The notes under the pieces were generated by a model that saw only the letters and a program-made list of their open reading frames with translations, did not search any database and was not told the DNA's origin. Both the position numbers and the translations under genes were made by a program. From assembly GCA_036149055.1 (NCBI GenBank), contig JAYZQJ010000004.1, positions 79,795 through 143,794 on the forward strand: DNA of 64,000 nucleotides, written 5' to 3'. This DNA is from Myxococcota bacterium. GTDB taxonomy: Bacteria > Myxococcota_A > Polyangia > Polyangiales > Sandaracinaceae. This document shows positions 1 to 64,000 of the stretch, in pieces. Numbering within the stretch: the first letter of the stretch is position 1; each line of letters opens with the position of its first letter.

Positions 1-1
1 A

Positions 2-30
2 AGGGCGCGCGGCCGAAGCCTGCGCGCCCT
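2..30 (-). terminator. Probable terminator hairpin downstream of the sigma-54 activator gene
   Basis: Minus strand reads AGGGCGCGC-A-GGC-TTCG-GCC-GCGCGCCCT, a stem with a C(UUCG)G tetraloop 27 nt after the stop codon; any U-tract would lie beyond the window edge. Confidence 0.55.
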
Positions 31-57
31 CCGCGGATCGGCGGCCCGACGAGCTCG

Positions 58-1455
58 TCAGGCCGCCACGTGGCTTTTCGAGATGCCCTTCTTCTTGAGC
101 TTCTCGACCAGGGTCGTCCGGTTCATCTGGAGGATCGAGGCCGCCTGGTTCTTGTTCCAGCCGGTCCGCTCGAGCGCCTGCACGATGAGCGCGTTCTCGA
201 ACTGCTCGACCGCGTCCTTCAGGTCCAGCCCCGCCTCCGGGAGGATCGGGTTGCCGCCACCGTCGGCCGCCGCGGCGCCGCTGGCCTCGCGGATGCGCGC
301 CGGCACGTCGTCGAGGGTCAGGGTCTCCCCCTGGGCCAGGACGACCATGCGCTCGACGGTGTGGCGCAGCTGGCGGACGTTCCCGGGCCAGTCGAAGCCC
401 TGGAGGGCCGCCAGCGCCGCGTCCTCGATGCGGGTGATGTTGCGGTTCCGGCGCCGGCTCGCCTCGGTGATGAAGTGGCCGACGAGGTGGGGGATGTCTC
501 CGGGGCGCTGCCGGAGCGCGGGCAGCTCGATCCGGATCACGTCGAGCCGGTAGAGGAGGTCCTCCCGGAAGCGGCCCTTCTCGGCCATCTCCTCGACGTC
601 GCGGTGGGTCGCGGCGACCACCCGGACGTCGACCTTGTGGCTCTTGGACTCGCCGACCGGCCGGATCTCGCCCTCCTGGAGCACCCGGAGGAGCTTCGCC
701 TGGAGCGAGAGGTCCATCTCGCCGATCTCGTCGAGCAGGAGGGTGCCGCCGTCGGCGACCGCGAAGCGCCCCTTGTGCGCGCTGGTGGCCCCGGTGAAGG
801 CGCCCTTGGCGTGCCCGAAGAGCTCGCTCTCCATCAGGTTCTCGGGGATCGCGGCGCAGTTCATCGGGACGAAGGCGCCCTTGCGGCGCTCGCTCGCCCG
901 GTGGATCGCCTGCGCGACGAGCTCCTTGCCGGTCCCGGTCTCGCCGGTGATGAGCACCGAGCAGTCGGTGTCGGCGACCCGGCGCACGATGTCGAAGACC
1001 CGCATCAGGGTGGGGTCCTCGCCGATGATCTCCGGGCAGTGCTCGGTCCGCCACGCGGCCAGGTCGTCCTCGGTGGCCGGCGGCGCCGCGCCGAGGGAGC
1101 GCGCGCTCTGGACGCGCTCGAGGCTGTTGTCGAGGGCCTCGAGCGAGAAGGGCTTGGTCAGGAAGTCGTCGGCGCCGTGGCGGAGCGCGGAGATCGCGTG
1201 GTCCAGGACCGCCTGGCCGGTCATGACGATCACCGCCGCGCGGCTGGCGTGCACGTGGTCGACCACGCTGAAGCCCTGTCCGTCGGGCAGCATCACGTCG
1301 GTGAGGACGACGTCGACGTCGGGCTCCGCCTCGAGCACCTCGCGGGCCTCCTTGCAGCTGCCCGCCTCGAGGATCTCCTCGCCACGCCGGCGCAGGTGCC
1401 TCGCGAGGCTGCGCCGGAGCGTCTCTTCGTCTTCGACGATCAGGATTTTCGACAT
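58..1455 (-). CDS. Sigma-54-dependent response regulator (REC-AAA+-Fis HTH), FleQ/FlrA/FleR-like flagellar activator
   Basis: REC domain (ILIVEDE, LTDVMLPD, KPF), Walker A GETGTGKE, GAFTGA, LLLDEIGE, WPGNVRQL; HTH ending NRTTLVEKLKK resembles FleQ/FlrA RRTTLVEK. Start moved to MSKILIV behind a GGAGG. Confidence 0.92.
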   Translation of the reverse strand: MSKILIVEDEETLRRSLARHLRRRGEEILEAGSCKEAREVLEAEPDVDVVLTDVMLPDGQGFSVVDHVHASRAAVIVMTGQAVLDHAISALRHGADDFLTKPFSLEALDNSLERVQSARSLGAAPPATEDDLAAWRTEHCPEIIGEDPTLMRVFDIVRRVADTDCSVLITGETGTGKELVAQAIHRASERRKGAFVPMNCAAIPENLMESELFGHAKGAFTGATSAHKGRFAVADGGTLLLDEIGEMDLSLQAKLLRVLQEGEIRPVGESKSHKVDVRVVAATHRDVEEMAEKGRFREDLLYRLDVIRIELPALRQRPGDIPHLVGHFITEASRRRNRNITRIEDAALAALQGFDWPGNVRQLRHTVERMVVLAQGETLTLDDVPARIREASGAAAADGGGNPILPEAGLDLKDAVEQFENALIVQALERTGWNKNQAASILQMNRTTLVEKLKKKGISKSHVAA

Positions 1456-1478
1456 CGCGTGGGGCCTCCCGCCTCCAT

Positions 1479-1524
1479 GGATTTCGTCCGACACCCCGAA
1501 CGGCGGAGGTGTCGGATTTTTGAC
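1479..1524. promoter_or_regulatory. Putative activator boxes in the divergent intergenic region
   Basis: GTCGGATTTTTGAC (1511-1524, GTC-N8-GAC) and inverted repeat TCCGACACC (1487-1495)/GGTGTCGGA (1508-1516). Confidence 0.5.
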
Positions 1525-1585
1525 CCTAACCAGGATCAAAGCTGATTTCCTCAAGCTCGGCCAGCTTTCGACCGTTGACGAGGGC

Positions 1586-2668
1586 ATGAGCCGCGCGACT
1601 CTCCCGCGACCCCTGCTCGGCGACGCCTTCTCCCCGGACGCGGTCATCGAGGTGGAGGCGCTGCTCCGGCGCCAGCTCCGGCCCCACGGCTGGGTGCGCT
1701 CCGTCGAGGTCGCGACCGAGCCCGAGGCGCTGCCCGCGCCGGGCCGCGGCGATCACGCCCGCCTCCGGGTCCCGGTCGAGGCCGAGCGCGTCTGGGCCCA
1801 GATCGTCTGGGAGCCGGGCGACGGAGCCCGGGACGCGCTGGTCCGGCAGTCGGTGGAGCTGGTCGGGGCCCGCATCCGCGAGGAGGCGTGGGCCGGGGAG
1901 CAGCTCGTCCTGCGCGATCGCCTCGCCGCCCTCCGCCAGCGCATGGTCGAGCGCAACCGGATGGCCGCGCTCGGCACGATGGCCGCGAGCGTCGCCCACG
2001 ACATCCGCACCCCGCTGACCGTGCTCTTCGCCAACCTCTCCTACCTGGAGGAGGCGCTCGAGGGCCTGCAGACCGACGACTCCGAGGAGCTGCGCTCGGT
2101 CCTCGACGACAACCGCCTGGCGGTCGAGCTGATCGAGGGGGTCCTCGACTCGATGAAGACCTTCGTCGCCGACGGCGAGGCCGCCGGCCTGGTGCGGGTC
2201 GAGCAGGTGGTCGCCTCGGCGGTGCGCCTGACCCGCTGGCACTTCGGCAACGCCCAGGTGCACGTCGAGCCCCGGGTCGAGGGCGATCCGCTCGCCTGCG
2301 GCACCGTCGGCGAGGTCTGTCAGATCCTCGTCAATCTCCTGGCGAACGCCGCCGAGGCCTCCCCGCGCGGCTCGCTCGTCCGGGTGCTCGCGCGCCGGGC
2401 CGGGGAGATGACCTCCATCTTCGTCGTCGACGAGGGCCCCGGGGTCCCGCGCCGCCACCGCGACGCCATCTTCGAGGCCTTCCACACCACCAAGGCCGCC
2501 GGCATGGGCCTCGGCCTCTCGATCGCGCGCGAGATGGCCCGCCGCCACGGCGGGGAGCTCGCCCTGCTCGACGCCCCGCCCCCCGAGCTCGATCCCGCCC
2601 CCGTCGGCGCCTGCTTCGAGCTCCGCCTCCCCGCTTCCCTCCGCGCCACCCTCTTCCCTCCCGCCTGA
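1586..2668 (+). CDS. Soluble sensor histidine kinase, divergent from the activator
   Basis: H-box VAHDIRTPL, N-box NLLANA, DEGPG, FHTTK, GMGLGLSI; no evident transmembrane helix. Confidence 0.88.
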   Translation: MSRATLPRPLLGDAFSPDAVIEVEALLRRQLRPHGWVRSVEVATEPEALPAPGRGDHARLRVPVEAERVWAQIVWEPGDGARDALVRQSVELVGARIREEAWAGEQLVLRDRLAALRQRMVERNRMAALGTMAASVAHDIRTPLTVLFANLSYLEEALEGLQTDDSEELRSVLDDNRLAVELIEGVLDSMKTFVADGEAAGLVRVEQVVASAVRLTRWHFGNAQVHVEPRVEGDPLACGTVGEVCQILVNLLANAAEASPRGSLVRVLARRAGEMTSIFVVDEGPGVPRRHRDAIFEAFHTTKAAGMGLGLSIAREMARRHGGELALLDAPPPELDPAPVGACFELRLPASLRATLFPPA

Positions 2669-3570
2669 TCCCTTCGTGCTCCCTGGCTTCACCGAAGTCA
2701 GGGGAGACGGGAGAGAGGAGGCGAGGAGGAAGTGTCGCTGCGCGCCACGCGACTCCTTGCGGGGTCTCGGAGGACGGCAATTGCTCTCGCAAAGACGCAA
2801 AGCCGCCAAGGGGGTGGGTGGCGGCGGGGTGGGGGCTGGCCGCCGGGTCTCGGGCTGCGTCCGTCGAACCGGCCGTTCGAAGCGGTGGGCTCGGAGGACG
2901 GCAATTGCTCTCGCAAAGACGCAAAGCCGCAAAGGGGGTGGGTGGCGGCGGGGTGGGGGCTGGCCGCCGGGTGCCGGGCTGGATTGTCGCGTTCGGCCGG
3001 CAGGCCCGCCCAGCTATTCCTCCTCGCCTCCCACCTCCCCTCTCCCCTGCTTTCTGCGACGCCGAAGAGGGTCCTGATCCTCCGTGGTCCGTGGCTTCAC
3101 CGAAGTCGGGGGAGACGGGAGAGAGGAGGCGAGGAGGAAGTGTCGCTGCGCGCCACGCGACTCCATGCGGGGTCTCGGAGGACGGCAATTGCTCTCGCAA
3201 AGGCGCAAAGCCGCAAAGGGGGTGGGTGGCGGCGGGGTGGGGGCTGGCCGCGGGGTGCTGGGCTGGATCGTCGCGTTCGGCCGGCAGGCCCGCCTGGCTA
3301 TTCCTCCTCGCCTCCCACCTCCCCTCTCCCTGCTTTCTGCGACGCCGAAGAGGGCTCTGATCCTCCGTGGTCCGTGGCTTCACCGAAGTCGGGGGAGACG
3401 GGAGAGAGGAGGCGAGGAGGAAGTGTCGCTGCGCGACACGCGGCGATCGGGCGGCGGGGTGGGGGCTGGCCGCCGGGTGCTGGGCTGGACCGTCGCGTTC
3501 GGCCGGCAGGCCCGCCCAGCTATTCCTCCTCGCCTCCCACCTCCCCTCTCCCCTGCTTTCTGCGAGGCCG
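2666..3570. repeat. Tandem array of three composite inverted-repeat units (REP/MITE-like)
   Basis: Units start TGATCC at 2666, 3075 and 3358; each has GGAGGCGAGGAGGAA...TTCCTCCTCGCCTCC arms; unit 1 has an internal duplication and unit 3 an internal deletion. Confidence 0.9.
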
Positions 3571-3602
3571 ATGCTCTCTGCGGGCCGACGGGGAGAAGGG
3601 GT

Positions 3603-3647
3603 GTCGGAGCGTTGGCACCCGATGGGGGGATCCGAGGGGGCTCTGAC
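3603..3647 (+). promoter_or_regulatory. Putative enhancer boxes for the flgB operon
   Basis: GTCGGAGCGTTGGC (3603-3616) within palindrome GGGTGTC..GGCACCC, plus a CTGAC half-site ending at 3647; same spacing as upstream of fliL. Confidence 0.5.
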
Positions 3648-3701
3648 GCTCGGAGGGGGATCGAGGGGTGAAAGGTGGGGGATCGCGTGTGGAACCAGGG
3701 G

Positions 3702-3717
3702 TGGCACGAGGGGTGCA
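3702..3717 (+). promoter_or_regulatory. Sigma-54 -24/-12 promoter of the flgB operon
   Basis: TGGCACGAGGGGTGCA: GG-N10-GC with consensus TGGCACG, 13 nt before the flgB start. Confidence 0.8.
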
Positions 3718-3730
3718 CTAGCTCCGCTCC

Positions 3731-4129
3731 GTGATTCCCATCTTCCAGAGCGTGGCCCTGACCCACCGCGCGCTCGACTATCACCTCGAGCGCCAGAACG
3801 TCCTGGCCTCCAACGTCGCCAACGTCGACACGCCCGGCTTCCGGCCCCTCGAGCTCGTCCGGGAGGACGTGCCGACCGAGGCGCCGGGGACGCTGCGGCT
3901 CGAGACGACGCACGGGGCCCACGTGGGCCAGTCCGGCGACGCGACCCGCCCCTTCGTGCTCACCGAGTCCGAGGAGCAGGTCGTCAACCCCGGCAACGAC
4001 GGGAACGCCGTCTCGCTCGAGCGCGAGATGAGCAAGGTCGCCGCCAACAACATCCGGTACGAGGGCGCGGTTCGGATCGTCCGCAGCCAGCTCGGCCTCC
4101 TTCGCTACGCCGCCAACGACGGGCACTGA
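3731..4129 (+). CDS. flgB: Flagellar basal-body rod protein FlgB
   Basis: RQNVLASNVANVDTPGF and NDGNAVSLEREM motifs; first gene of operon. Confidence 0.93.
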   Translation: MIPIFQSVALTHRALDYHLERQNVLASNVANVDTPGFRPLELVREDVPTEAPGTLRLETTHGAHVGQSGDATRPFVLTESEEQVVNPGNDGNAVSLEREMSKVAANNIRYEGAVRIVRSQLGLLRYAANDGH

Positions 4130-4137
4130 GAGAGACG

Positions 4138-4578
4138 ATGAACTTCTTTTCCGCCATGGAGATCGCCGCCAGCGGCCTGGGCGCCCAGCGCACCCGGATG
4201 AACGTGCTCGCCAGCAACCTCGCGAACGCGCGCACCACGCGCACCGAGGACGGCCAGGGCCCGTACCGCCGCATGGACCCCGTGTTCCGGGCCGTCCCGG
4301 TCGCCGACCGCTTCGAGGAGCTGCGCGGCGACGCGCACGCCGAGAACGCGTTCGTGGTCGAGGTGCCGGAGATCCGGCAGGACGACTCGCCGCCCCAGCG
4401 CATCTACGAGCCGAGCCACCCGGACGCCGACGAGGACGGATACGTCGAGATGCCGAACGTCAACGTGGTGGAGGAGATGGTCAACATGATCACCGCCTCT
4501 CGCGCGTACGAGTCCGGCGTGACCGTCATGCAGAGCCTCAAGAGCATGGCCAAGAGCGCCATCAGCATCAGCGGCTGA
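4138..4578 (+). CDS. flgC: Flagellar basal-body rod protein FlgC
   Basis: SGLGAQRTRMNVLASNLANA, GPYRR, YEPSHPDADEDGYVEMPNVNVVEEMVNMITASRAYE. Confidence 0.96.
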   Translation: MNFFSAMEIAASGLGAQRTRMNVLASNLANARTTRTEDGQGPYRRMDPVFRAVPVADRFEELRGDAHAENAFVVEVPEIRQDDSPPQRIYEPSHPDADEDGYVEMPNVNVVEEMVNMITASRAYESGVTVMQSLKSMAKSAISISG

Positions 4579-4588
4579 GAGAAGAACG

Positions 4589-4957
4589 ATGACCGCCCCG
4601 ATCAGCAACGACATGACGAGCTTCGCCGCGACGCTCCAGCGCGCCGACGCCACGGTGCAGACGCGCGAGGCGCGGGCGCCGCAGGCCGACTCGCTGCGGA
4701 TCGGCGACGGAACCCAGACCGTCCAGGCCCCCGAGGGCCCGAGCTTCGGGGAGCGCGTGGAGCAGCTCCTCGAGCAGACCAACCAGGTGCAGGTCAACGC
4801 CGAGCAGGCCGCCGAGTCCTACGCGAACGGCACCCGGAACGACATGCACGGGACGATGATCGCGCTCGAGCAGGCCGACATCAGCTTCCGCCTCGTCAGC
4901 AACATTCGCAGTCGCCTCGTCGACGCCTACCGCGAAGTCATGCGGATGGGAGCCTGA
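4589..4957 (+). CDS. fliE: Flagellar hook-basal-body protein FliE
   Basis: SFGE..., MHGTMIALEQADISFRLVSNIRSRLVDAYREVMRM; lies between flgC and fliF. Confidence 0.93.
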   Translation: MTAPISNDMTSFAATLQRADATVQTREARAPQADSLRIGDGTQTVQAPEGPSFGERVEQLLEQTNQVQVNAEQAAESYANGTRNDMHGTMIALEQADISFRLVSNIRSRLVDAYREVMRMGA

Positions 4958-4960
4958 TCG

Positions 4961-6655
4961 ATGGACCAGGTGAAGGAGCGGCTCAAGGCCCTCGAGGAGA
5001 AGTGGAAGGCGCTGAACGCGCGCGTCCGCATCGGCATCCTGGCCGGCGCCGGCGTGCTCGTGGCGGGCGCCATCCTCTTCTTCGCGCACGGCTCGAGCCC
5101 CGACTACGGGATCCTCTTCTCGAACCTCTCGCAGGAGGACGCGGCCCGGATCGTCGAGCGCCTCCGCGCGATGAACGTGGACTACGAGCTCGCCGAGGGC
5201 GGCGGCACCATCCTCGTCCCCGACGCGAGCGTGCACGAGACGCGGCTCACCCTGGCCAACGAGGGGCTCCCGAGCGGCGGCGGCGTGGGCTTCGAGCTCT
5301 TCGACACCCAGCGCTTCGGCGAGAGCGACTTCTCCGAGCAGGTGCAGTTCCGCCGCGCGCTCGAGGGCGAGCTCGCCCGGACCATCCGCCACCTCGCCGG
5401 GGTCGAGAGCGCCCGCGTGCACCTCGTGCTCCCCGAGCGGCGGCTCTTCACCACCGACGAGAGCGAGGCGAGCGCCTCGGTCGCGCTCCACATGAACCCG
5501 GGCTGGCGCCTCCGCGAGGACCAGGTCCAGGGCGTGCAGCACCTCGTCGCCTCGAGCGTGCAGGGGCTCTCGCCCTCGAACGTCACCGTGGTCGACGGCG
5601 ACGGTCGCCCCCTCAGCGAGCAGGGCGGCGGCGCGGGCGAGGGCGTCTCGGACGCCGAGGATCTCCGCCGCCAGATCGAGCAGGGCAAGCAGCGCGCGGT
5701 GCAGCAGCTCCTCGACGCCTCGCTCGGGCCGGGCGTCGCCGTCGTGCGGGTCAGCGCCGAGGTCGACATGTCGCGGGTCGAGGATCTCCAGGAGACCTAC
5801 GACCCCGACCGCATCGCGACCCGCAGCTTCGAGGTCACCGAGGAGCGCACGGCGGACGCCGAGGGCGACGCGCAGGGCATCCCGGGCGCCGCCTCGAACC
5901 TGCCGGGCGGGCCCGCCGCCGAGGCGACCGCCGGCGAGAGCGCGGCCGGGCGCCGCCACGAGCGCCGCAACTACGAGGTCACCAAGACGGTGCGCCGCCA
6001 GGTGCGCCCGGTCGGCCGGCTCTCGCGCCTCACCGTCGCGGTGGTCGTCGACGGCACCTGGACCGGCGAGGGCGACGGGCGCAGCTACACCGAGCGCGAC
6101 GCCGACGAGCTCGCGCGCATCCGCTCGCTGGTGGCCACCGCCGCCGGCATCAGCGCCGAGCGCGGCGACGAGGTCACGGTCGAGAACGTGCCCTTCGCCG
6201 GCTCGCAGGACGTGCCCGCCGCGCACCCGAGCGACTTCATCGCCGTCTACGAGCCGTGGCTGCCCTACGCGGCCGGCGCGGCGCTCTTCCTGCTGGCCCT
6301 GATCGGCGGCGTCATCCTCTGGCTGCGACGCAAGCGGAAGAAGAAGGAGCGCGAGCAGGAGGAGAAGCTCCGCGAGCTCGAGGCCCGGGCGGCCGGCCAG
6401 GAGGTCGACTCCGACGACCCCGACGCCCTGCCGGCTCCCACCCCGGTCGCCGAGCTCGGCGCGGGCGAGGAGGACGACTTCGAGGGCTACGAGGGCGACG
6501 TCGAGGCGGTGCTCGCCGACTACGAGCAGCTCCGGGTGCTCGCCCTCGAGGTGGCCCGGCGCGACCCCGAGCTGGCGGCCCGCGTGGTGCGCGGCTGGCT
6601 CGCCGATGACGTGAAGGCGCAGAAGAAGGACGACGCGTCCAAGGAGGCAGCGTGA
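4961..6655 (+). CDS. fliF: Flagellar MS-ring protein FliF
   Basis: Two TM segments, GVGFELFD, RALEGELARTI, ARVHLVLP, GIPGAASN, NYEV, RLTVAVVVDG. Confidence 0.96.
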   Translation: MDQVKERLKALEEKWKALNARVRIGILAGAGVLVAGAILFFAHGSSPDYGILFSNLSQEDAARIVERLRAMNVDYELAEGGGTILVPDASVHETRLTLANEGLPSGGGVGFELFDTQRFGESDFSEQVQFRRALEGELARTIRHLAGVESARVHLVLPERRLFTTDESEASASVALHMNPGWRLREDQVQGVQHLVASSVQGLSPSNVTVVDGDGRPLSEQGGGAGEGVSDAEDLRRQIEQGKQRAVQQLLDASLGPGVAVVRVSAEVDMSRVEDLQETYDPDRIATRSFEVTEERTADAEGDAQGIPGAASNLPGGPAAEATAGESAAGRRHERRNYEVTKTVRRQVRPVGRLSRLTVAVVVDGTWTGEGDGRSYTERDADELARIRSLVATAAGISAERGDEVTVENVPFAGSQDVPAAHPSDFIAVYEPWLPYAAGAALFLLALIGGVILWLRRKRKKKEREQEEKLRELEARAAGQEVDSDDPDALPAPTPVAELGAGEEDDFEGYEGDVEAVLADYEQLRVLALEVARRDPELAARVVRGWLADDVKAQKKDDASKEAA

Positions 6656-7731
6656 CCAACGCAGCGGACGTCGAGGCGAGCGCGGACGAGCTGCTGGCCA
6701 AGAACGGGCTGGCCCGGATCAAGGTCGACCGGAAGGCGCTGAAGCGCCTCAGCGGCGCGGAGAAGGCGCTGCTCTTCCTGGTCAGCCTCGACGAGTCGAT
6801 CGCGACCCGCATCCTCGGCCACCTCGGCGACGACGAGGTCAAGCTCCTGCGCGACTCCTCGTCGGCCATGACCGAGGCCCCGCCGAAGGCGATCAAGGCG
6901 GTGCACCACGAGTTCCTCGAGCGCGTGCGGCAGGGCATGCCGGCGAGCCTCAAGGGCTCGAGCGCCTACCTCCGCCGCCTCGCGGGCAACGCGCTCGGCG
7001 AGGGGCGCGCGTCGGAGCTCTGGAGCGACAAGCCCAAGAGCGAGGGCGCGGCCGCGCTCGCGAAGCTCGAGACCGGCGTGCTCCAGGCGCTGCTCGACGC
7101 GGAGCAGCCGCAGACGGTGGCCATCGTGCTCTCGCAGCTCCCGGCGGCGAAGGCGTCCGAGATCATCGAGAAGATGGAGGCGAGCCGTCGTCAGGACGTC
7201 ATGCTTCGCCTCGCGCAGCTCGAGAGCATCCCCGAGGCGGTGTTCCGCGACATCGAGCAGGCCTTCCAGGTGCACGTCGAGGCGCTCGCCGAGGTGCAGC
7301 GCCGCGAGATCCCCGGCAAGAAGTCGGCGGCCGACATCGTCAAGCGCCTGCCGGCCGAGATCGGCGAGGAGCTGCTCGAGGCGCTCCGCAGCGCGAGCCA
7401 GGACGCGGCCGACGCCATCGAGAAGGCGCTCTTCACCTTCGAGGACCTCTGCCGGGTCGACAGCCGCGGCATGCAGCAGCTCCTCAAGGAGGTCGCGACC
7501 GACCAGCTCACCCTCGCCCTCAAGACGGCGAGCGACGAGCTCAAGGAGAAGGTCTTCGGCAACATCTCGAGCCGCGCGGCGGACCTGCTGCACGAGGAGC
7601 TCGAGCTGATGGGCCCGGTCAAGCTCAGCGACGTGGAGGAGGCCCAGCAGGGCATCATCCAGATCGCGCTCGACCTCGAGAAGGACGGCCGGATCGCCAT
7701 CGCGCGCGAGGGCGGGGGCGACTATGTCTGA
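6652..7731 (+). CDS. fliG: Flagellar motor switch protein FliG
   Basis: EQPQTVAIVLS (EHPQ motif), LFTFEDL, NISSRAADLLHEELELMGPVKLSDVEEAQ. Confidence 0.95.
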   Translation: MTNAADVEASADELLAKNGLARIKVDRKALKRLSGAEKALLFLVSLDESIATRILGHLGDDEVKLLRDSSSAMTEAPPKAIKAVHHEFLERVRQGMPASLKGSSAYLRRLAGNALGEGRASELWSDKPKSEGAAALAKLETGVLQALLDAEQPQTVAIVLSQLPAAKASEIIEKMEASRRQDVMLRLAQLESIPEAVFRDIEQAFQVHVEALAEVQRREIPGKKSAADIVKRLPAEIGEELLEALRSASQDAADAIEKALFTFEDLCRVDSRGMQQLLKEVATDQLTLALKTASDELKEKVFGNISSRAADLLHEELELMGPVKLSDVEEAQQGIIQIALDLEKDGRIAIAREGGGDYV

Positions 7732-7752
7732 GCGCCCTGACGGGAGGCCGGC

Positions 7753-8538
7753 GTGAGCGCGAAGGCCTTCACCTTCCCGGTCGTCGAGCGGAGCGAGGCG
7801 AAGCCCGCGTGGATCGACGCCAGGCCGGCGCCGGTGCGCAAGCTCGCCTTCGCGCACGTGGACGCGGCGCGGCCGGCGGCCCCGGAGGCGCCGAAGAAGC
7901 CGGTCTCGGTCGTGCCGCCGCCGCAGCCGGTCGCGGCGACGCCTCCGCCTCCCCCCGCGGCGCCCGCGCCCGACACCCGGGTGATCCTCGAGCAGCTCGA
8001 GGCGGAGCTCCGCGCGGAGATCGACGTCGAGATGGAGAGGGCGCGCGCCGAGCTGTCGGCGATGCGCGACGCGCTCGAGGCCGAGCGCAAGGATCTCGAG
8101 GAGCAGAAGGCTCGCTTCGTCCAGGGCGCGGTCGAGCTCGCCGCCGCCCGACAGCTCGCGTTCGGCGAGGCGGAGGAGCCCCTCCTCGAGCTCGCCTGCG
8201 GGGTGGCCGAGGCCATCGTGGGCGACGCGCTCGAGCGGCAGTCGGAGCTGTGGACCGCGTTCGCGCGGGCCGCGCTCGAGAGCCTCGACGACGCGAACGG
8301 GGCCAAGCTCCGGGCCGGCGCCGACGCCTACGCCGCGATCCTCGACGCGCTCGGCGCTCCGGAGATCACCTACCGCGGCGTGCGGGTGCCGGTGGTCGTC
8401 GACCCGACCCTCGACGGGCTCGGCTGCGTGGCCGAGGTCGGCCGCGCGAAGGTCGACGGACGCCTCTCCGAGCGCCTCGAGGCGGTGCGCGACGCGCTGA
8501 TCCACGAGCGCCGCCGGGTGAAGGGAGAGTCGGCGTGA
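7753..8538 (+). CDS. fliH: FliH-like flagellar export protein (divergent)
   Basis: Between fliG and fliI; coiled coil, LELACGVAEAIV and C-terminal DPTLDGLGCVAE...VDGRLSERL. Confidence 0.75.
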   Translation: MSAKAFTFPVVERSEAKPAWIDARPAPVRKLAFAHVDAARPAAPEAPKKPVSVVPPPQPVAATPPPPPAAPAPDTRVILEQLEAELRAEIDVEMERARAELSAMRDALEAERKDLEEQKARFVQGAVELAAARQLAFGEAEEPLLELACGVAEAIVGDALERQSELWTAFARAALESLDDANGAKLRAGADAYAAILDALGAPEITYRGVRVPVVVDPTLDGLGCVAEVGRAKVDGRLSERLEAVRDALIHERRRVKGESA

Positions 8539-9848
8539 TCGCCCTCGATCGCTACCTCCCGGTGGCCCGCGAGGCCGCGCGCCCGGCGCTCGACGGCTGG
8601 CTCTCCGAGGCGGTCGGCCTGGTGCTCGAGGCCCAGGGCGTGCGCGCCTCCATCGGCGATCTCTACCGGCTCCGCCCGGTCGACCAGCCCGCCATCGAGG
8701 CCGAGGTGGTCGGGGTGCGCGGAGACCGCACGCTGCTCATGCCGCTCGGCGCCACCGAGGGGCTCGAGGTCGGCACCCCGATCCGCCGCGTCGGCCGCGC
8801 GGCCCGCGCCGAGGTCGGCCCCGGGCTGCTCGGTCGCGTGGTCGACGGCCTCGGCCGCCCGCTCGACGGAGGCCCGACGCCCTCGCTCGACGCCGAGCGC
8901 CCGCTCTACGGCAAGCCGCCGAACCCGCTGCAGCGCCGCCCGATCGAGCAGCAGCTCCCCACCGGCGTCCGCGCCATCGACGGCCTGCTCACCCTGGCCG
9001 AGGGCCAGCGCATCGGGATCTTCGCCGGCGGCGGCGTCGGCAAGTCGACCCTGCTCGGCATGCTGGTGCGCCGGATGCGCGCCGACGTCGCGGTCATCGC
9101 GCTGATCGGTGAGCGCGGCCGCGAGGTCGAGGAGTTCGTGCACCGCACCCTCGGCGACGAGGGCATGCAGAAGGCGGTCGTGGTCGCCGCGACCAGCGCC
9201 GACCCGCCCCTCGTCCGCGCCCGCGGCGCGCTCTACGCGACCGCGATCGCCGAGCACTTCCGCGACCAGGGCAAGCGCGTCTTGTTGATGATGGACAGCG
9301 TCACCCGCTACGCGATGGCGCTGCGCGAGATCGGCCTCGCGATCGGCGAGCCGCCGACCACCAAGGGCTACACCCCGAGCGTCTTCGCCGCGCTGCCCCG
9401 GCTCCTCGAGCGGGCCGGCACGTCGACCGGCCCCGGCTCGATCACCGGGCTCTACACGGTGCTCGTCGAGGGCGACGACATGAGCGATCCGATCGCGGAC
9501 GCCGCCCGCGCGATCCTCGACGGCCACGTGCTGCTCTCGCGCAAGCTCGCCGAGCGCGGTCACTTCCCGGCCATCGACGTGCCGCGCTCGATCTCGCGCT
9601 GCATGTCGGCGGTCACGAGCGAGGAGCGTCAGCGCATGGCCCAGGACGCCCGGGCCCTGCTCGCCGCCCACGCCGAGGCCGAGGACCTGGTCGCGATCGG
9701 CGCCTACCAGGCCGGCTCGGTGCCGCGCCTCGATCGCGCGCTCGCGCGCATGCCGGCCCTCGAATCTTTCCTCAAGCAGCCGTTCTCCGAAGACGCGGGG
9801 GACTCCATCGACGAGGCCCTCCGCGCCATCTGGGAGGAGCCGCAGTGA
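8535..9848 (+). CDS. fliI: Flagellar export ATPase FliI
   Basis: GQRIGIFAGGGVGKSTLL, IGERGREV, MDSVTRYAMALREIGLAIGEPPTTKGY, ILDGHV; GTG start overlaps the fliH stop. Confidence 0.95.
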   Translation: MIALDRYLPVAREAARPALDGWLSEAVGLVLEAQGVRASIGDLYRLRPVDQPAIEAEVVGVRGDRTLLMPLGATEGLEVGTPIRRVGRAARAEVGPGLLGRVVDGLGRPLDGGPTPSLDAERPLYGKPPNPLQRRPIEQQLPTGVRAIDGLLTLAEGQRIGIFAGGGVGKSTLLGMLVRRMRADVAVIALIGERGREVEEFVHRTLGDEGMQKAVVVAATSADPPLVRARGALYATAIAEHFRDQGKRVLLMMDSVTRYAMALREIGLAIGEPPTTKGYTPSVFAALPRLLERAGTSTGPGSITGLYTVLVEGDDMSDPIADAARAILDGHVLLSRKLAERGHFPAIDVPRSISRCMSAVTSEERQRMAQDARALLAAHAEAEDLVAIGAYQAGSVPRLDRALARMPALESFLKQPFSEDAGDSIDEALRAIWEEPQ

Positions 9849-10279
9849 CCGAACGCCACCGCCTGACCCGCATCATCCGCCTCAAGGAGCGCATCCGGGA
9901 CGCCCGCCGCGGCGCCCTCGCCCAGGCGGAGGCCGAGCGCCACGCCGCCTCCGAGCGGGTGGAGCAGGCCGAGGCCCAGGTGGTCGCGCTGGTGCGCGGC
10001 TACTGCGAGGCGGGGACCTTCGACGCCCGCGAGCTCCTGCACCGGGCGAGCCTGGTGGAGTCCGCCCGCGAGCACCGCGCGGCGATGCAGGCCCGCCTCA
10101 CGGAGGTCGAGGCCGAGCGGGCGCGCTGCGCCGCGGCGCTGGCCGAGGCCGGCCGCGACGTGCGGAGCCTCGAGGTCCTCGAGGGCCGCCTCCTCGCCGA
10201 GGAGAAGCGCGAGGCCGGCCGACGCGAGCAGGCGATGCTCGACGAGCGTGGCGCCCGCTACCAGCGGAGGGCCGGATGA
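9845..10279 (+). CDS. fliJ: Flagellar export chaperone FliJ
   Basis: 144-aa coiled-coil protein after fliI with C-terminal EQAMLDE. Confidence 0.8.
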   Translation: MTERHRLTRIIRLKERIRDARRGALAQAEAERHAASERVEQAEAQVVALVRGYCEAGTFDARELLHRASLVESAREHRAAMQARLTEVEAERARCAAALAEAGRDVRSLEVLEGRLLAEEKREAGRREQAMLDERGARYQRRAG

Positions 10280-11454
10280 AGGTCGAGCCCCGCAGCGCCC
10301 CCGAGCCGCGCCGGAAGCGCGCCACGAGCGAGGACCCGAGCGGCTTCTCGATGTCCCTCGCCGCCACCCTCGCCGCGCAGCAGCGCCCCCTCGAGCGGGT
10401 CGAGACGATCAAGCCGCGAGGCCACGACGCCGGCGCCCGCGAGCGCGTGACCGAGCCCGCCCCCGCGCGCCCGATCGTGCTCGACGGCCCCGTCACCGTC
10501 ACCCGCGGCGCCCCCGCGGTGCCCCCCGCCCAGGTCGCCGCCGCGATGGAAGGCGACGCCCCCGAGCTCCCCCCCGGCGCCGCCGCTCCCCAGCCCCCGG
10601 CCACCCAGGCCGACCCCGGCACCACGCCCGAGACCGCCCCCGAAGCCGCCGCCGGCCCCGCTGCCGCTCCCGGCCCCGCTGCCGCTTCCGGCCCCGCTGC
10701 CGCCGCCGCCCCCGCTGCCGGCCCCGAAGCCGCAGCCGCTGCCGCTGCCGCGCCCGAAGCCGCTGCCGGCTCCGAAGCCGCCGCCGCTGCCGCCCCCGCT
10801 GCCGCTGCCGCTGCCGCCCCCGAAGCCGCTGCCGAGACCGCGGCCGCTGCCGAGACCGAAGCCGCTGCCGAAGCCGAAGCCGAAGCCGAGGCCGAAGCCG
10901 AAGCCGAGGCCGCCGGCGAAGCCGACTCCTCCGACCTGCCCCGCTCCGGCGGAGACGGCGCCTCCAGCGACGACACCCCCGGCGACGGCGGCGCCGACCA
11001 CGCCGCCCGCCTCCGCGCCACCCAGGTCACCGCCCCCGACCTCGCGCGCCCCACCTTCACCCTCGACCGCCCCGGCGACTCCCCCGAGGTCGAGGTCCCG
11101 CTGCCCCCGCCGACCAGCGACGAGGAGGCCGAGGCCTTCCAGCACGTCCGCTGGAGCGTGCTGAAGAACGCCGCCGGCGCGGAGCGCGCGCGGGTCCGGG
11201 TCGAGCACCCGACCCTCGGCACGCTGCGCCTCGAGTTCGCCCTCGACGACGACGGCCTCGACGTGCGCGTGCTCGCCCCGAGCCTCGTCGCCGCGCTGCG
11301 GCTCGAGAAGGACGAGGACCGCATCCGCGGCCTCCTCCGCGAGCACGGCACCCGGCTCGCCAAGCTGCGCGTCGCGCTCGAGGAGCGCCGAGACGCCCGA
11401 CCCCTTTCGCGCCCGCGCCCCAGCGCGCCCGGGCGCCTGTCCACGGAGGCCTGA
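10276..11454 (+). CDS. fliK: Flagellar hook-length control protein FliK
   Basis: Low-complexity Ala/Pro/Glu N-terminal part and C-terminal ARVRVEHPTLGTLRLEF domain; directly upstream of flgD. Confidence 0.8.
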   Translation: MKVEPRSAPEPRRKRATSEDPSGFSMSLAATLAAQQRPLERVETIKPRGHDAGARERVTEPAPARPIVLDGPVTVTRGAPAVPPAQVAAAMEGDAPELPPGAAAPQPPATQADPGTTPETAPEAAAGPAAAPGPAAASGPAAAAAPAAGPEAAAAAAAAPEAAAGSEAAAAAAPAAAAAAAPEAAAETAAAAETEAAAEAEAEAEAEAEAEAAGEADSSDLPRSGGDGASSDDTPGDGGADHAARLRATQVTAPDLARPTFTLDRPGDSPEVEVPLPPPTSDEEAEAFQHVRWSVLKNAAGAERARVRVEHPTLGTLRLEFALDDDGLDVRVLAPSLVAALRLEKDEDRIRGLLREHGTRLAKLRVALEERRDARPLSRPRPSAPGRLSTEA

Positions 11455-11459
11455 GAGAG

Positions 11460-12275
11460 ATGGAGATCGATTCCACCCGCAGCGGCGCGAACGCGCTCGG
11501 AGGCAACGGCGTCGGCGAAGCGAGCACCGACTTCGACCGCGACGCCTTCATGCAGCTCCTCGTGACGCAGATCCGCAATCAGGACCCGATGGATCCGATG
11601 GACACGCGCGACATGATGGCCCAGCTCACCCAGCTGACCTCGGTCGAGCATCTCATCGGCATCGAGCAAGGCGTGCAGACGCTCGGCGTCGCCTCCGCCT
11701 CGATCGCCAACGCGCAGGTCGCCGGCTTCGTCGGCAAGACGGTCACCGCCGACGCCAGCTCCCTCCGCCTCGAGGAGGCGGGCAGCGCCGCGGGCGCCTT
11801 CGAGCTCGACGGCCGCGCCTCGAACGTCACGGTGACCATCCGCGACGAGGAGGGCCGCGTCGTGCGCACGATGGAGCTCGAGGGTGACCGCTTCGCCGGC
11901 ACCCACCGCTACGAGTGGGACGGCGTGGACGACTCGGGCACCCGCCTGCCGGAGGGTCGCTACCGCGTCGAGGTCTCGGCCACCGACGGCGAGGGTCAGC
12001 CGGTCGGCGCCGACACCGAGGTCCGCGGCACGGTCACCGGCGTCAGCTACGAGCACGGCTACCCGGAGCTCATCCTCGACGGCGAGCACAAGATCCTCAT
12101 GGGCGACGTGCGCCGCGTCGACGACGGCCCCGGCGGCGGCGCGGGCGCCACGCGAGAGCGCTCCGGCGCGAGCGGGACGAGCACCGCGCCCTCCACCGCG
12201 CCCGGGAGCCTCCCCGAGCTCGAGAACCCCAGCCTCATCGACCCTTCCGTCGCGCTCTCTTCCTACACGCGCTGA
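11460..12275 (+). CDS. flgD: Flagellar hook capping protein FlgD
   Basis: DAFMQLLVTQIRNQDPMDPMD, AQLTQLTSVE, FlgD-Ig domain (WDGVDDSG..LPEGRY). Confidence 0.95.
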   Translation: MEIDSTRSGANALGGNGVGEASTDFDRDAFMQLLVTQIRNQDPMDPMDTRDMMAQLTQLTSVEHLIGIEQGVQTLGVASASIANAQVAGFVGKTVTADASSLRLEEAGSAAGAFELDGRASNVTVTIRDEEGRVVRTMELEGDRFAGTHRYEWDGVDDSGTRLPEGRYRVEVSATDGEGQPVGADTEVRGTVTGVSYEHGYPELILDGEHKILMGDVRRVDDGPGGGAGATRERSGASGTSTAPSTAPGSLPELENPSLIDPSVALSSYTR

Positions 12276-12299
12276 CGCCCCGACCCTGGAGAGATAGCC

Positions 12300-13598
12300 A
12301 TGACCATCATGAAGTCCCTGAACACCGCCTCCTCGGGCATCCGCAGCCACAGCGAGGCGCTCTCGGTCGTCGGCGACAACATCGCCAACGTGAACACGGT
12401 CGGATACAAGCGCTCGCGCGCGAACTTCCAGGACATGCTCGGGCGCAGCATCGCCGGCTCGAGCGCGATGCCGCAGGCCGGCGCCGGCAGCCGCGTGGGC
12501 AGCATCCAGCAGATGTGGGCGCAGGGCGCCTTGCTCACCACCGACTCGCCGACCGACCTCGCGCTCAACGGCTCCGGGTTCTTCGTCGTCAGCGGCAACG
12601 TCGGCGGCGTCGACGGCAGCTTCTACACGCGGGCCGGCCAGTACACGCTCGACAGCGAGGGTTACCTCGTCAACCAGGACGGCCTGCGCCTGCAGGGCTA
12701 CCCGGCCGACGACACCGGCGCGCTGAGCGGCACGCTCGGAGACCTGCAGGTCGAGCAGGGCACCATCGGGGCCAACGCCACCACGAGCGTCGACGTCGGC
12801 GCGAACCTCGACGCCGAGACCGCGGTGCGGACCGACGCCTGGGATCCCACCGACCCGGCCGGCACGAGTGACTTCTCCTCGAACGTCACCGTGTACGACT
12901 CGCTCGGCAACGCGCACGAGGTGACCGTCTACTATCGCAAGACCGGCGCGAACAGCTGGGAGTGGCACGCGATGGCGGACGGCGCCGAAGTCACCGGCGG
13001 CACCCCGGGCACGCCCTTCGAGGGCGCGAGCGGCACCCTGACCTTCACCACCGACGGCCAGCTCGACACCGAGACCACCAGCGCCTCGAGCTGGGACTTC
13101 GTCGACGCGACCCCCGGCCAGGCGGTCACCTTCGACTTCGGCGACTCGATCACCACCGACTCGGGCACCGGCATGAGCGGGACCACCCAGTACGCCTCGC
13201 CCTCCACCAACACCGGCATCAGCCAGGACGGCTACGGCGCCGGCGAGGTCGCGGGCATCTCGATCGGGCAGGACGGAACCATCGAGGGGGTGTTCACCAA
13301 CGGCCAGCGCCGGGTCCTCGGGCAGGTCGCGGTCGCGGACTTCGCGAGCGTCGACGGCCTCGAGCGGGCCGGGCAGGGCCTCTGGGTCGAGACCCAGGCC
13401 AGCGGCGAGGCGGTGGTCGGCGCGGCCGGCACCGGCGGGCGCGGCGCGGTGGTGGCGGGGGCCCTCGAGGGCAGCAACGTCGACCTCGCGCGCGAGTTCG
13501 TCGACCTCATCGCCTACCAGCGCGGGTTCTCCGCCAACAGCCGCATCGTCAGCACCGCCGACGAGATGTACACGGAGCTGGTCAACCTGAAGCGGTGA
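12300..13598 (+). CDS. flgE: Flagellar hook protein FlgE
   Basis: GDNIANVNTVGYK, DLALNGSGFF, YTRAGQY, YDSLGNAH, LEGSNVDLAREFVDLIAYQRGFSANSR. Confidence 0.97.
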   Translation: MTIMKSLNTASSGIRSHSEALSVVGDNIANVNTVGYKRSRANFQDMLGRSIAGSSAMPQAGAGSRVGSIQQMWAQGALLTTDSPTDLALNGSGFFVVSGNVGGVDGSFYTRAGQYTLDSEGYLVNQDGLRLQGYPADDTGALSGTLGDLQVEQGTIGANATTSVDVGANLDAETAVRTDAWDPTDPAGTSDFSSNVTVYDSLGNAHEVTVYYRKTGANSWEWHAMADGAEVTGGTPGTPFEGASGTLTFTTDGQLDTETTSASSWDFVDATPGQAVTFDFGDSITTDSGTGMSGTTQYASPSTNTGISQDGYGAGEVAGISIGQDGTIEGVFTNGQRRVLGQVAVADFASVDGLERAGQGLWVETQASGEAVVGAAGTGGRGAVVAGALEGSNVDLAREFVDLIAYQRGFSANSRIVSTADEMYTELVNLKR

Positions 13599-13654
13599 TC
13601 ACGACCGCCATTCGTGGACTTTTCCTTCTTCACCGGAAGCGTTAACGTGGCCCG

Positions 13655-14185
13655 GTGCGGCGGAGAAGAGCAGGGTTCACGCTGGTGGAGCTGATGTCGG
13701 TGGTCACGATCGTCGGCATCCTCGCCGCGCTCGCCATCCCGAGCTTCGTCAGCTACTCGCGGCGGGCTCGGACCAGCGAGGCGACGACGATGCTCGGCGA
13801 CCTCTACCACCACGCGGCGAGCTACTACGTCGCCGAGTACCCGCCCGGGCGCTCGGCGCCGCAGACCTTCTCGGGCTGCGTGGTGGACTCGGCCGGCCCG
13901 CTGCCCGCCGTCCCCCGCGGCGTCGCCGCCTACCCGGACTGGGAGTCGGATCCCAGCTTCAGCGGGCTCGGCTTCGCGAGCGGCGGGGCGCTCCGCTACG
14001 GCTACGAGATCGTCTCGGTCGGAGGCTGCCGGCACGGGGCCGGCGAGGCCCTCTACAGCTTCCGCGCGATCGGCGACCTCGACGGCGACGGCGCGACCAG
14101 CCTCTTCGAGGTCGCGGCCGGCTCGAACTCGGACAACGTGCTGATGCGCACGCCCGGGCACTACGTCGAGTCGGCGCTCGAGTAG
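13655..14185 (+). CDS. Type IV pilin-like protein
   Basis: Class III signal RRRRAG/FTLVELM..VTIVGILAALAIPSF, ARTSEA, C-terminal AIGDLDGDG. Confidence 0.88.
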   Translation: MRRRRAGFTLVELMSVVTIVGILAALAIPSFVSYSRRARTSEATTMLGDLYHHAASYYVAEYPPGRSAPQTFSGCVVDSAGPLPAVPRGVAAYPDWESDPSFSGLGFASGGALRYGYEIVSVGGCRHGAGEALYSFRAIGDLDGDGATSLFEVAAGSNSDNVLMRTPGHYVESALE

Positions 14186-15102
14186 CGGTCCTCGAGGGCC
14201 CAGGCGAAGAGCCCGCACATCACGAAGCCGTGCGCGTTCGCGTAGCCGTGCGTGCGCAGCATCCACTGGATGCCGATCAGGCGGTGCCCGGTCGCCTCGC
14301 CCCACGCGTAGGCCAGCGCGAGCGGCATCGAGAGCAGCAGGGAGGCGCCGCTGACGAGCAGCAGCACCCGCGAGACGGCGCGGCGAGGCCGCCGCCAGAC
14401 CCACCCGAGGGTCAGCCCGGCGACGAGGAGCAGCGCGCCGGCGAGCAGCGCCGTGCCGGCCAGCGCGAGCCACGGCGACGAGGTGATGCCGATCGCGACG
14501 ATCGGCTGCGCGGCCACCGCGGCCAGCGCCGCGCCCAGGGCCAGCCGGCGGCGTCGCCCTTCGAGCGCGAGGCCGGCGCGGACCGCGAGGATCGGGGCGG
14601 CCACCGCGGCGAAGTGGAAGTGGACGCCGGTAAGCGCGACGATCAGCGGGTCGAAGTCGAGGGGGCGCGCGCCGACCCGAGACAGCAGCAGCCACCCCGC
14701 GCCCACCGGCAGGTAGGCGAGCGCGAGCCCGGTCGCGAGCGTGTCCAGCCGCCGCAGCCCGCCCGCGAGCACCCGGCCGAGCCCGAGGAGCGCCACCAGG
14801 ATGGCGAAGCTGACCCAGGCCGCCGCCCACGCGCCCGCCTCGAGCGAGACCGGCAGGGAGAGGGCGACCACCGCGGCCGCGCCGCACAGGGGCTGGGCGA
14901 TCGCGGCGAGGTCGACGAGCCGGCTCTCGCGGGCGAGGGGCGCGACCGCGAGCGCCAGCGGCGCGACGCCGAGCACGGCGAGGGCGAGGACCCGGCTGAT
15001 CGCGTCGGCGCCGACGAACCGGAGCCCGATGGAGAGCGCGACCCCCAGCCCGGCGCTGACCAGGAGGAGAGTGCGGGTGCGACGACCGGCGAGCTTCGGC
15101 AC
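14161..15102 (-). CDS. YndJ-like multi-pass membrane protein
   Basis: Many TM helices; IVALTGVHFHFA and WMLRTHGYANAHGF motifs. Start uncertain (GTG 15102 or ATG 15120). Confidence 0.75.
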   Translation of the reverse strand: MPKLAGRRTRTLLLVSAGLGVALSIGLRFVGADAISRVLALAVLGVAPLALAVAPLARESRLVDLAAIAQPLCGAAAVVALSLPVSLEAGAWAAAWVSFAILVALLGLGRVLAGGLRRLDTLATGLALAYLPVGAGWLLLSRVGARPLDFDPLIVALTGVHFHFAAVAAPILAVRAGLALEGRRRRLALGAALAAVAAQPIVAIGITSSPWLALAGTALLAGALLLVAGLTLGWVWRRPRRAVSRVLLLVSGASLLLSMPLALAYAWGEATGHRLIGIQWMLRTHGYANAHGFVMCGLFAWALEDRYSSADST

Positions 15103-15130
15103 CCGCGGAGAATGCGTCATTCTCGGGCGG

Positions 15131-16099
15131 ATGCACTGGATGGATCTGGAGCCCGCCCACGCGCGCCTGGCGCTGGGGGCGATGCGGGCGGTGGCGGGGG
15201 CGGACGGTGAGCTCGCGGAGGCGGAGCGCGGCCTGCTCGAGGCCGCGGGGCGGCTGCTCGAGATCGACCCCGAGGTGCCCCCGCTGACCCCGGCGGCGCT
15301 GGCGAGCGCGGGGCTGGCCGGCCGGGACGCCGAGCGGGTGGTGCAGGCGGGCATCCTCGCGGCCCTGCTCGACGGCCGGATCGACCCGGCCGAGGTGGAG
15401 GTGGTGCGCGCCCTGGCGTCGGCGGCCGGGGTCGACGAGCCCCGGGTCCACAACCTCGCCCAGATCGCGAAGGGGAGGGTGCGGCTCGCCTGGCTCGACC
15501 TGGCCCGGCGCTCGTTCGCCCGGGACGTCTTCGTCGACGCGCTGAAGCGCGAGGGGCCCCGCGGGGTCTGGAAGATCGTGGGCCCCATGCTCGGCCGGGC
15601 CGTCGATTCGGCCCTCGCGGCCCGCTACATCGCGCTCGGCGAGCTGCCCGAGGGCACCCTCGGTCACGCCTACTTCCGCTTCGTCTACGAGAACGGGCTC
15701 GGCTTCCCGGGTGAGAAGGGCGCGGTGCCCGAGTCGGGCGTCTGGCACGACGTCAGCCACGTGCTCGGCGGGTATGGCGTCGCGCCCCGGGAGGAGGTCG
15801 AGGTGGTGTCCTTCATCGCCGGCTTCACCCGCGAGGACCCGTTCTTCTGGGTCTTCACCATCACGCTGCAGTTCCACCTCGGGATGCGTGTCTCGCCGTA
15901 CTCGCAGGGGGGCGTCGGGCTCGTGGACCCGGCCCGCATGCTCGGCGCCTTCGCGCGGGGCGCGGCGATGACCGAGGACCTCTCGGTGGACGGCTGGGAT
16001 CCGTGGCCCTGGTTCCCCGAGCAGCTCGAGGCGGTCCGGGCGCGCTTCGGCGTGCGTCAAGCGCCTGACCTCGGGCCCGCCGGAGCGCCGGAGGGCTGA
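15131..16099 (+). CDS. TerB-like/Coq4-like fusion protein
   Basis: N-terminal ADGELAEAE and LDGRIDPAE TerB-type repeats; C-terminal LPEGTLG and HDVSHVLGGY...EE Coq4-type metal motif. Confidence 0.65.
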   Translation: MHWMDLEPAHARLALGAMRAVAGADGELAEAERGLLEAAGRLLEIDPEVPPLTPAALASAGLAGRDAERVVQAGILAALLDGRIDPAEVEVVRALASAAGVDEPRVHNLAQIAKGRVRLAWLDLARRSFARDVFVDALKREGPRGVWKIVGPMLGRAVDSALAARYIALGELPEGTLGHAYFRFVYENGLGFPGEKGAVPESGVWHDVSHVLGGYGVAPREEVEVVSFIAGFTREDPFFWVFTITLQFHLGMRVSPYSQGGVGLVDPARMLGAFARGAAMTEDLSVDGWDPWPWFPEQLEAVRARFGVRQAPDLGPAGAPEG

Positions 16100-16100
16100 C
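16056..16100 (+). promoter_or_regulatory. Putative enhancer boxes for the fliL operon
   Basis: GTCAAGCGCCTGAC (16056-16069) and GCCGGAGGGCTGAC (16087-16100), overlapping the 3' end of the upstream CDS. Confidence 0.55.
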
Positions 16101-16153
16101 GCCGAGGCCGCCGGATCACGTCCGAGCCCCTCCCTGCAGGCCTCGGAGAGCGA

Positions 16154-16169
16154 TGGCACGGTCGGTGCT
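16154..16169 (+). promoter_or_regulatory. Sigma-54 -24/-12 promoter of the fliL operon
   Basis: TGGCACGGTCGGTGCT: GG-N10-GC, followed by CTAGCTC exactly as at flgB. Confidence 0.8.
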
Positions 16170-16184
16170 CTAGCTCTCGTCGCG

Positions 16185-16679
16185 ATGGCCGACGACAAGC
16201 AAGACACCGAGGAGCAGCCCGCGCCGAGCGGCGGCGGGAAGAGCACCCTCATCATCGTGCTCGTGGTGACCAACCTGCTCGTGGTGGCGGGCGCCGCCGG
16301 CGCGGTGGTCATGACGATGGGCAGCCAGCCGGCCGCGACCGCGGAGGCGGCCGAGCCCACGGGGAGCGGCCGCGAGGTCGGCCCCCTGCTCGAGCTCTCG
16401 GCGCTGGTGGTCAACCTCGAGGACCCCAACGGGACGCACTACCTGCGGGCGGGCTTCCAGATGGAGATCCGCGACGCCGAGCGGCAGGCCGAGGTGGAGA
16501 CCCGCCTCGTCCCGCTCCGCTCCGCCGTCCTCCTGCACCTCAGCGGCAAGTCGATGGACGAGGTCGTCGGGCAGGAGAACCGCGCCGCCATCCTCGAGGA
16601 GCTGACCGAGCTCGCCAACGAGCAGATCGGCGGCGACCTCGTGCGCGCCGTCTACTTCACGGAGTTCGTCGTCCAGTAA
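16185..16679 (+). CDS. fliL: Flagellar basal-body-associated protein FliL
   Basis: N-terminal TM, LVVNLED..HYLR, C-terminal VYFTEFVVQ. Confidence 0.93.
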   Translation: MADDKQDTEEQPAPSGGGKSTLIIVLVVTNLLVVAGAAGAVVMTMGSQPAATAEAAEPTGSGREVGPLLELSALVVNLEDPNGTHYLRAGFQMEIRDAERQAEVETRLVPLRSAVLLHLSGKSMDEVVGQENRAAILEELTELANEQIGGDLVRAVYFTEFVVQ

Positions 16680-16694
16680 GGGCGGAGCCGCGCG

Positions 16695-17678
16695 ATGTTC
16701 GAAGAGCCGTCCATGGAAGAGCCCCTGCTCAGCGACGAGGAGACCAGCGCGCTCCTCGACGCGATGCGGGAGGAGGAGACGCGAGGGGAGGTCGAAGCCA
16801 AGAAGACCGACCTCGGCTCCCCCGAGGGCCCGATGCGCGACGCGCTGGGCCGGGCGGACGCGGCGGCCATCCAGCTCGGGCGGGCGGCGCGCACGCAGCT
16901 CCTCAAGCAGACCGCGCGCGGCATGGACGTCGAGCTGCTCCCCGCCGAGATCGTGCCGCGGGACGTGCTCACCTCCTCGATCGACCCGCACGCGCTGCTG
17001 TTCACGGTGCGCTCCCGCGGCGAGGCGCTCGGCGTGGTCGCGCTCGACTCGAACCTCGGCCGCTCGGTGCTCGAGCGCTGCATGGGCGCGCCGGAGTCGA
17101 GCGGTGAGGCGGCGGCGCCCGGCGGCGCGCTGAGCGAGCTCGACCGACGCATCCTCCGCCCCTTCCCGGCGGCGGTGGTCGAGGCGCTCGGAGAGACCTT
17201 CCTCCGCGGCCGGCCCCTCACCCTCGAGGACCACGACGACGCCGACGACGGCGGGGTGCGCTTCGAGCCGATGCTCCGCCTGGGCCTGCGGTTCTCGAAC
17301 GGCGGCCAGCGCGCGGGCGAGCTGCTCCTCGCCCTGACCGCGGCCGCGGTGACGAGCGCGTGCCCCAAGCAGCAGGCGGCCCGCGAGGCGCTGCAGAAGA
17401 AGAAGGAGGAGGCGCCCCGCGCGAAGGACCTCCTCGTCGAGAAGATCGCCGGCGCCGAGGTGGACCTGATCGCGGTCCTCGGGCGCGCCCCCTCGAGCGT
17501 GCGCGACCTGCTCGCGCTCCAGACGGGCGACGTGCTGCGGCTCAGCGGCGCGCCCGGTGACCCCGTCGCGCTCTGCATCGAGGACGTGGTCCTCGGGCAC
17601 GGCAACCCGGTCGTCCACAAGGGCGACCTCGCGATCGAAGTGACCTCCAGAGAATCGAAGGGACGGCAGACGTCATGA
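16695..17678 (+). CDS. fliM: Flagellar motor switch protein FliM (divergent)
   Basis: N-terminal LLSDEETSALL (cf. LSQxEIDALL), LSELDRRI, C-terminal SpoA domain (LLALQTGDVLRL); between fliL and fliN. Confidence 0.8.
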   Translation: MFEEPSMEEPLLSDEETSALLDAMREEETRGEVEAKKTDLGSPEGPMRDALGRADAAAIQLGRAARTQLLKQTARGMDVELLPAEIVPRDVLTSSIDPHALLFTVRSRGEALGVVALDSNLGRSVLERCMGAPESSGEAAAPGGALSELDRRILRPFPAAVVEALGETFLRGRPLTLEDHDDADDGGVRFEPMLRLGLRFSNGGQRAGELLLALTAAAVTSACPKQQAAREALQKKKEEAPRAKDLLVEKIAGAEVDLIAVLGRAPSSVRDLLALQTGDVLRLSGAPGDPVALCIEDVVLGHGNPVVHKGDLAIEVTSRESKGRQTS

Positions 17679-18034
17679 GTGAGCTCAGCATGGAATCTCT
17701 CGGCTTCGGCGCGAGCTCGCCCGAAGAGGCCCCCGCCGCGGCGCCGACCCCCGAGCGGTCGCACGACCTCGACCGGATCCTCGAGATCCCGCTCGACATC
17801 CACGTCGAGCTCGGGCGTCGCAAGATGCGCATCCACGAGCTGCTCGAGCTGGACGTCGGCTCGGTCCTGGAGCTCGGCACCCCGGCGGGCACCCCGCTCA
17901 GCATCTACGCGAACAAGGTGCTCGTCGCTCAGGGCGAGGCCGTCATCGTCGGCGAGCGCTACGGCGTCCGCATCACCGACATCGTCCCCGCGAGCGAGCG
18001 CGTCCGCCGCCTCGGCGGGAAGGAGGGCTTCTGA
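17675..18034 (+). CDS. fliN: Flagellar motor switch protein FliN
   Basis: ILEIPLDIHVELGR, GSVLEL, AQGEAVIVGERYGVRITDI. Confidence 0.94.
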   Translation: MSELSMESLGFGASSPEEAPAAAPTPERSHDLDRILEIPLDIHVELGRRKMRIHELLELDVGSVLELGTPAGTPLSIYANKVLVAQGEAVIVGERYGVRITDIVPASERVRRLGGKEGF

Positions 18035-19155
18035 TGAAGCAGCGAATCGCCACCCTCGCCCTCGCCCTGCTCGCCGTGCCGAGCGCCGCGTCGGCGAACA
18101 CCATCACCGACGCGCGCGCCGACCTCGGCGAGGAGACCTACGAGCTCCGCGTGCAGGCCGAGGCGGACCTCGGAGAGCCGCGCATCCGCACCTCGCCCGG
18201 CTTCGTCCGGGTGTGGTTCCCGGGCATGAACAGCGTGAGCCTCGACCGGGACGGCGACGGCGCGGCCATCCGCTTCGTCCGCATCCGCCCCGGCTACGAG
18301 GACACCGCGGTGACCATCATCCGGCTCGGCGACATGCGTCGCCTCTCCGCCGACGAGGTCGTGGTGACCCGCGACGGCCCGGTGGCCCGGATCTCCATCC
18401 CGCGCGCCGCCTTGCCCCAGGTCGCGGCGATCGCGGCGGCCGAGACCGCGGCCCCCGCGCCGGTCGAGGCCCGCCAGGCGGAGCCCGCGTCGGCCGAGGC
18501 GTCCCCGGAGCCGGCCGCCGAGCCCGAGGCCGTCGAGGCGGAGGAGGAGGCGTCCGCGCCGCCGCTCGCGCTCACCCGGTCGAGCGACGCCCAGCCGCTG
18601 CCCGCGTCGGACGGTCCGAGCACGACCGTCATCCTGCTCGTCCTGACCCTGCTGCTCGGCGGCGGCTACCTGGCGCTCCGCACGGTGCAGAAGAAGATCG
18701 GCAAGGCCGGCCCGCGCCGCGACATCGACATCATCGCCCAGAAGCGGATCGGCGGGAAGCACCAGCTCCTCGTGGTCCGGGCGCTCGGCGAGGATCATCT
18801 GCTGGCGGTCCACGCCGGCCGCACCGAGAAGATCGCCTCGATGCCGGCGCCCCGCGGCGGCGACGAGGGCGGCGGCGAGCTCTCCGAGGAGAGCGACCTG
18901 CTCCCCTTCCTGCGCCTCGGCGCGGGGGAGGACGAGGAGCGCCCGCAGACGCTGCACCGCGCGTCGAGCCGCAAGAAGGTCGAGGATCGCCCGCGCTTCG
19001 GCGCCGAGCTGATGAAGCTGGTCGGAGACCGCGGCCGCGCCGACAGCGTGAGCCTCAGCGGCGGCCTCGGCGGAGGCCTCGGCGGTGGGGCGGCGTCGGC
19101 GCCCAGCGAGGCCGTCGCCGGCCTGCTCCGCCTCCGCGAGAAGCTCGGGCGCTGA
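18034..19155 (+). CDS. fliO: FliO family protein with long N- and C-terminal extensions
   Basis: Signal peptide, exported domain, TM, then IDIIAQKRIGGKHQLLVVRALGEDHLLAV FliO core; between fliN and fliP. Confidence 0.75.
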   Translation: MKQRIATLALALLAVPSAASANTITDARADLGEETYELRVQAEADLGEPRIRTSPGFVRVWFPGMNSVSLDRDGDGAAIRFVRIRPGYEDTAVTIIRLGDMRRLSADEVVVTRDGPVARISIPRAALPQVAAIAAAETAAPAPVEARQAEPASAEASPEPAAEPEAVEAEEEASAPPLALTRSSDAQPLPASDGPSTTVILLVLTLLLGGGYLALRTVQKKIGKAGPRRDIDIIAQKRIGGKHQLLVVRALGEDHLLAVHAGRTEKIASMPAPRGGDEGGGELSEESDLLPFLRLGAGEDEERPQTLHRASSRKKVEDRPRFGAELMKLVGDRGRADSVSLSGGLGGGLGGGAASAPSEAVAGLLRLREKLGR

Positions 19156-19172
19156 GCCAGAGGAAAGACGTC

Positions 19173-19988
19173 ATGAAGAGCCCGCGTCACAGCGTCCGCG
19201 CCGCCTGGGTGAGCTTCGCGCTCGCCCTCGGGGTCTGCGGGGCCACCCTCGCGCCGGCCTTCGTGGCGCCCGCGATCGCGTCCGCGCAGAGCCAGGACGA
19301 CGCCACGGTGACCCCGCCGGGGAGCGTGACCGTCACCCTCCCGGATCTCGAGGAGCCCGACCAGATGGTGCCGGCGCTCAAGATCCTGGTGCTGATGACG
19401 GTGCTGAGCCTGGCGCCGGCCATCCTCATCTCGATGACGAGCTTCACCCGCATCGTCATCGTGCTCAGCTTCGTGCGGCAGGCGGTCGGCACCCAGAACG
19501 TGCCCCCGATGCAGGTGATCCTCTCGCTCTCGCTCCTGCTGACCGCGGTGGTGATGGCGCCGATCTTCCATCGCGTTCAGGTGGAGGCGCTCGACCCCTA
19601 CGAGGCCGAGCAGATCGACGGCGACGAGGCCTGGGAGCGCGGCTCCGACATCATGCGCGGCTTCCTCATCCGGCAGACCCGCGAGGACGACCTGCTGCTC
19701 TTCTACGAGCTCAGCCAGACCGACCGCCCCGCCGACCTGAGCGACGTCTCGCTCCACCTCCTGGTGCCCGCCTTCATGATCAGCGAGCTGCGCACCGGCT
19801 TCGAGATGGGCTTCCTGCTCTTCCTGCCGTTCGTGCTCGTCGACCTGATCACCGGCAGCGTCCTGACCTCGATGGGCATGGTGATGCTCCCGCCGACGAT
19901 GGTCTCGACCCCGCTCAAGATCTTGCTCTTCGTCCTGGTGGACGGATGGGCCCTCCTCACCCGCTCACTCGTGGCCTCGTTCGCATGA
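19173..19988 (+). CDS. fliP: Flagellar export gate protein FliP
   Basis: MTSFTRIVIVLS, PAFMISEL, MGMVMLPP, KILLFVLVDGW; N-terminal signal peptide as in flagellar FliP. Confidence 0.95.
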   Translation: MKSPRHSVRAAWVSFALALGVCGATLAPAFVAPAIASAQSQDDATVTPPGSVTVTLPDLEEPDQMVPALKILVLMTVLSLAPAILISMTSFTRIVIVLSFVRQAVGTQNVPPMQVILSLSLLLTAVVMAPIFHRVQVEALDPYEAEQIDGDEAWERGSDIMRGFLIRQTREDDLLLFYELSQTDRPADLSDVSLHLLVPAFMISELRTGFEMGFLLFLPFVLVDLITGSVLTSMGMVMLPPTMVSTPLKILLFVLVDGWALLTRSLVASFA

Positions 19989-20257
19989 CCCCCTCCATCG
20001 GGCTCGACTGGATCCGCGAGACGATGTGGACCGCGGTGGTCGCCGGCGCGCCGGTGATCCTGACGGTGGCCATCATCGGGCTCGCGCTCGCCATCCTGCA
20101 GGCCGCCACGCAGGTCAACGACGCGGCGGTCCCGTTCGCGGCCAAGGCCATCGGCGTGTTCGTCGCGCTGACGATGACCGGGGCGTGGATGCTCGGGCAG
20201 ATGACCGACTTCGCGGAGAGCGCCTTCGAGGCGATGGCCCGCGTCACCGGCGGTTGA
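19985..20257 (+). CDS. fliQ: Flagellar export gate protein FliQ
   Basis: 90 aa, GLALAILQAATQVNDAAVPFAAK. Confidence 0.88.
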   Translation: MTPSIGLDWIRETMWTAVVAGAPVILTVAIIGLALAILQAATQVNDAAVPFAAKAIGVFVALTMTGAWMLGQMTDFAESAFEAMARVTGG

Positions 20258-20289
20258 CGACCTCGGGGTCGCCGGTCGACGATGGATCG

Positions 20290-22302
20290 ATGGGGGCAGG
20301 CGCGAGGGGGGCCGAGGAGTCGCCGGATCGCGCGCTGAGGGTGGCCAGCGCCGCGCTCGGCGCCGTCGCGAAGGCGGAGAGCGAGAGCGCGCTGTACCAG
20401 CGGGTCTGCGCCCTGCTCACCGAGGAGGCGGGCTACGCGCTCGCGTGGGTGGGCGCCAAGCAGCCGGGCGGCGAGGTGTGCCCGGTCGCCTGGACGGGCG
20501 ACGGATCCTACCCGGCGGGCGCCGCGACCCGCTGGGACGAGGGCCCGCGCGCGCAGGGGCCCACCGGTCGCGCGGTGCGCGAGGGCCGCACCGCGAAGGC
20601 GGTGGCCGACGAGACGAGCTACTCGCCGTGGCAGGAGGCGGCGCGGGCGCAGGGCTTCTCCGCCAGCTGCGCGGTGCCGATCCGGGTGGGCGACGCGGTG
20701 GTCGGCGCGCTGAACGTCTACGCCACCCGCGAGGGGGCGTTCGACGCCGACGAGGTGCGCCGGCTCGAGGAGATCGCCGACGTGCTGGGCCGCGGGGTGG
20801 AGCTCTTCCGGGGCCGGGCGGAGCTCAGCGCCGCGCGGGATCAGCTGCAGGCGCTCTACGACGCCAGCCCGGACATGATCTTCGTGCACGGCGGGGACGG
20901 CCGGATCCTCGACGTGAACGAGCGGGTGCTCGAGGCCCTCCGCGTCACCCGGCAGCTGCTGATCGAGGGCCCACCCGAGGCGACGATCAGCGACCGGCAC
21001 TCCCTCGAGGAGGCCCTGGGGAACACCCGGCGCGCGCTCGAGGAGGGGAGCCACGACTTCGAGTGGGAGGCGAAGCGCGGCGACGGCACGACCTTCCCGG
21101 TGGAGGTGCGCCTGCGGCGGCTGCCCGGCGCCGACCCCACGCGGCCCGACGTGCCGGCCCTGGTCGCGATCGTCCGGGACCTCACCGAGCGCAAGCGCTT
21201 CGAGGCGCAGCTCGTCGAGTCCAGCAAGCTCGAGTCGCTGTCGCTCTTCGCCGGCGGGGTGGCGCACGACTTCAACAACTTCCTCTCGGCGGTGCTGGGC
21301 GCGGCCAGCGCGCTCGAGCCGACGCTGGAGGGGGACGAGCGGAGCGCGTTCCTGCGCGACGTGATCGACGCGGCCCAGGGCGCGCGCGGCCTGACCCGGC
21401 AGCTCCTGGCGTTCGCCCGCGGCGGCGCCAGCGCGCGGGGCACCTTCGATCTCGGCCCGCTGATCCACCAGGCGGCCCGGCTCACCCTCGCGGGGCGGGG
21501 GCTGCGGGCGGAGCTCGAGGTGCCGGAGAGCCTGTGGGCCATCGACGGCGACCGCGATCAGCTCACGAGCGTGCTCCACAACCTCGTGCTCAACGCGGTG
21601 CAGGCCTCGCCGGAGGGCGCGGTGATCCGGCTCCGGGCCGAGAACGAGCGGATCCAAGCCCGGCCGCCCCTCGAGGACGGCCCGCACGTGCGCGTCGAGG
21701 TCTCGGACCTCGGGCCGGGCATGGACGCGCAGACCCTCGCCCGGGCCTTCGACCCCTTCTTCACCACCAAGCGCGAGGGCTCCGGCCTCGGGCTGCCGAC
21801 GGCGCGGGCGGTGGTCCGCCGCCACGACGGCGACCTGCAGCTCGAGAGCGCGCCCGGCCGCGGCACCACCGTGCGCCTCTGGCTGCCCGCCCTCGAGGTG
21901 CGGCCCCCCGCGCGCTCGGCCTCGGCGCCGCCGCAGCGCGACACGTCGCGCCTCCGGATCCTGCTGCTCGAGGACGAGGCCTCGCTGCAGCGCATCTTCG
22001 GCCGCATGCTCGAGCAGCTCGGACACGACGTGGTGACCGCCGACCACGGCGACGAGGCGCTCGAGAAGGCAGCGCAGCTCCGCGCCGCCGGCGCGCGGGT
22101 CGACGTGGCCATCCTCGATCTCACGGTGCGCGGCGGCCGGGGCGGGCGCGAGATCCTGGCGGAGCTGCGCGAGGCGCTGCCGGACACGCGCGTGGTGGGC
22201 ACCAGCGGCTACTCGGACGTCGACCCGAGCACCGTGCCCTTCGACGCCTTCCTCCCCAAGCCGTTCACGCTCGGGCAGCTGAGGCGGATCCTGCGGGAGT
22301 AA
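20290..22302 (+). CDS. Hybrid sensor kinase (GAF-PAS-HisKA-HATPase-REC)
   Basis: GAF (GPTGRAVREG), PAS, AGGVAHDFNN, FDPFFTTK, GSGLGL, C-terminal receiver. Confidence 0.9.
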   Translation: MGAGARGAEESPDRALRVASAALGAVAKAESESALYQRVCALLTEEAGYALAWVGAKQPGGEVCPVAWTGDGSYPAGAATRWDEGPRAQGPTGRAVREGRTAKAVADETSYSPWQEAARAQGFSASCAVPIRVGDAVVGALNVYATREGAFDADEVRRLEEIADVLGRGVELFRGRAELSAARDQLQALYDASPDMIFVHGGDGRILDVNERVLEALRVTRQLLIEGPPEATISDRHSLEEALGNTRRALEEGSHDFEWEAKRGDGTTFPVEVRLRRLPGADPTRPDVPALVAIVRDLTERKRFEAQLVESSKLESLSLFAGGVAHDFNNFLSAVLGAASALEPTLEGDERSAFLRDVIDAAQGARGLTRQLLAFARGGASARGTFDLGPLIHQAARLTLAGRGLRAELEVPESLWAIDGDRDQLTSVLHNLVLNAVQASPEGAVIRLRAENERIQARPPLEDGPHVRVEVSDLGPGMDAQTLARAFDPFFTTKREGSGLGLPTARAVVRRHDGDLQLESAPGRGTTVRLWLPALEVRPPARSASAPPQRDTSRLRILLLEDEASLQRIFGRMLEQLGHDVVTADHGDEALEKAAQLRAAGARVDVAILDLTVRGGRGGREILAELREALPDTRVVGTSGYSDVDPSTVPFDAFLPKPFTLGQLRRILRE

Positions 22303-22354
22303 CCGAACGTGGTCTTCAGCCACGACGGTTTTCGCCGTACACTGGCTGGAGCCC

Positions 22355-23806
22355 ATGTCGGACGCGTACCGAGCGTTGTTCGCGCAGGCGCCGGACGCGA
22401 TCACGGTCGCCGACCTGGAGCGGCGCCACGTCGACTGCAACGAGGTCGCGTGCCGGATGTTCGGCTACACGCGGGACGAGCTGCTCGCGCTCCGCGTCGA
22501 CGACCTGGTCGACCCCGAGGCGCTGTCCGTCGATCCGGTGCGGCTGGAGCGGCTCCGCGGCGGCAACCCGCTCTACAAGGTGCGTTCCTTGCGCCGAAAG
22601 GACGGCACCACCTTCCTGGGCGAGGTGTCGAGCAAGCTCCTGCCGGACGGGCGGGCGATGGCGATCATTCGCGAGCTCGACAGCGAGCGGCTGCGGGCGG
22701 CGCACCACGAGGCCTTCGAGGCCCGCATGAACGTGGAGCGCCTGGAGTCCCTCGCGCGCCTCGCGGGCGGGGTCGCGCACGACTTCAACAACCTCTTCAC
22801 CGTGATCGCGGCTCAGGCCGAGCTGGCGCGCGAAGGCGACCCCGAGGCCTCGCTCGCCGACATCCTGCAGGCCGTCGAGCGGGGGGCGGAGCTGACCGCG
22901 CAGCTGCTCACGTTCACGCGCCAGCGCGACGAGGACGCGGAGCCGGTCGACTTGCACGCCGCGATCCGCCAGAGCCGCCCGATGCTCGCGCGCATCCTGG
23001 GCGACGCGATCACGCTGAAGACCGAGCTGGTCGCCCGGGACGCCTTCGCGCGGATCTCGGTCGGCGCCTTCGAGCAGGTGCTCGGCATCCTGGCCGCGAA
23101 CGCGAAGGACGCGCTGCCCCGCGGCGGCTCCGTCACCATCGCGACCGGCGACGCCGGACAGGGCGCGGTGTCGATCGCCGTCCACGACGACGGCCTGGGC
23201 ATGAGCCCCGAGACCCGCGCCCACGCCTTCGAGCCCTTCTTCACCACCAAGCGCCGACCGCTCGGGCGCGGCCTCGGGCTGAGCACCGTGCTCGGCTTCG
23301 TGCGCCGGGCGGGCGGCAACGTGCGGCTCCTCAGCCGCGAGGGGGAGGGCACCACCGTCGAGCTCAGCCTCCCGCGCACCGACGCGCGCCCGCGCCGCGC
23401 CGCGAGCCGCTTCCCCACGCCCCCCGCCCGACACGAGGGCCGCGTGCTCTTCGCCGAGGACGACGACGCGGTGCGCCGCACGACCACCCGCATCCTGCGC
23501 GCCGCGGGCTTCGACGTGACCGAGACCTCGAACGGTCAGGAGGCGCTCGAGCGCTTCGACGCGGACGACGGCTTCGACGTGCTGCTCACCGACGTGGTGA
23601 TGCCCGGGATGGACGGCGTCGAGCTCGCCCGGCAGGTCCTGGAGCGCCGCCCGAGCATGCCGATCGTGCTCGTGAGCGGCTACACCGCCGATCGGCTCGA
23701 CCGCTCCCCGCTGCCGGCGCGCGTCCGGCTCGTGCAGAAGCCGTTCACGCCCGACGACCTCTTCGCGGCGCTCGGCAAGGCGCGGGTCGTCAGCCCGGCC
23801 GGGTGA
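22355..23806 (+). CDS. Hybrid sensor kinase (PAS-HisKA-HATPase-REC)
   Basis: PAS, AGGVAHDFNN, FEPFFTTK, GRGLGL, LLTDVVMPGMDG. Confidence 0.9.
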   Translation: MSDAYRALFAQAPDAITVADLERRHVDCNEVACRMFGYTRDELLALRVDDLVDPEALSVDPVRLERLRGGNPLYKVRSLRRKDGTTFLGEVSSKLLPDGRAMAIIRELDSERLRAAHHEAFEARMNVERLESLARLAGGVAHDFNNLFTVIAAQAELAREGDPEASLADILQAVERGAELTAQLLTFTRQRDEDAEPVDLHAAIRQSRPMLARILGDAITLKTELVARDAFARISVGAFEQVLGILAANAKDALPRGGSVTIATGDAGQGAVSIAVHDDGLGMSPETRAHAFEPFFTTKRRPLGRGLGLSTVLGFVRRAGGNVRLLSREGEGTTVELSLPRTDARPRRAASRFPTPPARHEGRVLFAEDDDAVRRTTTRILRAAGFDVTETSNGQEALERFDADDGFDVLLTDVVMPGMDGVELARQVLERRPSMPIVLVSGYTADRLDRSPLPARVRLVQKPFTPDDLFAALGKARVVSPAG

Positions 23807-23829
23807 CGCTCATCACGGAGCCGTGACGC

Positions 23830-24363
23830 TCATTCCGGCGCCGTGACGACGGCCTCGCGCAGGGTCGCGAGCCGCGCGTCGCTCACCCCGAACGCCCGGG
23901 CGAGGGCCTGGTGCGCCTCCCGCTCTCCGTCGTCGAGGCGGTCGTCGGCGTCGGCCAGCTGCCAGCTCAGGGCCAGCATCAGCTCCCGCAGGCCCGGCTG
24001 GGTGAGCTCCTCGGCGATCTCGTCGGGGCTCAGCGGCACCCGGACCGCGCGCTCGAGGTGCTCCTTCTCGTCGGGCGACAGCTCGCTGTGCGCGATGATG
24101 CGCATCAGCAGCGCCACCTCCTCGGGCACGATCTCGCGGTCCGCCTGCGCGAGGTAGATGCAGGCGTGGATGGCGCCCCGGCGCTCGCGGACGCGCACCT
24201 CGTCCGACGCGTCGTGGAAGAACTGGCGGAGCGCCCCCAGCTCGTCCGGCCCGAGCACGACGTTGGCGAGCACCGCGCCCACCTCCTCCTCGTGTCCCAT
24301 CAGCACGCCGCCGCGCGCGAGCGCCCCCACCCAGGTCGCCGTGGCTTCGATCGGGTTCGTCAT
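23830..24363 (-). CDS. TerB-like (tellurite resistance/DUF533-type) protein
   Basis: Two ADxxxxxxE repeats (ADREIVPEE, ADDRLDDGE); GGAGG upstream. Confidence 0.7.
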   Translation of the reverse strand: MTNPIEATATWVGALARGGVLMGHEEEVGAVLANVVLGPDELGALRQFFHDASDEVRVRERRGAIHACIYLAQADREIVPEEVALLMRIIAHSELSPDEKEHLERAVRVPLSPDEIAEELTQPGLRELMLALSWQLADADDRLDDGEREAHQALARAFGVSDARLATLREAVVTAPE

Positions 24364-24383
24364 CCGGCCCTCCGGCCGGGAGC

Positions 24384-25343
24384 CTATCTCGCCTGCCAGG
24401 CCACGGTCGAAAGGTACGGGAGCGAGGCCTCGTCGGAGACGATGCGGGCCCCGTCCGCGCTCACCGTGCCGGCGCCGAAGCGGGCCAGCTCCGCCTCCTC
24501 GACCGGGGTGCCGTCGACCAGGCGCGTGTCGAGGCCGCCGAGCACGTAGAGATCGACGCTCGCCCCCGGCGGCAGGCCGGCGTCGTTGGGCAGCGCGATC
24601 GCGGCCGGCGTCGCGAGCGCGCCCTCCGGGGTGAAGGTGTAGGCGCCGAGGAGCGGGCGCCCCTCCGCGAAGCAGGCGGTGGCCTCCACCGGCACCGGGC
24701 CTCCGGCGAGGCGCTCGTACGCGTCGGCGCCGAGGAGCGCGTCCGGCGCGAGGCTCAGCGTCACCCCGCCCGGGAAGCGCACCTCGCGCGGCGCGGCCGG
24801 GTCGCCCTCGGGCGGCACCTCGGCCGGCGCGGTCGCGGGCAAGGCGAAGGCCTCCTCGAGCGCGATCACCGGCTCGGTCCCCTCGAGCGCGAAGGGACAG
24901 TGGACCGCGCCGAGCGGCTGACGCGGCGCCACCACCCGCATCGCGGCCCGCTCCAGGCAGCGGATCTCCTGGGGCACCACGATGGTGAACTCGCCCTCGG
25001 CGTCGGTGGTGGGCGGGACCAGGCAGACGAGGCGATCGTCCGGCGCGACCCGCGCGCAGAGCTGCGGCCGCGCGTCGGCCACGCCCGCCCCGCCCTCGAG
25101 CGCGATCACCCGGCCGCGCACGCCGACCGTCCACCGGGCCTCGCAGCTCGGGTCGGGCTCCAGCGACTCGCAGGCGAGCGGGTCGCCCATCGGGTCGGCC
25201 TCACAGGCCCCCGCGTCCTCGGTCGCGCCGACGTCGGCCAGGGCCCCGGCGTCGCGCCCCGCGTCCGGAGTGTCGTCCGGCGGAGCCGCTCCGTCGCACC
25301 CGGCGAGGGCCAGCGCGGCGATGATCTGTAACGCGCGTCGCAT
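24384..25343 (-). CDS. Lipoprotein of unknown function
   Basis: Lipobox LALAGC, DAG-rich linker, beta-rich body. Confidence 0.7.
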   Translation of the reverse strand: MRRALQIIAALALAGCDGAAPPDDTPDAGRDAGALADVGATEDAGACEADPMGDPLACESLEPDPSCEARWTVGVRGRVIALEGGAGVADARPQLCARVAPDDRLVCLVPPTTDAEGEFTIVVPQEIRCLERAAMRVVAPRQPLGAVHCPFALEGTEPVIALEEAFALPATAPAEVPPEGDPAAPREVRFPGGVTLSLAPDALLGADAYERLAGGPVPVEATACFAEGRPLLGAYTFTPEGALATPAAIALPNDAGLPPGASVDLYVLGGLDTRLVDGTPVEEAELARFGAGTVSADGARIVSDEASLPYLSTVAWQAR

Positions 25344-25382
25344 CGGCGCATAGTAGTCGCCGCCTTCTGCCTCGGTTTCAGC

Positions 25383-26051
25383 ATGCGCGTGATTTCCTTC
25401 GCCTCACTCCTCCTCCTCGGCTGCACCTCGAGCCCGCCGATGTCCCCCGACGCGGCCGCCGACGCCAGCCTCGGCCACCCTCCCGACGCCGCGTCCGCTT
25501 CCGACGCCGGGCCCGAGGACGCCGGGCGCCACGACGCCGGACCCGTGGACGCAGGCCTTCCCGGGCCTATCTGTCCTCCGGAGGGGCCCTTCGGGCCGAA
25601 CCGGGGCGACGTGGCCGAGGAGCTCGTGCTGATGGACTGCGACGGGGTCGCCCACTCGCTCCACGAGCTCTGCGATCGCGAGGTCACCTGGCTCTTCGAG
25701 CTCGCCGACTGGTGCCCGCCCTGCCGCTCGTTCGCGCGGAACGACGCCAACCGGATCTACGATCGCTTCGTCGCCGAGCGCGGAGAGGCCTTCGCCGGGT
25801 GGATGGTGATCAGCGAGGACGCCGGCTTCGATCCGGCCGACGCGGCGGACTGCGCCGAGATCCGCGAGCGCTACGGCATCCACATGCCGGTGCTCATCGA
25901 CCCGACCGGCGCCTTCCAGTCGCAGTTCGGCGTCACCTCGAACGAGGTGCACATCGTGCTCACCGAGGGCGCGGTCATCGGCTGGAAGGGCCACTACGCC
26001 GGCGACCAGGTCGAGGACCGGATCGAGGCCGCCTTCGCCTCAGGGGGCTGA
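25383..26051 (+). CDS. Redoxin (TlpA/AhpC-TSA-like) lipoprotein
   Basis: Lipobox LLLGC, WCPPC motif, thioredoxin-fold pattern. Confidence 0.8.
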   Translation: MRVISFASLLLLGCTSSPPMSPDAAADASLGHPPDAASASDAGPEDAGRHDAGPVDAGLPGPICPPEGPFGPNRGDVAEELVLMDCDGVAHSLHELCDREVTWLFELADWCPPCRSFARNDANRIYDRFVAERGEAFAGWMVISEDAGFDPADAADCAEIRERYGIHMPVLIDPTGAFQSQFGVTSNEVHIVLTEGAVIGWKGHYAGDQVEDRIEAAFASGG

Positions 26052-28940
26052 CCCGTCGTAGAAGGCGCGGGCGTGCGCGATGGCGGCGAGGCCGACGTCG
26101 TGCCCGAGCGTGCGGCCCACCACGTCGTCGGGGCGGATGTGGATGCCGCCGTAGATCCGCGACTGACCCGCCTGGTCGGCGGCGTCGAAGTAGGTGCCCC
26201 ACTGGAGGCGGACCTCGACGCTCGGGCCGCGCTCGAACACGAGGTAGCTGCGCTCCCGGGCGACGTACTCGCCGAGCCCGCCGGGGAAGAACGCGTCGCC
26301 GGTGAAGGCGGCGAGCACCTCGGCGGCCGCGCGGCTGAAGGTGCTGTGCCCCGAGACGAAGCCCGGGAAGGCGGGCGTGACGAAGTTCCGCCGCTGGTAA
26401 GGCACCCACTCGACCCCGCGCAGCCACTGGATCGGCGTGGTGTCGTTCGCCCGGTCGCCCGGCTCTCCCGGCCAGCCGCGCACCGCGACCTGACCGACGA
26501 AGGGCGCGAGCCGCTCGTGGCGGGCCCCCGGAACGACCGTCTCCTCGGTGATCAGCTCGATCAGCCCGGGCACGAGCGGCAGGCCGTCGGGGTGATAGGC
26601 GGGCCCGTCCGGATCGCTCGACTGCCCGAGCTGGGCCATGTAGCGGACGAGCGAGATCGGCCGCGCGCTCGAGTGCGCGCGCTTGGTGCCCCAGGCGACG
26701 ATCGCGGCGTCGTGCACGGCGCCGTTCAGCGCGAGGTAGAGCTTCACGTCCCACTCGAGCGGGTCGAGCTCCGGCGCCGAGCCGTCGCGGCAGGCGTCGA
26801 AGTCGGGCGCGCCGCCGACGCAGCGCCGCTGCATCGGGTGATCGGTCACGTAGTTGGCGAGCGTGTTCCAGTGCCCCGGCGGCGTCTCGGAGCTGGGGCC
26901 GTCGGCCCAGAACTCGGCGAGCACGCGCGCGAGGTCCCCGAGCGGCACCACGTTGGGCGCGTAGGGCGCGCCGGTGGCCGGGTTGAGCGGGTGCCCTTCG
27001 CCGTCCTGGGTGCCGAGCGGGTTGTTGCCGTAGGCGCCCGGCGAGATGTCGAGGGTGACGTCGTTCACCTCGAGGTCCGCCTCCGCCTGGATGATCTCGA
27101 CGACCCAGCCCTTCATCTCCGGGTCGGCGAAGGTGGGCCCCTCGCCCGCGTCGAGGTAGAGCCCGTCGGGGCGGCGATCGCGGAGGGCGAAGGGCCGGAC
27201 CTCTCCCCAGTTGGGGCCGATGTAGCCCTGCACGCCGCTCGGCAGGATCAGCCCGTTCTGGGTCGCGGCCTCGAAGAGGTTGAGCTGCTGCCACCAGTCC
27301 GGCGCCGGCAGCTCCACGCCGGGCTCGTCGACCACGAGCGGCGGGTTCATCGGCGCCCAGCCCGTGGTGTCGGCGTAGTTGGCGCCCTCGTTCGCGCCGT
27401 CGTCCGCGCTCATGGCGACGATCGCGGCGCCGATGCGGTTGCCGAGCGCGCGCGGGGAGTCTCCCTCGGCGCCGTCGTCGTCCGGATCGTAGCCCAGCGT
27501 CTCCATGAACGAACGGAAGCAGGCTTGCGAGACGTCCGAGCCGGGCTGCGCGGCGCGGCTGTCGTCGTAGCGGTGCGCGAGCACCCGGAGGGCGGCGTAG
27601 CTGATGGCCTCGCGCCGGGCCGCGTCGACGTCGCTCGCGCTCTGACGCTCGCGCACGAGGACGCCCTGGGCGACCGCGTCGTAGGCCGCCCACGCGTCCC
27701 ACATCGCCGCCGACAGGTGGTAGAGGTTGCGCGCGTGCACGCCGGGGCGGGGGATGTCGCGGCGGATCGCGTTGAGGATCTGCTCGTTCCAGCGGCGCGC
27801 GATGCTGCCCTCGGGCGCGGGGTCGATCGCGTCGGCGGGGCAGGTCGCCGGGGTGGGGCCCGCGTCGACGCCGCCGTCGCTCGGGGGCGGCGCCTCGGCG
27901 TACACCGGCACCTCGGCGCCGAAGTGCACCACCGCGCCCTCGGTGAGCGCGGGGGAGAGCACGTCGCCGCCCACCAGCCAGACGCCGCCGCTCGGGTCGA
28001 TCCAGGTCGCGTGGTAGGAGCCGACCCGCACGTCGACCTCGGGCCGGACCTCCTCCCAGTCCTGGCCGCCGCCGTCGCGGCGGTAGATCGTGCCCTGGAA
28101 GCCGCCCGCCCAGGCCGAGCCGTCGGCGCGCACCGAGACGCCCTGGAGCAGCGGGGCGAGCTCGGGGGAGGCGTCGGCGAGGGCGCCGTCCGCGCCCGCC
28201 TCGAGCACCCGGCAGTTGCCGGCCCCGCCGACCGCGACGAGGTGCGCCATCGCGCCGGCCTCGTCGGTCGCGCCGGCGACGGTGAAGAGCGTCTCCTCGG
28301 CCGGGCTCTCGACGACCTCGAAGGTGGCGCCGTCGTCGGCGCGCAGCACGAGCCCGCGGCCCCCGACCACCCAGACCCGGCCCTCGCCGTCGCCCCACAC
28401 CTTGAAGAGCCCCGGCCAGTCGCCGTCGGGCCCGAGGGGGATGTCGCGAGGCAGCGTGAGCTGGCTCCAGGTCTCGCCGTCCCAGCGCCAGATGAAGCCG
28501 CGGCGCCCGCCGAAGCCGCCCACCGCGTAGACGTCGTCGGGCCGCGCGCCCCAGACGCCGAACACCGTCTCGCGACCGAGGCCGGGCGTGTCCATGCGCG
28601 TCCAGGCGGCGCCGTCCCAGCGCAGGATCGCGCCGCGCTCACCGCCGACGAAGAGATCGTCCGGGGCGAAGGCGTGGGCCCACCAGAGGTGGCCGTCGTG
28701 GCCGGTCTCCACCCGCGCCCAGCGATCGCCGTCGTAGTGCAGCACGAGCGGGCCGCGGCCGAGGTCGGCGCCCACCGCCCAGACGTCGTCGGCGGCGGTC
28801 CCGGTGATCGAGAGGAGCGCCTCCGGGAGGCGCTCCGAGACCACGGTCCAGCGGCGTTCGTCCGGCTCGGGGCAGCCGGAGAGCACGAGCGCAGCGCAGA
28901 GGGTGAGGGCGAAGCGGGCAGCGGTTGTCCGGATGATCAC
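26040..28940 (-). CDS. Lipoprotein: beta-propeller-like repeats fused to a vanadium-dependent haloperoxidase/PAP2 domain
   Basis: Lipobox VLSGC; W-G..DD.WAVG repeats; K-x6-RP (TKRAHSSARP), PGFVSGHS, SRIYGGIH active-site motifs. Confidence 0.85.
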   Translation of the reverse strand: MIIRTTAARFALTLCAALVLSGCPEPDERRWTVVSERLPEALLSITGTAADDVWAVGADLGRGPLVLHYDGDRWARVETGHDGHLWWAHAFAPDDLFVGGERGAILRWDGAAWTRMDTPGLGRETVFGVWGARPDDVYAVGGFGGRRGFIWRWDGETWSQLTLPRDIPLGPDGDWPGLFKVWGDGEGRVWVVGGRGLVLRADDGATFEVVESPAEETLFTVAGATDEAGAMAHLVAVGGAGNCRVLEAGADGALADASPELAPLLQGVSVRADGSAWAGGFQGTIYRRDGGGQDWEEVRPEVDVRVGSYHATWIDPSGGVWLVGGDVLSPALTEGAVVHFGAEVPVYAEAPPPSDGGVDAGPTPATCPADAIDPAPEGSIARRWNEQILNAIRRDIPRPGVHARNLYHLSAAMWDAWAAYDAVAQGVLVRERQSASDVDAARREAISYAALRVLAHRYDDSRAAQPGSDVSQACFRSFMETLGYDPDDDGAEGDSPRALGNRIGAAIVAMSADDGANEGANYADTTGWAPMNPPLVVDEPGVELPAPDWWQQLNLFEAATQNGLILPSGVQGYIGPNWGEVRPFALRDRRPDGLYLDAGEGPTFADPEMKGWVVEIIQAEADLEVNDVTLDISPGAYGNNPLGTQDGEGHPLNPATGAPYAPNVVPLGDLARVLAEFWADGPSSETPPGHWNTLANYVTDHPMQRRCVGGAPDFDACRDGSAPELDPLEWDVKLYLALNGAVHDAAIVAWGTKRAHSSARPISLVRYMAQLGQSSDPDGPAYHPDGLPLVPGLIELITEETVVPGARHERLAPFVGQVAVRGWPGEPGDRANDTTPIQWLRGVEWVPYQRRNFVTPAFPGFVSGHSTFSRAAAEVLAAFTGDAFFPGGLGEYVARERSYLVFERGPSVEVRLQWGTYFDAADQAGQSRIYGGIHIRPDDVVGRTLGHDVGLAAIAHARAFYDGSAP

Positions 28941-28972
28941 GGGCGGAACATTGGCACCACCGGCCCGGTTCG

Positions 28973-31186
28973 TCACCCCCGGCGGCGTCGAACGAACACC
29001 AGGGCGGCGAGCGCGAGGCCCAGCAACCAGCCGTGCCGCGTGGAGTCACCGGTGGCGACTCCGCAGTTGGGGTTGGTCCGGGTGTAGCCGCCGCTGGCCC
29101 CCGCCGTCTCGGGGCAGTAGGTCAGCCCCTCGGGGCGGCGGCAGGTGCCGGGGCACTCCCACGAGCCGTCGGCCCGGCAGGAGCAGTGGCGGACCGAGCC
29201 GCGCGAGCAGCCCTGGTCGTGGAGCACGATGCCGCCCACGCAGATGCGGCGGTCGCCCGCGCCGGCGAGGCCCGGGGCCACGCAGTGCGGCTCGCTCGCG
29301 CGCGGCTCGCGGTCGCAGGGGTTCGGGTTCTGGACCGGGCAGAGCGGGCAGTAGCCGTTCGTGCAGACGTAGCGGTCCTCGCGCCCGCCGGGCGGCCCGC
29401 AGGTGGCGTCGGCGGAGCGGCCGTACTCGCCGTCGAGCTTCACGTCCCGGAACGCGCGGGCCACGCTGCAGGCGTCGGCGGCGGTGAACCCGTGGCGCCC
29501 GCTCTGCGCCCAGGCGTCGGCCTGCTGCACGATCGCGTCGCGGAACTGCCGGAAGCGCTCGGTGCTCGACGACCGGTTGTAGCCGAGCGTGAAGTACATC
29601 AGGTGCTCGGCCCGCTGCACCGGCATGTCGTACTCCTGGAGCATCCGGTAGAACGGCGTGCTGATCAGGTAGGTGTGATCGTGCACGTCGTAGCCGGCGT
29701 CGCGCAGCATGTCGGCGTTCAGGCCCGCGCGCAGGAAGGCGTCGTAGTTGCTCTGGTCGGGCCGGCCGGGGGGCGACTGGAAGTTCTGCCCGCGGTAGCC
29801 CGAGCGCCGGCTGCCGGTCAGCCACGGGTCGCAGAAGACCCAGAAGGCGTCGGCGACCGCCTCCTTGATCGCGCCCGGCTCCGCGCGGTGGCGGCGCAGC
29901 GTGTCGTGCAGCGCGTGGCCGTACTCGTGGCAGACCACCGCCGCCTCGCCCGCCGAGCGGGTGCCGAGGTAGACGAGCCCGTAGGAGTACCACCCCGCGC
30001 TCGGGCTCACGCTCGTCGGCTCCATCATGATGCGGACGCCGCCGGGCGAGAGCTGGGAGATGTTCACCGCCGGGTGCGAGGTCGCGCGCCAGCCATCCTG
30101 ACCGGAGCGAGCGCGCACCGACTCGGCGATGCGAGCCATCCAGCTCCAGACCTGCCGCTCGCTGCTGGTCAGCCCGGTGGGCGGGCCGCCGCTGCTCGAG
30201 GCGGCGGCGACGCGACGGTGGCCGGTCATGTGATCGCGGCTGCTGCCGGGCAGCGGGGTCGGCGTCGGGCGGTGGATCTCCACCGAGGCCTCGTCGAAGG
30301 TCGAGAACGACTCGAGCACCTCGAGGCTGCCGTCCTCGATCACCATCTGGCGGAGGGAGCCGTCCACCTGCCAGGCCGCCCGCGGGCGCGCCGGGTCGAA
30401 GAGCACGCCGAAGGCCGCGGCGATGTCGCCCGCCTCGGCGGCCGCCTCGCGGGCCTCGGCCTCGGTGGAGGTGAACGAGGGCGCCGCGTCGACGCCGACG
30501 AAGAGGCGGGCGTGCACGCTCACGACCACGCCCTCGGGGTCCATCTCGATGTCGATCCCGGCGCGGTGCCCGGGCACTCCGTCGATGACCTGGTCGAAGC
30601 GCACCGTGGCCCAGCCGTCGGGCGCGACCTCCACCGCGGACTCCACCAGCTGATCCGCCGGCGCGCCGAAGGCGAGGGCGTGGCGGGCGAGGAAGTCGGC
30701 GGCCCGCGCCGAGGGCGTGTCCCCGGTGGTGCCGACCCGCAGGGTCACGTTGGCCGGGGCGCCGGTCTCGTCGCTCTCGGTGATCGCGACCTCGTGCGCG
30801 CTCTCGGCCCGGAGCCGGTCGAGCGCCTCCTCGACGCTGGCCCGCTGCACGAGCCGCACGGTGCACTCGAAGACGCTCGCGCGGGTCACCCGCAGGCGCA
30901 CCGGGGTCTCGGCCGGCACCGCCACCTCGCCGATGGCCACCTCGCCCGGGCCGCCGCTGAAGTCGGCGGTGACGTTCTCCTCGTCGAGCCAGACCTCGAA
31001 GCCGTCCTCCCCGCTCGAGATCCGGACCTCGGCGGTGGGCCCGGTCCGCAGCGTCTGCTCGATCATGCAGTCGACGGGGAAGGCGTCGACCGACACGGCG
31101 AGCGCGTCTCCGTCCCGCACCGCCGGCTCCGGGGTGGCGCAGGCGGGGACGAGGATGAAGGCGCAGAGCAGGAGGCAGCGGCGCAT
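28973..31186 (-). CDS. Secreted M4 (thermolysin-like) metalloprotease with propeptide and MYXO-CTERM-like anchor, paralog 1
   Basis: Lipobox-like start, FTP-like propeptide (VRFDQVIDGVP), HEYGH...EAVAD, Cys-rich region, hydrophobic C-terminus with RRRR. Confidence 0.75.
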   Translation of the reverse strand: MRRCLLLCAFILVPACATPEPAVRDGDALAVSVDAFPVDCMIEQTLRTGPTAEVRISSGEDGFEVWLDEENVTADFSGGPGEVAIGEVAVPAETPVRLRVTRASVFECTVRLVQRASVEEALDRLRAESAHEVAITESDETGAPANVTLRVGTTGDTPSARAADFLARHALAFGAPADQLVESAVEVAPDGWATVRFDQVIDGVPGHRAGIDIEMDPEGVVVSVHARLFVGVDAAPSFTSTEAEAREAAAEAGDIAAAFGVLFDPARPRAAWQVDGSLRQMVIEDGSLEVLESFSTFDEASVEIHRPTPTPLPGSSRDHMTGHRRVAAASSSGGPPTGLTSSERQVWSWMARIAESVRARSGQDGWRATSHPAVNISQLSPGGVRIMMEPTSVSPSAGWYSYGLVYLGTRSAGEAAVVCHEYGHALHDTLRRHRAEPGAIKEAVADAFWVFCDPWLTGSRRSGYRGQNFQSPPGRPDQSNYDAFLRAGLNADMLRDAGYDVHDHTYLISTPFYRMLQEYDMPVQRAEHLMYFTLGYNRSSSTERFRQFRDAIVQQADAWAQSGRHGFTAADACSVARAFRDVKLDGEYGRSADATCGPPGGREDRYVCTNGYCPLCPVQNPNPCDREPRASEPHCVAPGLAGAGDRRICVGGIVLHDQGCSRGSVRHCSCRADGSWECPGTCRRPEGLTYCPETAGASGGYTRTNPNCGVATGDSTRHGWLLGLALAALVFVRRRRG

Positions 31187-31198
31187 GTACGACGGAAA

Positions 31199-31214
31199 AG
31201 CGAAACCCATGCCG
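31199..31214 (-). promoter_or_regulatory. Putative sigma-54 promoter of protease paralog 1
   Basis: Minus strand CGGCATGGGTTTCGCT (GG-N10-GC), 12 nt before ATG. Confidence 0.6.
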
Positions 31215-31270
31215 GCCATGATCGTGGCATGGCAGGCGAGGTTTCGCTCCCAAAACGGGGACTCTGGACC

Positions 31271-33502
31271 TCAGCGCTGCGCCGGCCCGTCGCAGCGCCT
31301 CCGTCTCCGGCGCCCGGCCACCCAGGCCGCGAGGGCGATCGCCAGCCAGCCCGGCACCCCCGTGCGACCCGGGCTCGCCGCGCAGGCGTTGCTCCCGGTC
31401 CGCCGCGTGAAGCCGCCCTCCGCGCCGGCGACCTCGGGGCAGTACTCGAGGTCCCCGCCCGGGTCGCGGCACTCGCCGGGGCACTCCCAGGAGCCGTCGG
31501 CGAGGCAGGCGCAGTGGCGGAGCTGTCCGCGGGTGCAGCCCTCGTCGGTGAGCGCGATCGCGCCGACGCAGATCCGTCGGTCGCCGGCCCCCGCGAGCCC
31601 CGGCGCGACGCAGTGCGGCTCGCTCTCGGTCGGCTCCCGCTCGCAGGGGTTCGGGTTCACGACCGGGCAGAGCGGGCAGTAGCCGCGGGTGCAGATGTAG
31701 CGGTCCTCCCCGCCGGCCGGGCCCCCGCAGCTCGCGTCCGCCGCGCGGCCGTACTCGCCGTCGAGGTTCATCTCGCGGAAGGCGAGCGCGACGTTGCAGG
31801 CGTCGCCGGCGGTGAACCCGTGCCGCCCGCTCTGCGCCCAGGCGTCGGCCTGCTGCACGATCGCGTCGCGGAACTGGCGGAAGCGCTCGGTGCTCGACGC
31901 GCGGTTGTAGCCGAGCGTGAAGTACATCAGCTGCTCGGCCCGCTCGACCGGCGTGTCGTAGCTCTCGACCAGCCGGTAGAAGGGCGTGCTCAGGAAGTAG
32001 GTGTGGTCGTGGACCCGGTAGCCCGCGTCGTAGAGGGCGTCCGCGGTGAGGCCGGCCGAGAGGAAGGCGTCGTAGTCGGTCTGGTCGGGGCGCCCGCCGG
32101 GCGACGGGAAGCTCTGCCCGCGGTAGCCGGCGTTCCGGCGGCCGGTGAGCCACGGGTCGCAGAAGATCCAGAACGAGTCCGCCACCGCCTCCTTGAGCGC
32201 CGGGATCTCGGGTTCCTGACGACGCAAGGTGTCGTGGAGGGCGTGGCCGTACTCGTGGCACACCACCGCGGGCTCCTCGGTCGAGGCGGTGCCGAGGTAG
32301 GCGATGCCGTAGGAGTACCAGCCGACCCGCGGGTGCTCGCTCATCGGCTCGACCATGAAGCGCACCCCGCTCGTCGGGACCTGCGAGATCGGCACCCAGG
32401 GATGCGTCGTGGCGCTCCAGCCGTCCTGCCCCGAGTGCGCGCGCACGTTCTCGGCGATTTGCGCGGCCCAGGTCCAGACGCGCTGCTCCTGCTCCGACAG
32501 CGCCGCCGGCGCGCTCCCGGTGCTCGAGCCACCGGCGACCAGGGTGTGCCCGGTCATCGAGTCGCGCGATCCCATCGGGAGCGGCGTGGGCGTCGGGCGG
32601 TGGATCTCCACGCGGGCCTCGTCCCAGGTCGGCGTCCGCTCGAGCACCTCGAGCGAGCCATCCTCGACGACCCGCCGCTCCGCCCGGCCGCGCACGTCCC
32701 AGGCGGCGCGCGGCCGGGCGGGGTCGTAGAGGACCCGGGTGAGCTCCGCGGTCTCGCCCGCGCTCACCTCGGCCTCGCTCGACGTGAAGGCGGGGGCTCG
32801 ATCCAGGCCGACGAAGAGGCGCGCGTGCACGCTGACCACGACGCCCGCCGGGTCGAGCTCGAGGTCGAGCCCCGCGCGGTGGCCGGGCAGGCCGTCGACG
32901 ATCTGCGCGAAACGCACGGTGGCCCAGCCGTCGGGGGCCACGGTCGCCTCGGTCTCCACCAGCTGCTCGGCCGGGGCGCCGAACGCTCCGGCGTGCCGGG
33001 CGAGGAAGTCGGCCGCGCGATCCGACGGGGTGCTCCCCGTGGTGCCGACGCGGAGCGTGACGTTGGCGGGCGCGCCGGTCTCGTCGCTCCGGGTCATCGC
33101 CACCTCGTGGGCGCTCTCGCCGCGGAGCCGGTCGAGCGCCACCTCCACGTCGGGCCGGTGCACGAGCCGCACGCTGCACCCGTAGGTGTCGTCGCGGGTG
33201 GCCCGCAGCAGCGCGGGGACCTCGGGCGCGAGGGTGAGCGCGCCGACGAGGGGATCGCCCGCGAAGTCGCCGGTGACCTCCCGGTCGTCGAGGTAGAGGC
33301 GCACGACGCCGCCGCCCCCGTCCACCCGGAGCTCCGCCGTCGGACCCACCCGGATCGTCTGCTCCACCAGGCAGTCCACCGGCACCCCGTCCACCGACAT
33401 CGCCAGCGCGCCCTCGTCGCGCAGGGTGGGCCCGCCCCCGGCGCCTCCACACCCGAGAGCGAGAGCGAACGACAGCGTGACCGCAGCCCGTCGAGACCTC
33501 AT
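31271..33502 (-). CDS. Secreted M4-like metalloprotease, paralog 2
   Basis: Co-linear with and highly similar to 28973-31186; lipobox LALGC; HEYGH...EAVAD; C-terminal anchor. Confidence 0.75.
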   Translation of the reverse strand: MRSRRAAVTLSFALALGCGGAGGGPTLRDEGALAMSVDGVPVDCLVEQTIRVGPTAELRVDGGGGVVRLYLDDREVTGDFAGDPLVGALTLAPEVPALLRATRDDTYGCSVRLVHRPDVEVALDRLRGESAHEVAMTRSDETGAPANVTLRVGTTGSTPSDRAADFLARHAGAFGAPAEQLVETEATVAPDGWATVRFAQIVDGLPGHRAGLDLELDPAGVVVSVHARLFVGLDRAPAFTSSEAEVSAGETAELTRVLYDPARPRAAWDVRGRAERRVVEDGSLEVLERTPTWDEARVEIHRPTPTPLPMGSRDSMTGHTLVAGGSSTGSAPAALSEQEQRVWTWAAQIAENVRAHSGQDGWSATTHPWVPISQVPTSGVRFMVEPMSEHPRVGWYSYGIAYLGTASTEEPAVVCHEYGHALHDTLRRQEPEIPALKEAVADSFWIFCDPWLTGRRNAGYRGQSFPSPGGRPDQTDYDAFLSAGLTADALYDAGYRVHDHTYFLSTPFYRLVESYDTPVERAEQLMYFTLGYNRASSTERFRQFRDAIVQQADAWAQSGRHGFTAGDACNVALAFREMNLDGEYGRAADASCGGPAGGEDRYICTRGYCPLCPVVNPNPCEREPTESEPHCVAPGLAGAGDRRICVGAIALTDEGCTRGQLRHCACLADGSWECPGECRDPGGDLEYCPEVAGAEGGFTRRTGSNACAASPGRTGVPGWLAIALAAWVAGRRRRRRCDGPAQR

Positions 33503-33515
33503 GGGCGCCGAGAAC

Positions 33516-33531
33516 AGCGAAACCCGTGCCG
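33516..33531 (-). promoter_or_regulatory. Putative sigma-54 promoter of protease paralog 2
   Basis: Minus strand CGGCACGGGTTTCGCT (GG-N10-GC), 13 nt before ATG; forms one arm of a perfect 14-bp inverted repeat. Confidence 0.65.
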
Positions 33532-33625
33532 AGGCCAGCGGCACGGGTTTCGGCGGAGCCGGGCTCCACGAATGGGGAGGGTCGACCTCAGCCCGCCGCC
33601 GGATCGGAGCGCGACGGGCTCCGGG

Positions 33626-34960
33626 TCAATACCCCTCGGCGGCCATCGCCTCGTCGGCGAATTCGTAGGCGGCCGCGGCCTGCGCGGGGGCGCCCTGGGC
33701 GCTCGAGGCGCGGGCTCGGGACCGCTCCATGCGCTGGGCGCGCTCTCGCAGGGCACGACCCTCGGCCTCGGGCGCCTCCTCGGCGGCGGCGTCGAGCACC
33801 GAGCGGGCCTGGGCGAGCTGAGCGGCCGCCTGCTGACCCTGACCGCTGCGCATCAGCTCGGCGGCCCGCATCTGGGCCTCGGTGGCCTCGTGGTTGGCGA
33901 CCATCGCGGCGACCCGCGGCGCCCGGCTGCGGGCGGCGGCCGAGGCGTCCCGGGTGACCTGGTAGCGGAGCACCGCCTCCTGGGTCTGGGTGCCGCGCTG
34001 GCCCGGCTCCATGTAGACCAGGCGCGCGTGGGCGAGGGGCTGGCTGCCCTCGCGGCGGGTGTCGACCTGGGCCCGGAAGAGGACCTCGCGGTGCTGGCCG
34101 GCGTAGACCTGGCCGAGCGGGAGGCGGAGCCGGCCGTTCTCGAGCACCGCGCCGGTGGTGGCGCCCTCGAGGATGCGCACGCCGGGGGCCGGGATCACCT
34201 CGATGTAGGCGTTCACGGCCACGCTCTGCGACAGCAGGCTCATCTCCTCCTGGAGGATGCTCGCCATCTGGTGCGGCTGCGCGAGGTGGTAGAGGCGGCC
34301 GGAGCTCCGCACGACCATCGCGCTCAGGGTGGCCTGGTCGTAGCTGAGCCCGACGCCGATGCCGGTGATCTGGGTGCCGAACTCGGTCGCGCCGGCGGCG
34401 AGGTTGGAGAGCGAGTGCGGGTCCGAGGGGCCGATGTTCGCGTGCCCGTCGCTGATCAGGAAGACCCGCCGCACCGGGTGGCTGCCCGGCGCCTGGCCCA
34501 TGCGGGAGATGCCGGCCTGCATGCCGCCGTAGAGGTTGGTCCCGCCCGACGCGTAGAGCTGCTGGATGCGCTGCATCAGCGGGCCGCGGCTCGAGGCGCT
34601 CACCACCGTGGGCGGCGCGAACTCGGTGACCTGGTTGCTGAAGCCGTAGATCGAGACGATGTCGCCGTCGGCGAGGTTCTCGAGCAGGCTCGCGGCGGCC
34701 ATGCGGGCGTTCTGGATCTTGTCGCCGGCCATCGAGCCCGAGGTGTCGACCACCAGCGACACCGCCATCGGCGCCCGCGCTCGCCGCGCCGTCACCTGGT
34801 GAGGCGCGTCGACCCACACCCCGACGAACGTCTGCCCATCGGCGCCGACCCGGATCCGCGTCTGCACCGGCGAGCCGTCGATCCACGTCTGCTGCGCCAG
34901 CGCCGGGGCCGCGCTCAGCGCGATCGCCCCCATCAAGATCCCCATCAGTCCTCGTCGCAT
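33626..34960 (-). CDS. Secreted VWA-domain protein
   Basis: Signal peptide, MIDAS DTSGSM, GGTN, LISDGHAN. Confidence 0.88.
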   Translation of the reverse strand: MRRGLMGILMGAIALSAAPALAQQTWIDGSPVQTRIRVGADGQTFVGVWVDAPHQVTARRARAPMAVSLVVDTSGSMAGDKIQNARMAAASLLENLADGDIVSIYGFSNQVTEFAPPTVVSASSRGPLMQRIQQLYASGGTNLYGGMQAGISRMGQAPGSHPVRRVFLISDGHANIGPSDPHSLSNLAAGATEFGTQITGIGVGLSYDQATLSAMVVRSSGRLYHLAQPHQMASILQEEMSLLSQSVAVNAYIEVIPAPGVRILEGATTGAVLENGRLRLPLGQVYAGQHREVLFRAQVDTRREGSQPLAHARLVYMEPGQRGTQTQEAVLRYQVTRDASAAARSRAPRVAAMVANHEATEAQMRAAELMRSGQGQQAAAQLAQARSVLDAAAEEAPEAEGRALRERAQRMERSRARASSAQGAPAQAAAAYEFADEAMAAEGY

Positions 34961-35031
34961 GCTCTCGACCTCCCGTGTGGAGGGCCCAGACGAGCGAGGC
35001 GGCGGTGGGATCTAAATTGGTCGGGACCTGG

Positions 35032-35064
35032 ATTGCTCTCGCAAAGACGCGAAGCCGCAAGGGG
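35032..35064 (+). repeat. Dispersed copy of the CGCAAAGACGCAAAG module of the 2.7-3.6 kb array
   Basis: ATTGCTCTCGCAAAGACGCGAAGCCGCAAGGGG matches copies at 2780, 2904 and 3188. Confidence 0.85.
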
Positions 35065-35077
35065 CGCGGGGCGACGC

Positions 35078-35109
35078 GCCGAATGACGATATGACGACGA
35101 GCGTCCCCG
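35078..35109 (+). repeat. 32-bp direct repeat, left copy
   Basis: GCCGAATGACGATATGACGACGAGCGTCCCCG; one mismatch to 37188-37219. Confidence 0.9.
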
Positions 35110-35121
35110 GCCCGCTTCACG

Positions 35122-35907
35122 TCAACGGTCGCGCAGCCACCCCTCCAGGCGCTGCCGCTCCGCCTCGTCGAGCACGCTGATCTGGCGCGCCCCGTCGGGG
35201 CGAACGACCCGGACGGCGGGGCGGGGGCCCAGCGTGGTCCACTCCAGGCTCGCGCCGGCCTCGACCGCTCGCTGGATCATGCCGACTCGGCTGAAGTCGT
35301 GCGCCTCCGCCTCCGGCCGACGAAGCGACGCGACGAAGGCGTCGAGGTCGTCCGCGACCCGGTGGATGTACTCCCACCAGGGCAGGGCGTCCTTGGCGGC
35401 CTCCCATCGGAGCCGCCGCCGCTCCTCGGCGTCACGCGCCGTCAGCTCGACCCCGGCCAGCGTCTCGCGTGCCGCCTCGCTCTCGAGCGCGCGCTCCACC
35501 CGCTCCCACCACCACGCCGGGAAGCTCGTCCGCGGCCGGTCGTGGTGCCAGAGCATCACCCGACCGGCGTCGGGGCCGGCGAGGACGAAGAACAGCTGGT
35601 TGCCGCCGGGATCCTCCGCGATCGGCAGCGCCTCCGGGGGCAGCCGATCTCGATAGGTCCGCTGCCGGGCCGCGAGCACGTCGAGCCCATGGAACGTCTC
35701 GACGCAGACCTCGCCGCCCTCGGCTGCCGGCGCGACGACGTCGTGCAGGAACACGCCCGCGCACTCGGCGAGGAAGCTCCGACAGGGCTCGGGAAGGGCC
35801 GCGCCCAGCTCCCCCTCGAGCCGGGCGAGAGCCTCTGACCGCGCCTCCGACCTCTCGTCGGGCAAGCGGGGAGACAGCGGCGCGAGCACAGCGAGGTAGC
35901 GGCCCAT
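35122..35907 (-). CDS. SMI1/KNR4 family protein (putative immunity protein)
   Basis: LARLEGELGAALPEPCRSFL, LPIAEDPGGNQLF, GRVMLWHHD, VADDLDAFV. Confidence 0.82.
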   Translation of the reverse strand: MGRYLAVLAPLSPRLPDERSEARSEALARLEGELGAALPEPCRSFLAECAGVFLHDVVAPAAEGGEVCVETFHGLDVLAARQRTYRDRLPPEALPIAEDPGGNQLFFVLAGPDAGRVMLWHHDRPRTSFPAWWWERVERALESEAARETLAGVELTARDAEERRRLRWEAAKDALPWWEYIHRVADDLDAFVASLRRPEAEAHDFSRVGMIQRAVEAGASLEWTTLGPRPAVRVVRPDGARQISVLDEAERQRLEGWLRDR

Positions 35908-35971
35908 GCCCCACGATACGACGCGCGCGCCCCATCGATACCTACGCCTCCGTCGTCGAGAGCTGCCGTCC

Positions 35972-36031
35972 CCGAGACCGAATCCGAGACCGAGTCCGAG
36001 ACCGAGTCCGAAACCGGGTCCGAGACCGAGT
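35972..36031 (+). repeat. Hexamer tandem repeat (CCGAGW-type) x10
   Basis: CCGAGA/CCGAGT/CCGAAT units. Confidence 0.9.
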
Positions 36032-36057
36032 CCGGCGCCCTCGGTGGCGACGCTCAT

Positions 36058-36098
36058 CAGGGGAGGAGGGAGGTAGGAGGCGAGGAGGAGTAGCTGGG
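36058..36098 (-). repeat. Dispersed copy of the array arm
   Basis: Reverse complement of CCCAGCTATTCCTCCTCGCCTCCCACCTCCCC..CCCCTG with few mismatches. Confidence 0.8.
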
Positions 36099-36272
36099 CC
36101 CGACCCCGGCCCCCCGGTCGATGCCGGCTCTGCCCTCGTCGAATCGGTGCGAGCTCGGCTGCGGCGCGGGCCACCGGGCGCCCTCGAGGAGGTGCTGGCG
36201 GGAACATGGGAAGAACGCGCCGTGCTCCGCGACGAAGCAGCGGCGGCTCCGACCGAAGCCGGAGCCGCTTCG

Positions 36273-36593
36273 TCAGTGCAACATCTTCCAGGTCACCGCG
36301 CGCGCCTTGTCGGCCCAGTCCGCGAGCGGCGTGACCGTCTCCTCGCTCACGTAGCCCAGCCCGACGGCCGCGAGCAGCCACACCCGCGCCTCGCCGGCGG
36401 AGCCGTAGGCGGTCTCGAACCGCTCGCGCTGGTGCCCGCCGCGCCGGTTCTCGCCCTCGCCGAGGTTGCCGACCACGCTCGACGCGCTGTCGCGCAGCTG
36501 CCGAGCGAGGTTCTTGTCCTGCTTCGCGATGGCCTCCCAGACGGGCCGGACGCGGGTGAGCCAGTCGATCGCTTCCGAGGTGATGTCGAGCAT
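36273..36593 (-). CDS. Four-helix-bundle protein (23S rRNA IVS-protein-like)
   Basis: 106 aa, LARQLRDSASSVVGNLGEG and AYGSAGE motifs, GY near the C-terminus. Confidence 0.88.
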   Translation of the reverse strand: MLDITSEAIDWLTRVRPVWEAIAKQDKNLARQLRDSASSVVGNLGEGENRRGGHQRERFETAYGSAGEARVWLLAAVGLGYVSEETVTPLADWADKARAVTWKMLH

Positions 36594-36885
36594 CGTTCTC
36601 TCCGAGGAGGCGGCCCGCGCAACGCTGTGTCGCGCATCGTCCTCCACCTCCCTCCGCGCCGGGCGCGGACGGGCTAGTCAAGGACGAGCGAGCGCAGCGA
36701 GCGAAGCCGGCGTAGCCGGCGCCGCAGGCGTCCTTTACTCGCCCGGCGGCGTCCGGCACCGTCAGAGGAGGAGGACGAGGCGCCAACACGTCTGCCTCTC
36801 ATGCGGGCTCGACGGGGGCGTAGCCGGCAGCGGGGAGCGGCAGCGAGGCCGGCAGCGGGGCCGGCAGCGGCAGCGGGGGCCGGGG

Positions 36886-37107
36886 TCGGAGTTGGCGTCG
36901 GAGTCGGAGTCGGAGTCGGAGTCGGAGTCGGAGTCGGAGTCGGAGTCGGAGTCGGAGTCGGAGTCGGAGTCGGACCCGGCGCCGGATTCGGATTCGGATT
37001 CGGATTCGGATTCGGGCTCGGATTCGGGCTCGGACTCGGATTCGGATTCGGAGTCGGACTCGAGCTCGGATTCGGCGTCGGACTCGGATGCGCCGTCGGA
37101 CTCAGAC
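36886..37107 (+). repeat. Hexamer tandem repeat (TCGGAN-type), ~36 units
   Basis: 12 perfect TCGGAG units (36898-36969) followed by TCGGAT/TCGGAC/TCGGGC variants. Confidence 0.95.
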
Positions 37108-37123
37108 CGCCCCGAGACCGTCA

Positions 37124-37266
37124 GAGATCGATGAAACGAATAGGATCGTCCCCGCTCTCCGGCTGCGACCGGGCTGGTCCGTCTCCTGCCGAAAGACGAT
37201 ATGACGACGAGCGTCCCCGAGGTCGGCGGAGATCGATGAAACGAACGGGATCGTCCCCGCTCTCCG
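37124..37266 (+). repeat. Two 38-bp direct repeats enclosing the right copy of the 32-bp repeat
   Basis: GAGATCGATGAAACGAAYRGGATCGTCCCCGCTCTCCG at 37124-37161 and 37229-37266; the 32-bp repeat lies at 37188-37219. Confidence 0.9.
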
Positions 37267-37292
37267 CTTGGGGATCGGGGAAGGTCGTCTCT

Positions 37293-38375
37293 TTACTGCA
37301 ACGGCGGCGGGTTCTGGAGGCAGGCGCGGAGCTCGGGCGTCTCGGTCCAGCCGCAGTCTCCGTTCGCCTGGCGCTCGCAGGTCGCGCTGCGGTAGCAGGC
37401 GTGCTCGGGGCGGGCGACGCAGATGCTGGCCCGGTCTCCCTGGGCCGGGTCGACGCAGAGCTCGCCGCCGCAGCCGGTGCGCCGGCAGGCCTGCGCGCCG
37501 GGGGCTCCTCCGCCGCCGCCGCCGCCGGCCGCGCACTCGCCCTGGTGGCGGACCGAGACGCCGGCCGCCGCGGCGCCGCAGGCGTTGGAGTAGGTCTGGC
37601 CGTCGCAGCCGCAGACCGGGCGGAACTCGCGGGTGCAGACGGTCGGGCGCGGGCGGCAGGTGCCGGGGTGGTCGGTCTCCCCGCACTGCGCGGTCTCCGG
37701 GTGCTGGCAGAAGAGGCCCTCGCCGCAGGGCGCGAAGCCGCGGGTGCCGCAGGTGTCGCCCTCGGCGCCGGCCGCGTCGCCGTCACCGGGCGGCGGCTCG
37801 GAGACCGGGGGCATGCCCTGGCAGTACGAGGGGCAGGGCGCACGGATGCACTGGACGAAGGCGCACTGCGAGCCGGTCGGGCAGGCGCCGCCGGCGCCGC
37901 ACTCCACGCGACACTCGTCCGAGGCGCAGCGCACGCTCAGCGAGAACGGCGCCGCCGCGCCCGCCGGGCCGAGGACCGCGAGCAGGTAGCTGCCGTCCTG
38001 GGGCGCGTCGAAGCCGACCTCGCCGTCGCCACCGCCGCGCGCGAGGAAGGGCGCCTCGTTCCACTCGCGGGTGAGCGGGCCGTACACCAGGACCTCGCTC
38101 GTCGGCTGCGCCTGGAGGGTGATCCCCACGCGCGCCCCGCCGGACGCCGACAGCACGTAGCCGACCGCCACCCCCTCCTGACCGCTGAGGTGGCCCTGGC
38201 GGGTCTGGTCGAAGGAGATGTTGTCCGCGATCTGGACGTCGCTGGGCCCCGCGGGGCGCGGGACCGGATGGCTGACCTGGCCGCCGTGGCGGACCGGCTC
38301 GTCGACGTGCTCGACGTAGCAGCCGGTGGCGACGAGGGTGAGGGCGAGGCAAGGGAGGATGTTCTTCATGTTCAT
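37293..38375 (-). CDS. Cys-rich lipoprotein with Kazal-type protease-inhibitor domain
   Basis: Lipobox [25 protein letters not shown]azal motif; further Cys modules ([18 protein letters not shown]). Confidence 0.8.
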
Positions 38376-38485
38376 GGCTCCGACGTCGTGACGGGTCGGG
38401 TTGTTCAGCGGCGTGTAGCTCCCGCGGAGCCCGCGTCCACCTCGGTCACGACATTTGGCGTATGCTCCGGGGCTCGGAGAACCCC

Positions 38486-38962
38486 ATGACCACACCTCAC
38501 ATGTCGCCTCGCGTGGCCGCCGGCCTCGTCGCGCTGCTGCTCGGGACCGCCTGCGGTGGGGCCACGACGGAGCTCGCGACCGATCCGGAGGCTCCGCTCG
38601 AGGTCGAGCTCCGCGGCAACCGCATCGTGTTCAACCACAAGCTCCAGTTCGAGTGGGACAGCGCGCAGATCCTCGAGGAGAGCTACCCGATCCTCGATCG
38701 CATCTGCGAGCTGCTGGCCGAGCACGAGGAGATCTTCCGCGTGCAGGTGCAGGGCCACACGAGCGTCGACGGCCAGGAGCAGCACAACCAGGAGCTGTCG
38801 GCCGCCCGCGCCGAGGCGGTGGCGGAGTACCTCCGCGGGCACGGCGTCACCCAGGAGATCACCTCACAGGGCTACGGCGAGACCTACCCGGTGTGCCGCG
38901 ACGAGACCGAGGAGTGTCACCTCCAGAACCGCCGCGTCGAGTTCTTCGTCGACTCGCGATAG
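38486..38962 (+). CDS. OmpA-family peptidoglycan-binding lipoprotein
   Basis: Lipobox [32 protein letters not shown]. Confidence 0.9.
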
Positions 38963-39122
38963 TGCAGAGATCCGACCGGTAGAAGGGGAGATGGCGCCGG
39001 ACCGGCGTTTCAGGGCAAGGCGCGACGACGAGTCGATGCACCGCATCGGCGAGGAGGAGCAACGCCGCCCTGGAGCGTCGGGACAAGCCAGGTCCCCTTC
39101 TACCGGGATGGATCTCGCACTA
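38960..39122 (+). other. Rod-like hairpin element (structured RNA or MITE candidate)
   Basis: Nested stems incl. CCGGTAGAAGGGGA/TCCCCTTCTACCGG, a 15-bp stem with three G-U pairs and an apical 8-bp stem. Confidence 0.65.
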
Positions 39123-39123
39123 G

Positions 39124-39318
39124 TCAGACGACGCAGCCGCGGCGGCGGAGCTCGGTCGCGACGTGGGCGCGGCACATGCGCAGGGCGGCGAGCAGCCCGC
39201 GGCCGGCCGGATCGAGGGCGCCGTCCTCCAGCTCGAGGATCTCGCGGCTGAGGCGGGCGTGCTCGGCGACCGCCAGGGAGAGGCGGGGATCGTCTCGATG
39301 AACGAAAGACTGTTTCAC
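39124..39318 (-). CDS. Small hypothetical protein
   Basis: GGAGG 5 nt before GTG; 64-aa helical ORF with typical codon usage. Confidence 0.45.
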   Translation of the reverse strand: MKQSFVHRDDPRLSLAVAEHARLSREILELEDGALDPAGRGLLAALRMCRAHVATELRRRGCVV

Positions 39319-39443
39319 TGCATCCTCCACGCGGCGGAGTCTGGCGCGGAGGACGGGAAGCGCTAGAGACGGTTGGGTGACGTGACGAAGTCGACGCGGC
39401 GCGGATCGTTTCGGAGTATCATGCGGGCGCGAAAGGGTTGACG

Positions 39444-40346
39444 ATGGGCGACGATTGGAACGGACCGGACTTCGCCGACGAGACCCTCCCCGTGCTCCGT
39501 CCACGGCGGGCCGAGCGCAAGGCGCCCGAGGCGCACCCGATGGACATCGCCGGGCAGACCGACGTCGGCTGCGCGCGGGATCACAACGAGGACACCTTCC
39601 TGATCGCCGACCTCGGGCGCTGGCTGGAGATCCGGGACGGCTCGCTCTCGATGCCGGAGGCGCAGCGGCGCATCCCCGGCCCCAAGGGGACCTTCCTCAT
39701 GGTGGCCGACGGCATGGGCGGGCACGGCGGCGGCGAGGTCGCGAGCGCGGTCGCGGTCGACATGATCGCGCAGTTCGCGCTCTACGCGATGCCCTGGGTC
39801 ACCGCGCCGAGCGACGAGGACGAGAAGGAGCTCTGCGAGCAGCTCGGGAACGCGCTGAGCCAGTGCCAGTCCCGCCTCGAGAAGGTCGCCGCGCGCAAGG
39901 AGATCGACCAGCTCAACCCGGGCACCACGCTCACCGTGGGCTACGTGCTCTGGCCCAAGCTCTACGTCAGCCACGCCGGCGACAGCCGCCTCTACCTCCA
40001 GCGCGGCGACCGGCTGGTGCAGATCACGCGGGACCACACGGTCGGCCAGGCGCTCCGCGAGTCCGGCGCGATCCCCGCGGGACCCAGCCGCTTCGACCAC
40101 ATCCTGGTGAACGTGGTCGGCGGCGGCGGGGAGCGAGTCGACGCCGAGGCGCACGCGCTCACCCTCGAGCCGGGCGACCGCGTGCTGCTCTGCAGCGACG
40201 GGCTCAACGGCCACGTGGCCGACGCCACCATCCTGCACGAGCTCCGCACCGCGCACACCTCGCGCGAGGTCTGCGAGCGCCTGATCGAGGCCGCCAAGGC
40301 GGGCGGCGGCCTCGACAACATCACGGTCGTCGTCGCCTCGTTCTAG
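39444..40346 (+). CDS. PP2C-family Ser/Thr phosphatase
   Basis: RDHNED, VADGMGGH, GTTLT, HAGDSR, LCSDGL, GGLDNIT. Confidence 0.93.
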   Translation: MGDDWNGPDFADETLPVLRPRRAERKAPEAHPMDIAGQTDVGCARDHNEDTFLIADLGRWLEIRDGSLSMPEAQRRIPGPKGTFLMVADGMGGHGGGEVASAVAVDMIAQFALYAMPWVTAPSDEDEKELCEQLGNALSQCQSRLEKVAARKEIDQLNPGTTLTVGYVLWPKLYVSHAGDSRLYLQRGDRLVQITRDHTVGQALRESGAIPAGPSRFDHILVNVVGGGGERVDAEAHALTLEPGDRVLLCSDGLNGHVADATILHELRTAHTSREVCERLIEAAKAGGGLDNITVVVASF

Positions 40347-40363
40347 GTTCTAGCAGCGCGGTG

Positions 40364-40591
40364 CTAGCGCCGGAAGAAGTCGGCGAGCGGGTAGGCGGTG
40401 ATCGACTGGATGGTGCGCTTCTTCATCGGCTGCGCCGGCGCCTCGGTGGCGTCCTCCAGATAGCGACGGCCGAGGTCGTCCACGCTCGGGTTGAGCGGCT
40501 GGCGCTTCGGCGGGCCGTCACCGTCGTCCTCGAACACGTCGTAGACCTCGTCGTCGGGCGTGATGTCGTCGCAGTTCAGATCGTCTTCCAT
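40364..40591 (-). CDS. Small acidic hypothetical protein
   Basis: AGGAG RBS; 75 aa with typical codon bias. Confidence 0.55.
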   Translation of the reverse strand: MEDDLNCDDITPDDEVYDVFEDDGDGPPKRQPLNPSVDDLGRRYLEDATEAPAQPMKKRTIQSITAYPLADFFRR

Positions 40592-40767
40592 GCAGATGCT
40601 CCTCTTTCTGCGAGGAGCTTCCGCAAGAGCGACGCCAGCCCGGGTGGCCGGGGCGCGGGGCGCCGCGCCGCGCCAGCGCATCCCGACGTGGCGGATCGAC
40701 ACGCCTCGATCGCCGCGCGCCTCGACCGGGCGGGGGAGGCACGGAGCGTGCTGCACTTCGCCCCACC

Positions 40768-41268
40768 ATGGAAGAAGTCCTCGCTCGGCTCCAGCTCGAC
40801 GGTGTGGACGCGGTCGATCTCGCGGTGAACGTGAGCGTGCTCGCGATCGCGCTGCTCTTCTCCATGCCGGTCGCCTGGGACCGCGAGAAGAGCACGCGCG
40901 CGATGGGCCTGCGCACCTTTCCCCTGGTCGCGGTGGCGAGCGCGGCCTTCGTGCTCGTCGGGCGCGCGGTCATCGGCGACGGCGACCCCGACGCGCACGC
41001 GCGGGTCATCCAGGGGCTCGTGGCCGGCATCGGCTTCATCGGCGGCGGCGCCATCCTGAAGAAGGGTGACCGGGTCCTGGGCGCGGCCACCGCGGCGGCG
41101 ATCTGGGCCACCGCCGGGATCGGCCTCGCGGTCGCCCACGGGCTCTACGCGGTCGCCGGCGTGCTCTCGCTCCTGAGCTTCGCGGTGCTCCGGCTGCTCC
41201 GCCCGGTGAAGGAGGCGATGAACGGCAACGACCAGTGGGCCGACGGGGTGAGCGACGAAGAGGAGTGA
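40768..41268 (+). CDS. MgtC/SapB family membrane protein
   Basis: GLRTFPLV, GIGFIGGGAIL, TAAAIWATAGIG. Confidence 0.9.
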   Translation: MEEVLARLQLDGVDAVDLAVNVSVLAIALLFSMPVAWDREKSTRAMGLRTFPLVAVASAAFVLVGRAVIGDGDPDAHARVIQGLVAGIGFIGGGAILKKGDRVLGAATAAAIWATAGIGLAVAHGLYAVAGVLSLLSFAVLRLLRPVKEAMNGNDQWADGVSDEEE

Positions 41269-41314
41269 GGCGCCGCGGATTGTCTCGGGCCGGGGTGGTC
41301 CTAGGAGCAGGGGC

Positions 41315-43015
41315 GTGAAGAAGGTCGCTCAGCGTTCTCTCTGGCTGCTCGTCTTCGCGCTCGCGGCGAGCGCGTGCGGCGGCTCCAACCTGCGTCGCTT
41401 CGCGGCGCGCCCGGTCGTCTGGGACGACGCGGCGGATCGGCGCCCGTTCCGGCCGGCGCCCGAAGAGACCCACGTGACCAACTCGTGGCCGGCGATGGAC
41501 AGCCTGATCTTCAGGCCGCTGAGCCAGGTCTGGCTCTTCGAGCCGGGGACCCGCTCGCTGAACGTCAACGCGGTCGACGAGGTCCCCGACTCGAGCTGGT
41601 ACCAGAACCGGATCTCGCGCCGGCCGATGAGCCCGGAGGAGGTCGCGCGCGGCGCCTGCCCCGAGCTCGACCTGCCGGTGCGCGCGCCGTGGCGGATCGT
41701 CGACGGCAAGATCGACGGCGCGACCCTCGGCTTCCAGATCGAGGACGCCGACGGCAACCGCTACGTCCTGAAGATCGACCGAGCCCAGCAGCCCGAGCAG
41801 GCGACGGCGGCCGACGCGGTCGTCTCGTCGATTTTCCACGCGGCCGGCTACCACGTGCCCTGCAACCGGGTGGTCTTCTTCGAGCGCGACGAGCTGGTGA
41901 TCTCCGCCGACGCGACCCTCTCCCACGCGGGCGGCGAGGAGCCGCTGACCTCCGACCACGTCGAGCGGGTCCTCGACGCGGCGCAGCGCACCGCCGACGG
42001 GCGCTATCGCGCGACGGTCAGCCTCTACATCGACGGCCGCCCGATCGGGCCCTGGGACTACCGCGGCACCCGCGACGACGACCCGAACGACGTGATCCCG
42101 CACGAGCGGCGGCGCGAGCTGCGGGGCATGTACGTGCTCGCGGCCTGGGTCGGCCGGTGGGACGCGCGCCCGCACAACACCCTCAGCGCCTGGGTCGATC
42201 GCGGCCCCCAGGGCGGCTACGTGCGCCACTACGTGATCGACTTCGGCGAGTGCCTCGGCCTCGTCGAGGGCAACCACCGGCGCGCGAGGCGCTTCGGCCA
42301 CTCGCAGTGGCTGGACACCCAGCACGTGGTCGAGGACGCGCTGACCTTCGGCGTCGTGCGCCGCCCCTGGGACGACGCGCCGGAGGGCCCGGAGGTCCTG
42401 GGCAACTTCGACGTCGAGCACTTCGACGCCGACCAGTTCCGCCCGGACTACTGGAACGGCGCCTTCGACGCGCGCTCGGAGGCGGACTCGGCCTGGATGG
42501 CCCGGATCATCGCCCGCTTCGACCGGCCGCACCTCGAGGCCGTCGTCCAGCTCGGGCGCTACAGCGATCCCGAGGTCCAGCGCACCCTCGTCGACGTCCT
42601 GATGGGTCGCCGCGAGCGCATCCTCGAGCGCTACCTCACCCGGCTGTCGCCGCTGAGCGACCCGCGCCTGCGCACCACCGCGGGCGGCGCGGAGGCCTGC
42701 TTCACCGACCTCGCCGTCGCCAGCGGCATCCGGGACGCCGCCGACCGGTCGCACCTGGCGCGGATCTACGCCGGCGACCCGCTCGCCCCGGTGTCCTCCC
42801 CGGACGTCCGGACCGGAGCCGGCGGCGAGATCTGCGTGCCGGTGCCGGCTCGCTCCGCCGAGTCCGCGGAGGAGGGCTACGTGGTCGTCGACGTGCACGC
42901 GTCGACCCCGGGCCGCGATCAGCCGGCGCCGCTCCGCCTCCACCTCGTCATGAACGGCGCCAACGCCCAGATCGTGGGCCTCGAGCGCCCCGAGGGTCAC
43001 TCTCCTCCCAGCTGA
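41315..43015 (+). CDS. Lipoprotein with atypical kinase-like motifs
   Basis: Lipobox ASAC; YVLKID, WDARPHN and YVIDFG in kinase-like order. Confidence 0.6.
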   Translation: MKKVAQRSLWLLVFALAASACGGSNLRRFAARPVVWDDAADRRPFRPAPEETHVTNSWPAMDSLIFRPLSQVWLFEPGTRSLNVNAVDEVPDSSWYQNRISRRPMSPEEVARGACPELDLPVRAPWRIVDGKIDGATLGFQIEDADGNRYVLKIDRAQQPEQATAADAVVSSIFHAAGYHVPCNRVVFFERDELVISADATLSHAGGEEPLTSDHVERVLDAAQRTADGRYRATVSLYIDGRPIGPWDYRGTRDDDPNDVIPHERRRELRGMYVLAAWVGRWDARPHNTLSAWVDRGPQGGYVRHYVIDFGECLGLVEGNHRRARRFGHSQWLDTQHVVEDALTFGVVRRPWDDAPEGPEVLGNFDVEHFDADQFRPDYWNGAFDARSEADSAWMARIIARFDRPHLEAVVQLGRYSDPEVQRTLVDVLMGRRERILERYLTRLSPLSDPRLRTTAGGAEACFTDLAVASGIRDAADRSHLARIYAGDPLAPVSSPDVRTGAGGEICVPVPARSAESAEEGYVVVDVHASTPGRDQPAPLRLHLVMNGANAQIVGLERPEGHSPPS

Positions 43016-43114
43016 AACCCCTTGCATTTCGGGGCGGCGTCGATCTATGTGCGCTGCGTGGCGCGCGGCCCCACGACGGTCGCCGCGCCGGGTTCTGGCT
43101 AGAGGAGAGCAAGC

Positions 43115-43561
43115 ATGCGAGCGGTCTCGGTCCAATCATCCGAGCGCGGTCACCTACGCGTCTGGGGAACCGGCAGCTTCGAGAACGAGGCGGCCATGCG
43201 CTGGGTGGAGAACCTGGAGGACGCCCCCGACCTGGAGTGGGTCGTCTCGTCTCTGGACGAGGTGCTCGAGGCGGACGAGGCCGGAGACGCGCCCGATCCC
43301 CAGTCGGCCTCCCGCGCGATCGCGGCCGCCGAGACCGTCGCGGCGCTCGCCAGCGAGCCTGGCCCGCAGCTCCCGGAGGAGGTCCGGCAGTGGTGCTTCG
43401 ACAACCCGGGCGCCGAGCTCGACGAGATCACCCCGCGGGCGCTCCAGGCGCTCGGCGTGGTGCTCGGGGAGTCCGAGCTGCGCGAGGTCTACGAGGCCGC
43501 CGGCGAGCTCGAGGGCTGGGAGGCCGAGGTCGAAGGCCTGCGGGATCGCCTCCGCGGTTGA
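43115..43561 (+). CDS. DUF4259-like protein
   Basis: WGTGSFENEAA, AIAAAETVA, SELREVY motifs. Confidence 0.75.
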   Translation: MRAVSVQSSERGHLRVWGTGSFENEAAMRWVENLEDAPDLEWVVSSLDEVLEADEAGDAPDPQSASRAIAAAETVAALASEPGPQLPEEVRQWCFDNPGAELDEITPRALQALGVVLGESELREVYEAAGELEGWEAEVEGLRDRLRG

Positions 43562-43602
43562 AGAATTCGCGGTCGCCCGCGTAAGTTGGCGCGAGCGCTC
43601 GC

Positions 43603-45384
43603 ATGTCCGCGATCCAAAGCCCGCCCCGCTTCGCCGCGTTCGGTCGCTACCTGCTGCTCGAGCGGATGGCGACCGGCGGCATGGCCGAGGTGTACCTCGC
43701 CAAGCACTTCGCCGAGACGGGCGAGGTCAGCGATCTGCTCGCGGTCAAGCGCATCCGGCCCTCGCTCGCCGCGGACTCCGAGTTCATCCGGATGTTCCTC
43801 GACGAGGCCAAGATCGCGGGGCAGCTGCACCACCCCGGGATCGTCCAGATCCGCGAGCTCGGCCGCATCGGCGCCAGCCACTACCTCGCGATGGACTTCG
43901 TCTGGGGCAAGGACCTGCTCCAGATCATCCGGCGGTGCCGCATGCTCGGCGCGCAGCTCTCGCCGCCGCTCGTGGCCTGGCTCGGCGCGAGCCTCTGCGA
44001 GGCGCTGCACTACGCGCACACCCGGAGCGACAAGCACGGCGAGCCGATGCGGATCATTCACCGCGACGTCTCGCCGCAGAACGTGCTCGTCAGCTTCGAC
44101 GGCCGGGTGAAGGTGATCGACTTCGGCATCGCCAAGGCGGCGTCGCGCAGCACCCACACCCAGGCCGGCGTGCTCAAGGGCAAGGTCGGTTACATGAGCC
44201 CCGAGCAGGTGCAGGGGAAGCGCATCGACCACCGCTCGGATCTCTTCGCGGTGGGGACCTGCCTCTGGGAGCTGCTGACCCTGCGCTCGCTCTTCGCGCG
44301 CGAGAACAACTACGACGCGATGGAGAACGTGCGCCACGCGCGGACCCACCCGGTGCGGAAGCTCCGGCCGGACGTGCCGGAGGCGTTCGCGGCGGTGCTC
44401 GACCGCGCGCTCCAGGCGGACCCCGAGCAGCGCTGGCAGAGCGCGCGGGACATGAAGGAGGCGCTGCTCCGCTACGTGAGCGACGCCGACCCGAGCTTCG
44501 ATCGCGTCACCGCGGTGGGCTGGATGCGGGACGCGTTCCGCAAGGAGTTCCACCTCGAGCGGGGCCGGCTCGAGGCCTTCGATCAGCTGGGGCGGCCCCA
44601 GGTGCGGCCGACCGACGAGCCGCGGCGGACCTCGGTGGTCGACCTCCAGATCCCCGACGCCGCGCCGCCGGACCCCGAGTGGGCCACCGAGCACGCGACC
44701 ATCGATCTCGATCTGCTCGCTCCCTTCGACGGCGGGCCGCCGATCGGGCCGGACGAGGTCTTCTTCACCGCCACCGAGATCACCGAGCCGCCGATCCCGC
44801 AGACCGATCCCGGGCAGACGGTCGGCTCGGACGCGCCCCCGCCCCACGAGGCCGAGCCCGAGCCCCAGCCCGAGCCCCAGCCCGATCCGCAGCCGCTCCC
44901 GATGGGGGGCGACGTCTCGGTCGCGCCCCAGCGCATCGACTCCCAGGTGATCCGGTCGCTGATGCCCACCGAGGACGCCGAGGCGGAGGAGCGCAAGCGC
45001 TCGGCCCGGGAGCCGACCGCCCGGCAGCAGATCCCTCCGCGGGACGCCATCGCCCCGCCGGGCCGCCGCGGGAGCGGCGCCTTCGCCAAGGTGCTGGTGG
45101 CCCTGGTGTTCCTCGCCCTCGGCGTGGGCGGCGGCTGGGTGTGGTTCACGATGGCCGGTCGCGCGACCATCGAGGTGCGCACCGTGCCCGACGTGGGCGC
45201 GATCGTGCTCTTCGACGGCGCGAGCCGCGGGGCCGCCCCGCTCCGGCTGGAGGAGGTCGCCCCCGGCCGGCACGCGGTGACGATCGTCGCCGACGGCTAC
45301 CGGGACGTGACCCGGGAGCTCGACGTGGCCAGCCACGCCCACGTGGTGGTCGAGGTGGCCCTCGAGCCGCTCGACGATCCATGA
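43603..45384 (+). CDS. Membrane Ser/Thr protein kinase with C-terminal PEGA domain
   Basis: GGMAEVY, AVKRI, HRDVSPQN, DFGIAK, YMSPEQ, TM, PEGA. Confidence 0.94.
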   Translation: MSAIQSPPRFAAFGRYLLLERMATGGMAEVYLAKHFAETGEVSDLLAVKRIRPSLAADSEFIRMFLDEAKIAGQLHHPGIVQIRELGRIGASHYLAMDFVWGKDLLQIIRRCRMLGAQLSPPLVAWLGASLCEALHYAHTRSDKHGEPMRIIHRDVSPQNVLVSFDGRVKVIDFGIAKAASRSTHTQAGVLKGKVGYMSPEQVQGKRIDHRSDLFAVGTCLWELLTLRSLFARENNYDAMENVRHARTHPVRKLRPDVPEAFAAVLDRALQADPEQRWQSARDMKEALLRYVSDADPSFDRVTAVGWMRDAFRKEFHLERGRLEAFDQLGRPQVRPTDEPRRTSVVDLQIPDAAPPDPEWATEHATIDLDLLAPFDGGPPIGPDEVFFTATEITEPPIPQTDPGQTVGSDAPPPHEAEPEPQPEPQPDPQPLPMGGDVSVAPQRIDSQVIRSLMPTEDAEAEERKRSAREPTARQQIPPRDAIAPPGRRGSGAFAKVLVALVFLALGVGGGWVWFTMAGRATIEVRTVPDVGAIVLFDGASRGAAPLRLEEVAPGRHAVTIVADGYRDVTRELDVASHAHVVVEVALEPLDDP

Positions 45385-45423
45385 ATTTCGAGCCTCGCGG
45401 CGTCGCTGGTACGTTCGGCGGCG

Positions 45424-45978
45424 GTGCTCAGAGGTCCTCAGCGCTACGGGCTCGCCGCCGCGATCGGCGCCCTGATCATGGTCGGCTCCCAGCCGGGCCG
45501 GGCGGAGGCGCCGCACTACACCCTCGCCGAGGGGGTGCGGCTCGCGCCCGAGGTGCGCCAGACCCTGGGCCAGATCGCCGACGCCTTCCACGCGCGCACC
45601 GGGCGGGGCATTCACGTCACCAGCGGCACCCGCACCCCGCGGGAGCAAGCCGACGCGATGTACGACAAGCTCCGCCTCGGCGTCCAGCTGACCCGCCTGT
45701 ACCGCGACTACGAGGCCGCGTCCGAGATCCAGAGCGCCTACCGCGGCTGTCGACGGCGCGCGCGCCAGCGCTGCGTGCGGGAGATCGCCCGGGTGATCCG
45801 GCGGCAGGTGCGCCGCGGCTGCTACATCTCGCGCCACCTCCGGGCGAGCGCGGTGGACGTGCGGAGCCGGGACATGAGCCGGCGCGAGCGGCGGATCTTC
45901 GAGCAGGTCGTGCGCGGGTTCGCCGGCGTCTCGGTCCTCGAAGAGGGCCGCCCGCCCCACTTCCATCTCCAGATGTGA
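45424..45978 (+). CDS. Secreted peptidase M15/Hedgehog-like Zn protein (putative peptidoglycan peptidase)
   Basis: VTSGTRT..EQ, SRH-x5-VD and PHFH motif series. Confidence 0.55.
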   Translation: MLRGPQRYGLAAAIGALIMVGSQPGRAEAPHYTLAEGVRLAPEVRQTLGQIADAFHARTGRGIHVTSGTRTPREQADAMYDKLRLGVQLTRLYRDYEAASEIQSAYRGCRRRARQRCVREIARVIRRQVRRGCYISRHLRASAVDVRSRDMSRRERRIFEQVVRGFAGVSVLEEGRPPHFHLQM

Positions 45979-46006
45979 GCGCCCGATCTGGGCTATCGTG
46001 TCCAGC

Positions 46007-47620
46007 GTGCGTCTCTCGATCCTTCTGTTCTGCTGCGCGCTCGTCGCCTGCAGCCCCGCGCCGTCGGGCGTCTCCTCGACCTCCCCGCTCGAGGTCCCCG
46101 AGCAGTCGCTGGACGGCCTCACGCTCGCCGCGGAGCCCACGCAGCGGCTCGAGACGCCGGCCGGGGCGACCCGGGCGTCGGCCCTGGTGACCCTCGAGGG
46201 CGACGCGGCGCCGCGCCTCTTCGCGCGCGCGATCGACGAGGCGGGTGAGGGCCCCTGGCAGGCGCTCGAGGTCACGTGGCGCGAAGACGGGATGCTGGTG
46301 GCGGTGGCCGACCTGGACCGGGTCGCGGCCGCGGTGGAGCTGCGGGTCGAGGGCCCGGTCACCTTCCTGACCTGGTCGGCGGTGGTCCCCGAGCCCGCGA
46401 CCGCGCTCCCGGACGTAGGCGCGAGCCGGCAGGCGCTCACCGCGGAGCTGGCCGCGCTCGGCGTCGTGGCCCGCGAGGACTGGGGCGCCCGGGCGACGCG
46501 CTGCTCGGACGAGAACCGAAGCAAGTACCGCATCGCCGTGCACCACACGGTGACCGCGGCGATGGGCGACCCGGCGACCAACCTGCGCGGCATCCAGAGC
46601 TACCACATGGACGGCCGCGGCTGGTGCGACGTCGGCTACCACTTCCTCGTCTCGCTCGACGGCCGGGTCTGGGAGGGCCGGCCGATCCACCTGCTCGGCG
46701 CGCACGTCGGCGGGCACAACACCGGCAACATCGGCGTCTCGTTCATGGGCTGCTTCCACCCCACGAGCGACTGCTCGAGCTTCCCGCCCCAGGTCCCGCC
46801 CGACGAGATGATCGCGGGCGCGGCGAGCGTCATCGCGGGCCTCGCCGAGATCTACGGGATCCCCCGAGACGCGGCGAGCATCAAGGGGCACCGCGACCAC
46901 ACCAGCCAGTCGACCGCTTGCCCGGGCGACCACCTGCACGCCCGGCTCGGCGACCTGCGGAGCGGCATGGCCGGGGGCCCCGCCTGGGGCGCGCGCTACG
47001 TGACGCAGACCTTCCCGCTCGCGTCGGAGCCCTTCGAGCTGGCGCCCTACGAGCCGCGCGAGGGCTACCTCGAGCTGGAGAACGTGGGCACCGAGACCTG
47101 GCGCCCCGGCGAGGTCTTCCTCGGGACCACCGAGCCGCGGGACGGCTCGAGCGCGCTCTCGCACGCCAGCTGGGTGAGCACGCGTCGCGCCGCGACGGTG
47201 GATCGCGAGGTGGCGCCCGGCGAGACGGGCCGCTTCGTCTTCAGCGTGCAGGCGCCCGGGGTCCCGGGCGATCACCCGCAGTTCTTCAACCTCGTGCGCG
47301 AGGGCGTGGCCTGGTTCGGCGACCCCGGTCAGGGCGGCCCGCCCGACGATCAGCTCCAGATCCGGGTGACCACCCTCGACGTCGCGCCCTGGGAGCGACC
47401 GGACGCCGGCGTCACCCCTCCGCCGCCCACCGACGCGGGCGAGCCCCCGGTGACGCGCGACGCGGGGACCTTCGTCCCGGTGGACGCGGGCGACGGCCCC
47501 CCGCTCTCGGGCGGCTGCGGCTGCCGGGCCAGCGGCTCGGGCCCGTCGGCGACCTGGGCGCTCGCGGCGCTGGTCGGGCTGGCGATCACCGCGCGCAGGC
47601 GCCGGCGGCGAGCGCGCTGA
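46007..47620 (+). CDS. N-acetylmuramoyl-L-alanine amidase (Amidase_2/PGRP) with Ig-like domain and MYXO-CTERM-like anchor
   Basis: VHHT, IQSYHM..RGWCDVGYHF, EGR, GAH, GHRD..TACPG; C-terminal GGCGC + TM + Arg run. Start 45998 or 46007. Confidence 0.9.
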   Translation: MRLSILLFCCALVACSPAPSGVSSTSPLEVPEQSLDGLTLAAEPTQRLETPAGATRASALVTLEGDAAPRLFARAIDEAGEGPWQALEVTWREDGMLVAVADLDRVAAAVELRVEGPVTFLTWSAVVPEPATALPDVGASRQALTAELAALGVVAREDWGARATRCSDENRSKYRIAVHHTVTAAMGDPATNLRGIQSYHMDGRGWCDVGYHFLVSLDGRVWEGRPIHLLGAHVGGHNTGNIGVSFMGCFHPTSDCSSFPPQVPPDEMIAGAASVIAGLAEIYGIPRDAASIKGHRDHTSQSTACPGDHLHARLGDLRSGMAGGPAWGARYVTQTFPLASEPFELAPYEPREGYLELENVGTETWRPGEVFLGTTEPRDGSSALSHASWVSTRRAATVDREVAPGETGRFVFSVQAPGVPGDHPQFFNLVREGVAWFGDPGQGGPPDDQLQIRVTTLDVAPWERPDAGVTPPPPTDAGEPPVTRDAGTFVPVDAGDGPPLSGGCGCRASGSGPSATWALAALVGLAITARRRRRRAR

Positions 47621-48128
47621 GCTGCGCCTCCACCCAGCGCCGGGCCGCCGCCTCGCCGGCGTCGTCGAGGTGCCCCTCCACCCGGACGACGCGGTCGAGC
47701 ACCGGCGGGGCGACCGTGTGGAAGACGTACTCGCCCTCCACGTCGTACTCCATGAGCGCGGGGTGACGGCAGACCGGGCCCTCGCACGCGATCGAGGGCT
47801 CGTCGCTCGGGTCCCGGTTGCGCCGCTGGAGATCGGCGTCGAGGCGCGCGAGGGCCGCGTCGAGCTCGGCGCCGCAGAGCCGGGAGGCCTCCCGGATCAC
47901 GCCGTCCGGATCCCGGCGCGGATCCTGGTCCGAGGCGTCGACCTGCCAGAGCACGTAAACCAGCCCGCGGTCACGATCGACGAGCGAGGCCAGCGAGCGC
48001 TCTCCGCGCACGACCCGCACCATGGCGCGGTTCAGGGAGATGTCCGGCTCCCGCAGCGCGGCCCCCGACGAGCCCGCCGCGCCGCAGCCGAGGGAGAAGA
48101 GGATCGAGAGCCAGAGAGGTCGTCGCAC
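47586..48128 (-). CDS. Lipoprotein of unknown function
   Basis: Lipobox SLGC; -10-like box just upstream. Confidence 0.65.
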   Translation of the reverse strand: MRRPLWLSILFSLGCGAAGSSGAALREPDISLNRAMVRVVRGERSLASLVDRDRGLVYVLWQVDASDQDPRRDPDGVIREASRLCGAELDAALARLDADLQRRNRDPSDEPSIACEGPVCRHPALMEYDVEGEYVFHTVAPPVLDRVVRVEGHLDDAGEAAARRWVEAQLSALAAGACAR

Positions 48129-48146
48129 GGCGGCGACGATAGCCGC

Positions 48147-48431
48147 TCACCGCTCGACCTTCACCCCGTTCCAGAAGGCGACGTAGCCCTCGATGTTCTT
48201 CGCGGCGTCCTTGGCGTCCGGGTAGTACCAGGCCGCGTTCCGGTTGACCTCGCCCTCGACGAGGACGTCGTAGTACTTCGCGGTGCCCTTCCACCCGCAG
48301 ACGCTGGTGTGGTCGCTCGGCCGGAAGTGCTCCTGCGCGATCGCCGACGGCGGGAAGTAGACGTTCCCCTCCACGACCTCGAAGTCGTCGCTCTCCGCGA
48401 TCACCGCCCCGTTCCACGTCGCCTTGGCCAT
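48147..48431 (-). CDS. DUF427 family protein
   Basis: WNGAVIAES, VEGNVYFP, CGWKGTAKYY, AAWYYP, YVAFW. Confidence 0.92.
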   Translation of the reverse strand: MAKATWNGAVIAESDDFEVVEGNVYFPPSAIAQEHFRPSDHTSVCGWKGTAKYYDVLVEGEVNRNAAWYYPDAKDAAKNIEGYVAFWNGVKVER

Positions 48432-48544
48432 GCGTGCCTCCTGACGAGACCTTCGGACCAAGCGCCGGCGCGCGCAACCGCGGTGCGCACTTCCGTCGTA
48501 ACGTCCGCGCCTCGAGCGCGCTCCGTCTCGAGAGGAGGCTCCGC

Positions 48545-49243
48545 ATGACCCCCCGTTCCACACCGCAGAGACCCACCGGACCGGCGCTGGCGCTCGAACC
48601 CGAGACCGACGAGGAGGTCGTCGAGGAGGTGGTCGGCGGCGAGGCGGCGCGCTTCGAGGTCCTGATGCGTCGGCACAACCAGCGCCTGTTCCGGGCGGCC
48701 CGCGCGATTCTCAAGGACGACGCCGAGGCCGAGGACGCCGTGCAGCAGGCCTACCTCACCGCCTACGCGAAGCTCTCGCAGTTCGAGGGGCGCTCGCGCT
48801 TCTCCACCTGGCTGACCCGGATCGCCGTCAACGAGTCGCTCCGCCGCCGGAAGAAGCAGGGGCGGCTCGGCGATCTCGAGCTGGCGCCGGAGCCGCGCGA
48901 GAACCCCCTCGGGCACACGCCGCGGTCGCCCGAGCAGCTGGCCGGGGACGGCGAGCTGCGGGCCCTGCTCGAGCGCGCGATCGACGCCCTGCCCGAGAGC
49001 TACCGGGTGGTCTTCGTCATGCGAGAGCTCGAGGAGCTCGACACCCGCGAGACCGCCGAGTGTCTCGAGCTGTCCGAGGAGGCGGTGCGGGTGCGCCTCC
49101 ATCGCGCGCGAAAGGCGCTGCGCGAGTGGCTCTACGAGCAGGCGGACACCCTCGCTCAGGAGGCCTTCGCCTTCGCCGGCGAGCGCTGCGACCGCATCGT
49201 GCGGTACGTGCTCGCGCGGCTCGATCAGAGCCCGGCGACGTAG
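48545..49243 (+). CDS. ECF RNA polymerase sigma factor
   Basis: AEDAVQ, FSTWLTRIAVNE, LPESYRVVFVMR, VRVRLHRAR. Confidence 0.92.
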   Translation: MTPRSTPQRPTGPALALEPETDEEVVEEVVGGEAARFEVLMRRHNQRLFRAARAILKDDAEAEDAVQQAYLTAYAKLSQFEGRSRFSTWLTRIAVNESLRRRKKQGRLGDLELAPEPRENPLGHTPRSPEQLAGDGELRALLERAIDALPESYRVVFVMRELEELDTRETAECLELSEEAVRVRLHRARKALREWLYEQADTLAQEAFAFAGERCDRIVRYVLARLDQSPAT

Positions 49244-50289
49244 CGGCCCCGCTCCATGATCGTGCGGCCGTCGATGGTCACGGTGCTCTGGCGCCCGAGC
49301 AGCTGCACGAGCAGCTCGCCGTTCCATCGCGCGCCGGTGACCTCGGGCGCGGTGTAGCTCAGCACGAGGTGCAGCCCCGGGAGCTTGCCGTCCTGGCAGG
49401 CGACCCCGATCGGCGCGATGACGCCGACGTTGGTGCCGAAGATGATCTGCCCGACGCGCCGGCCCTCGCGGCCGGAGTCGAGGTGGGTGGAGAGCTGCTC
49501 CACCAGGTTGTCCGGGCCCTCGATGCTGGTCAGGCGGCCGCCCATGAAGGTCAGCTGGAGCCGGCGGAGCTGCGCCCGGTCCATCATCGTCCCGTCCGAC
49601 AAGCGCAGGCCTCCGTCGGGCACGAAGACGCCGTCGACCATGCTCGGCGTGGTCGTCAGCTCCCCCGCCGGGAGGTTGGTCCAGCCCGGGCCGTGCTGGA
49701 GGCCGCCGGCGTTCACCCAGCGCGCGCTCGGATCGGCCTTCACGGTCAGCGAGGTGCCGGCCGGGGTGTCGACGCGGATCTCGCTCTCGGGCTTCAGCTT
49801 GGCGCGGAGCCGCTCGCCGAGGGCGTGCACGTCGCGGTAGTCGATGCGCAGCGACTGACGGATCACCGCGTCGGTGAGCCCGAGCATGTGCACGTGCCGT
49901 CGGTCGCCCTTGGGCGAGGCCACCACCCGCCGCACGTCGCGCGAGAACTCGTAGCCCGCCAGCATCGCGCTCGCGTCCGCCTGATCGCAGCGCGTCTCGA
50001 GCTTGGCGATGACGCGCTCCGAGGTGGAGTCCTGGGTCAGCCCCACCGCGTCGAGCTCCGCCTCGGCCTCGTCGGCCGCCATCATCAGCGCCGCGGCCAG
50101 CTCCTCGAACGGCTCGCGCTGCTGGTAGACGACGAGCAGCCGCTCGCCGGGCTTCACCGCGAGGCAGTCGCCGACGACACGGCTCGCGGCCTGCACGTAG
50201 GCCTCGTCGGGCTGCAGTCGCCGCAGGCGGCTCACCACCTCCGGCATGATGAAGCTGGATGTCCGGCGCTTCCTCACCTCCCCAAGCAT
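49225..50289 (-). CDS. Aminopeptidase M29 (AmpS/T)-like protein, metal ligands apparently altered
   Basis: TPAGTSL, NLPAGE, DGVFVPD, GTN...GLHL; start uncertain. Confidence 0.7.
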   Translation of the reverse strand: MLGEVRKRRTSSFIMPEVVSRLRRLQPDEAYVQAASRVVGDCLAVKPGERLLVVYQQREPFEELAAALMMAADEAEAELDAVGLTQDSTSERVIAKLETRCDQADASAMLAGYEFSRDVRRVVASPKGDRRHVHMLGLTDAVIRQSLRIDYRDVHALGERLRAKLKPESEIRVDTPAGTSLTVKADPSARWVNAGGLQHGPGWTNLPAGELTTTPSMVDGVFVPDGGLRLSDGTMMDRAQLRRLQLTFMGGRLTSIEGPDNLVEQLSTHLDSGREGRRVGQIIFGTNVGVIAPIGVACQDGKLPGLHLVLSYTAPEVTGARWNGELLVQLLGRQSTVTIDGRTIMERGRYVAGL

Positions 50290-50410
50290 GGCCGTTTCGA
50301 GCCCTCCGCGCGAGAGATTCGTCCGAGAAGGGTTGAACCAAAGGCGCGGTGTTGGCGATCGTGCGCTCGACGGGATGCGACGACGTCGTGACAGCGGGGA
50401 CGCGCCTCAG

Positions 50411-51184
50411 GTGATCCGGGCTCACATCGTGGGCGCGGGGCCGCGCGTGGTGCTGCTCCACGGCGGGCCGGGGCTCGACCATCACGTGCTCTTGCCCTTC
50501 GCCGAGCAGCTCGCGCCGCACTACGAGGTGTGGCTCCCGGACCTGCCCGGGCACGGTGAGCGCGGGGCGCGCCGCAAGCCGCCGAGCCTGAGCGACACGC
50601 TGTCCCGGCTCGAGCGTCAGCTCGGCGCGATGGGCGGCGCCCTGGACGTGCTCGCCGGCCACTCCCTGGGCGCGCACCTCGCGCGGGAGCTGCTGCGGCG
50701 CGGCGCGGTCCAGCCCAAGGCGAGCGTGTGGATCGCGCCGCCGGCCGGCGACCGGGAGCGGGCGTCGCTCGCCTGGCCTCGGGTGCGACGGGAGCGTCGA
50801 ATGACGCCCGACGCGATGCGGAGCGCGCTCCTGGCCGAGGTCGAGCGCGAGGCGGGGAGAGCGCCCTCGGCCCGGTTCCGCGAGGCCGTGGGGCGCTGCC
50901 ACGTCCGGGCCCCGGCCGAGCACGAGGCGCTCCTCAAGCAGCTCTCGCTCTCGCTCTCCAAGGCGACGCCGCGCTGCCGGAGCGCGGGGCCGGTGCTGGT
51001 GGTGAGCGGCGATCGCGACGAGGTCGTCTCGCCGCATCAGGCGAGCTGCGTGGCCTCGGCCACGCCGGGGGCCACCCTCGCGGTGGTGCCCGGGGCCGGT
51101 CACGTCCCGGGCGCGATCGACGGCGACGGCTTCGCCGAGGTCGTGCACGAGTTCTTGACCGACGCTCTTCAGACGCGGCGGTAG
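50411..51184 (+). CDS. Alpha/beta hydrolase
   Basis: LLHGGPG, DLPGHG, GHSLG nucleophile, GDRD, GAGH. Confidence 0.88.
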   Translation: MIRAHIVGAGPRVVLLHGGPGLDHHVLLPFAEQLAPHYEVWLPDLPGHGERGARRKPPSLSDTLSRLERQLGAMGGALDVLAGHSLGAHLARELLRRGAVQPKASVWIAPPAGDRERASLAWPRVRRERRMTPDAMRSALLAEVEREAGRAPSARFREAVGRCHVRAPAEHEALLKQLSLSLSKATPRCRSAGPVLVVSGDRDEVVSPHQASCVASATPGATLAVVPGAGHVPGAIDGDGFAEVVHEFLTDALQTRR

Positions 51185-51963
51185 CGCACGAAGAGCCAGG
51201 CCACCTCGACGCCCTCGTCGGGATCGGTCCGCTCGCGCGCCTCGGCGAGGGCGCGGTCGGCCTCGGCGTGGCTGAGGTCGGCGGCGATCGGCGTGATCAT
51301 CGCCGGGATGCTCATCAGCTCCATGAGCTCGCCCTGCCGGCCGCGGTAGACGAGCTCCTCGCGCAGCGTCTCCTCGAAGCCGAGCGAGGCCGCCACCGCC
51401 GCCATCGCGTCCGGCTCGAAGCGGCGCGCGGTCGGCACGAAGGGCTCCTCGGTGCGCGCCTCCACCGCCCGGGCGAGCGCGACCTGGAAGGGGTGGGAGC
51501 CGCGCGCCTCGGGGCGCCGCTCGCTCGGCACGTTGAAGGTGAACGAGCCGCCGCGCGGGACGCGCTCGGCGAGCTGCGCGAGCACCGACTCCCCCTCGGG
51601 GAACTGCCAGAACGCCGCGTTCGAGAGCACGCGGTCGAAGGGACCGCGCGCCACCTCCGCGAGCGACGCGGCCGGCGCCACCACGAAGCGGGCGCGGGGG
51701 TCGAGGGTGTTGGCGCGGGCCACCTCGATCATCTCCGGCGACGCGTCGACGCCGAGCACCTCCGCGTCGGGCCGGATGCGCGAGAGCACCGAGGCGGTGG
51801 TCGCCCCGGTGCCGCAGCCGAGGTCGAGGACCCGGGTCGCGCCTCCGAGCTCGGCGCGCTCCGCGAGCGCCTCGTTCAGCCAGCCGTAGATGGCGTGGTG
51901 GCGGACGAAGTGATCGTATCGCTCCGCGTTCTGCCACCCTCGCCAGCGTCCTTCGGCCTCCAT
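51169..51963 (-). CDS. Class I SAM-dependent methyltransferase
   Basis: VLDLGCGTG, GVDASPEMI, FDRVLSNAAF. Confidence 0.9.
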   Translation of the reverse strand: MEAEGRWRGWQNAERYDHFVRHHAIYGWLNEALAERAELGGATRVLDLGCGTGATTASVLSRIRPDAEVLGVDASPEMIEVARANTLDPRARFVVAPAASLAEVARGPFDRVLSNAAFWQFPEGESVLAQLAERVPRGGSFTFNVPSERRPEARGSHPFQVALARAVEARTEEPFVPTARRFEPDAMAAVAASLGFEETLREELVYRGRQGELMELMSIPAMITPIAADLSHAEADRALAEARERTDPDEGVEVAWLFVRYRRV

Positions 51964-51991
51964 GCGGCGGAAGGATGGCGCGCCGGAACGA

Positions 51992-52222
51992 TCAGCGCAC
52001 CTCTTTCGGCAGATCCCGGGCCAGCACGAGGTTCACCGTCTCGGTCCGGGGATCGAAGGCGACCACGATCTCTCCGGCGTCGAGCTGGCGGCGCACCTCG
52101 GCCCGCTTGCGCTCGAGGGTCGGATCGTCGTGACCGTAGTCGGTCCCTTCGCGGAGCACGAAGTCGTCGATCACGCCCTCGAGCGCGGCGGGCGAGAGCC
52201 GGTCCTGGGGGACGCGGATCAC
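51992..52222 (-). CDS. YheU (UPF0270) family protein
   Basis: FVLREGTDYG signature, 76 aa. Confidence 0.9.
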   Translation of the reverse strand: MIRVPQDRLSPAALEGVIDDFVLREGTDYGHDDPTLERKRAEVRRQLDAGEIVVAFDPRTETVNLVLARDLPKEVR

Positions 52223-53349
52223 CGGCCGATGACGCTCAGGTTGCCGCAGTTCGCGGTGCGCCCGTCGTCGATGACGCGGACCATGCCGCCCCCCGAGCTC
52301 CCGGGCACGCGCACCTGCATCTCGCCCTGCCCGCGCGCGGCGACCTGCGCGAGCTGACCGCCGATCTGCACGCGAGCCTGCGCGCCGAACGCGCCGCGCA
52401 CGGTGACCAGGCCGCCCTCGGGCGCGCGCGGGGTCTCGACGCGGCAGCTGAGCACCCGCGCCGGGGTCTGCCCCCGATCGACCTCACGGCCGTCCTCACG
52501 CTCGACGGGGCGCTGCACCTGCGGGGGCTGCCGCGGGGTCGGCTGGCTGCCGCTGGCGGTGGTGGCCCCGCGCTCGTGGGGGCGGGTCGCCGGCGCGCTG
52601 CCGCTCGAGGTGGTGGCCCCGCGCTCGTGCGGCCGGGTGGCCGGGGCGCTGCCGGTGGCGGTGGTGGCGCCGCGCTCCGGCACCTGCGCGCGGGCGGGGG
52701 TGCCGTCGGCGCGGTGCACGGTGCCGCCGCTCGGGCTCCGCGCCGTCACCGTCGCGCCGCCGCTCGTGCGGCCGCTCGTGGCGCCGCTCGGGCTCCGCGC
52801 CGTCACCGTCGCGCCGCCGCTCGTGCGGCCGCTCGTGGTCGCGCTGCCGCTCGGCGTGCGCGCCGTCACCGTCGCGCCGCCGCGGGCCGTCGCGGTGCCG
52901 CTCGGGCTCCGCGCCGTCACCGTCGCGCCGCTGCGCGGGGGCTCGGGCGAGCGCACCGACACCCGCACCGTCCCGCTCCCGCGGTAGGCGGGGGCCGGCT
53001 GCGCCTCGGCCGGACGCCAGTAGCCGGGGTGGTACTCGACGCGACCGTTCACGTCGTTGGCGACCGGCGCCACCCAGACGTAGCCGGCGCGATCGCGCTC
53101 CCAGTGCCCGTCGACCCAGACCCACGCGGTCCCGCTCCACTGGTAGTAGCCGGACACCCAGACGGCGTCGTCACCCGGCTTCGGGGGGCGCTGGGCGACG
53201 GCGGGGCGCACCGGCGGCGGCGCGGTGGTCACCGTGACGGTGGACGGCACCTGCGCGCGGAAGGCGACGCGCGCCCGCGTGTAGCAGCCCGAGAGGCCGA
53301 GCGCGGCGGCGATGAGCAAGAGGAGCGTGGTGTGCCGAAGCTGAAGCAT
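52219..53349 (-). CDS. Lipoprotein with YXWGXW-type repeats, Thr/Ser/Gly repeat linker and C-terminal IPT/TIG-like domain
   Basis: Lipobox LSGC; WVSGYYQW..WVWVDGHW..YVWV..PGYW; four GATVTAR(S/T)PSG repeats. Confidence 0.75.
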   Translation of the reverse strand: MLQLRHTTLLLLIAAALGLSGCYTRARVAFRAQVPSTVTVTTAPPPVRPAVAQRPPKPGDDAVWVSGYYQWSGTAWVWVDGHWERDRAGYVWVAPVANDVNGRVEYHPGYWRPAEAQPAPAYRGSGTVRVSVRSPEPPRSGATVTARSPSGTATARGGATVTARTPSGSATTSGRTSGGATVTARSPSGATSGRTSGGATVTARSPSGGTVHRADGTPARAQVPERGATTATGSAPATRPHERGATTSSGSAPATRPHERGATTASGSQPTPRQPPQVQRPVEREDGREVDRGQTPARVLSCRVETPRAPEGGLVTVRGAFGAQARVQIGGQLAQVAARGQGEMQVRVPGSSGGGMVRVIDDGRTANCGNLSVIGR

Positions 53350-53592
53350 GGCTCTTTCCTTTCTCGCGAGCCCGAGGTCTCCCGGAGCAGTGCAAGCTCC
53401 GGGCCGCGCGCCCCATGTAGGCGCAATCGTGGGATTCACCCGCCGCACCCCTACCAGAACGGAGGGGGTGGTGGCGAGAGCCCACAGGCGGTGAGGGGAA
53501 AGCCCCCCGGTCTCGTCGTCGCGCGTGTCGAGCACGTGGGGATCGACGTCCCGGCCTGGCGTTCGCTTCAATTCGCCTGCTACCACCCGGCG

Positions 53593-54873
53593 ATGTCGGC
53601 GGACCCGCTCCTGACCCTGCGCCCCACGCACCTCACCCTCGAGGCGGAGGCGGTCGCCCAACACGAGGGCCGCGAGGTGCGCGTGCCGGGCGCCTTCGGG
53701 GGCGAGACGGTGGAGGCGAAGATCGTCGCCCGCTCTCGCCACCACGCCCGCGACTTCGCGGCGCTGACGCGGGTCGTCACCCCGCACCCGAAGCGCCGGC
53801 CGCCGCCCTGCCCGCGCCACGAGGAGCGCGAGGGCCGCTGCGGCGGCTGCCCGCTCATGCCGCTCTCGATCCGGGCGCAGCGCGAGCAGAAGCGCCTGAT
53901 GCTCGCCGCGCTCGGGCTCGACGTGCAGGAGGTCGTCGGCGGCGACGCGCTCGGCTACCGCTGGTCGTCGAAGCGGGTCGCGTTCGCCGAGGACGGTCGG
54001 CTCGCGCTCGGGAGCTGGGCCAAGGGCTCGCACGTCGGCGCGTCGATGGAGGGCTGCCTCGTCGATCACCCGAAGCTCACCGCGGCCGCGGACGAGCTCG
54101 TCGTGCAGGCCAACGCGCTCGGCGTGACGCCCTACGACGAGCGCGCGAAGACCGGCGACCTCCGCTACGTCTGGCTCAAGACCGACGGCGAGCGCGTCCT
54201 GGTGACCCTGATCACCGCGGCGGAGGAGAGCGCGGCGGAGTCGCTCGCGCGAGCGCTGACCCTCCCCACCGGCGTCGCGTGGAGCGTGCAGGGAGAGGCG
54301 GGCAACGCGATGCGGGGCGAAGGCGCGCGCCTCCTGCGCGGCGAGGGCCTGGTGCGCACCGACGCGTTCGGCGCCGCGATCGAGGTCGGCCCGCTCGGCT
54401 TCCTGCAGCCGAACCCGCGGGTCATCGCGCTCGCGCAAGAGCGGCTGCTGACCGACGCCTCGGGCGCGCCGATCTCCGGTCGGCTCGCGTGGGATCTCTA
54501 CGCGGGGGCGGGCGCGACGACCCGGAAGCTCGAGGCGCGCTTCGACGTCGTGCGGGCCTGCGAGAGCCACCCGGAGAGCGCGGCCGCGCTCGGCGTCGCC
54601 CCCCAGGCCGCGCGCGAGTTCCTCGCGGCCCAGACCGAGGCGCCGGACCTCGTGATCGCGAACCCGCCGCGCAAGGGCCTCGGGGAGGCGGTGGTGGACG
54701 CGCTCGCCCGCCTGCGTCCGAGGCGCCTCCACCTGATGGAGTGCGGCCCGGCCGGCCTCGCCCGCGATCTCGAGCGGCTGCGGGCCGCCGGCTTCACCCT
54801 CACCTCGCTCGCGGCGTTCGACTCGCTGCCGCAGACGCCTCACGTCGAGCTGGTCGCGCGGCTGACGCTCTGA
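53593..54873 (+). CDS. RNA m5U methyltransferase (RlmD/TrmA family)
   Basis: C...CGGC Fe-S motif, FLQPN, DLYAGAG, NPPRKG, PQTPHVE. Confidence 0.88.
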   Translation: MSADPLLTLRPTHLTLEAEAVAQHEGREVRVPGAFGGETVEAKIVARSRHHARDFAALTRVVTPHPKRRPPPCPRHEEREGRCGGCPLMPLSIRAQREQKRLMLAALGLDVQEVVGGDALGYRWSSKRVAFAEDGRLALGSWAKGSHVGASMEGCLVDHPKLTAAADELVVQANALGVTPYDERAKTGDLRYVWLKTDGERVLVTLITAAEESAAESLARALTLPTGVAWSVQGEAGNAMRGEGARLLRGEGLVRTDAFGAAIEVGPLGFLQPNPRVIALAQERLLTDASGAPISGRLAWDLYAGAGATTRKLEARFDVVRACESHPESAAALGVAPQAAREFLAAQTEAPDLVIANPPRKGLGEAVVDALARLRPRRLHLMECGPAGLARDLERLRAAGFTLTSLAAFDSLPQTPHVELVARLTL

Positions 54874-54923
54874 GGGGCGGCCGGCGTTGAAGGGCGGCCG
54901 ACGGCGCCGCATCCTCCTCCGGC

Positions 54924-56396
54924 ATGACGCAGACCCTCCCGGAGCCGAGCCCTCCCCCGCCGCGCGGCGCCAGCGACGCCTGGACGCGCGCGATGCAGAA
55001 CGTGCCGCGCGAGCACGGGTTCGAGGCGCTCGAGGTGGAGGGCACCCTGCCCGACGCGCTGCGCGGCACCTGCTACCGCAACGGCCCCGGGCTCGTGGAG
55101 CTGCTCGGCCGCCGCTACGGGCACTGGTTCGACGGCGACGGGCTGATCAGCGCGGTGCGCTTCGAGGGCGGAGAGGCGCGCGGCGCCGCGAGGCTCTGTC
55201 AGACCGCGGGGCTGCGCGAGGAGCGCGCGAAGGGCCGCCCCTACTTCGGCGCCTTCGGCACCACGCCGCCGGGCTTCTTCGATCCGAGGCGCGTGATCCG
55301 CGCCGCGCGCGGGACGAGCAAGAACCCCGCGAACACCGCGGTGATGAGCTGGGCCGACCGCCTCTTCGCCCTGTGCGAGATCGGCCGCCCGTTCGAGCTC
55401 GACCCGGAGACCCTCGACTCGATCGGCGAGACCGATCTCGACGGCGTGATCCCGCGCGCCTTCAGCGCCCACCCGCACGGGGTCGCGGCCCGCGGCGCGC
55501 TCTACAACATCGGCACCCGCATCGGCCGACCGAACGCGCTCGATCTCTTCGTCATGCGCGACGACGGCACGGCCGGCCGGCTCACCACCTTGCCGCTCGA
55601 GGCGCCGACGATGGTGCACGACTTCGCGGTGACCGAGCGGCACGCGGTGATCTTCGTGGCCCCGCTCCGGCTCCAGCTGCTCCCCACCCTGCTCGGGCGG
55701 AGGGCCTTCGTGGACTCGCTGGTCTGGGATCACGCGCGGGGCACGGAGGTGATCCTGGTGCCCCTCGACGCGCCCGCCTCGGCGCGCCGCTTCCGGGTGC
55801 CGGCGTTCTGGGCCTGGCACTTCGGCAACGCGTTCGAGCGCGACGGCCAGATCGTCGTCGACCTCGTGCGCTACCGCGACTTCCCCACCAGCGCGGCGTG
55901 GCTCGCGGGCATCGCGCGCCGCGAGATGCAGGTGGACGGCGCCGACGGAATCCTCGGGCGGGCGGTGATCGACCCGAAGCGCGAGTCGCTGGAGTTCACG
56001 CCGCTGCGGAGCCGCACCGGCGAGTTCCCCCGGGTGGCGCCGGCGCGCGAGGCGCGATCCGCGCGCGTCGTCTACTGGACCGAGCACTCGAACCCCGACG
56101 TCGGCCGCTCGGGGCCGCCCGACACCGTGGTCCGGGTCGACGTGGAGCGCGGCGACGCCGACGCCTTCACCTTCCCCGAAGGGCAGTATCCGTCGGAGGC
56201 GGTCTTCGCGCCGCGGCCGGGCAGCGAGCGCGAGGACGACGGCTGGTTGATCGCGTCGGTCTACGACGCGCGCCGGCACCGGACGAGCTGGGCGGTGCTC
56301 GACGCCGCGCGCCCGAGCCGCGGCCCGATCGCCACGGCCCACATGCGCCAGCACGTCCCGCTGACGTTCCACGGGGTCTGGAAGCCAACTCGCTAG
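54924..56396 (+). CDS. Carotenoid oxygenase (RPE65 family)
   Basis: YRNGPG, HWFDGDG, SAHP, MVHDF, WHFGNA, EAVF, EDDGW, TFHG (four His ligands). Confidence 0.92.
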   Translation: MTQTLPEPSPPPPRGASDAWTRAMQNVPREHGFEALEVEGTLPDALRGTCYRNGPGLVELLGRRYGHWFDGDGLISAVRFEGGEARGAARLCQTAGLREERAKGRPYFGAFGTTPPGFFDPRRVIRAARGTSKNPANTAVMSWADRLFALCEIGRPFELDPETLDSIGETDLDGVIPRAFSAHPHGVAARGALYNIGTRIGRPNALDLFVMRDDGTAGRLTTLPLEAPTMVHDFAVTERHAVIFVAPLRLQLLPTLLGRRAFVDSLVWDHARGTEVILVPLDAPASARRFRVPAFWAWHFGNAFERDGQIVVDLVRYRDFPTSAAWLAGIARREMQVDGADGILGRAVIDPKRESLEFTPLRSRTGEFPRVAPAREARSARVVYWTEHSNPDVGRSGPPDTVVRVDVERGDADAFTFPEGQYPSEAVFAPRPGSEREDDGWLIASVYDARRHRTSWAVLDAARPSRGPIATAHMRQHVPLTFHGVWKPTR

Positions 56397-58300
56397 AGCG
56401 CGTCGAGGAGGTCGAAGAGCTCGCGCACCTTCGGCGGCTTCACCAGGTGACCGTCGAAGCCGGCGGCGGACGAGCGCTCGCGATCCTCGTCGCGCCCCCA
56501 GCCGGTCAGGGCGATCAGCCGCACCCCGCCGAGCGCCGCCTCGCTCCGCACCGCTCGCGCGACGTCGAAGCCGTCGACGCCGGGCATGCCGAGGTCCACC
56601 AGCGCCGCGTCGAAGGTGCCGGAGCGCAGGGCCGCGATCGCCGCGTCGCCGTCGTAGACCGTCTCCGCCTCGTTGCCGTGTCGCTGGAGCAAGAGCGAGA
56701 GCATGTCGGCCGCGTCGCGGTTGTCGTCCACCACGAGGATGCGGCGCCGCGCGGGCTCCGGAGCGGCCGCCTTCTCGGCCGCCGCCTCGGCCTCGTCGGT
56801 CGCCGGGAAGCGGAGCTCGAGCTCGAGCCCGCGGCCGAGCCCCTCGGAGCGCGCCACCACCGCGCCGCCGTGCAGCTCCGCGACGCTGCGCACGAGCGAG
56901 AGCCCGATGCCGAGCCCGGCGCGCGCCTGCCCCTCGCCGACGTCGAGCTGGGTGAACATGTCGAACATCGCGTCGAGCTGATCGGGCACGACCCCCACCC
57001 CGTCGTCCTTCACGCGGATCACGACGTCGCCCCCTTCGCGGCCGGCGAAGAGCGAGACGTGGCCGCCCGGCGGGGTGTACTTGGCCGCGTTGTCGAGCAC
57101 GTTGGCGACCGCCTGGGTGACCCGCACCGGATCGGCGTACAGCGCCACCGGCGCCTCGGGGAGCTCGACGGTGAGCTGGTGGCCCTTGTCCCGGAGGTGC
57201 CCTCGCACCGAGTCGACGGCCGCGTCGATCGCGTCCCGCAGGCGCACCCGCTCGCGCCGCAGCTCGATCGTGCCGCGGTCCATGCGGTTGGCCTCCAGGA
57301 GATCGTCGACCAGCCGGGTCATGTGCCGCACCTGGCGCCGCATCACCCGCAGCGCCTCGTCGACCGAGGTCTCGGAGCGATCGGCCTCGAGCAGCTCCAC
57401 CGCGCTCTGCATCGGGGCGAGCGGGTTGCGGAGCTCGTGGGCCAGCACGGCGATGAACTCGCTCTTGCGCCGGTCGCGCTCCCGCAGCTCGCGCTCGGCG
57501 TTCTTGAGCGCCTGGATGTCGAGGTTGATGCCGGCCCAGCACTCGATCTGCCCCGAGGCGTCGCGGATGGGCACGCCGCGCGCGAGGACCGAGTGCCACT
57601 GGCCGTCCACCCCGCGGAAGCGATGCTCTCGCTCCCAGTGGGAGCCGGTGCGCACGCACTCCTTCCACGCCGCGATGGTCGCGTCCGCGTCGTCGGGGTG
57701 GAGCACGTCCCCCCAGCCGAACTCGGAGCACTGCGCCTGGGTGATGCCGACCAGGTCGAGGAAGGACTGGCTGGCGTAGGTGTTCCGGCCGTCGGCGGCG
57801 CAGATCCAGATTCCGTAGTCGATCGACTCTCCGATCGCGCGGTAGATGCGCTCGCTGCGGCGCAGGGCGTCCTCGGCCCGCCGCTGCGCGTCCACGTCGG
57901 TCACCGACGCGAGGTAGGCGGTGACCCCGCCAGGCAGGGACATCTCGCCGATGCGCACCTGCACGTGGAAGCGCTCGCCGGAGCGGCGCCGGAACACCAG
58001 CGCGTAGCCCTCGGGGGGCGCCGACCCGCGTATGGTCTGCTCGAACGCGGCCTGGATGCGCCCGTGCTCCTCCTCCGGCCAGTAGGCGAAGGGGGGAGCC
58101 ACGCCGACCAGCTCCTCCGCGGCGTAGCCGAGCATCTCGCAGAGCGCCGGGTTGACGTAGATCTGCCGACCGACGGCGTCGCAGGCCGCGATGCCGTCCG
58201 GCACGGCTCGCTCGATGGCGCGGCGCAGCTCCATCTCGAGCCGCGTGCGCGCCTCCGGGTCGAGATCGGCCCCGAAGAGGGACTCGATGGATGCGCTCAC
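56393..58300 (-). CDS. Hybrid sensor kinase (PAS-PAS-HisKA-HATPase-REC)
   Basis: Two PAS domains, LAHELRNPL, NAAKYT, GLGIGL, receiver; start set at GTG after TACAAT. Confidence 0.9.
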   Translation of the reverse strand: MSASIESLFGADLDPEARTRLEMELRRAIERAVPDGIAACDAVGRQIYVNPALCEMLGYAAEELVGVAPPFAYWPEEEHGRIQAAFEQTIRGSAPPEGYALVFRRRSGERFHVQVRIGEMSLPGGVTAYLASVTDVDAQRRAEDALRRSERIYRAIGESIDYGIWICAADGRNTYASQSFLDLVGITQAQCSEFGWGDVLHPDDADATIAAWKECVRTGSHWEREHRFRGVDGQWHSVLARGVPIRDASGQIECWAGINLDIQALKNAERELRERDRRKSEFIAVLAHELRNPLAPMQSAVELLEADRSETSVDEALRVMRRQVRHMTRLVDDLLEANRMDRGTIELRRERVRLRDAIDAAVDSVRGHLRDKGHQLTVELPEAPVALYADPVRVTQAVANVLDNAAKYTPPGGHVSLFAGREGGDVVIRVKDDGVGVVPDQLDAMFDMFTQLDVGEGQARAGLGIGLSLVRSVAELHGGAVVARSEGLGRGLELELRFPATDEAEAAAEKAAAPEPARRRILVVDDNRDAADMLSLLLQRHGNEAETVYDGDAAIAALRSGTFDAALVDLGMPGVDGFDVARAVRSEAALGGVRLIALTGWGRDEDRERSSAAGFDGHLVKPPKVRELFDLLDAL

Positions 58301-58370
58301 GGAGGGATTGTAGTCCCGCCTCGTCGACTCGAAGTGGGTTTTCGCCACGCCCGCCGGGTACCCTGTCGAG

Positions 58371-59036
58371 ATGCGAAGCCGTCTCCCGCTCTCCCTCCTG
58401 CTCCTCTCTGCGTGCGGCGCCCCCGCCCCCGAGCCGAGAGAGGAGCCGGCGAGCGCGGGCGCGGAGAGCTCGGCCGCCGTGCAGGGCGAGGTCGAGGTCG
58501 AGGCCGAGCCCGCGCCGGAGGCGGCGTCCGAAGAAGAGGAGGAGCCGCAGCTGGGAGAGCCCCTCGAGCTCGCCGAGGACACGCCTCCCAGCGAGGACGA
58601 GCCGGTGAACCCGGACTCGATCAGCGACACCCCCTCGCACGCGACCTTCACCCACTGCGACCCCGAGCCGGCCGCCGACTGCGAGGACTGCGGCGTCCGG
58701 GTGAGCCTCCGGCGTCGCCGCGGCTGGCGTCCGGCCGAGTACCGGTTCGAGATCCTCACCGAGGGCAACCACATCCGCTGCCGGGTGAGCCTGCCCTGCG
58801 ACGACCCGCAGCCGGTCGAGTGCCGCGCCTCCCCCGGCGCCCCCCAGGTCACGGTCGAGACGAGCGGCTGCGCCGAAGGCGACGGCGAGCTCGCCGCCCT
58901 CCGCTTCGAGCCGGCCGCCTGCCCCGCCGAGATGCGCATCGAGTCCTACCGCGACGGCATCCGCACCGGCGTCCAGGACTGGCGCCCGCGCTACCAGGAC
59001 GGCGCCGCGACCACCGTTCACGCTCTCGAGCGCTAG
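58371..59036 (+). CDS. Cys-containing lipoprotein of unknown function
   Basis: Lipobox LLSAC, acidic linker. Confidence 0.65.
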   Translation: MRSRLPLSLLLLSACGAPAPEPREEPASAGAESSAAVQGEVEVEAEPAPEAASEEEEEPQLGEPLELAEDTPPSEDEPVNPDSISDTPSHATFTHCDPEPAADCEDCGVRVSLRRRRGWRPAEYRFEILTEGNHIRCRVSLPCDDPQPVECRASPGAPQVTVETSGCAEGDGELAALRFEPAACPAEMRIESYRDGIRTGVQDWRPRYQDGAATTVHALER

Positions 59037-59064
59037 CCGGGGCGGCGCGAAGCGCGACCCGGCT

Positions 59065-59106
59065 CCCGTGCCCCTGCCCGTGCCCGTGCCCGTGCCCGTG
59101 CCCGCG
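59065..59106 (+). repeat. Hexamer repeat (CCCGTG-type) x7 between convergent genes
   Basis: CCCGTG units with two variants. Confidence 0.85.
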
Positions 59107-59119
59107 AAAGCCACGAAGC

Positions 59120-60481
59120 TCACGGCGCCGCGTCCACCACCCGACGCAGCCCCGCGAGCTCGACCGGCTCCAGACGCCAGTGACGCTCGACCGCGGACGC
59201 CTCGACGCACGCGTCTCCCCGGCGCTCGAACACCCGCTCGACCGGCTCACCGACCCGGAGGTATTCGATCGGGCGCGCCTCACAGTCGTCGTCCACCAGG
59301 ACGACGAACGCCGCGCACTCGCCCCCGAGGCGCGGCGCGGCCATCACCTCGCAGCTCGGGTCGGCGAAGCGTCGAGGCGGCGAGGAGCGATGATGGCTCT
59401 CCCGCGGGAGGCGACTCGGGGCGCAGCGGTCGACCCCGTCGGCGAAGCGCCGCGGCGCGCAGCGCACCCCGAGCTCGGCGTCCCAGAACCCCATCTCGTC
59501 CGCGGACAGCTCCGTCCCGTCGTCGCCCCGCCAGACGAGGGGCCGCAGGCGCCCGTCGCCCACCGGCTCCAGCCGCAGCGCGGGCAGGACGCCGGGGTCG
59601 GGCGCGATCGACCAGGCGCGATCGGGGAGCGGGCCGCGCCACACGTCGCAGATCTCGCCCGGCGCCGGAGCCGCCGCCTCGGCGCGGAAGAGGGAGACGG
59701 TCCGCCGGTCGCAGAGGAAGTCGGACTCCAGCCCGAGCGCGAGGCCGACCGTCGGAGGCGCGCGTTCACACTCGCCCGGCACGGCCACCGCGTCGCCGCA
59801 GCTCGGCCCGGTGCGCACCACCCGGAGCGCGTCCGGAGGCACGCAGTGCGCCGGCCCCGATCCGGCGAGCCCGCACTCGGTCTCTAGGACGCGATCGAAC
59901 ACCGGACCGGACACCCGGACATCGTCGCCGACGAGGGCGCGCCGGACGTAGCGCCCGGGCGCGTCCTCGACCTCGCCGAGGGTGGCGGGAGCGAAGCGCG
60001 CGAACGGGACCTCCTCGACCTCGAGCGCGTCGAGGCTCACCCGCGCGTTCGGCACACACGCGCCCGGCACCCGCCGGAAGGACCCCGCGAGCGTCCGGCG
60101 CCCGGCGGTCGGCCGGTAGAAGCGCACCGGCTCGCAGCCCGACGGCGGCTCCGTGACGAAGGGGCGCGGGAGACACTCCTCCCCTTCGAGCGTGGCGTGC
60201 AGCGGCGCGGCCGGTGAGCCGCACCCCGCGTCCGCGTGCACGAGCGGCGACACCTCGACCGGGACGCAGCGCCACCCCTCGGGCGTGCGGGCGAACCGGC
60301 AGTCCACGCCGAGCTCGCGGTCGTGGAGCGTGGGCGCGATCGACGCGCCCTCGTCGGTCACGAAGCGGACCGGGACGAGCCGCGGACCGTCGAGGGGCTC
60401 CTCGAGGCCGTGGCTGGCGTAGCAGCCGGAGAGCAGGGGCACGGCGACCGCCGCGAGACCATGGAGCGCGCACGACTTCAC
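59120..60481 (-). CDS. Cys-rich repeat lipoprotein of unknown function
   Basis: Lipobox LSGC; three (H/F/W)D..L...C....C.P repeats. Confidence 0.65.
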   Translation of the reverse strand: MKSCALHGLAAVAVPLLSGCYASHGLEEPLDGPRLVPVRFVTDEGASIAPTLHDRELGVDCRFARTPEGWRCVPVEVSPLVHADAGCGSPAAPLHATLEGEECLPRPFVTEPPSGCEPVRFYRPTAGRRTLAGSFRRVPGACVPNARVSLDALEVEEVPFARFAPATLGEVEDAPGRYVRRALVGDDVRVSGPVFDRVLETECGLAGSGPAHCVPPDALRVVRTGPSCGDAVAVPGECERAPPTVGLALGLESDFLCDRRTVSLFRAEAAAPAPGEICDVWRGPLPDRAWSIAPDPGVLPALRLEPVGDGRLRPLVWRGDDGTELSADEMGFWDAELGVRCAPRRFADGVDRCAPSRLPRESHHRSSPPRRFADPSCEVMAAPRLGGECAAFVVLVDDDCEARPIEYLRVGEPVERVFERRGDACVEASAVERHWRLEPVELAGLRRVVDAAP

Positions 60482-60627
60482 ACGGCGACATTGACACATC
60501 CCCGCGGCGGAGCCCGGTCTCGGGGCAGCCGGACCCAAGCTCGCCGGAAGGGGGTGGGTCGCAGGCGGGATTCAACGGCGGCTGTCACCCCGTGGGCAGC
60601 CTTGCCACACTGCGGAAGGAGCGCCGG

Positions 60628-61872
60628 ATGTCCGTCGCGCCCCTCGGAATGGTCGTGCCCACCGAAGCTGCCCCTGCCCCCGCTCCCGTCGAGACCGCGC
60701 CCCCGAGGCGGGCGGCGTGGACCGGCGCGGAGTCTCCCGCGCTCGGCGCCGCCCGGGCGCTCGCGCCGTGGCCGGTGTGGGCCCTGATCCTCGCGCTGGG
60801 CGTCCCGGGCGCGCTGCACCTCGGGCGCCTCGTGCACGGGCCCTTCGCGCTGGCGCTGGTGCTCGGGCTCATGGTGCTGTGGACGCACCGGCCGGCGAGA
60901 CGATCTGCGGCCCGGTGGCTCGCCGCGGTGCTCGGATCCGGGCTGATGGCCGAGCTGCTCGCGAACGCGGTCACCGACATGGGCCGCGCGCGCGGCTTCG
61001 GTGGGCTCGACGACGCGGGCCGAGCCATCGGGGTGATGGTCGGCTGCGTCGCGATCTACGAGGTCGCCCCGATCCTCGCGGCCACCAGCGGCATCACCCG
61101 GGAGGAGCGCCGGTGGATCGGCCTCGATCTGGTCGCCTACCCGCTCTTCGCCCTCGCCGCCCTCGCCTGCTTCGCGTGGGCGCCCTACCGCGACCCGGGC
61201 ATGCTCTACGCGCCGCCCCCCGAGTCGCTGCCGCTCGCGTGGAAGGCGTCGCCGTGGATGGCCGCTTTGATCGCCCTCCCCTTCGCGGCCGCGCGCTGCG
61301 GGCCGACCCGAGCGCTCCGGATCCCGCCGCCGAGCGCGCGCGGGGCGACGCCCTGGCTCCTCGCCGCGATGGCCTGGGCGGCGGCGATCGGCTTCGGGCT
61401 CGCCGAGCGGGACGCGCTCGACGACGCGCTGTGGGCGATGCGGCGCGGCGCGTCCCCGGCCGGCGGGGCGCTGCTCCTGCTGCCGGCCCTCTCGGCGCTG
61501 AGCGCGCTCGGCGCGGCGGGGTGGCTGCTGAGCCGCGCGGCGGTCGTCCGCCACGCGCCCAGCGGGGTGGCCCGGGCGAGCGCGGACGGCGGGCTCACCC
61601 TCGAGCGCGACGGAGTGGAGGAGCCCACCCACGTGGCGATGGATCGGGGCGCGCAGCCCGCGGAGGGGGCGGCCGTGACCTTGCTCGGCGCCCGCCGCGA
61701 CCCGCCCGAGATCGGCCCCTTCCGCGACGGCGCGCCGCGCCTCCGGGCCGAGCGGGCGTGGCCCGGCCCGCGGCAGGCCCTCTCCCGCTCGCTGACCCAG
61801 CGCGCCGGGTGGTGGACGGCGGGGGCGGCCCTCGGCGCGCTCGGCGCCCTCGTCCAGCTCGCCCTCGTGTGA
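60628..61872 (+). CDS. Multi-pass membrane protein of unknown function
   Basis: AAGGAG RBS; many hydrophobic helices; GPFR motif near the C-terminus. Confidence 0.65.
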   Translation: MSVAPLGMVVPTEAAPAPAPVETAPPRRAAWTGAESPALGAARALAPWPVWALILALGVPGALHLGRLVHGPFALALVLGLMVLWTHRPARRSAARWLAAVLGSGLMAELLANAVTDMGRARGFGGLDDAGRAIGVMVGCVAIYEVAPILAATSGITREERRWIGLDLVAYPLFALAALACFAWAPYRDPGMLYAPPPESLPLAWKASPWMAALIALPFAAARCGPTRALRIPPPSARGATPWLLAAMAWAAAIGFGLAERDALDDALWAMRRGASPAGGALLLLPALSALSALGAAGWLLSRAAVVRHAPSGVARASADGGLTLERDGVEEPTHVAMDRGAQPAEGAAVTLLGARRDPPEIGPFRDGAPRLRAERAWPGPRQALSRSLTQRAGWWTAGAALGALGALVQLALV

Positions 61873-61906
61873 GGCCCCCGGGCGCCTCGGCTATGCTCGC
61901 GGGGCC

Positions 61907-63799
61907 ATGCGCGCTCTCGCCCCCCTCGTCAGCTCGGCCCTGCTCCTCGTCGCGTCGCCGGCGCTCGCGCGCGTCGACCTGGTCAGCGGCGGCGGCTTCC
62001 TGTTCGACATCCACGAGTCGTCCGACTTCGCCGGCGCCGGCAGCCTCGGCAACGGCTCGGTCGACGCCTACGACACCTGCTACGCGCTGCGCGTCGGCGG
62101 CGTCGACTACATGCCGATGGGCGCCTCCACCCTCTCGCTGGCGGGCCGGCAGGTCGAGCTCCCGACGCAGTCCATGGCCGGCCTCACGGTCCGGCGCCTC
62201 GTCTACGTGCCGGCCGCGGGCGGCGACTGGGCGCGTTATCTCGAGATCCTCGACAACCCCGGCGCCAGCCCGGTGACCACCACCGTCGAGATCTTCGGCA
62301 ACCTGGGCAGCGACTCCGGCACGGTGATCAGCGCGAGCAGCTCGGGAGACGCCCGGGTCGACACCTCCGATCTCTGGTTCGCGACCGACGACGCCGCGGA
62401 CGGGGCCGGCGATCCTTCGCTGGCCCACGTCTTCAGCGGCGCCTCGCCCGGCCTCGGCGTGAGCACCGCGTCGATGAGCGGCGACAACCTCGAGTACTCG
62501 TGGTCGGTCACGGTGCCGGCGAGCGGGCGCGTGGTGATCATGCACTTCGCGGTGCAGACCACGAACCGGGCCGCGGCCGCCGCCGAGGCGATGACGCTCG
62601 AGAGCGCGCCCGACGCCGCGCTGATGGGCGCCGACACCTACCTCGACGCGATCGTCAACTTCGACCTCGCGAGCGAGGGCGCGCCGCAGGTCCGGTTCGA
62701 GGGCCCGTTCGAGGCCGAGGAGGGCGCGGAGATCGTCATCGACGTGCGGGTCGAGGACCCGGAGGGCGACGCGGTCGAGCACTCCTGGGACCTCGACGAC
62801 GACGGCGTCTTCGGCGAGGCGATGGGCGCGCTCAGCCACACCATCCCCGCGGGCAGCACCGACGGGCCCGGCACGGTGCGGGTCGGCGTCGAGGCGCGGG
62901 ACGCGCTGGGCAACACGGCGCGCCGCTACCGCGCGGTGCGCATCGACAACGTCGACCCTCGGGTCACGAGCACGCCGCCGGCGGTGGTGAGCGTCGGCGT
63001 GGACGTGGGCTACGCGATCGAGGTCGAGGATCCGGCCGGGGCGATGGACGCGCCGACGTTCACGCTGATCGAGGGGCCCTCGCGCATGACGGTCTCGGAC
63101 GGCGGGACCGTGAGCTGGGTCCCGAGCGAGTCGGACGTCACCCTGCCCGGCGAGCCGATCGAGGTCGCGGTCACGATCGACGACGGAGACGAGGGCGTGG
63201 TCGAGCATCGGTGGAGCCTGCAGGTCTCACCGAACCGCCCGCCGAGCGCGCCGATCCCCGCCTACCCCACCGACCGGGTGGCGATCGTGGATCGCGCGCC
63301 GCGGCTGGTGGCGCAGAACGCGGAGGACCCCGACCTCGATCCGCTCCGCTACGAGTTCGAGATCGACACCGTCGACACCTTCGACTCGCCGGACCTGCGA
63401 GCCTCGGGGCCGATCGAGGAGACGGCGGGCTTCACCGCGTGGACGCTCGATCCGCCGCTCCGCGAGGACCAGGTCTACTTCTGGCGCGTCCGCGCGCTCG
63501 ACGGCTCGGTCGAGAGCGACTGGCGGCAGGCGAGCTTCTTCGTGGTGCGCGATCCCGATCTGCCGCCGCCCGACGCGGGCGGGCTCGACGGAGGCGTCGG
63601 CCCCGAGGGCGGCGTGATCCCCGGCCCGGACGCCGGCGTCGGCGGAGGCGGAGGCTGCGCGATCACTCCGACCCCGACCTCGCCCTGGCCCCTCGCCGTC
63701 CTGCTCGCGCTCCCGCTGCTTCGCCGTCGACGTCTCGGGAGGTGGCAAACAATGGCGCCGGGCACCCCCGCCCGCTTCCACGACGCTGACCCGAGATGA
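61907..63799 (+). CDS. Secreted/surface protein with PKD/cadherin-like Ig domains and MYXO-CTERM-like anchor
   Basis: Signal peptide; DPEGD..WDLDDDG; DPDLDPLRYEFE; YFWRVRA; GGGC + TM + RRRR. Confidence 0.75.
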   Translation: MRALAPLVSSALLLVASPALARVDLVSGGGFLFDIHESSDFAGAGSLGNGSVDAYDTCYALRVGGVDYMPMGASTLSLAGRQVELPTQSMAGLTVRRLVYVPAAGGDWARYLEILDNPGASPVTTTVEIFGNLGSDSGTVISASSSGDARVDTSDLWFATDDAADGAGDPSLAHVFSGASPGLGVSTASMSGDNLEYSWSVTVPASGRVVIMHFAVQTTNRAAAAAEAMTLESAPDAALMGADTYLDAIVNFDLASEGAPQVRFEGPFEAEEGAEIVIDVRVEDPEGDAVEHSWDLDDDGVFGEAMGALSHTIPAGSTDGPGTVRVGVEARDALGNTARRYRAVRIDNVDPRVTSTPPAVVSVGVDVGYAIEVEDPAGAMDAPTFTLIEGPSRMTVSDGGTVSWVPSESDVTLPGEPIEVAVTIDDGDEGVVEHRWSLQVSPNRPPSAPIPAYPTDRVAIVDRAPRLVAQNAEDPDLDPLRYEFEIDTVDTFDSPDLRASGPIEETAGFTAWTLDPPLREDQVYFWRVRALDGSVESDWRQASFFVVRDPDLPPPDAGGLDGGVGPEGGVIPGPDAGVGGGGGCAITPTPTSPWPLAVLLALPLLRRRRLGRWQTMAPGTPARFHDADPR

Positions 63800-64000
63800 T
63801 GGCAGGCGACGAGCGTAGCGAGGTCGCCGCACGCGCCACTCGAGTCGTTCGATCCCGCGGCAGCGGGCGGCCAGCTCGCGCGCAGCGCGAGCGCGAGCCG
63901 CAGGGCCCCCAGCGCCCCGTCGCTGGGGTCGCGGCGCGAGCGCGCAGCGCGACGCGCCGGCGGAGTCGGGAGGGGGGCCCCATTGGCGCTTTGCCCAATG
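63800..64000. repeat. Probable palindromic intergenic repeat element, truncated by the window edge
   Basis: Hairpins GCTCGCGC-GCA-GCGCGAGC (63874-63892) and CCCCAGCG/CGCTGGGG (63907-63928); GAGCGYAGCGAG motif also seen near 36688. Confidence 0.45.

What the first reader, a model, noticed from the sequence alone, without database searches (positions are those of the whole stretch)
58..20257. Intact flagellar hook-basal-body locus in an apparent myxobacterium
Seen: 17 open, translationally coupled flagellar genes in canonical order (flgBC fliEFGHIJK flgDE / fliLMNOPQ), with GC content and codon style like the flanking genes. Rod, hook and FliL genes show this is flagellar, not an injectisome. 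Known: cultured myxobacteria are described as non-flagellated gliders. Inferred: the host is Polyangia/Sandaracinaceae-like (MYXO-CTERM-like tails, PEGA kinase, DAG-linker lipoproteins), so this may be a long-resident flagellar system giving a swimming or dispersal stage, or a repurposed organelle.
Basis: partly seen in the sequence, partly recalled or inferred. Interest (0 to 1): 0.88.

Follow-up and report, generated by a model that had tools for sequence, protein, structure and literature searches.

The report
Complete flagellum in a marine myxobacterium
A marine myxobacterium, from a group that reviews still describe as gliders without flagella, carries a complete and well-kept set of genes for an ordinary rotating flagellum, as do roughly four in ten genomes of its wider group, so swimming was probably ancestral and was lost repeatedly.

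Summary
Confirmed. All 17 genes are open and flagellar. The rest of the flagellum lies on four other contigs: export gate, rings, two flagellins, cap, FliA/FlgM and a PomAB-type stator. The host is a Sandaracinaceae (Polyangiales) MAG. A same-genus genome has the same order across the 20.3 kb junction, so no chimera. Codon use is native, dN/dS is 0.03-0.51 in 21 genes, and FliG broadly follows RpoB.

The premise is partly wrong: Anaeromyxobacter has a flagellar cluster and strain K swims (PMC2330069). The locus is also not rare: FliG 116 and flagellin 123 of 301 Polyangiales genomes; FliE 180 of 401 in the phylum.

Verdict: an ordinary, probably sodium-driven flagellum, inherited and repeatedly lost. 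The interest lies in its prevalence, for which I found no published survey. The scan noted a Polyangia flagellar cluster before, in another genome.

The parts
58..1455 (-). Receiver + sigma-54 AAA+ activator + Fis HTH; likely dedicated flagellar activator (inferred)
   Evidence: Pfam; GAFTGA at 218; best match lies just upstream of flgB in 7 other loci
1586..2668 (+). Histidine kinase, divergent from the activator; likely its partner (inferred)
   Evidence: same place in G018, G016 and L049
2637..3571 (.). Array of a dispersed intergenic repeat with inverted arms; not flagellar
   Evidence: 218 and 58 genome-wide BLAST pieces of 40 nt or more
3702..3717 (+). Sigma-54-type promoter (GG-N10-GC) before flgB
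3731..4129 (+). flgB, proximal rod
   Evidence: TIGR01396 over cut-off
4138..4578 (+). flgC, proximal rod
   Evidence: TIGR01395 over cut-off
4589..4957 (+). fliE
   Evidence: PF02049, TIGR00205
4961..6655 (+). fliF, MS ring
   Evidence: TIGR00206 303.6 bits against SctJ 72.9
6652..7731 (+). fliG, rotor/switch
   Evidence: FliG N, M and C domains; PDB FliG alignments
7753..8538 (+). fliH
   Evidence: PF02108
8535..9848 (+). fliI, export ATPase
   Evidence: TIGR03496 580.5 bits, SctN 548.9, both under cut-off; Walker A at 165
9845..10279 (+). fliJ
   Evidence: PF02050
10276..11454 (+). fliK, hook-length control (weak match)
   Evidence: PF02120 29.6 bits, cut-off 29.8; position
11460..12275 (+). 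flgD, hook cap
12300..13598 (+). flgE, hook
13655..16099 (.). Non-flagellar insert: type IV pilin-like gene (+), YndJ-like (-, 14161-15102), TerB-like (+, 15131-16099)
   Evidence: same insert in G018, partly in G025, absent between flgE and fliL in G024
16154..16169 (+). Sigma-54-type promoter before fliL
   Evidence: a matching site before fliL in G018
16185..16679 (+). fliL
   Evidence: PF03748
16695..17678 (+). fliM, with an N-terminal CheY-binding-like motif (motif recalled)
17675..18034 (+). fliN
18034..19155 (+). fliO, long form with an AMIN-like N-terminal part
   Evidence: PF04347 22.9 bits; Atlas structure leads TM 0.52-0.71; AMIN-FliO in Myxococcota reported in PMC12248157
19173..19988 (+). 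fliP
   Evidence: TIGR01103 over cut-off
19985..20257 (+). fliQ

Best explanation
The locus is the hook-basal-body half of a complete, ordinary bacterial flagellum that this marine Sandaracinaceae lineage inherited from a flagellated ancestor and still uses to move in liquid. Shown: about 40 genes on five contigs cover every structural layer, all open and under purifying selection. Inferred mechanism: the adjacent kinase and sigma-54 activator switch on the sigma-54 operons (flgB, fliL, fliR, flgA). The finished hook-basal body exports FlgM and frees FliA, which transcribes the two flagellins, fliD, motAB and a chemotaxis cluster. A PomAB-type stator turns FliG with sodium ions; CheY-P on FliM sets direction. 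The genome also encodes type IV pili and Agl/Glt-like gliding genes, so the cell probably switches between swimming and surface movement. Non-flagellated relatives lost the system several times.
For: Completeness: C259 fliR flhB flhA flhF fleN fliA flgF flgG; C132 flgA H I J M N K L csrA-fliW; C183 fliC fliC fliD fliS fliT and maf; C281 motA motB. Stator: best PDB hits are PomA and PomB; PomA T158, T185, T186, R88, E96, D114 and PomB D24 are kept, the residues tied to Na+ selectivity and rotor contact in PMC10374538. Selection: dN/dS 0.03-0.51 and no stops in 21 genes against G018. Inheritance: 30 of 58 splits shared by FliG and RpoB trees of 61 genomes (shuffled mean 0.21); 18 of 23 well-supported FliG splits are in the RpoB tree; patristic rho 0.80 over 43 order members; family and order monophyly of FliG not rejected, p-AU 0.43 and 0.33. 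Regulation: 5 of 17 genes with a sigma-54 motif within 45 nt are flagellar-cluster genes; a sigma-28-like motif precedes flgM, fliC1, fliC2, fliD, fleN2, motA and the C227 cheA. Chemotaxis: a C227-type CheA in 14 of 15 flagellated family genomes and 0 of 17 others. RNA: 6 RNA runs of 3 studies hold the flagellin region; RNA contigs in 3 of 3 runs laid cover both flagellins.
Against: No cell has been seen; swimming is inferred. The window locus was not tested for RNA. The RNA runs were found with the flagellin stretch, exist only as contigs, and one (X17) covers all 30 bins, so DNA carry-over is not excluded. Five of 23 well-supported FliG splits conflict with RpoB; both are single-gene trees. 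The family has two stator types, so at least motAB was replaced once. The promoter patterns were drawn from these same genes, so their enrichment is partly circular. GltG scored 447 bits against a cut-off of 650 and GltJ only 54 against 450, so gliding is likely, not shown. A. dehalogenans 2CP-C has the genes yet is not commonly seen swimming (PMC2330069).
Confidence: 0.8

Rival explanations
1. The organelle is built but used mainly on surfaces (swarming, adhesion, surface sensing or prey contact) rather than for free swimming.
For: A pilin-like gene sits inside the cluster and pilT follows csrA-fliW; a diguanylate cyclase follows motB; DNA holders include invertebrate gut metagenomes.
Against: Stator, switch, FlhF/FleN and a co-occurring chemotaxis cluster are all kept; most DNA holders are seawater.
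Confidence: 0.09
2. A non-rotating secretion device derived from the flagellum, like the Myxo non-flagellar T3SS.
For: Such systems exist in Myxococcales (PMC3459982); FliI scores close to SctN.
Against: Myxo T3SS lack FlgBCDEK, FliEG, FlgH and MotAB (PMC3459982); all are present here. The only FHIPEP gene passes the FlhA cut-off, not SctV.
Confidence: 0.03
3. A cryptic, decaying relic on the way to the loss seen in relatives.
For: The cluster is broken into five pieces while G024 keeps one block; 17 of 32 family genomes show neither full FliG nor, where searched, flagellin.
Against: No stops, dN/dS well under 1; new sigma-54 sites head the separated pieces; flagellin contigs in RNA runs.
Confidence: 0.04
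4. Recent horizontal gain, or binning contamination.
For: C259 is a tetranucleotide outlier (rank 120 of 126 similar-length contigs); the assembly has 289 contigs.
Against: The other four contigs are ordinary; same order and both flanks in G018; nearest FliGs are family members; an independent DNA run has one contig over 5663-20000 of the flagellin stretch; contamination estimate 1.41%.
Confidence: 0.02

Closest known systems
Anaeromyxobacter dehalogenans 2CP-C flagellar cluster (Thomas et al. 2008, PMC2330069; passages read)
   Same: Full flagellar set in a myxobacterium, judged ancestral rather than transferred; strain K was seen swimming.
   Different: There one 55.7 kb cluster with embedded chemotaxis genes in a small anaerobic member of another lineage; here five pieces in a 9.9 Mb marine Polyangiales genome, with fliJ, flgN, fliT, flgA, flgJ and fliK detected. 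I did not compare the sequences directly.
Vibrio PomAB sodium stator (PDB 8BRI, 8ZYV; PMC10374538, passages read)
   Same: Best structural-sequence hits; Na+ site threonines, PomB D24 and rotor-contact charges kept.
   Different: Ion use is not measured; PomA R232 is not kept in the alignment; MotX/MotY were not searched.
Sigma-54 / sigma-28 flagellar hierarchies with a two-component activator (FlgRS, FleRS, FlrBC; recalled)
   Same: Activator and kinase beside flgB; sigma-54 sites on basal-body operons; FliA/FlgM and sigma-28-like sites on filament genes; FlhF/FleN.
   Different: Orthology to those regulators was not tested; csrA and fliW are fused in one ORF.
Myxo non-flagellar T3SS (Abby and Rocha 2012, PMC3459982; passages read)
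   Same: Homologous export gate, ATPase and C-ring in the same phylum.
   Different: That system lacks rod, hook, FliE/G, L ring and stator; this one has all of them.
Flagellar genes in uncultured Myxococcota mentioned in passing (Murphy et al. 10.1101/2021.07.06.451402; PMC11937823; 10.64898/2026.06.16.732483; passages read)
   Same: Flagellar assembly genes in MAGs; flagellin expression in pooled Myxococcota and Bdellovibrionota MAGs; Myxococcota listed among motile phyla.
   Different: In the passages seen none gives counts by family, tests inheritance, or names Sandaracinaceae as flagellated.

Membership tests
Bacterial flagellum | Rod and hook genes flgB C D E F G, fliE, fliK | tested here: met
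   fliK just under its cut-off
Bacterial flagellum | MS and C ring fliF G M N | tested here: met
Bacterial flagellum | Export apparatus flhA flhB fliP Q R, fliH I J | tested here: met
   FlhB NPTH at 265, FliI Walker A
Bacterial flagellum | Filament, junction and cap fliC, flgK, flgL, fliD | tested here: met
Bacterial flagellum | L and P rings flgH, flgI, flgA | tested here: met
Bacterial flagellum | Stator pair with the conserved aspartate | tested here: met
Bacterial flagellum | Genes transcribed | tested here: inconclusive
Bacterial flagellum | Filament assembled and rotating | not testable with these tools
   needs cells
Sodium-driven PomAB-type stator | PomA T158, T185, T186 | tested here: met
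Sodium-driven PomAB-type stator | Rotation depends on sodium | not testable with these tools
   needs an assay
Myxo non-flagellar T3SS | Absence of FlgBCDEK, FliEG, FlgH and MotAB | tested here: not met
   all present; definition from PMC3459982
Sandaracinaceae (host) | Housekeeping marker nearest to family members | tested here: met
   RpoB 89-91% to three genomes titled Sandaracinaceae, 83% to one titled Polyangiales and 83% (partial) to one titled Sandaracinus sp.; names are the depositors' titles
Agl/Glt gliding machinery | GltG, GltJ and an AglRQS-type motor | tested here: inconclusive
   full-length GltG match 447 bits (cut-off 650), GltJ 54 (cut-off 450); TolQ + two ExbD-like genes on C22 matched only TolQ/ExbB models

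The most novel reading that the evidence does not exclude
Flagellar swimming is the ancestral and still common state of Myxococcota, kept by roughly four in ten species-level genomes, including large-genomed Polyangiales that also glide and use type IV pili. The flagellum-free myxobacterium of the reviews would then be a culture bias from repeated losses in soil lineages. Within Sandaracinaceae one subclade runs a sodium stator and the other replaced it with a proton stator. A swimming, gliding, piliated predator would be a new myxobacterial life cycle.
Probability: 0.6. Interest if true: 0.72.

Novelty: new member of a known kind. Interest (0 to 1): 0.55.

Why it matters
The machine is ordinary; its owner and its spread are what matter. 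A 2018 review states that myxobacteria have no flagella (PMC6164225), and Anaeromyxobacter was treated as the exception. Thomas et al. 2008 proposed a flagellated common ancestor from one genome. The counts and trees here extend that to Polyangiales and make it testable: where the losses fall, whether they go with the move to soil, and how one cell shares control among flagellum, pili and gliding motor. It would also explain how marine myxobacterial predators, reported as active in seawater (PMC11937823), reach prey or particles, and it suggests looking for swimmers when trying to culture them.

Tried and rejected
Weak FliG_C matches (E 1e-9 to 1e-13): the tool's tally of 19 of 32 family genomes includes 5 genomes with only these. 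In G000 that match is a stand-alone 250-aa protein on C59 outside any flagellar context, so I counted 14 of 32. Six of the seven MotA/ExbB matches in G000 are TolQ/ExbB/AglR-like, not the stator. A standard sigma-28 pattern found only motA and fleN2; the looser pattern was drawn from these genes and matches 25 of 8109 upstream regions, the chance rate, so only the clustering on late flagellar genes counts. RNA depth was not used to rank genes. The kinase block (7.3-11.3 kb of L018) is nearly uncovered in X15 and X18 but covered in X17: no evidence either way. The CheA tree did not resolve the C227 type as one clade; it only showed that the 6 non-flagellated genomes sampled have the C136 type. 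The bootstrap FliG tree timed out; supports come from FastTree and a quick IQ-TREE run on 65 of 100 rows (near-duplicates and most outgroups dropped). fliK fell out of the dN/dS table by my coverage filter. One search was a mis-specified search and gave nothing. The supplement search of PMC11937823 found no 'flagellin' row, but the file was cut when stored, so which MAGs expressed flagellin stayed unseen; supplements of the two bioRxiv preprints were not seen and may list Polyangiales genomes. Look-ups of earlier findings by place gave nothing. No structure or complex was predicted; none was needed.
Full report
OBSERVATION. Pfam and NCBIfam name each one. FliF scores 303.6 bits on the FliF model against 72.9 on SctJ, FliP passes the flagellar cut-off and not SctR, and rod, hook, FliE and FliL have no injectisome counterpart. 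FliK and FliO are weak matches backed by position. Six of 15 junctions overlap and the rest have gaps of 3-24 nt. Three unrelated genes (pilin-like, YndJ-like, TerB-like) split the two blocks.

THE REST OF THE MACHINE. The window is C4:79795-143794 of a 9.89 Mb, 289-contig genome, 96% complete and 1.4% contaminated. Four other contigs complete the flagellum. C259: fliR flhB flhA flhF fleN fliA flgF flgG. C132: flgA flgH flgI flgJ flgM flgN flgK flgL and a csrA-fliW fusion. C183: two 285-aa flagellins (84% identical), fliD fliS fliT, and nearby maf with NeuB and cytidylyltransferase genes, probably for flagellin glycosylation (inference). C281: a FleN-like gene, motA, motB and a diguanylate cyclase. 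flgN and fliT match just under cut-off. The genome has one FHIPEP gene and it is FlhA.

HOST. The five nearest FliG loci among 38 named ones (73-80% identity) are titled Sandaracinaceae (4) or Polyangia (1). Independently of the flagellum, RpoB is 89-91% identical to three genomes titled Sandaracinaceae and 83% to one titled Polyangiales and one titled Sandaracinus sp. (partial) (5 genomes searched). The genome nests inside its GTDB family on RpoB, 100/99. NCBI places Sandaracinaceae in Polyangiales, Myxococcota. Runs holding the flagellin DNA are seawater, marine and invertebrate-gut metagenomes.

NOT A CHIMERA, NOT RECENT. The same-genus genome G018 has the same order from the kinase through flgB-flgE, the three-gene insert and fliL-fliQ, and the same kinase after fliQ. 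Codon use matches the genome. C259 is a tetranucleotide outlier (120 of 126), but its genes match family member G025 at 66-87%. Against G018, 16 of the 17 window genes and five filament genes give dN/dS 0.03-0.51 with no stops; three genes of the rpoB region give 0.08-0.31 (Nei-Gojobori, rough at GC3 0.96).

SPREAD. Family: full FliG in 14 of 32 genomes including G000 (five weak-only genomes set aside). G023 (88% complete) has flagellin and MotA without a FliG hit, making 15. A single-contig 10.3 Mb member (G027) has no FliG, flagellin or MotA match. Order: FliG in 116 and flagellin-family genes in 123 of 301 genomes at least 85% complete. Phylum: FliG in 177 and FliE in 180 of 401 genomes at least 90% complete. 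These are samples of species representatives, mostly MAGs, and count single genes, not full sets; kin are not independent. G029 is marked unpublished; it is one of the 17 non-flagellated family genomes and one row of the RpoB trees, and no claim depends on it.

INHERITANCE. For 61 genomes with both genes, FliG and RpoB trees share 30 of 58 splits (shuffled mean 0.21, maximum 2). Of 23 FliG splits with support of 0.95 or more, 18 are in the RpoB tree and 5 conflict with it. Both trees split the family into the same two subclades. Holding the family or the order together on FliG is not rejected (p-AU 0.43, 0.33), which does not prove a clade. On the RpoB tree of 19 family genomes plus 4 outgroups the trait changes 6 times; given the congruence I read these as losses (inference). 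G024 keeps one block from flgB to flgJ, so the five-piece layout is probably derived.

HOW IT MOST LIKELY WORKS. Shown: a strict sigma-54 pattern lies within 45 nt of 17 of 8109 called genes, five of them flgB, fliL, flgA, fliR and the head of the neu operon. A sigma-28-like pattern precedes flgM, fliC1, fliC2, fliD, fleN2, motA and the C227 cheA, and recurs before the flagellins and fliD in G018; the pattern was drawn from these genes. The activator at 58-1455 is the best match just upstream of flgB in seven other loci. The stator's best PDB hits are PomA and PomB, with the three sodium-site threonines and PomB D24 kept. A cheA-cheW-mcp-cheB-cheR cluster of the C227 type is found in 14 of 15 flagellated family genomes and none of the 17 others, whose best hits score 307 bits or less against 418 or more; six of those sampled are the C136 type. 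Inferred: a sigma-54 then sigma-28 cascade builds a probably polar (FlhF/FleN), sodium-driven flagellum steered by that cluster. PilB passes its cut-off; gliding genes are likely but under cut-off.

EXPRESSION. Six RNA runs of three studies hold 59-85% of the words of the flagellin region (24 runs listed). I laid three RNA runs and one DNA run on the first 20 kb of C183. All three have contigs over both flagellins and into fliD. In X15 and X18 a contig begins at 11715 and 11701, just after the sigma-28-like site before fliC1 (about 11666-11692, counted by hand), while the DNA run passes through in one contig: a weak hint only. X17 covers every bin, so DNA carry-over is possible.

WHAT IS KNOWN. 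From passages read: PMC6164225 says myxobacteria have no flagella. PMC2330069 describes the Anaeromyxobacter cluster, swimming in strain K and a flagellated ancestor. Murphy et al. mention flagellar assembly genes in two uncultured lineages. PMC11937823 reports flagellin expression in pooled predator MAGs. A 2026 preprint lists Myxococcota among motile phyla. PMC3459982 defines the Myxo T3SS. Passages of PMC11821767, PMC10576062 and PMC12316311 added nothing on this. Eight searches showed no paper that counts flagellar genes across Polyangiales or reports them in Sandaracinaceae. I saw most hits only as listings, the library lacks most subscription papers, and a tree-wide survey of flagellar loss that I recall was not found and may already hold these counts.

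VERDICT. A real, intact, ordinary flagellum in a myxobacterium: a new member of a known kind. The prevalence, inheritance and stator split are under-described and testable. Interest 0.55.

Noticed in passing
L262-L277 (family stator loci): Two stator types in one family: 7 flagellated genomes of the window's subclade have PomAB-type pairs with the sodium threonines; 8 of the other subclade have proton-type MotAB, 22-29% identical to this MotA. Two loci outside the family are PomA-like (67-72%), so the proton type may be the replacement.
   Followed up: partly
L270 (G006): A PomAB-like pair in an 82% complete family genome with no full FliG hit: orphan stator or missing contigs.
   Followed up: no
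L020:1421-2020 (C132, minus strand): csrA and fliW fused in one 199-aa ORF after flgL, followed by pilT; matches to it also occur in G013 and G022.
   Followed up: partly
L018:324-7278 (C183): neuB, SIS, cytidylyltransferase, pyruvyl transferase and methyltransferase divergent from maf, each side with a sigma-54-type site; same in G018. Likely flagellin glycosylation.
   Followed up: partly
G000 C59:7091-7843: Stand-alone 250-aa protein with a FliG_C-like stretch outside any flagellar locus; similar weak hits also occur in 5 family genomes without a flagellum.
   Followed up: no
window 2637-3571: Intergenic repeat array with inverted arms, with pieces on 39-89 contigs; shorter or absent at this place in G018.
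   Followed up: partly
window 13655-16099: Pilin-like, YndJ-like and TerB-like genes sit between flgE and fliL, where motAB often lies in other bacteria (recalled); a second TerB-like gene is at 23830-24363.
   Followed up: partly
window 18034-19155: Long FliO with an AMIN-like N-terminal part, a form already reported for Myxococcota (PMC12248157).
   Followed up: yes
L020:4895-6118 (C132, minus strand): FlgJ is 407 aa with a rod-binding domain and no recognised hydrolase domain in the long C-terminal part.
   Followed up: no
   Followed up: no
G000, whole genome: Eight CheA-like proteins and seven MCP-domain matches; only the C227 cluster tracks the flagellum.
   Followed up: partly
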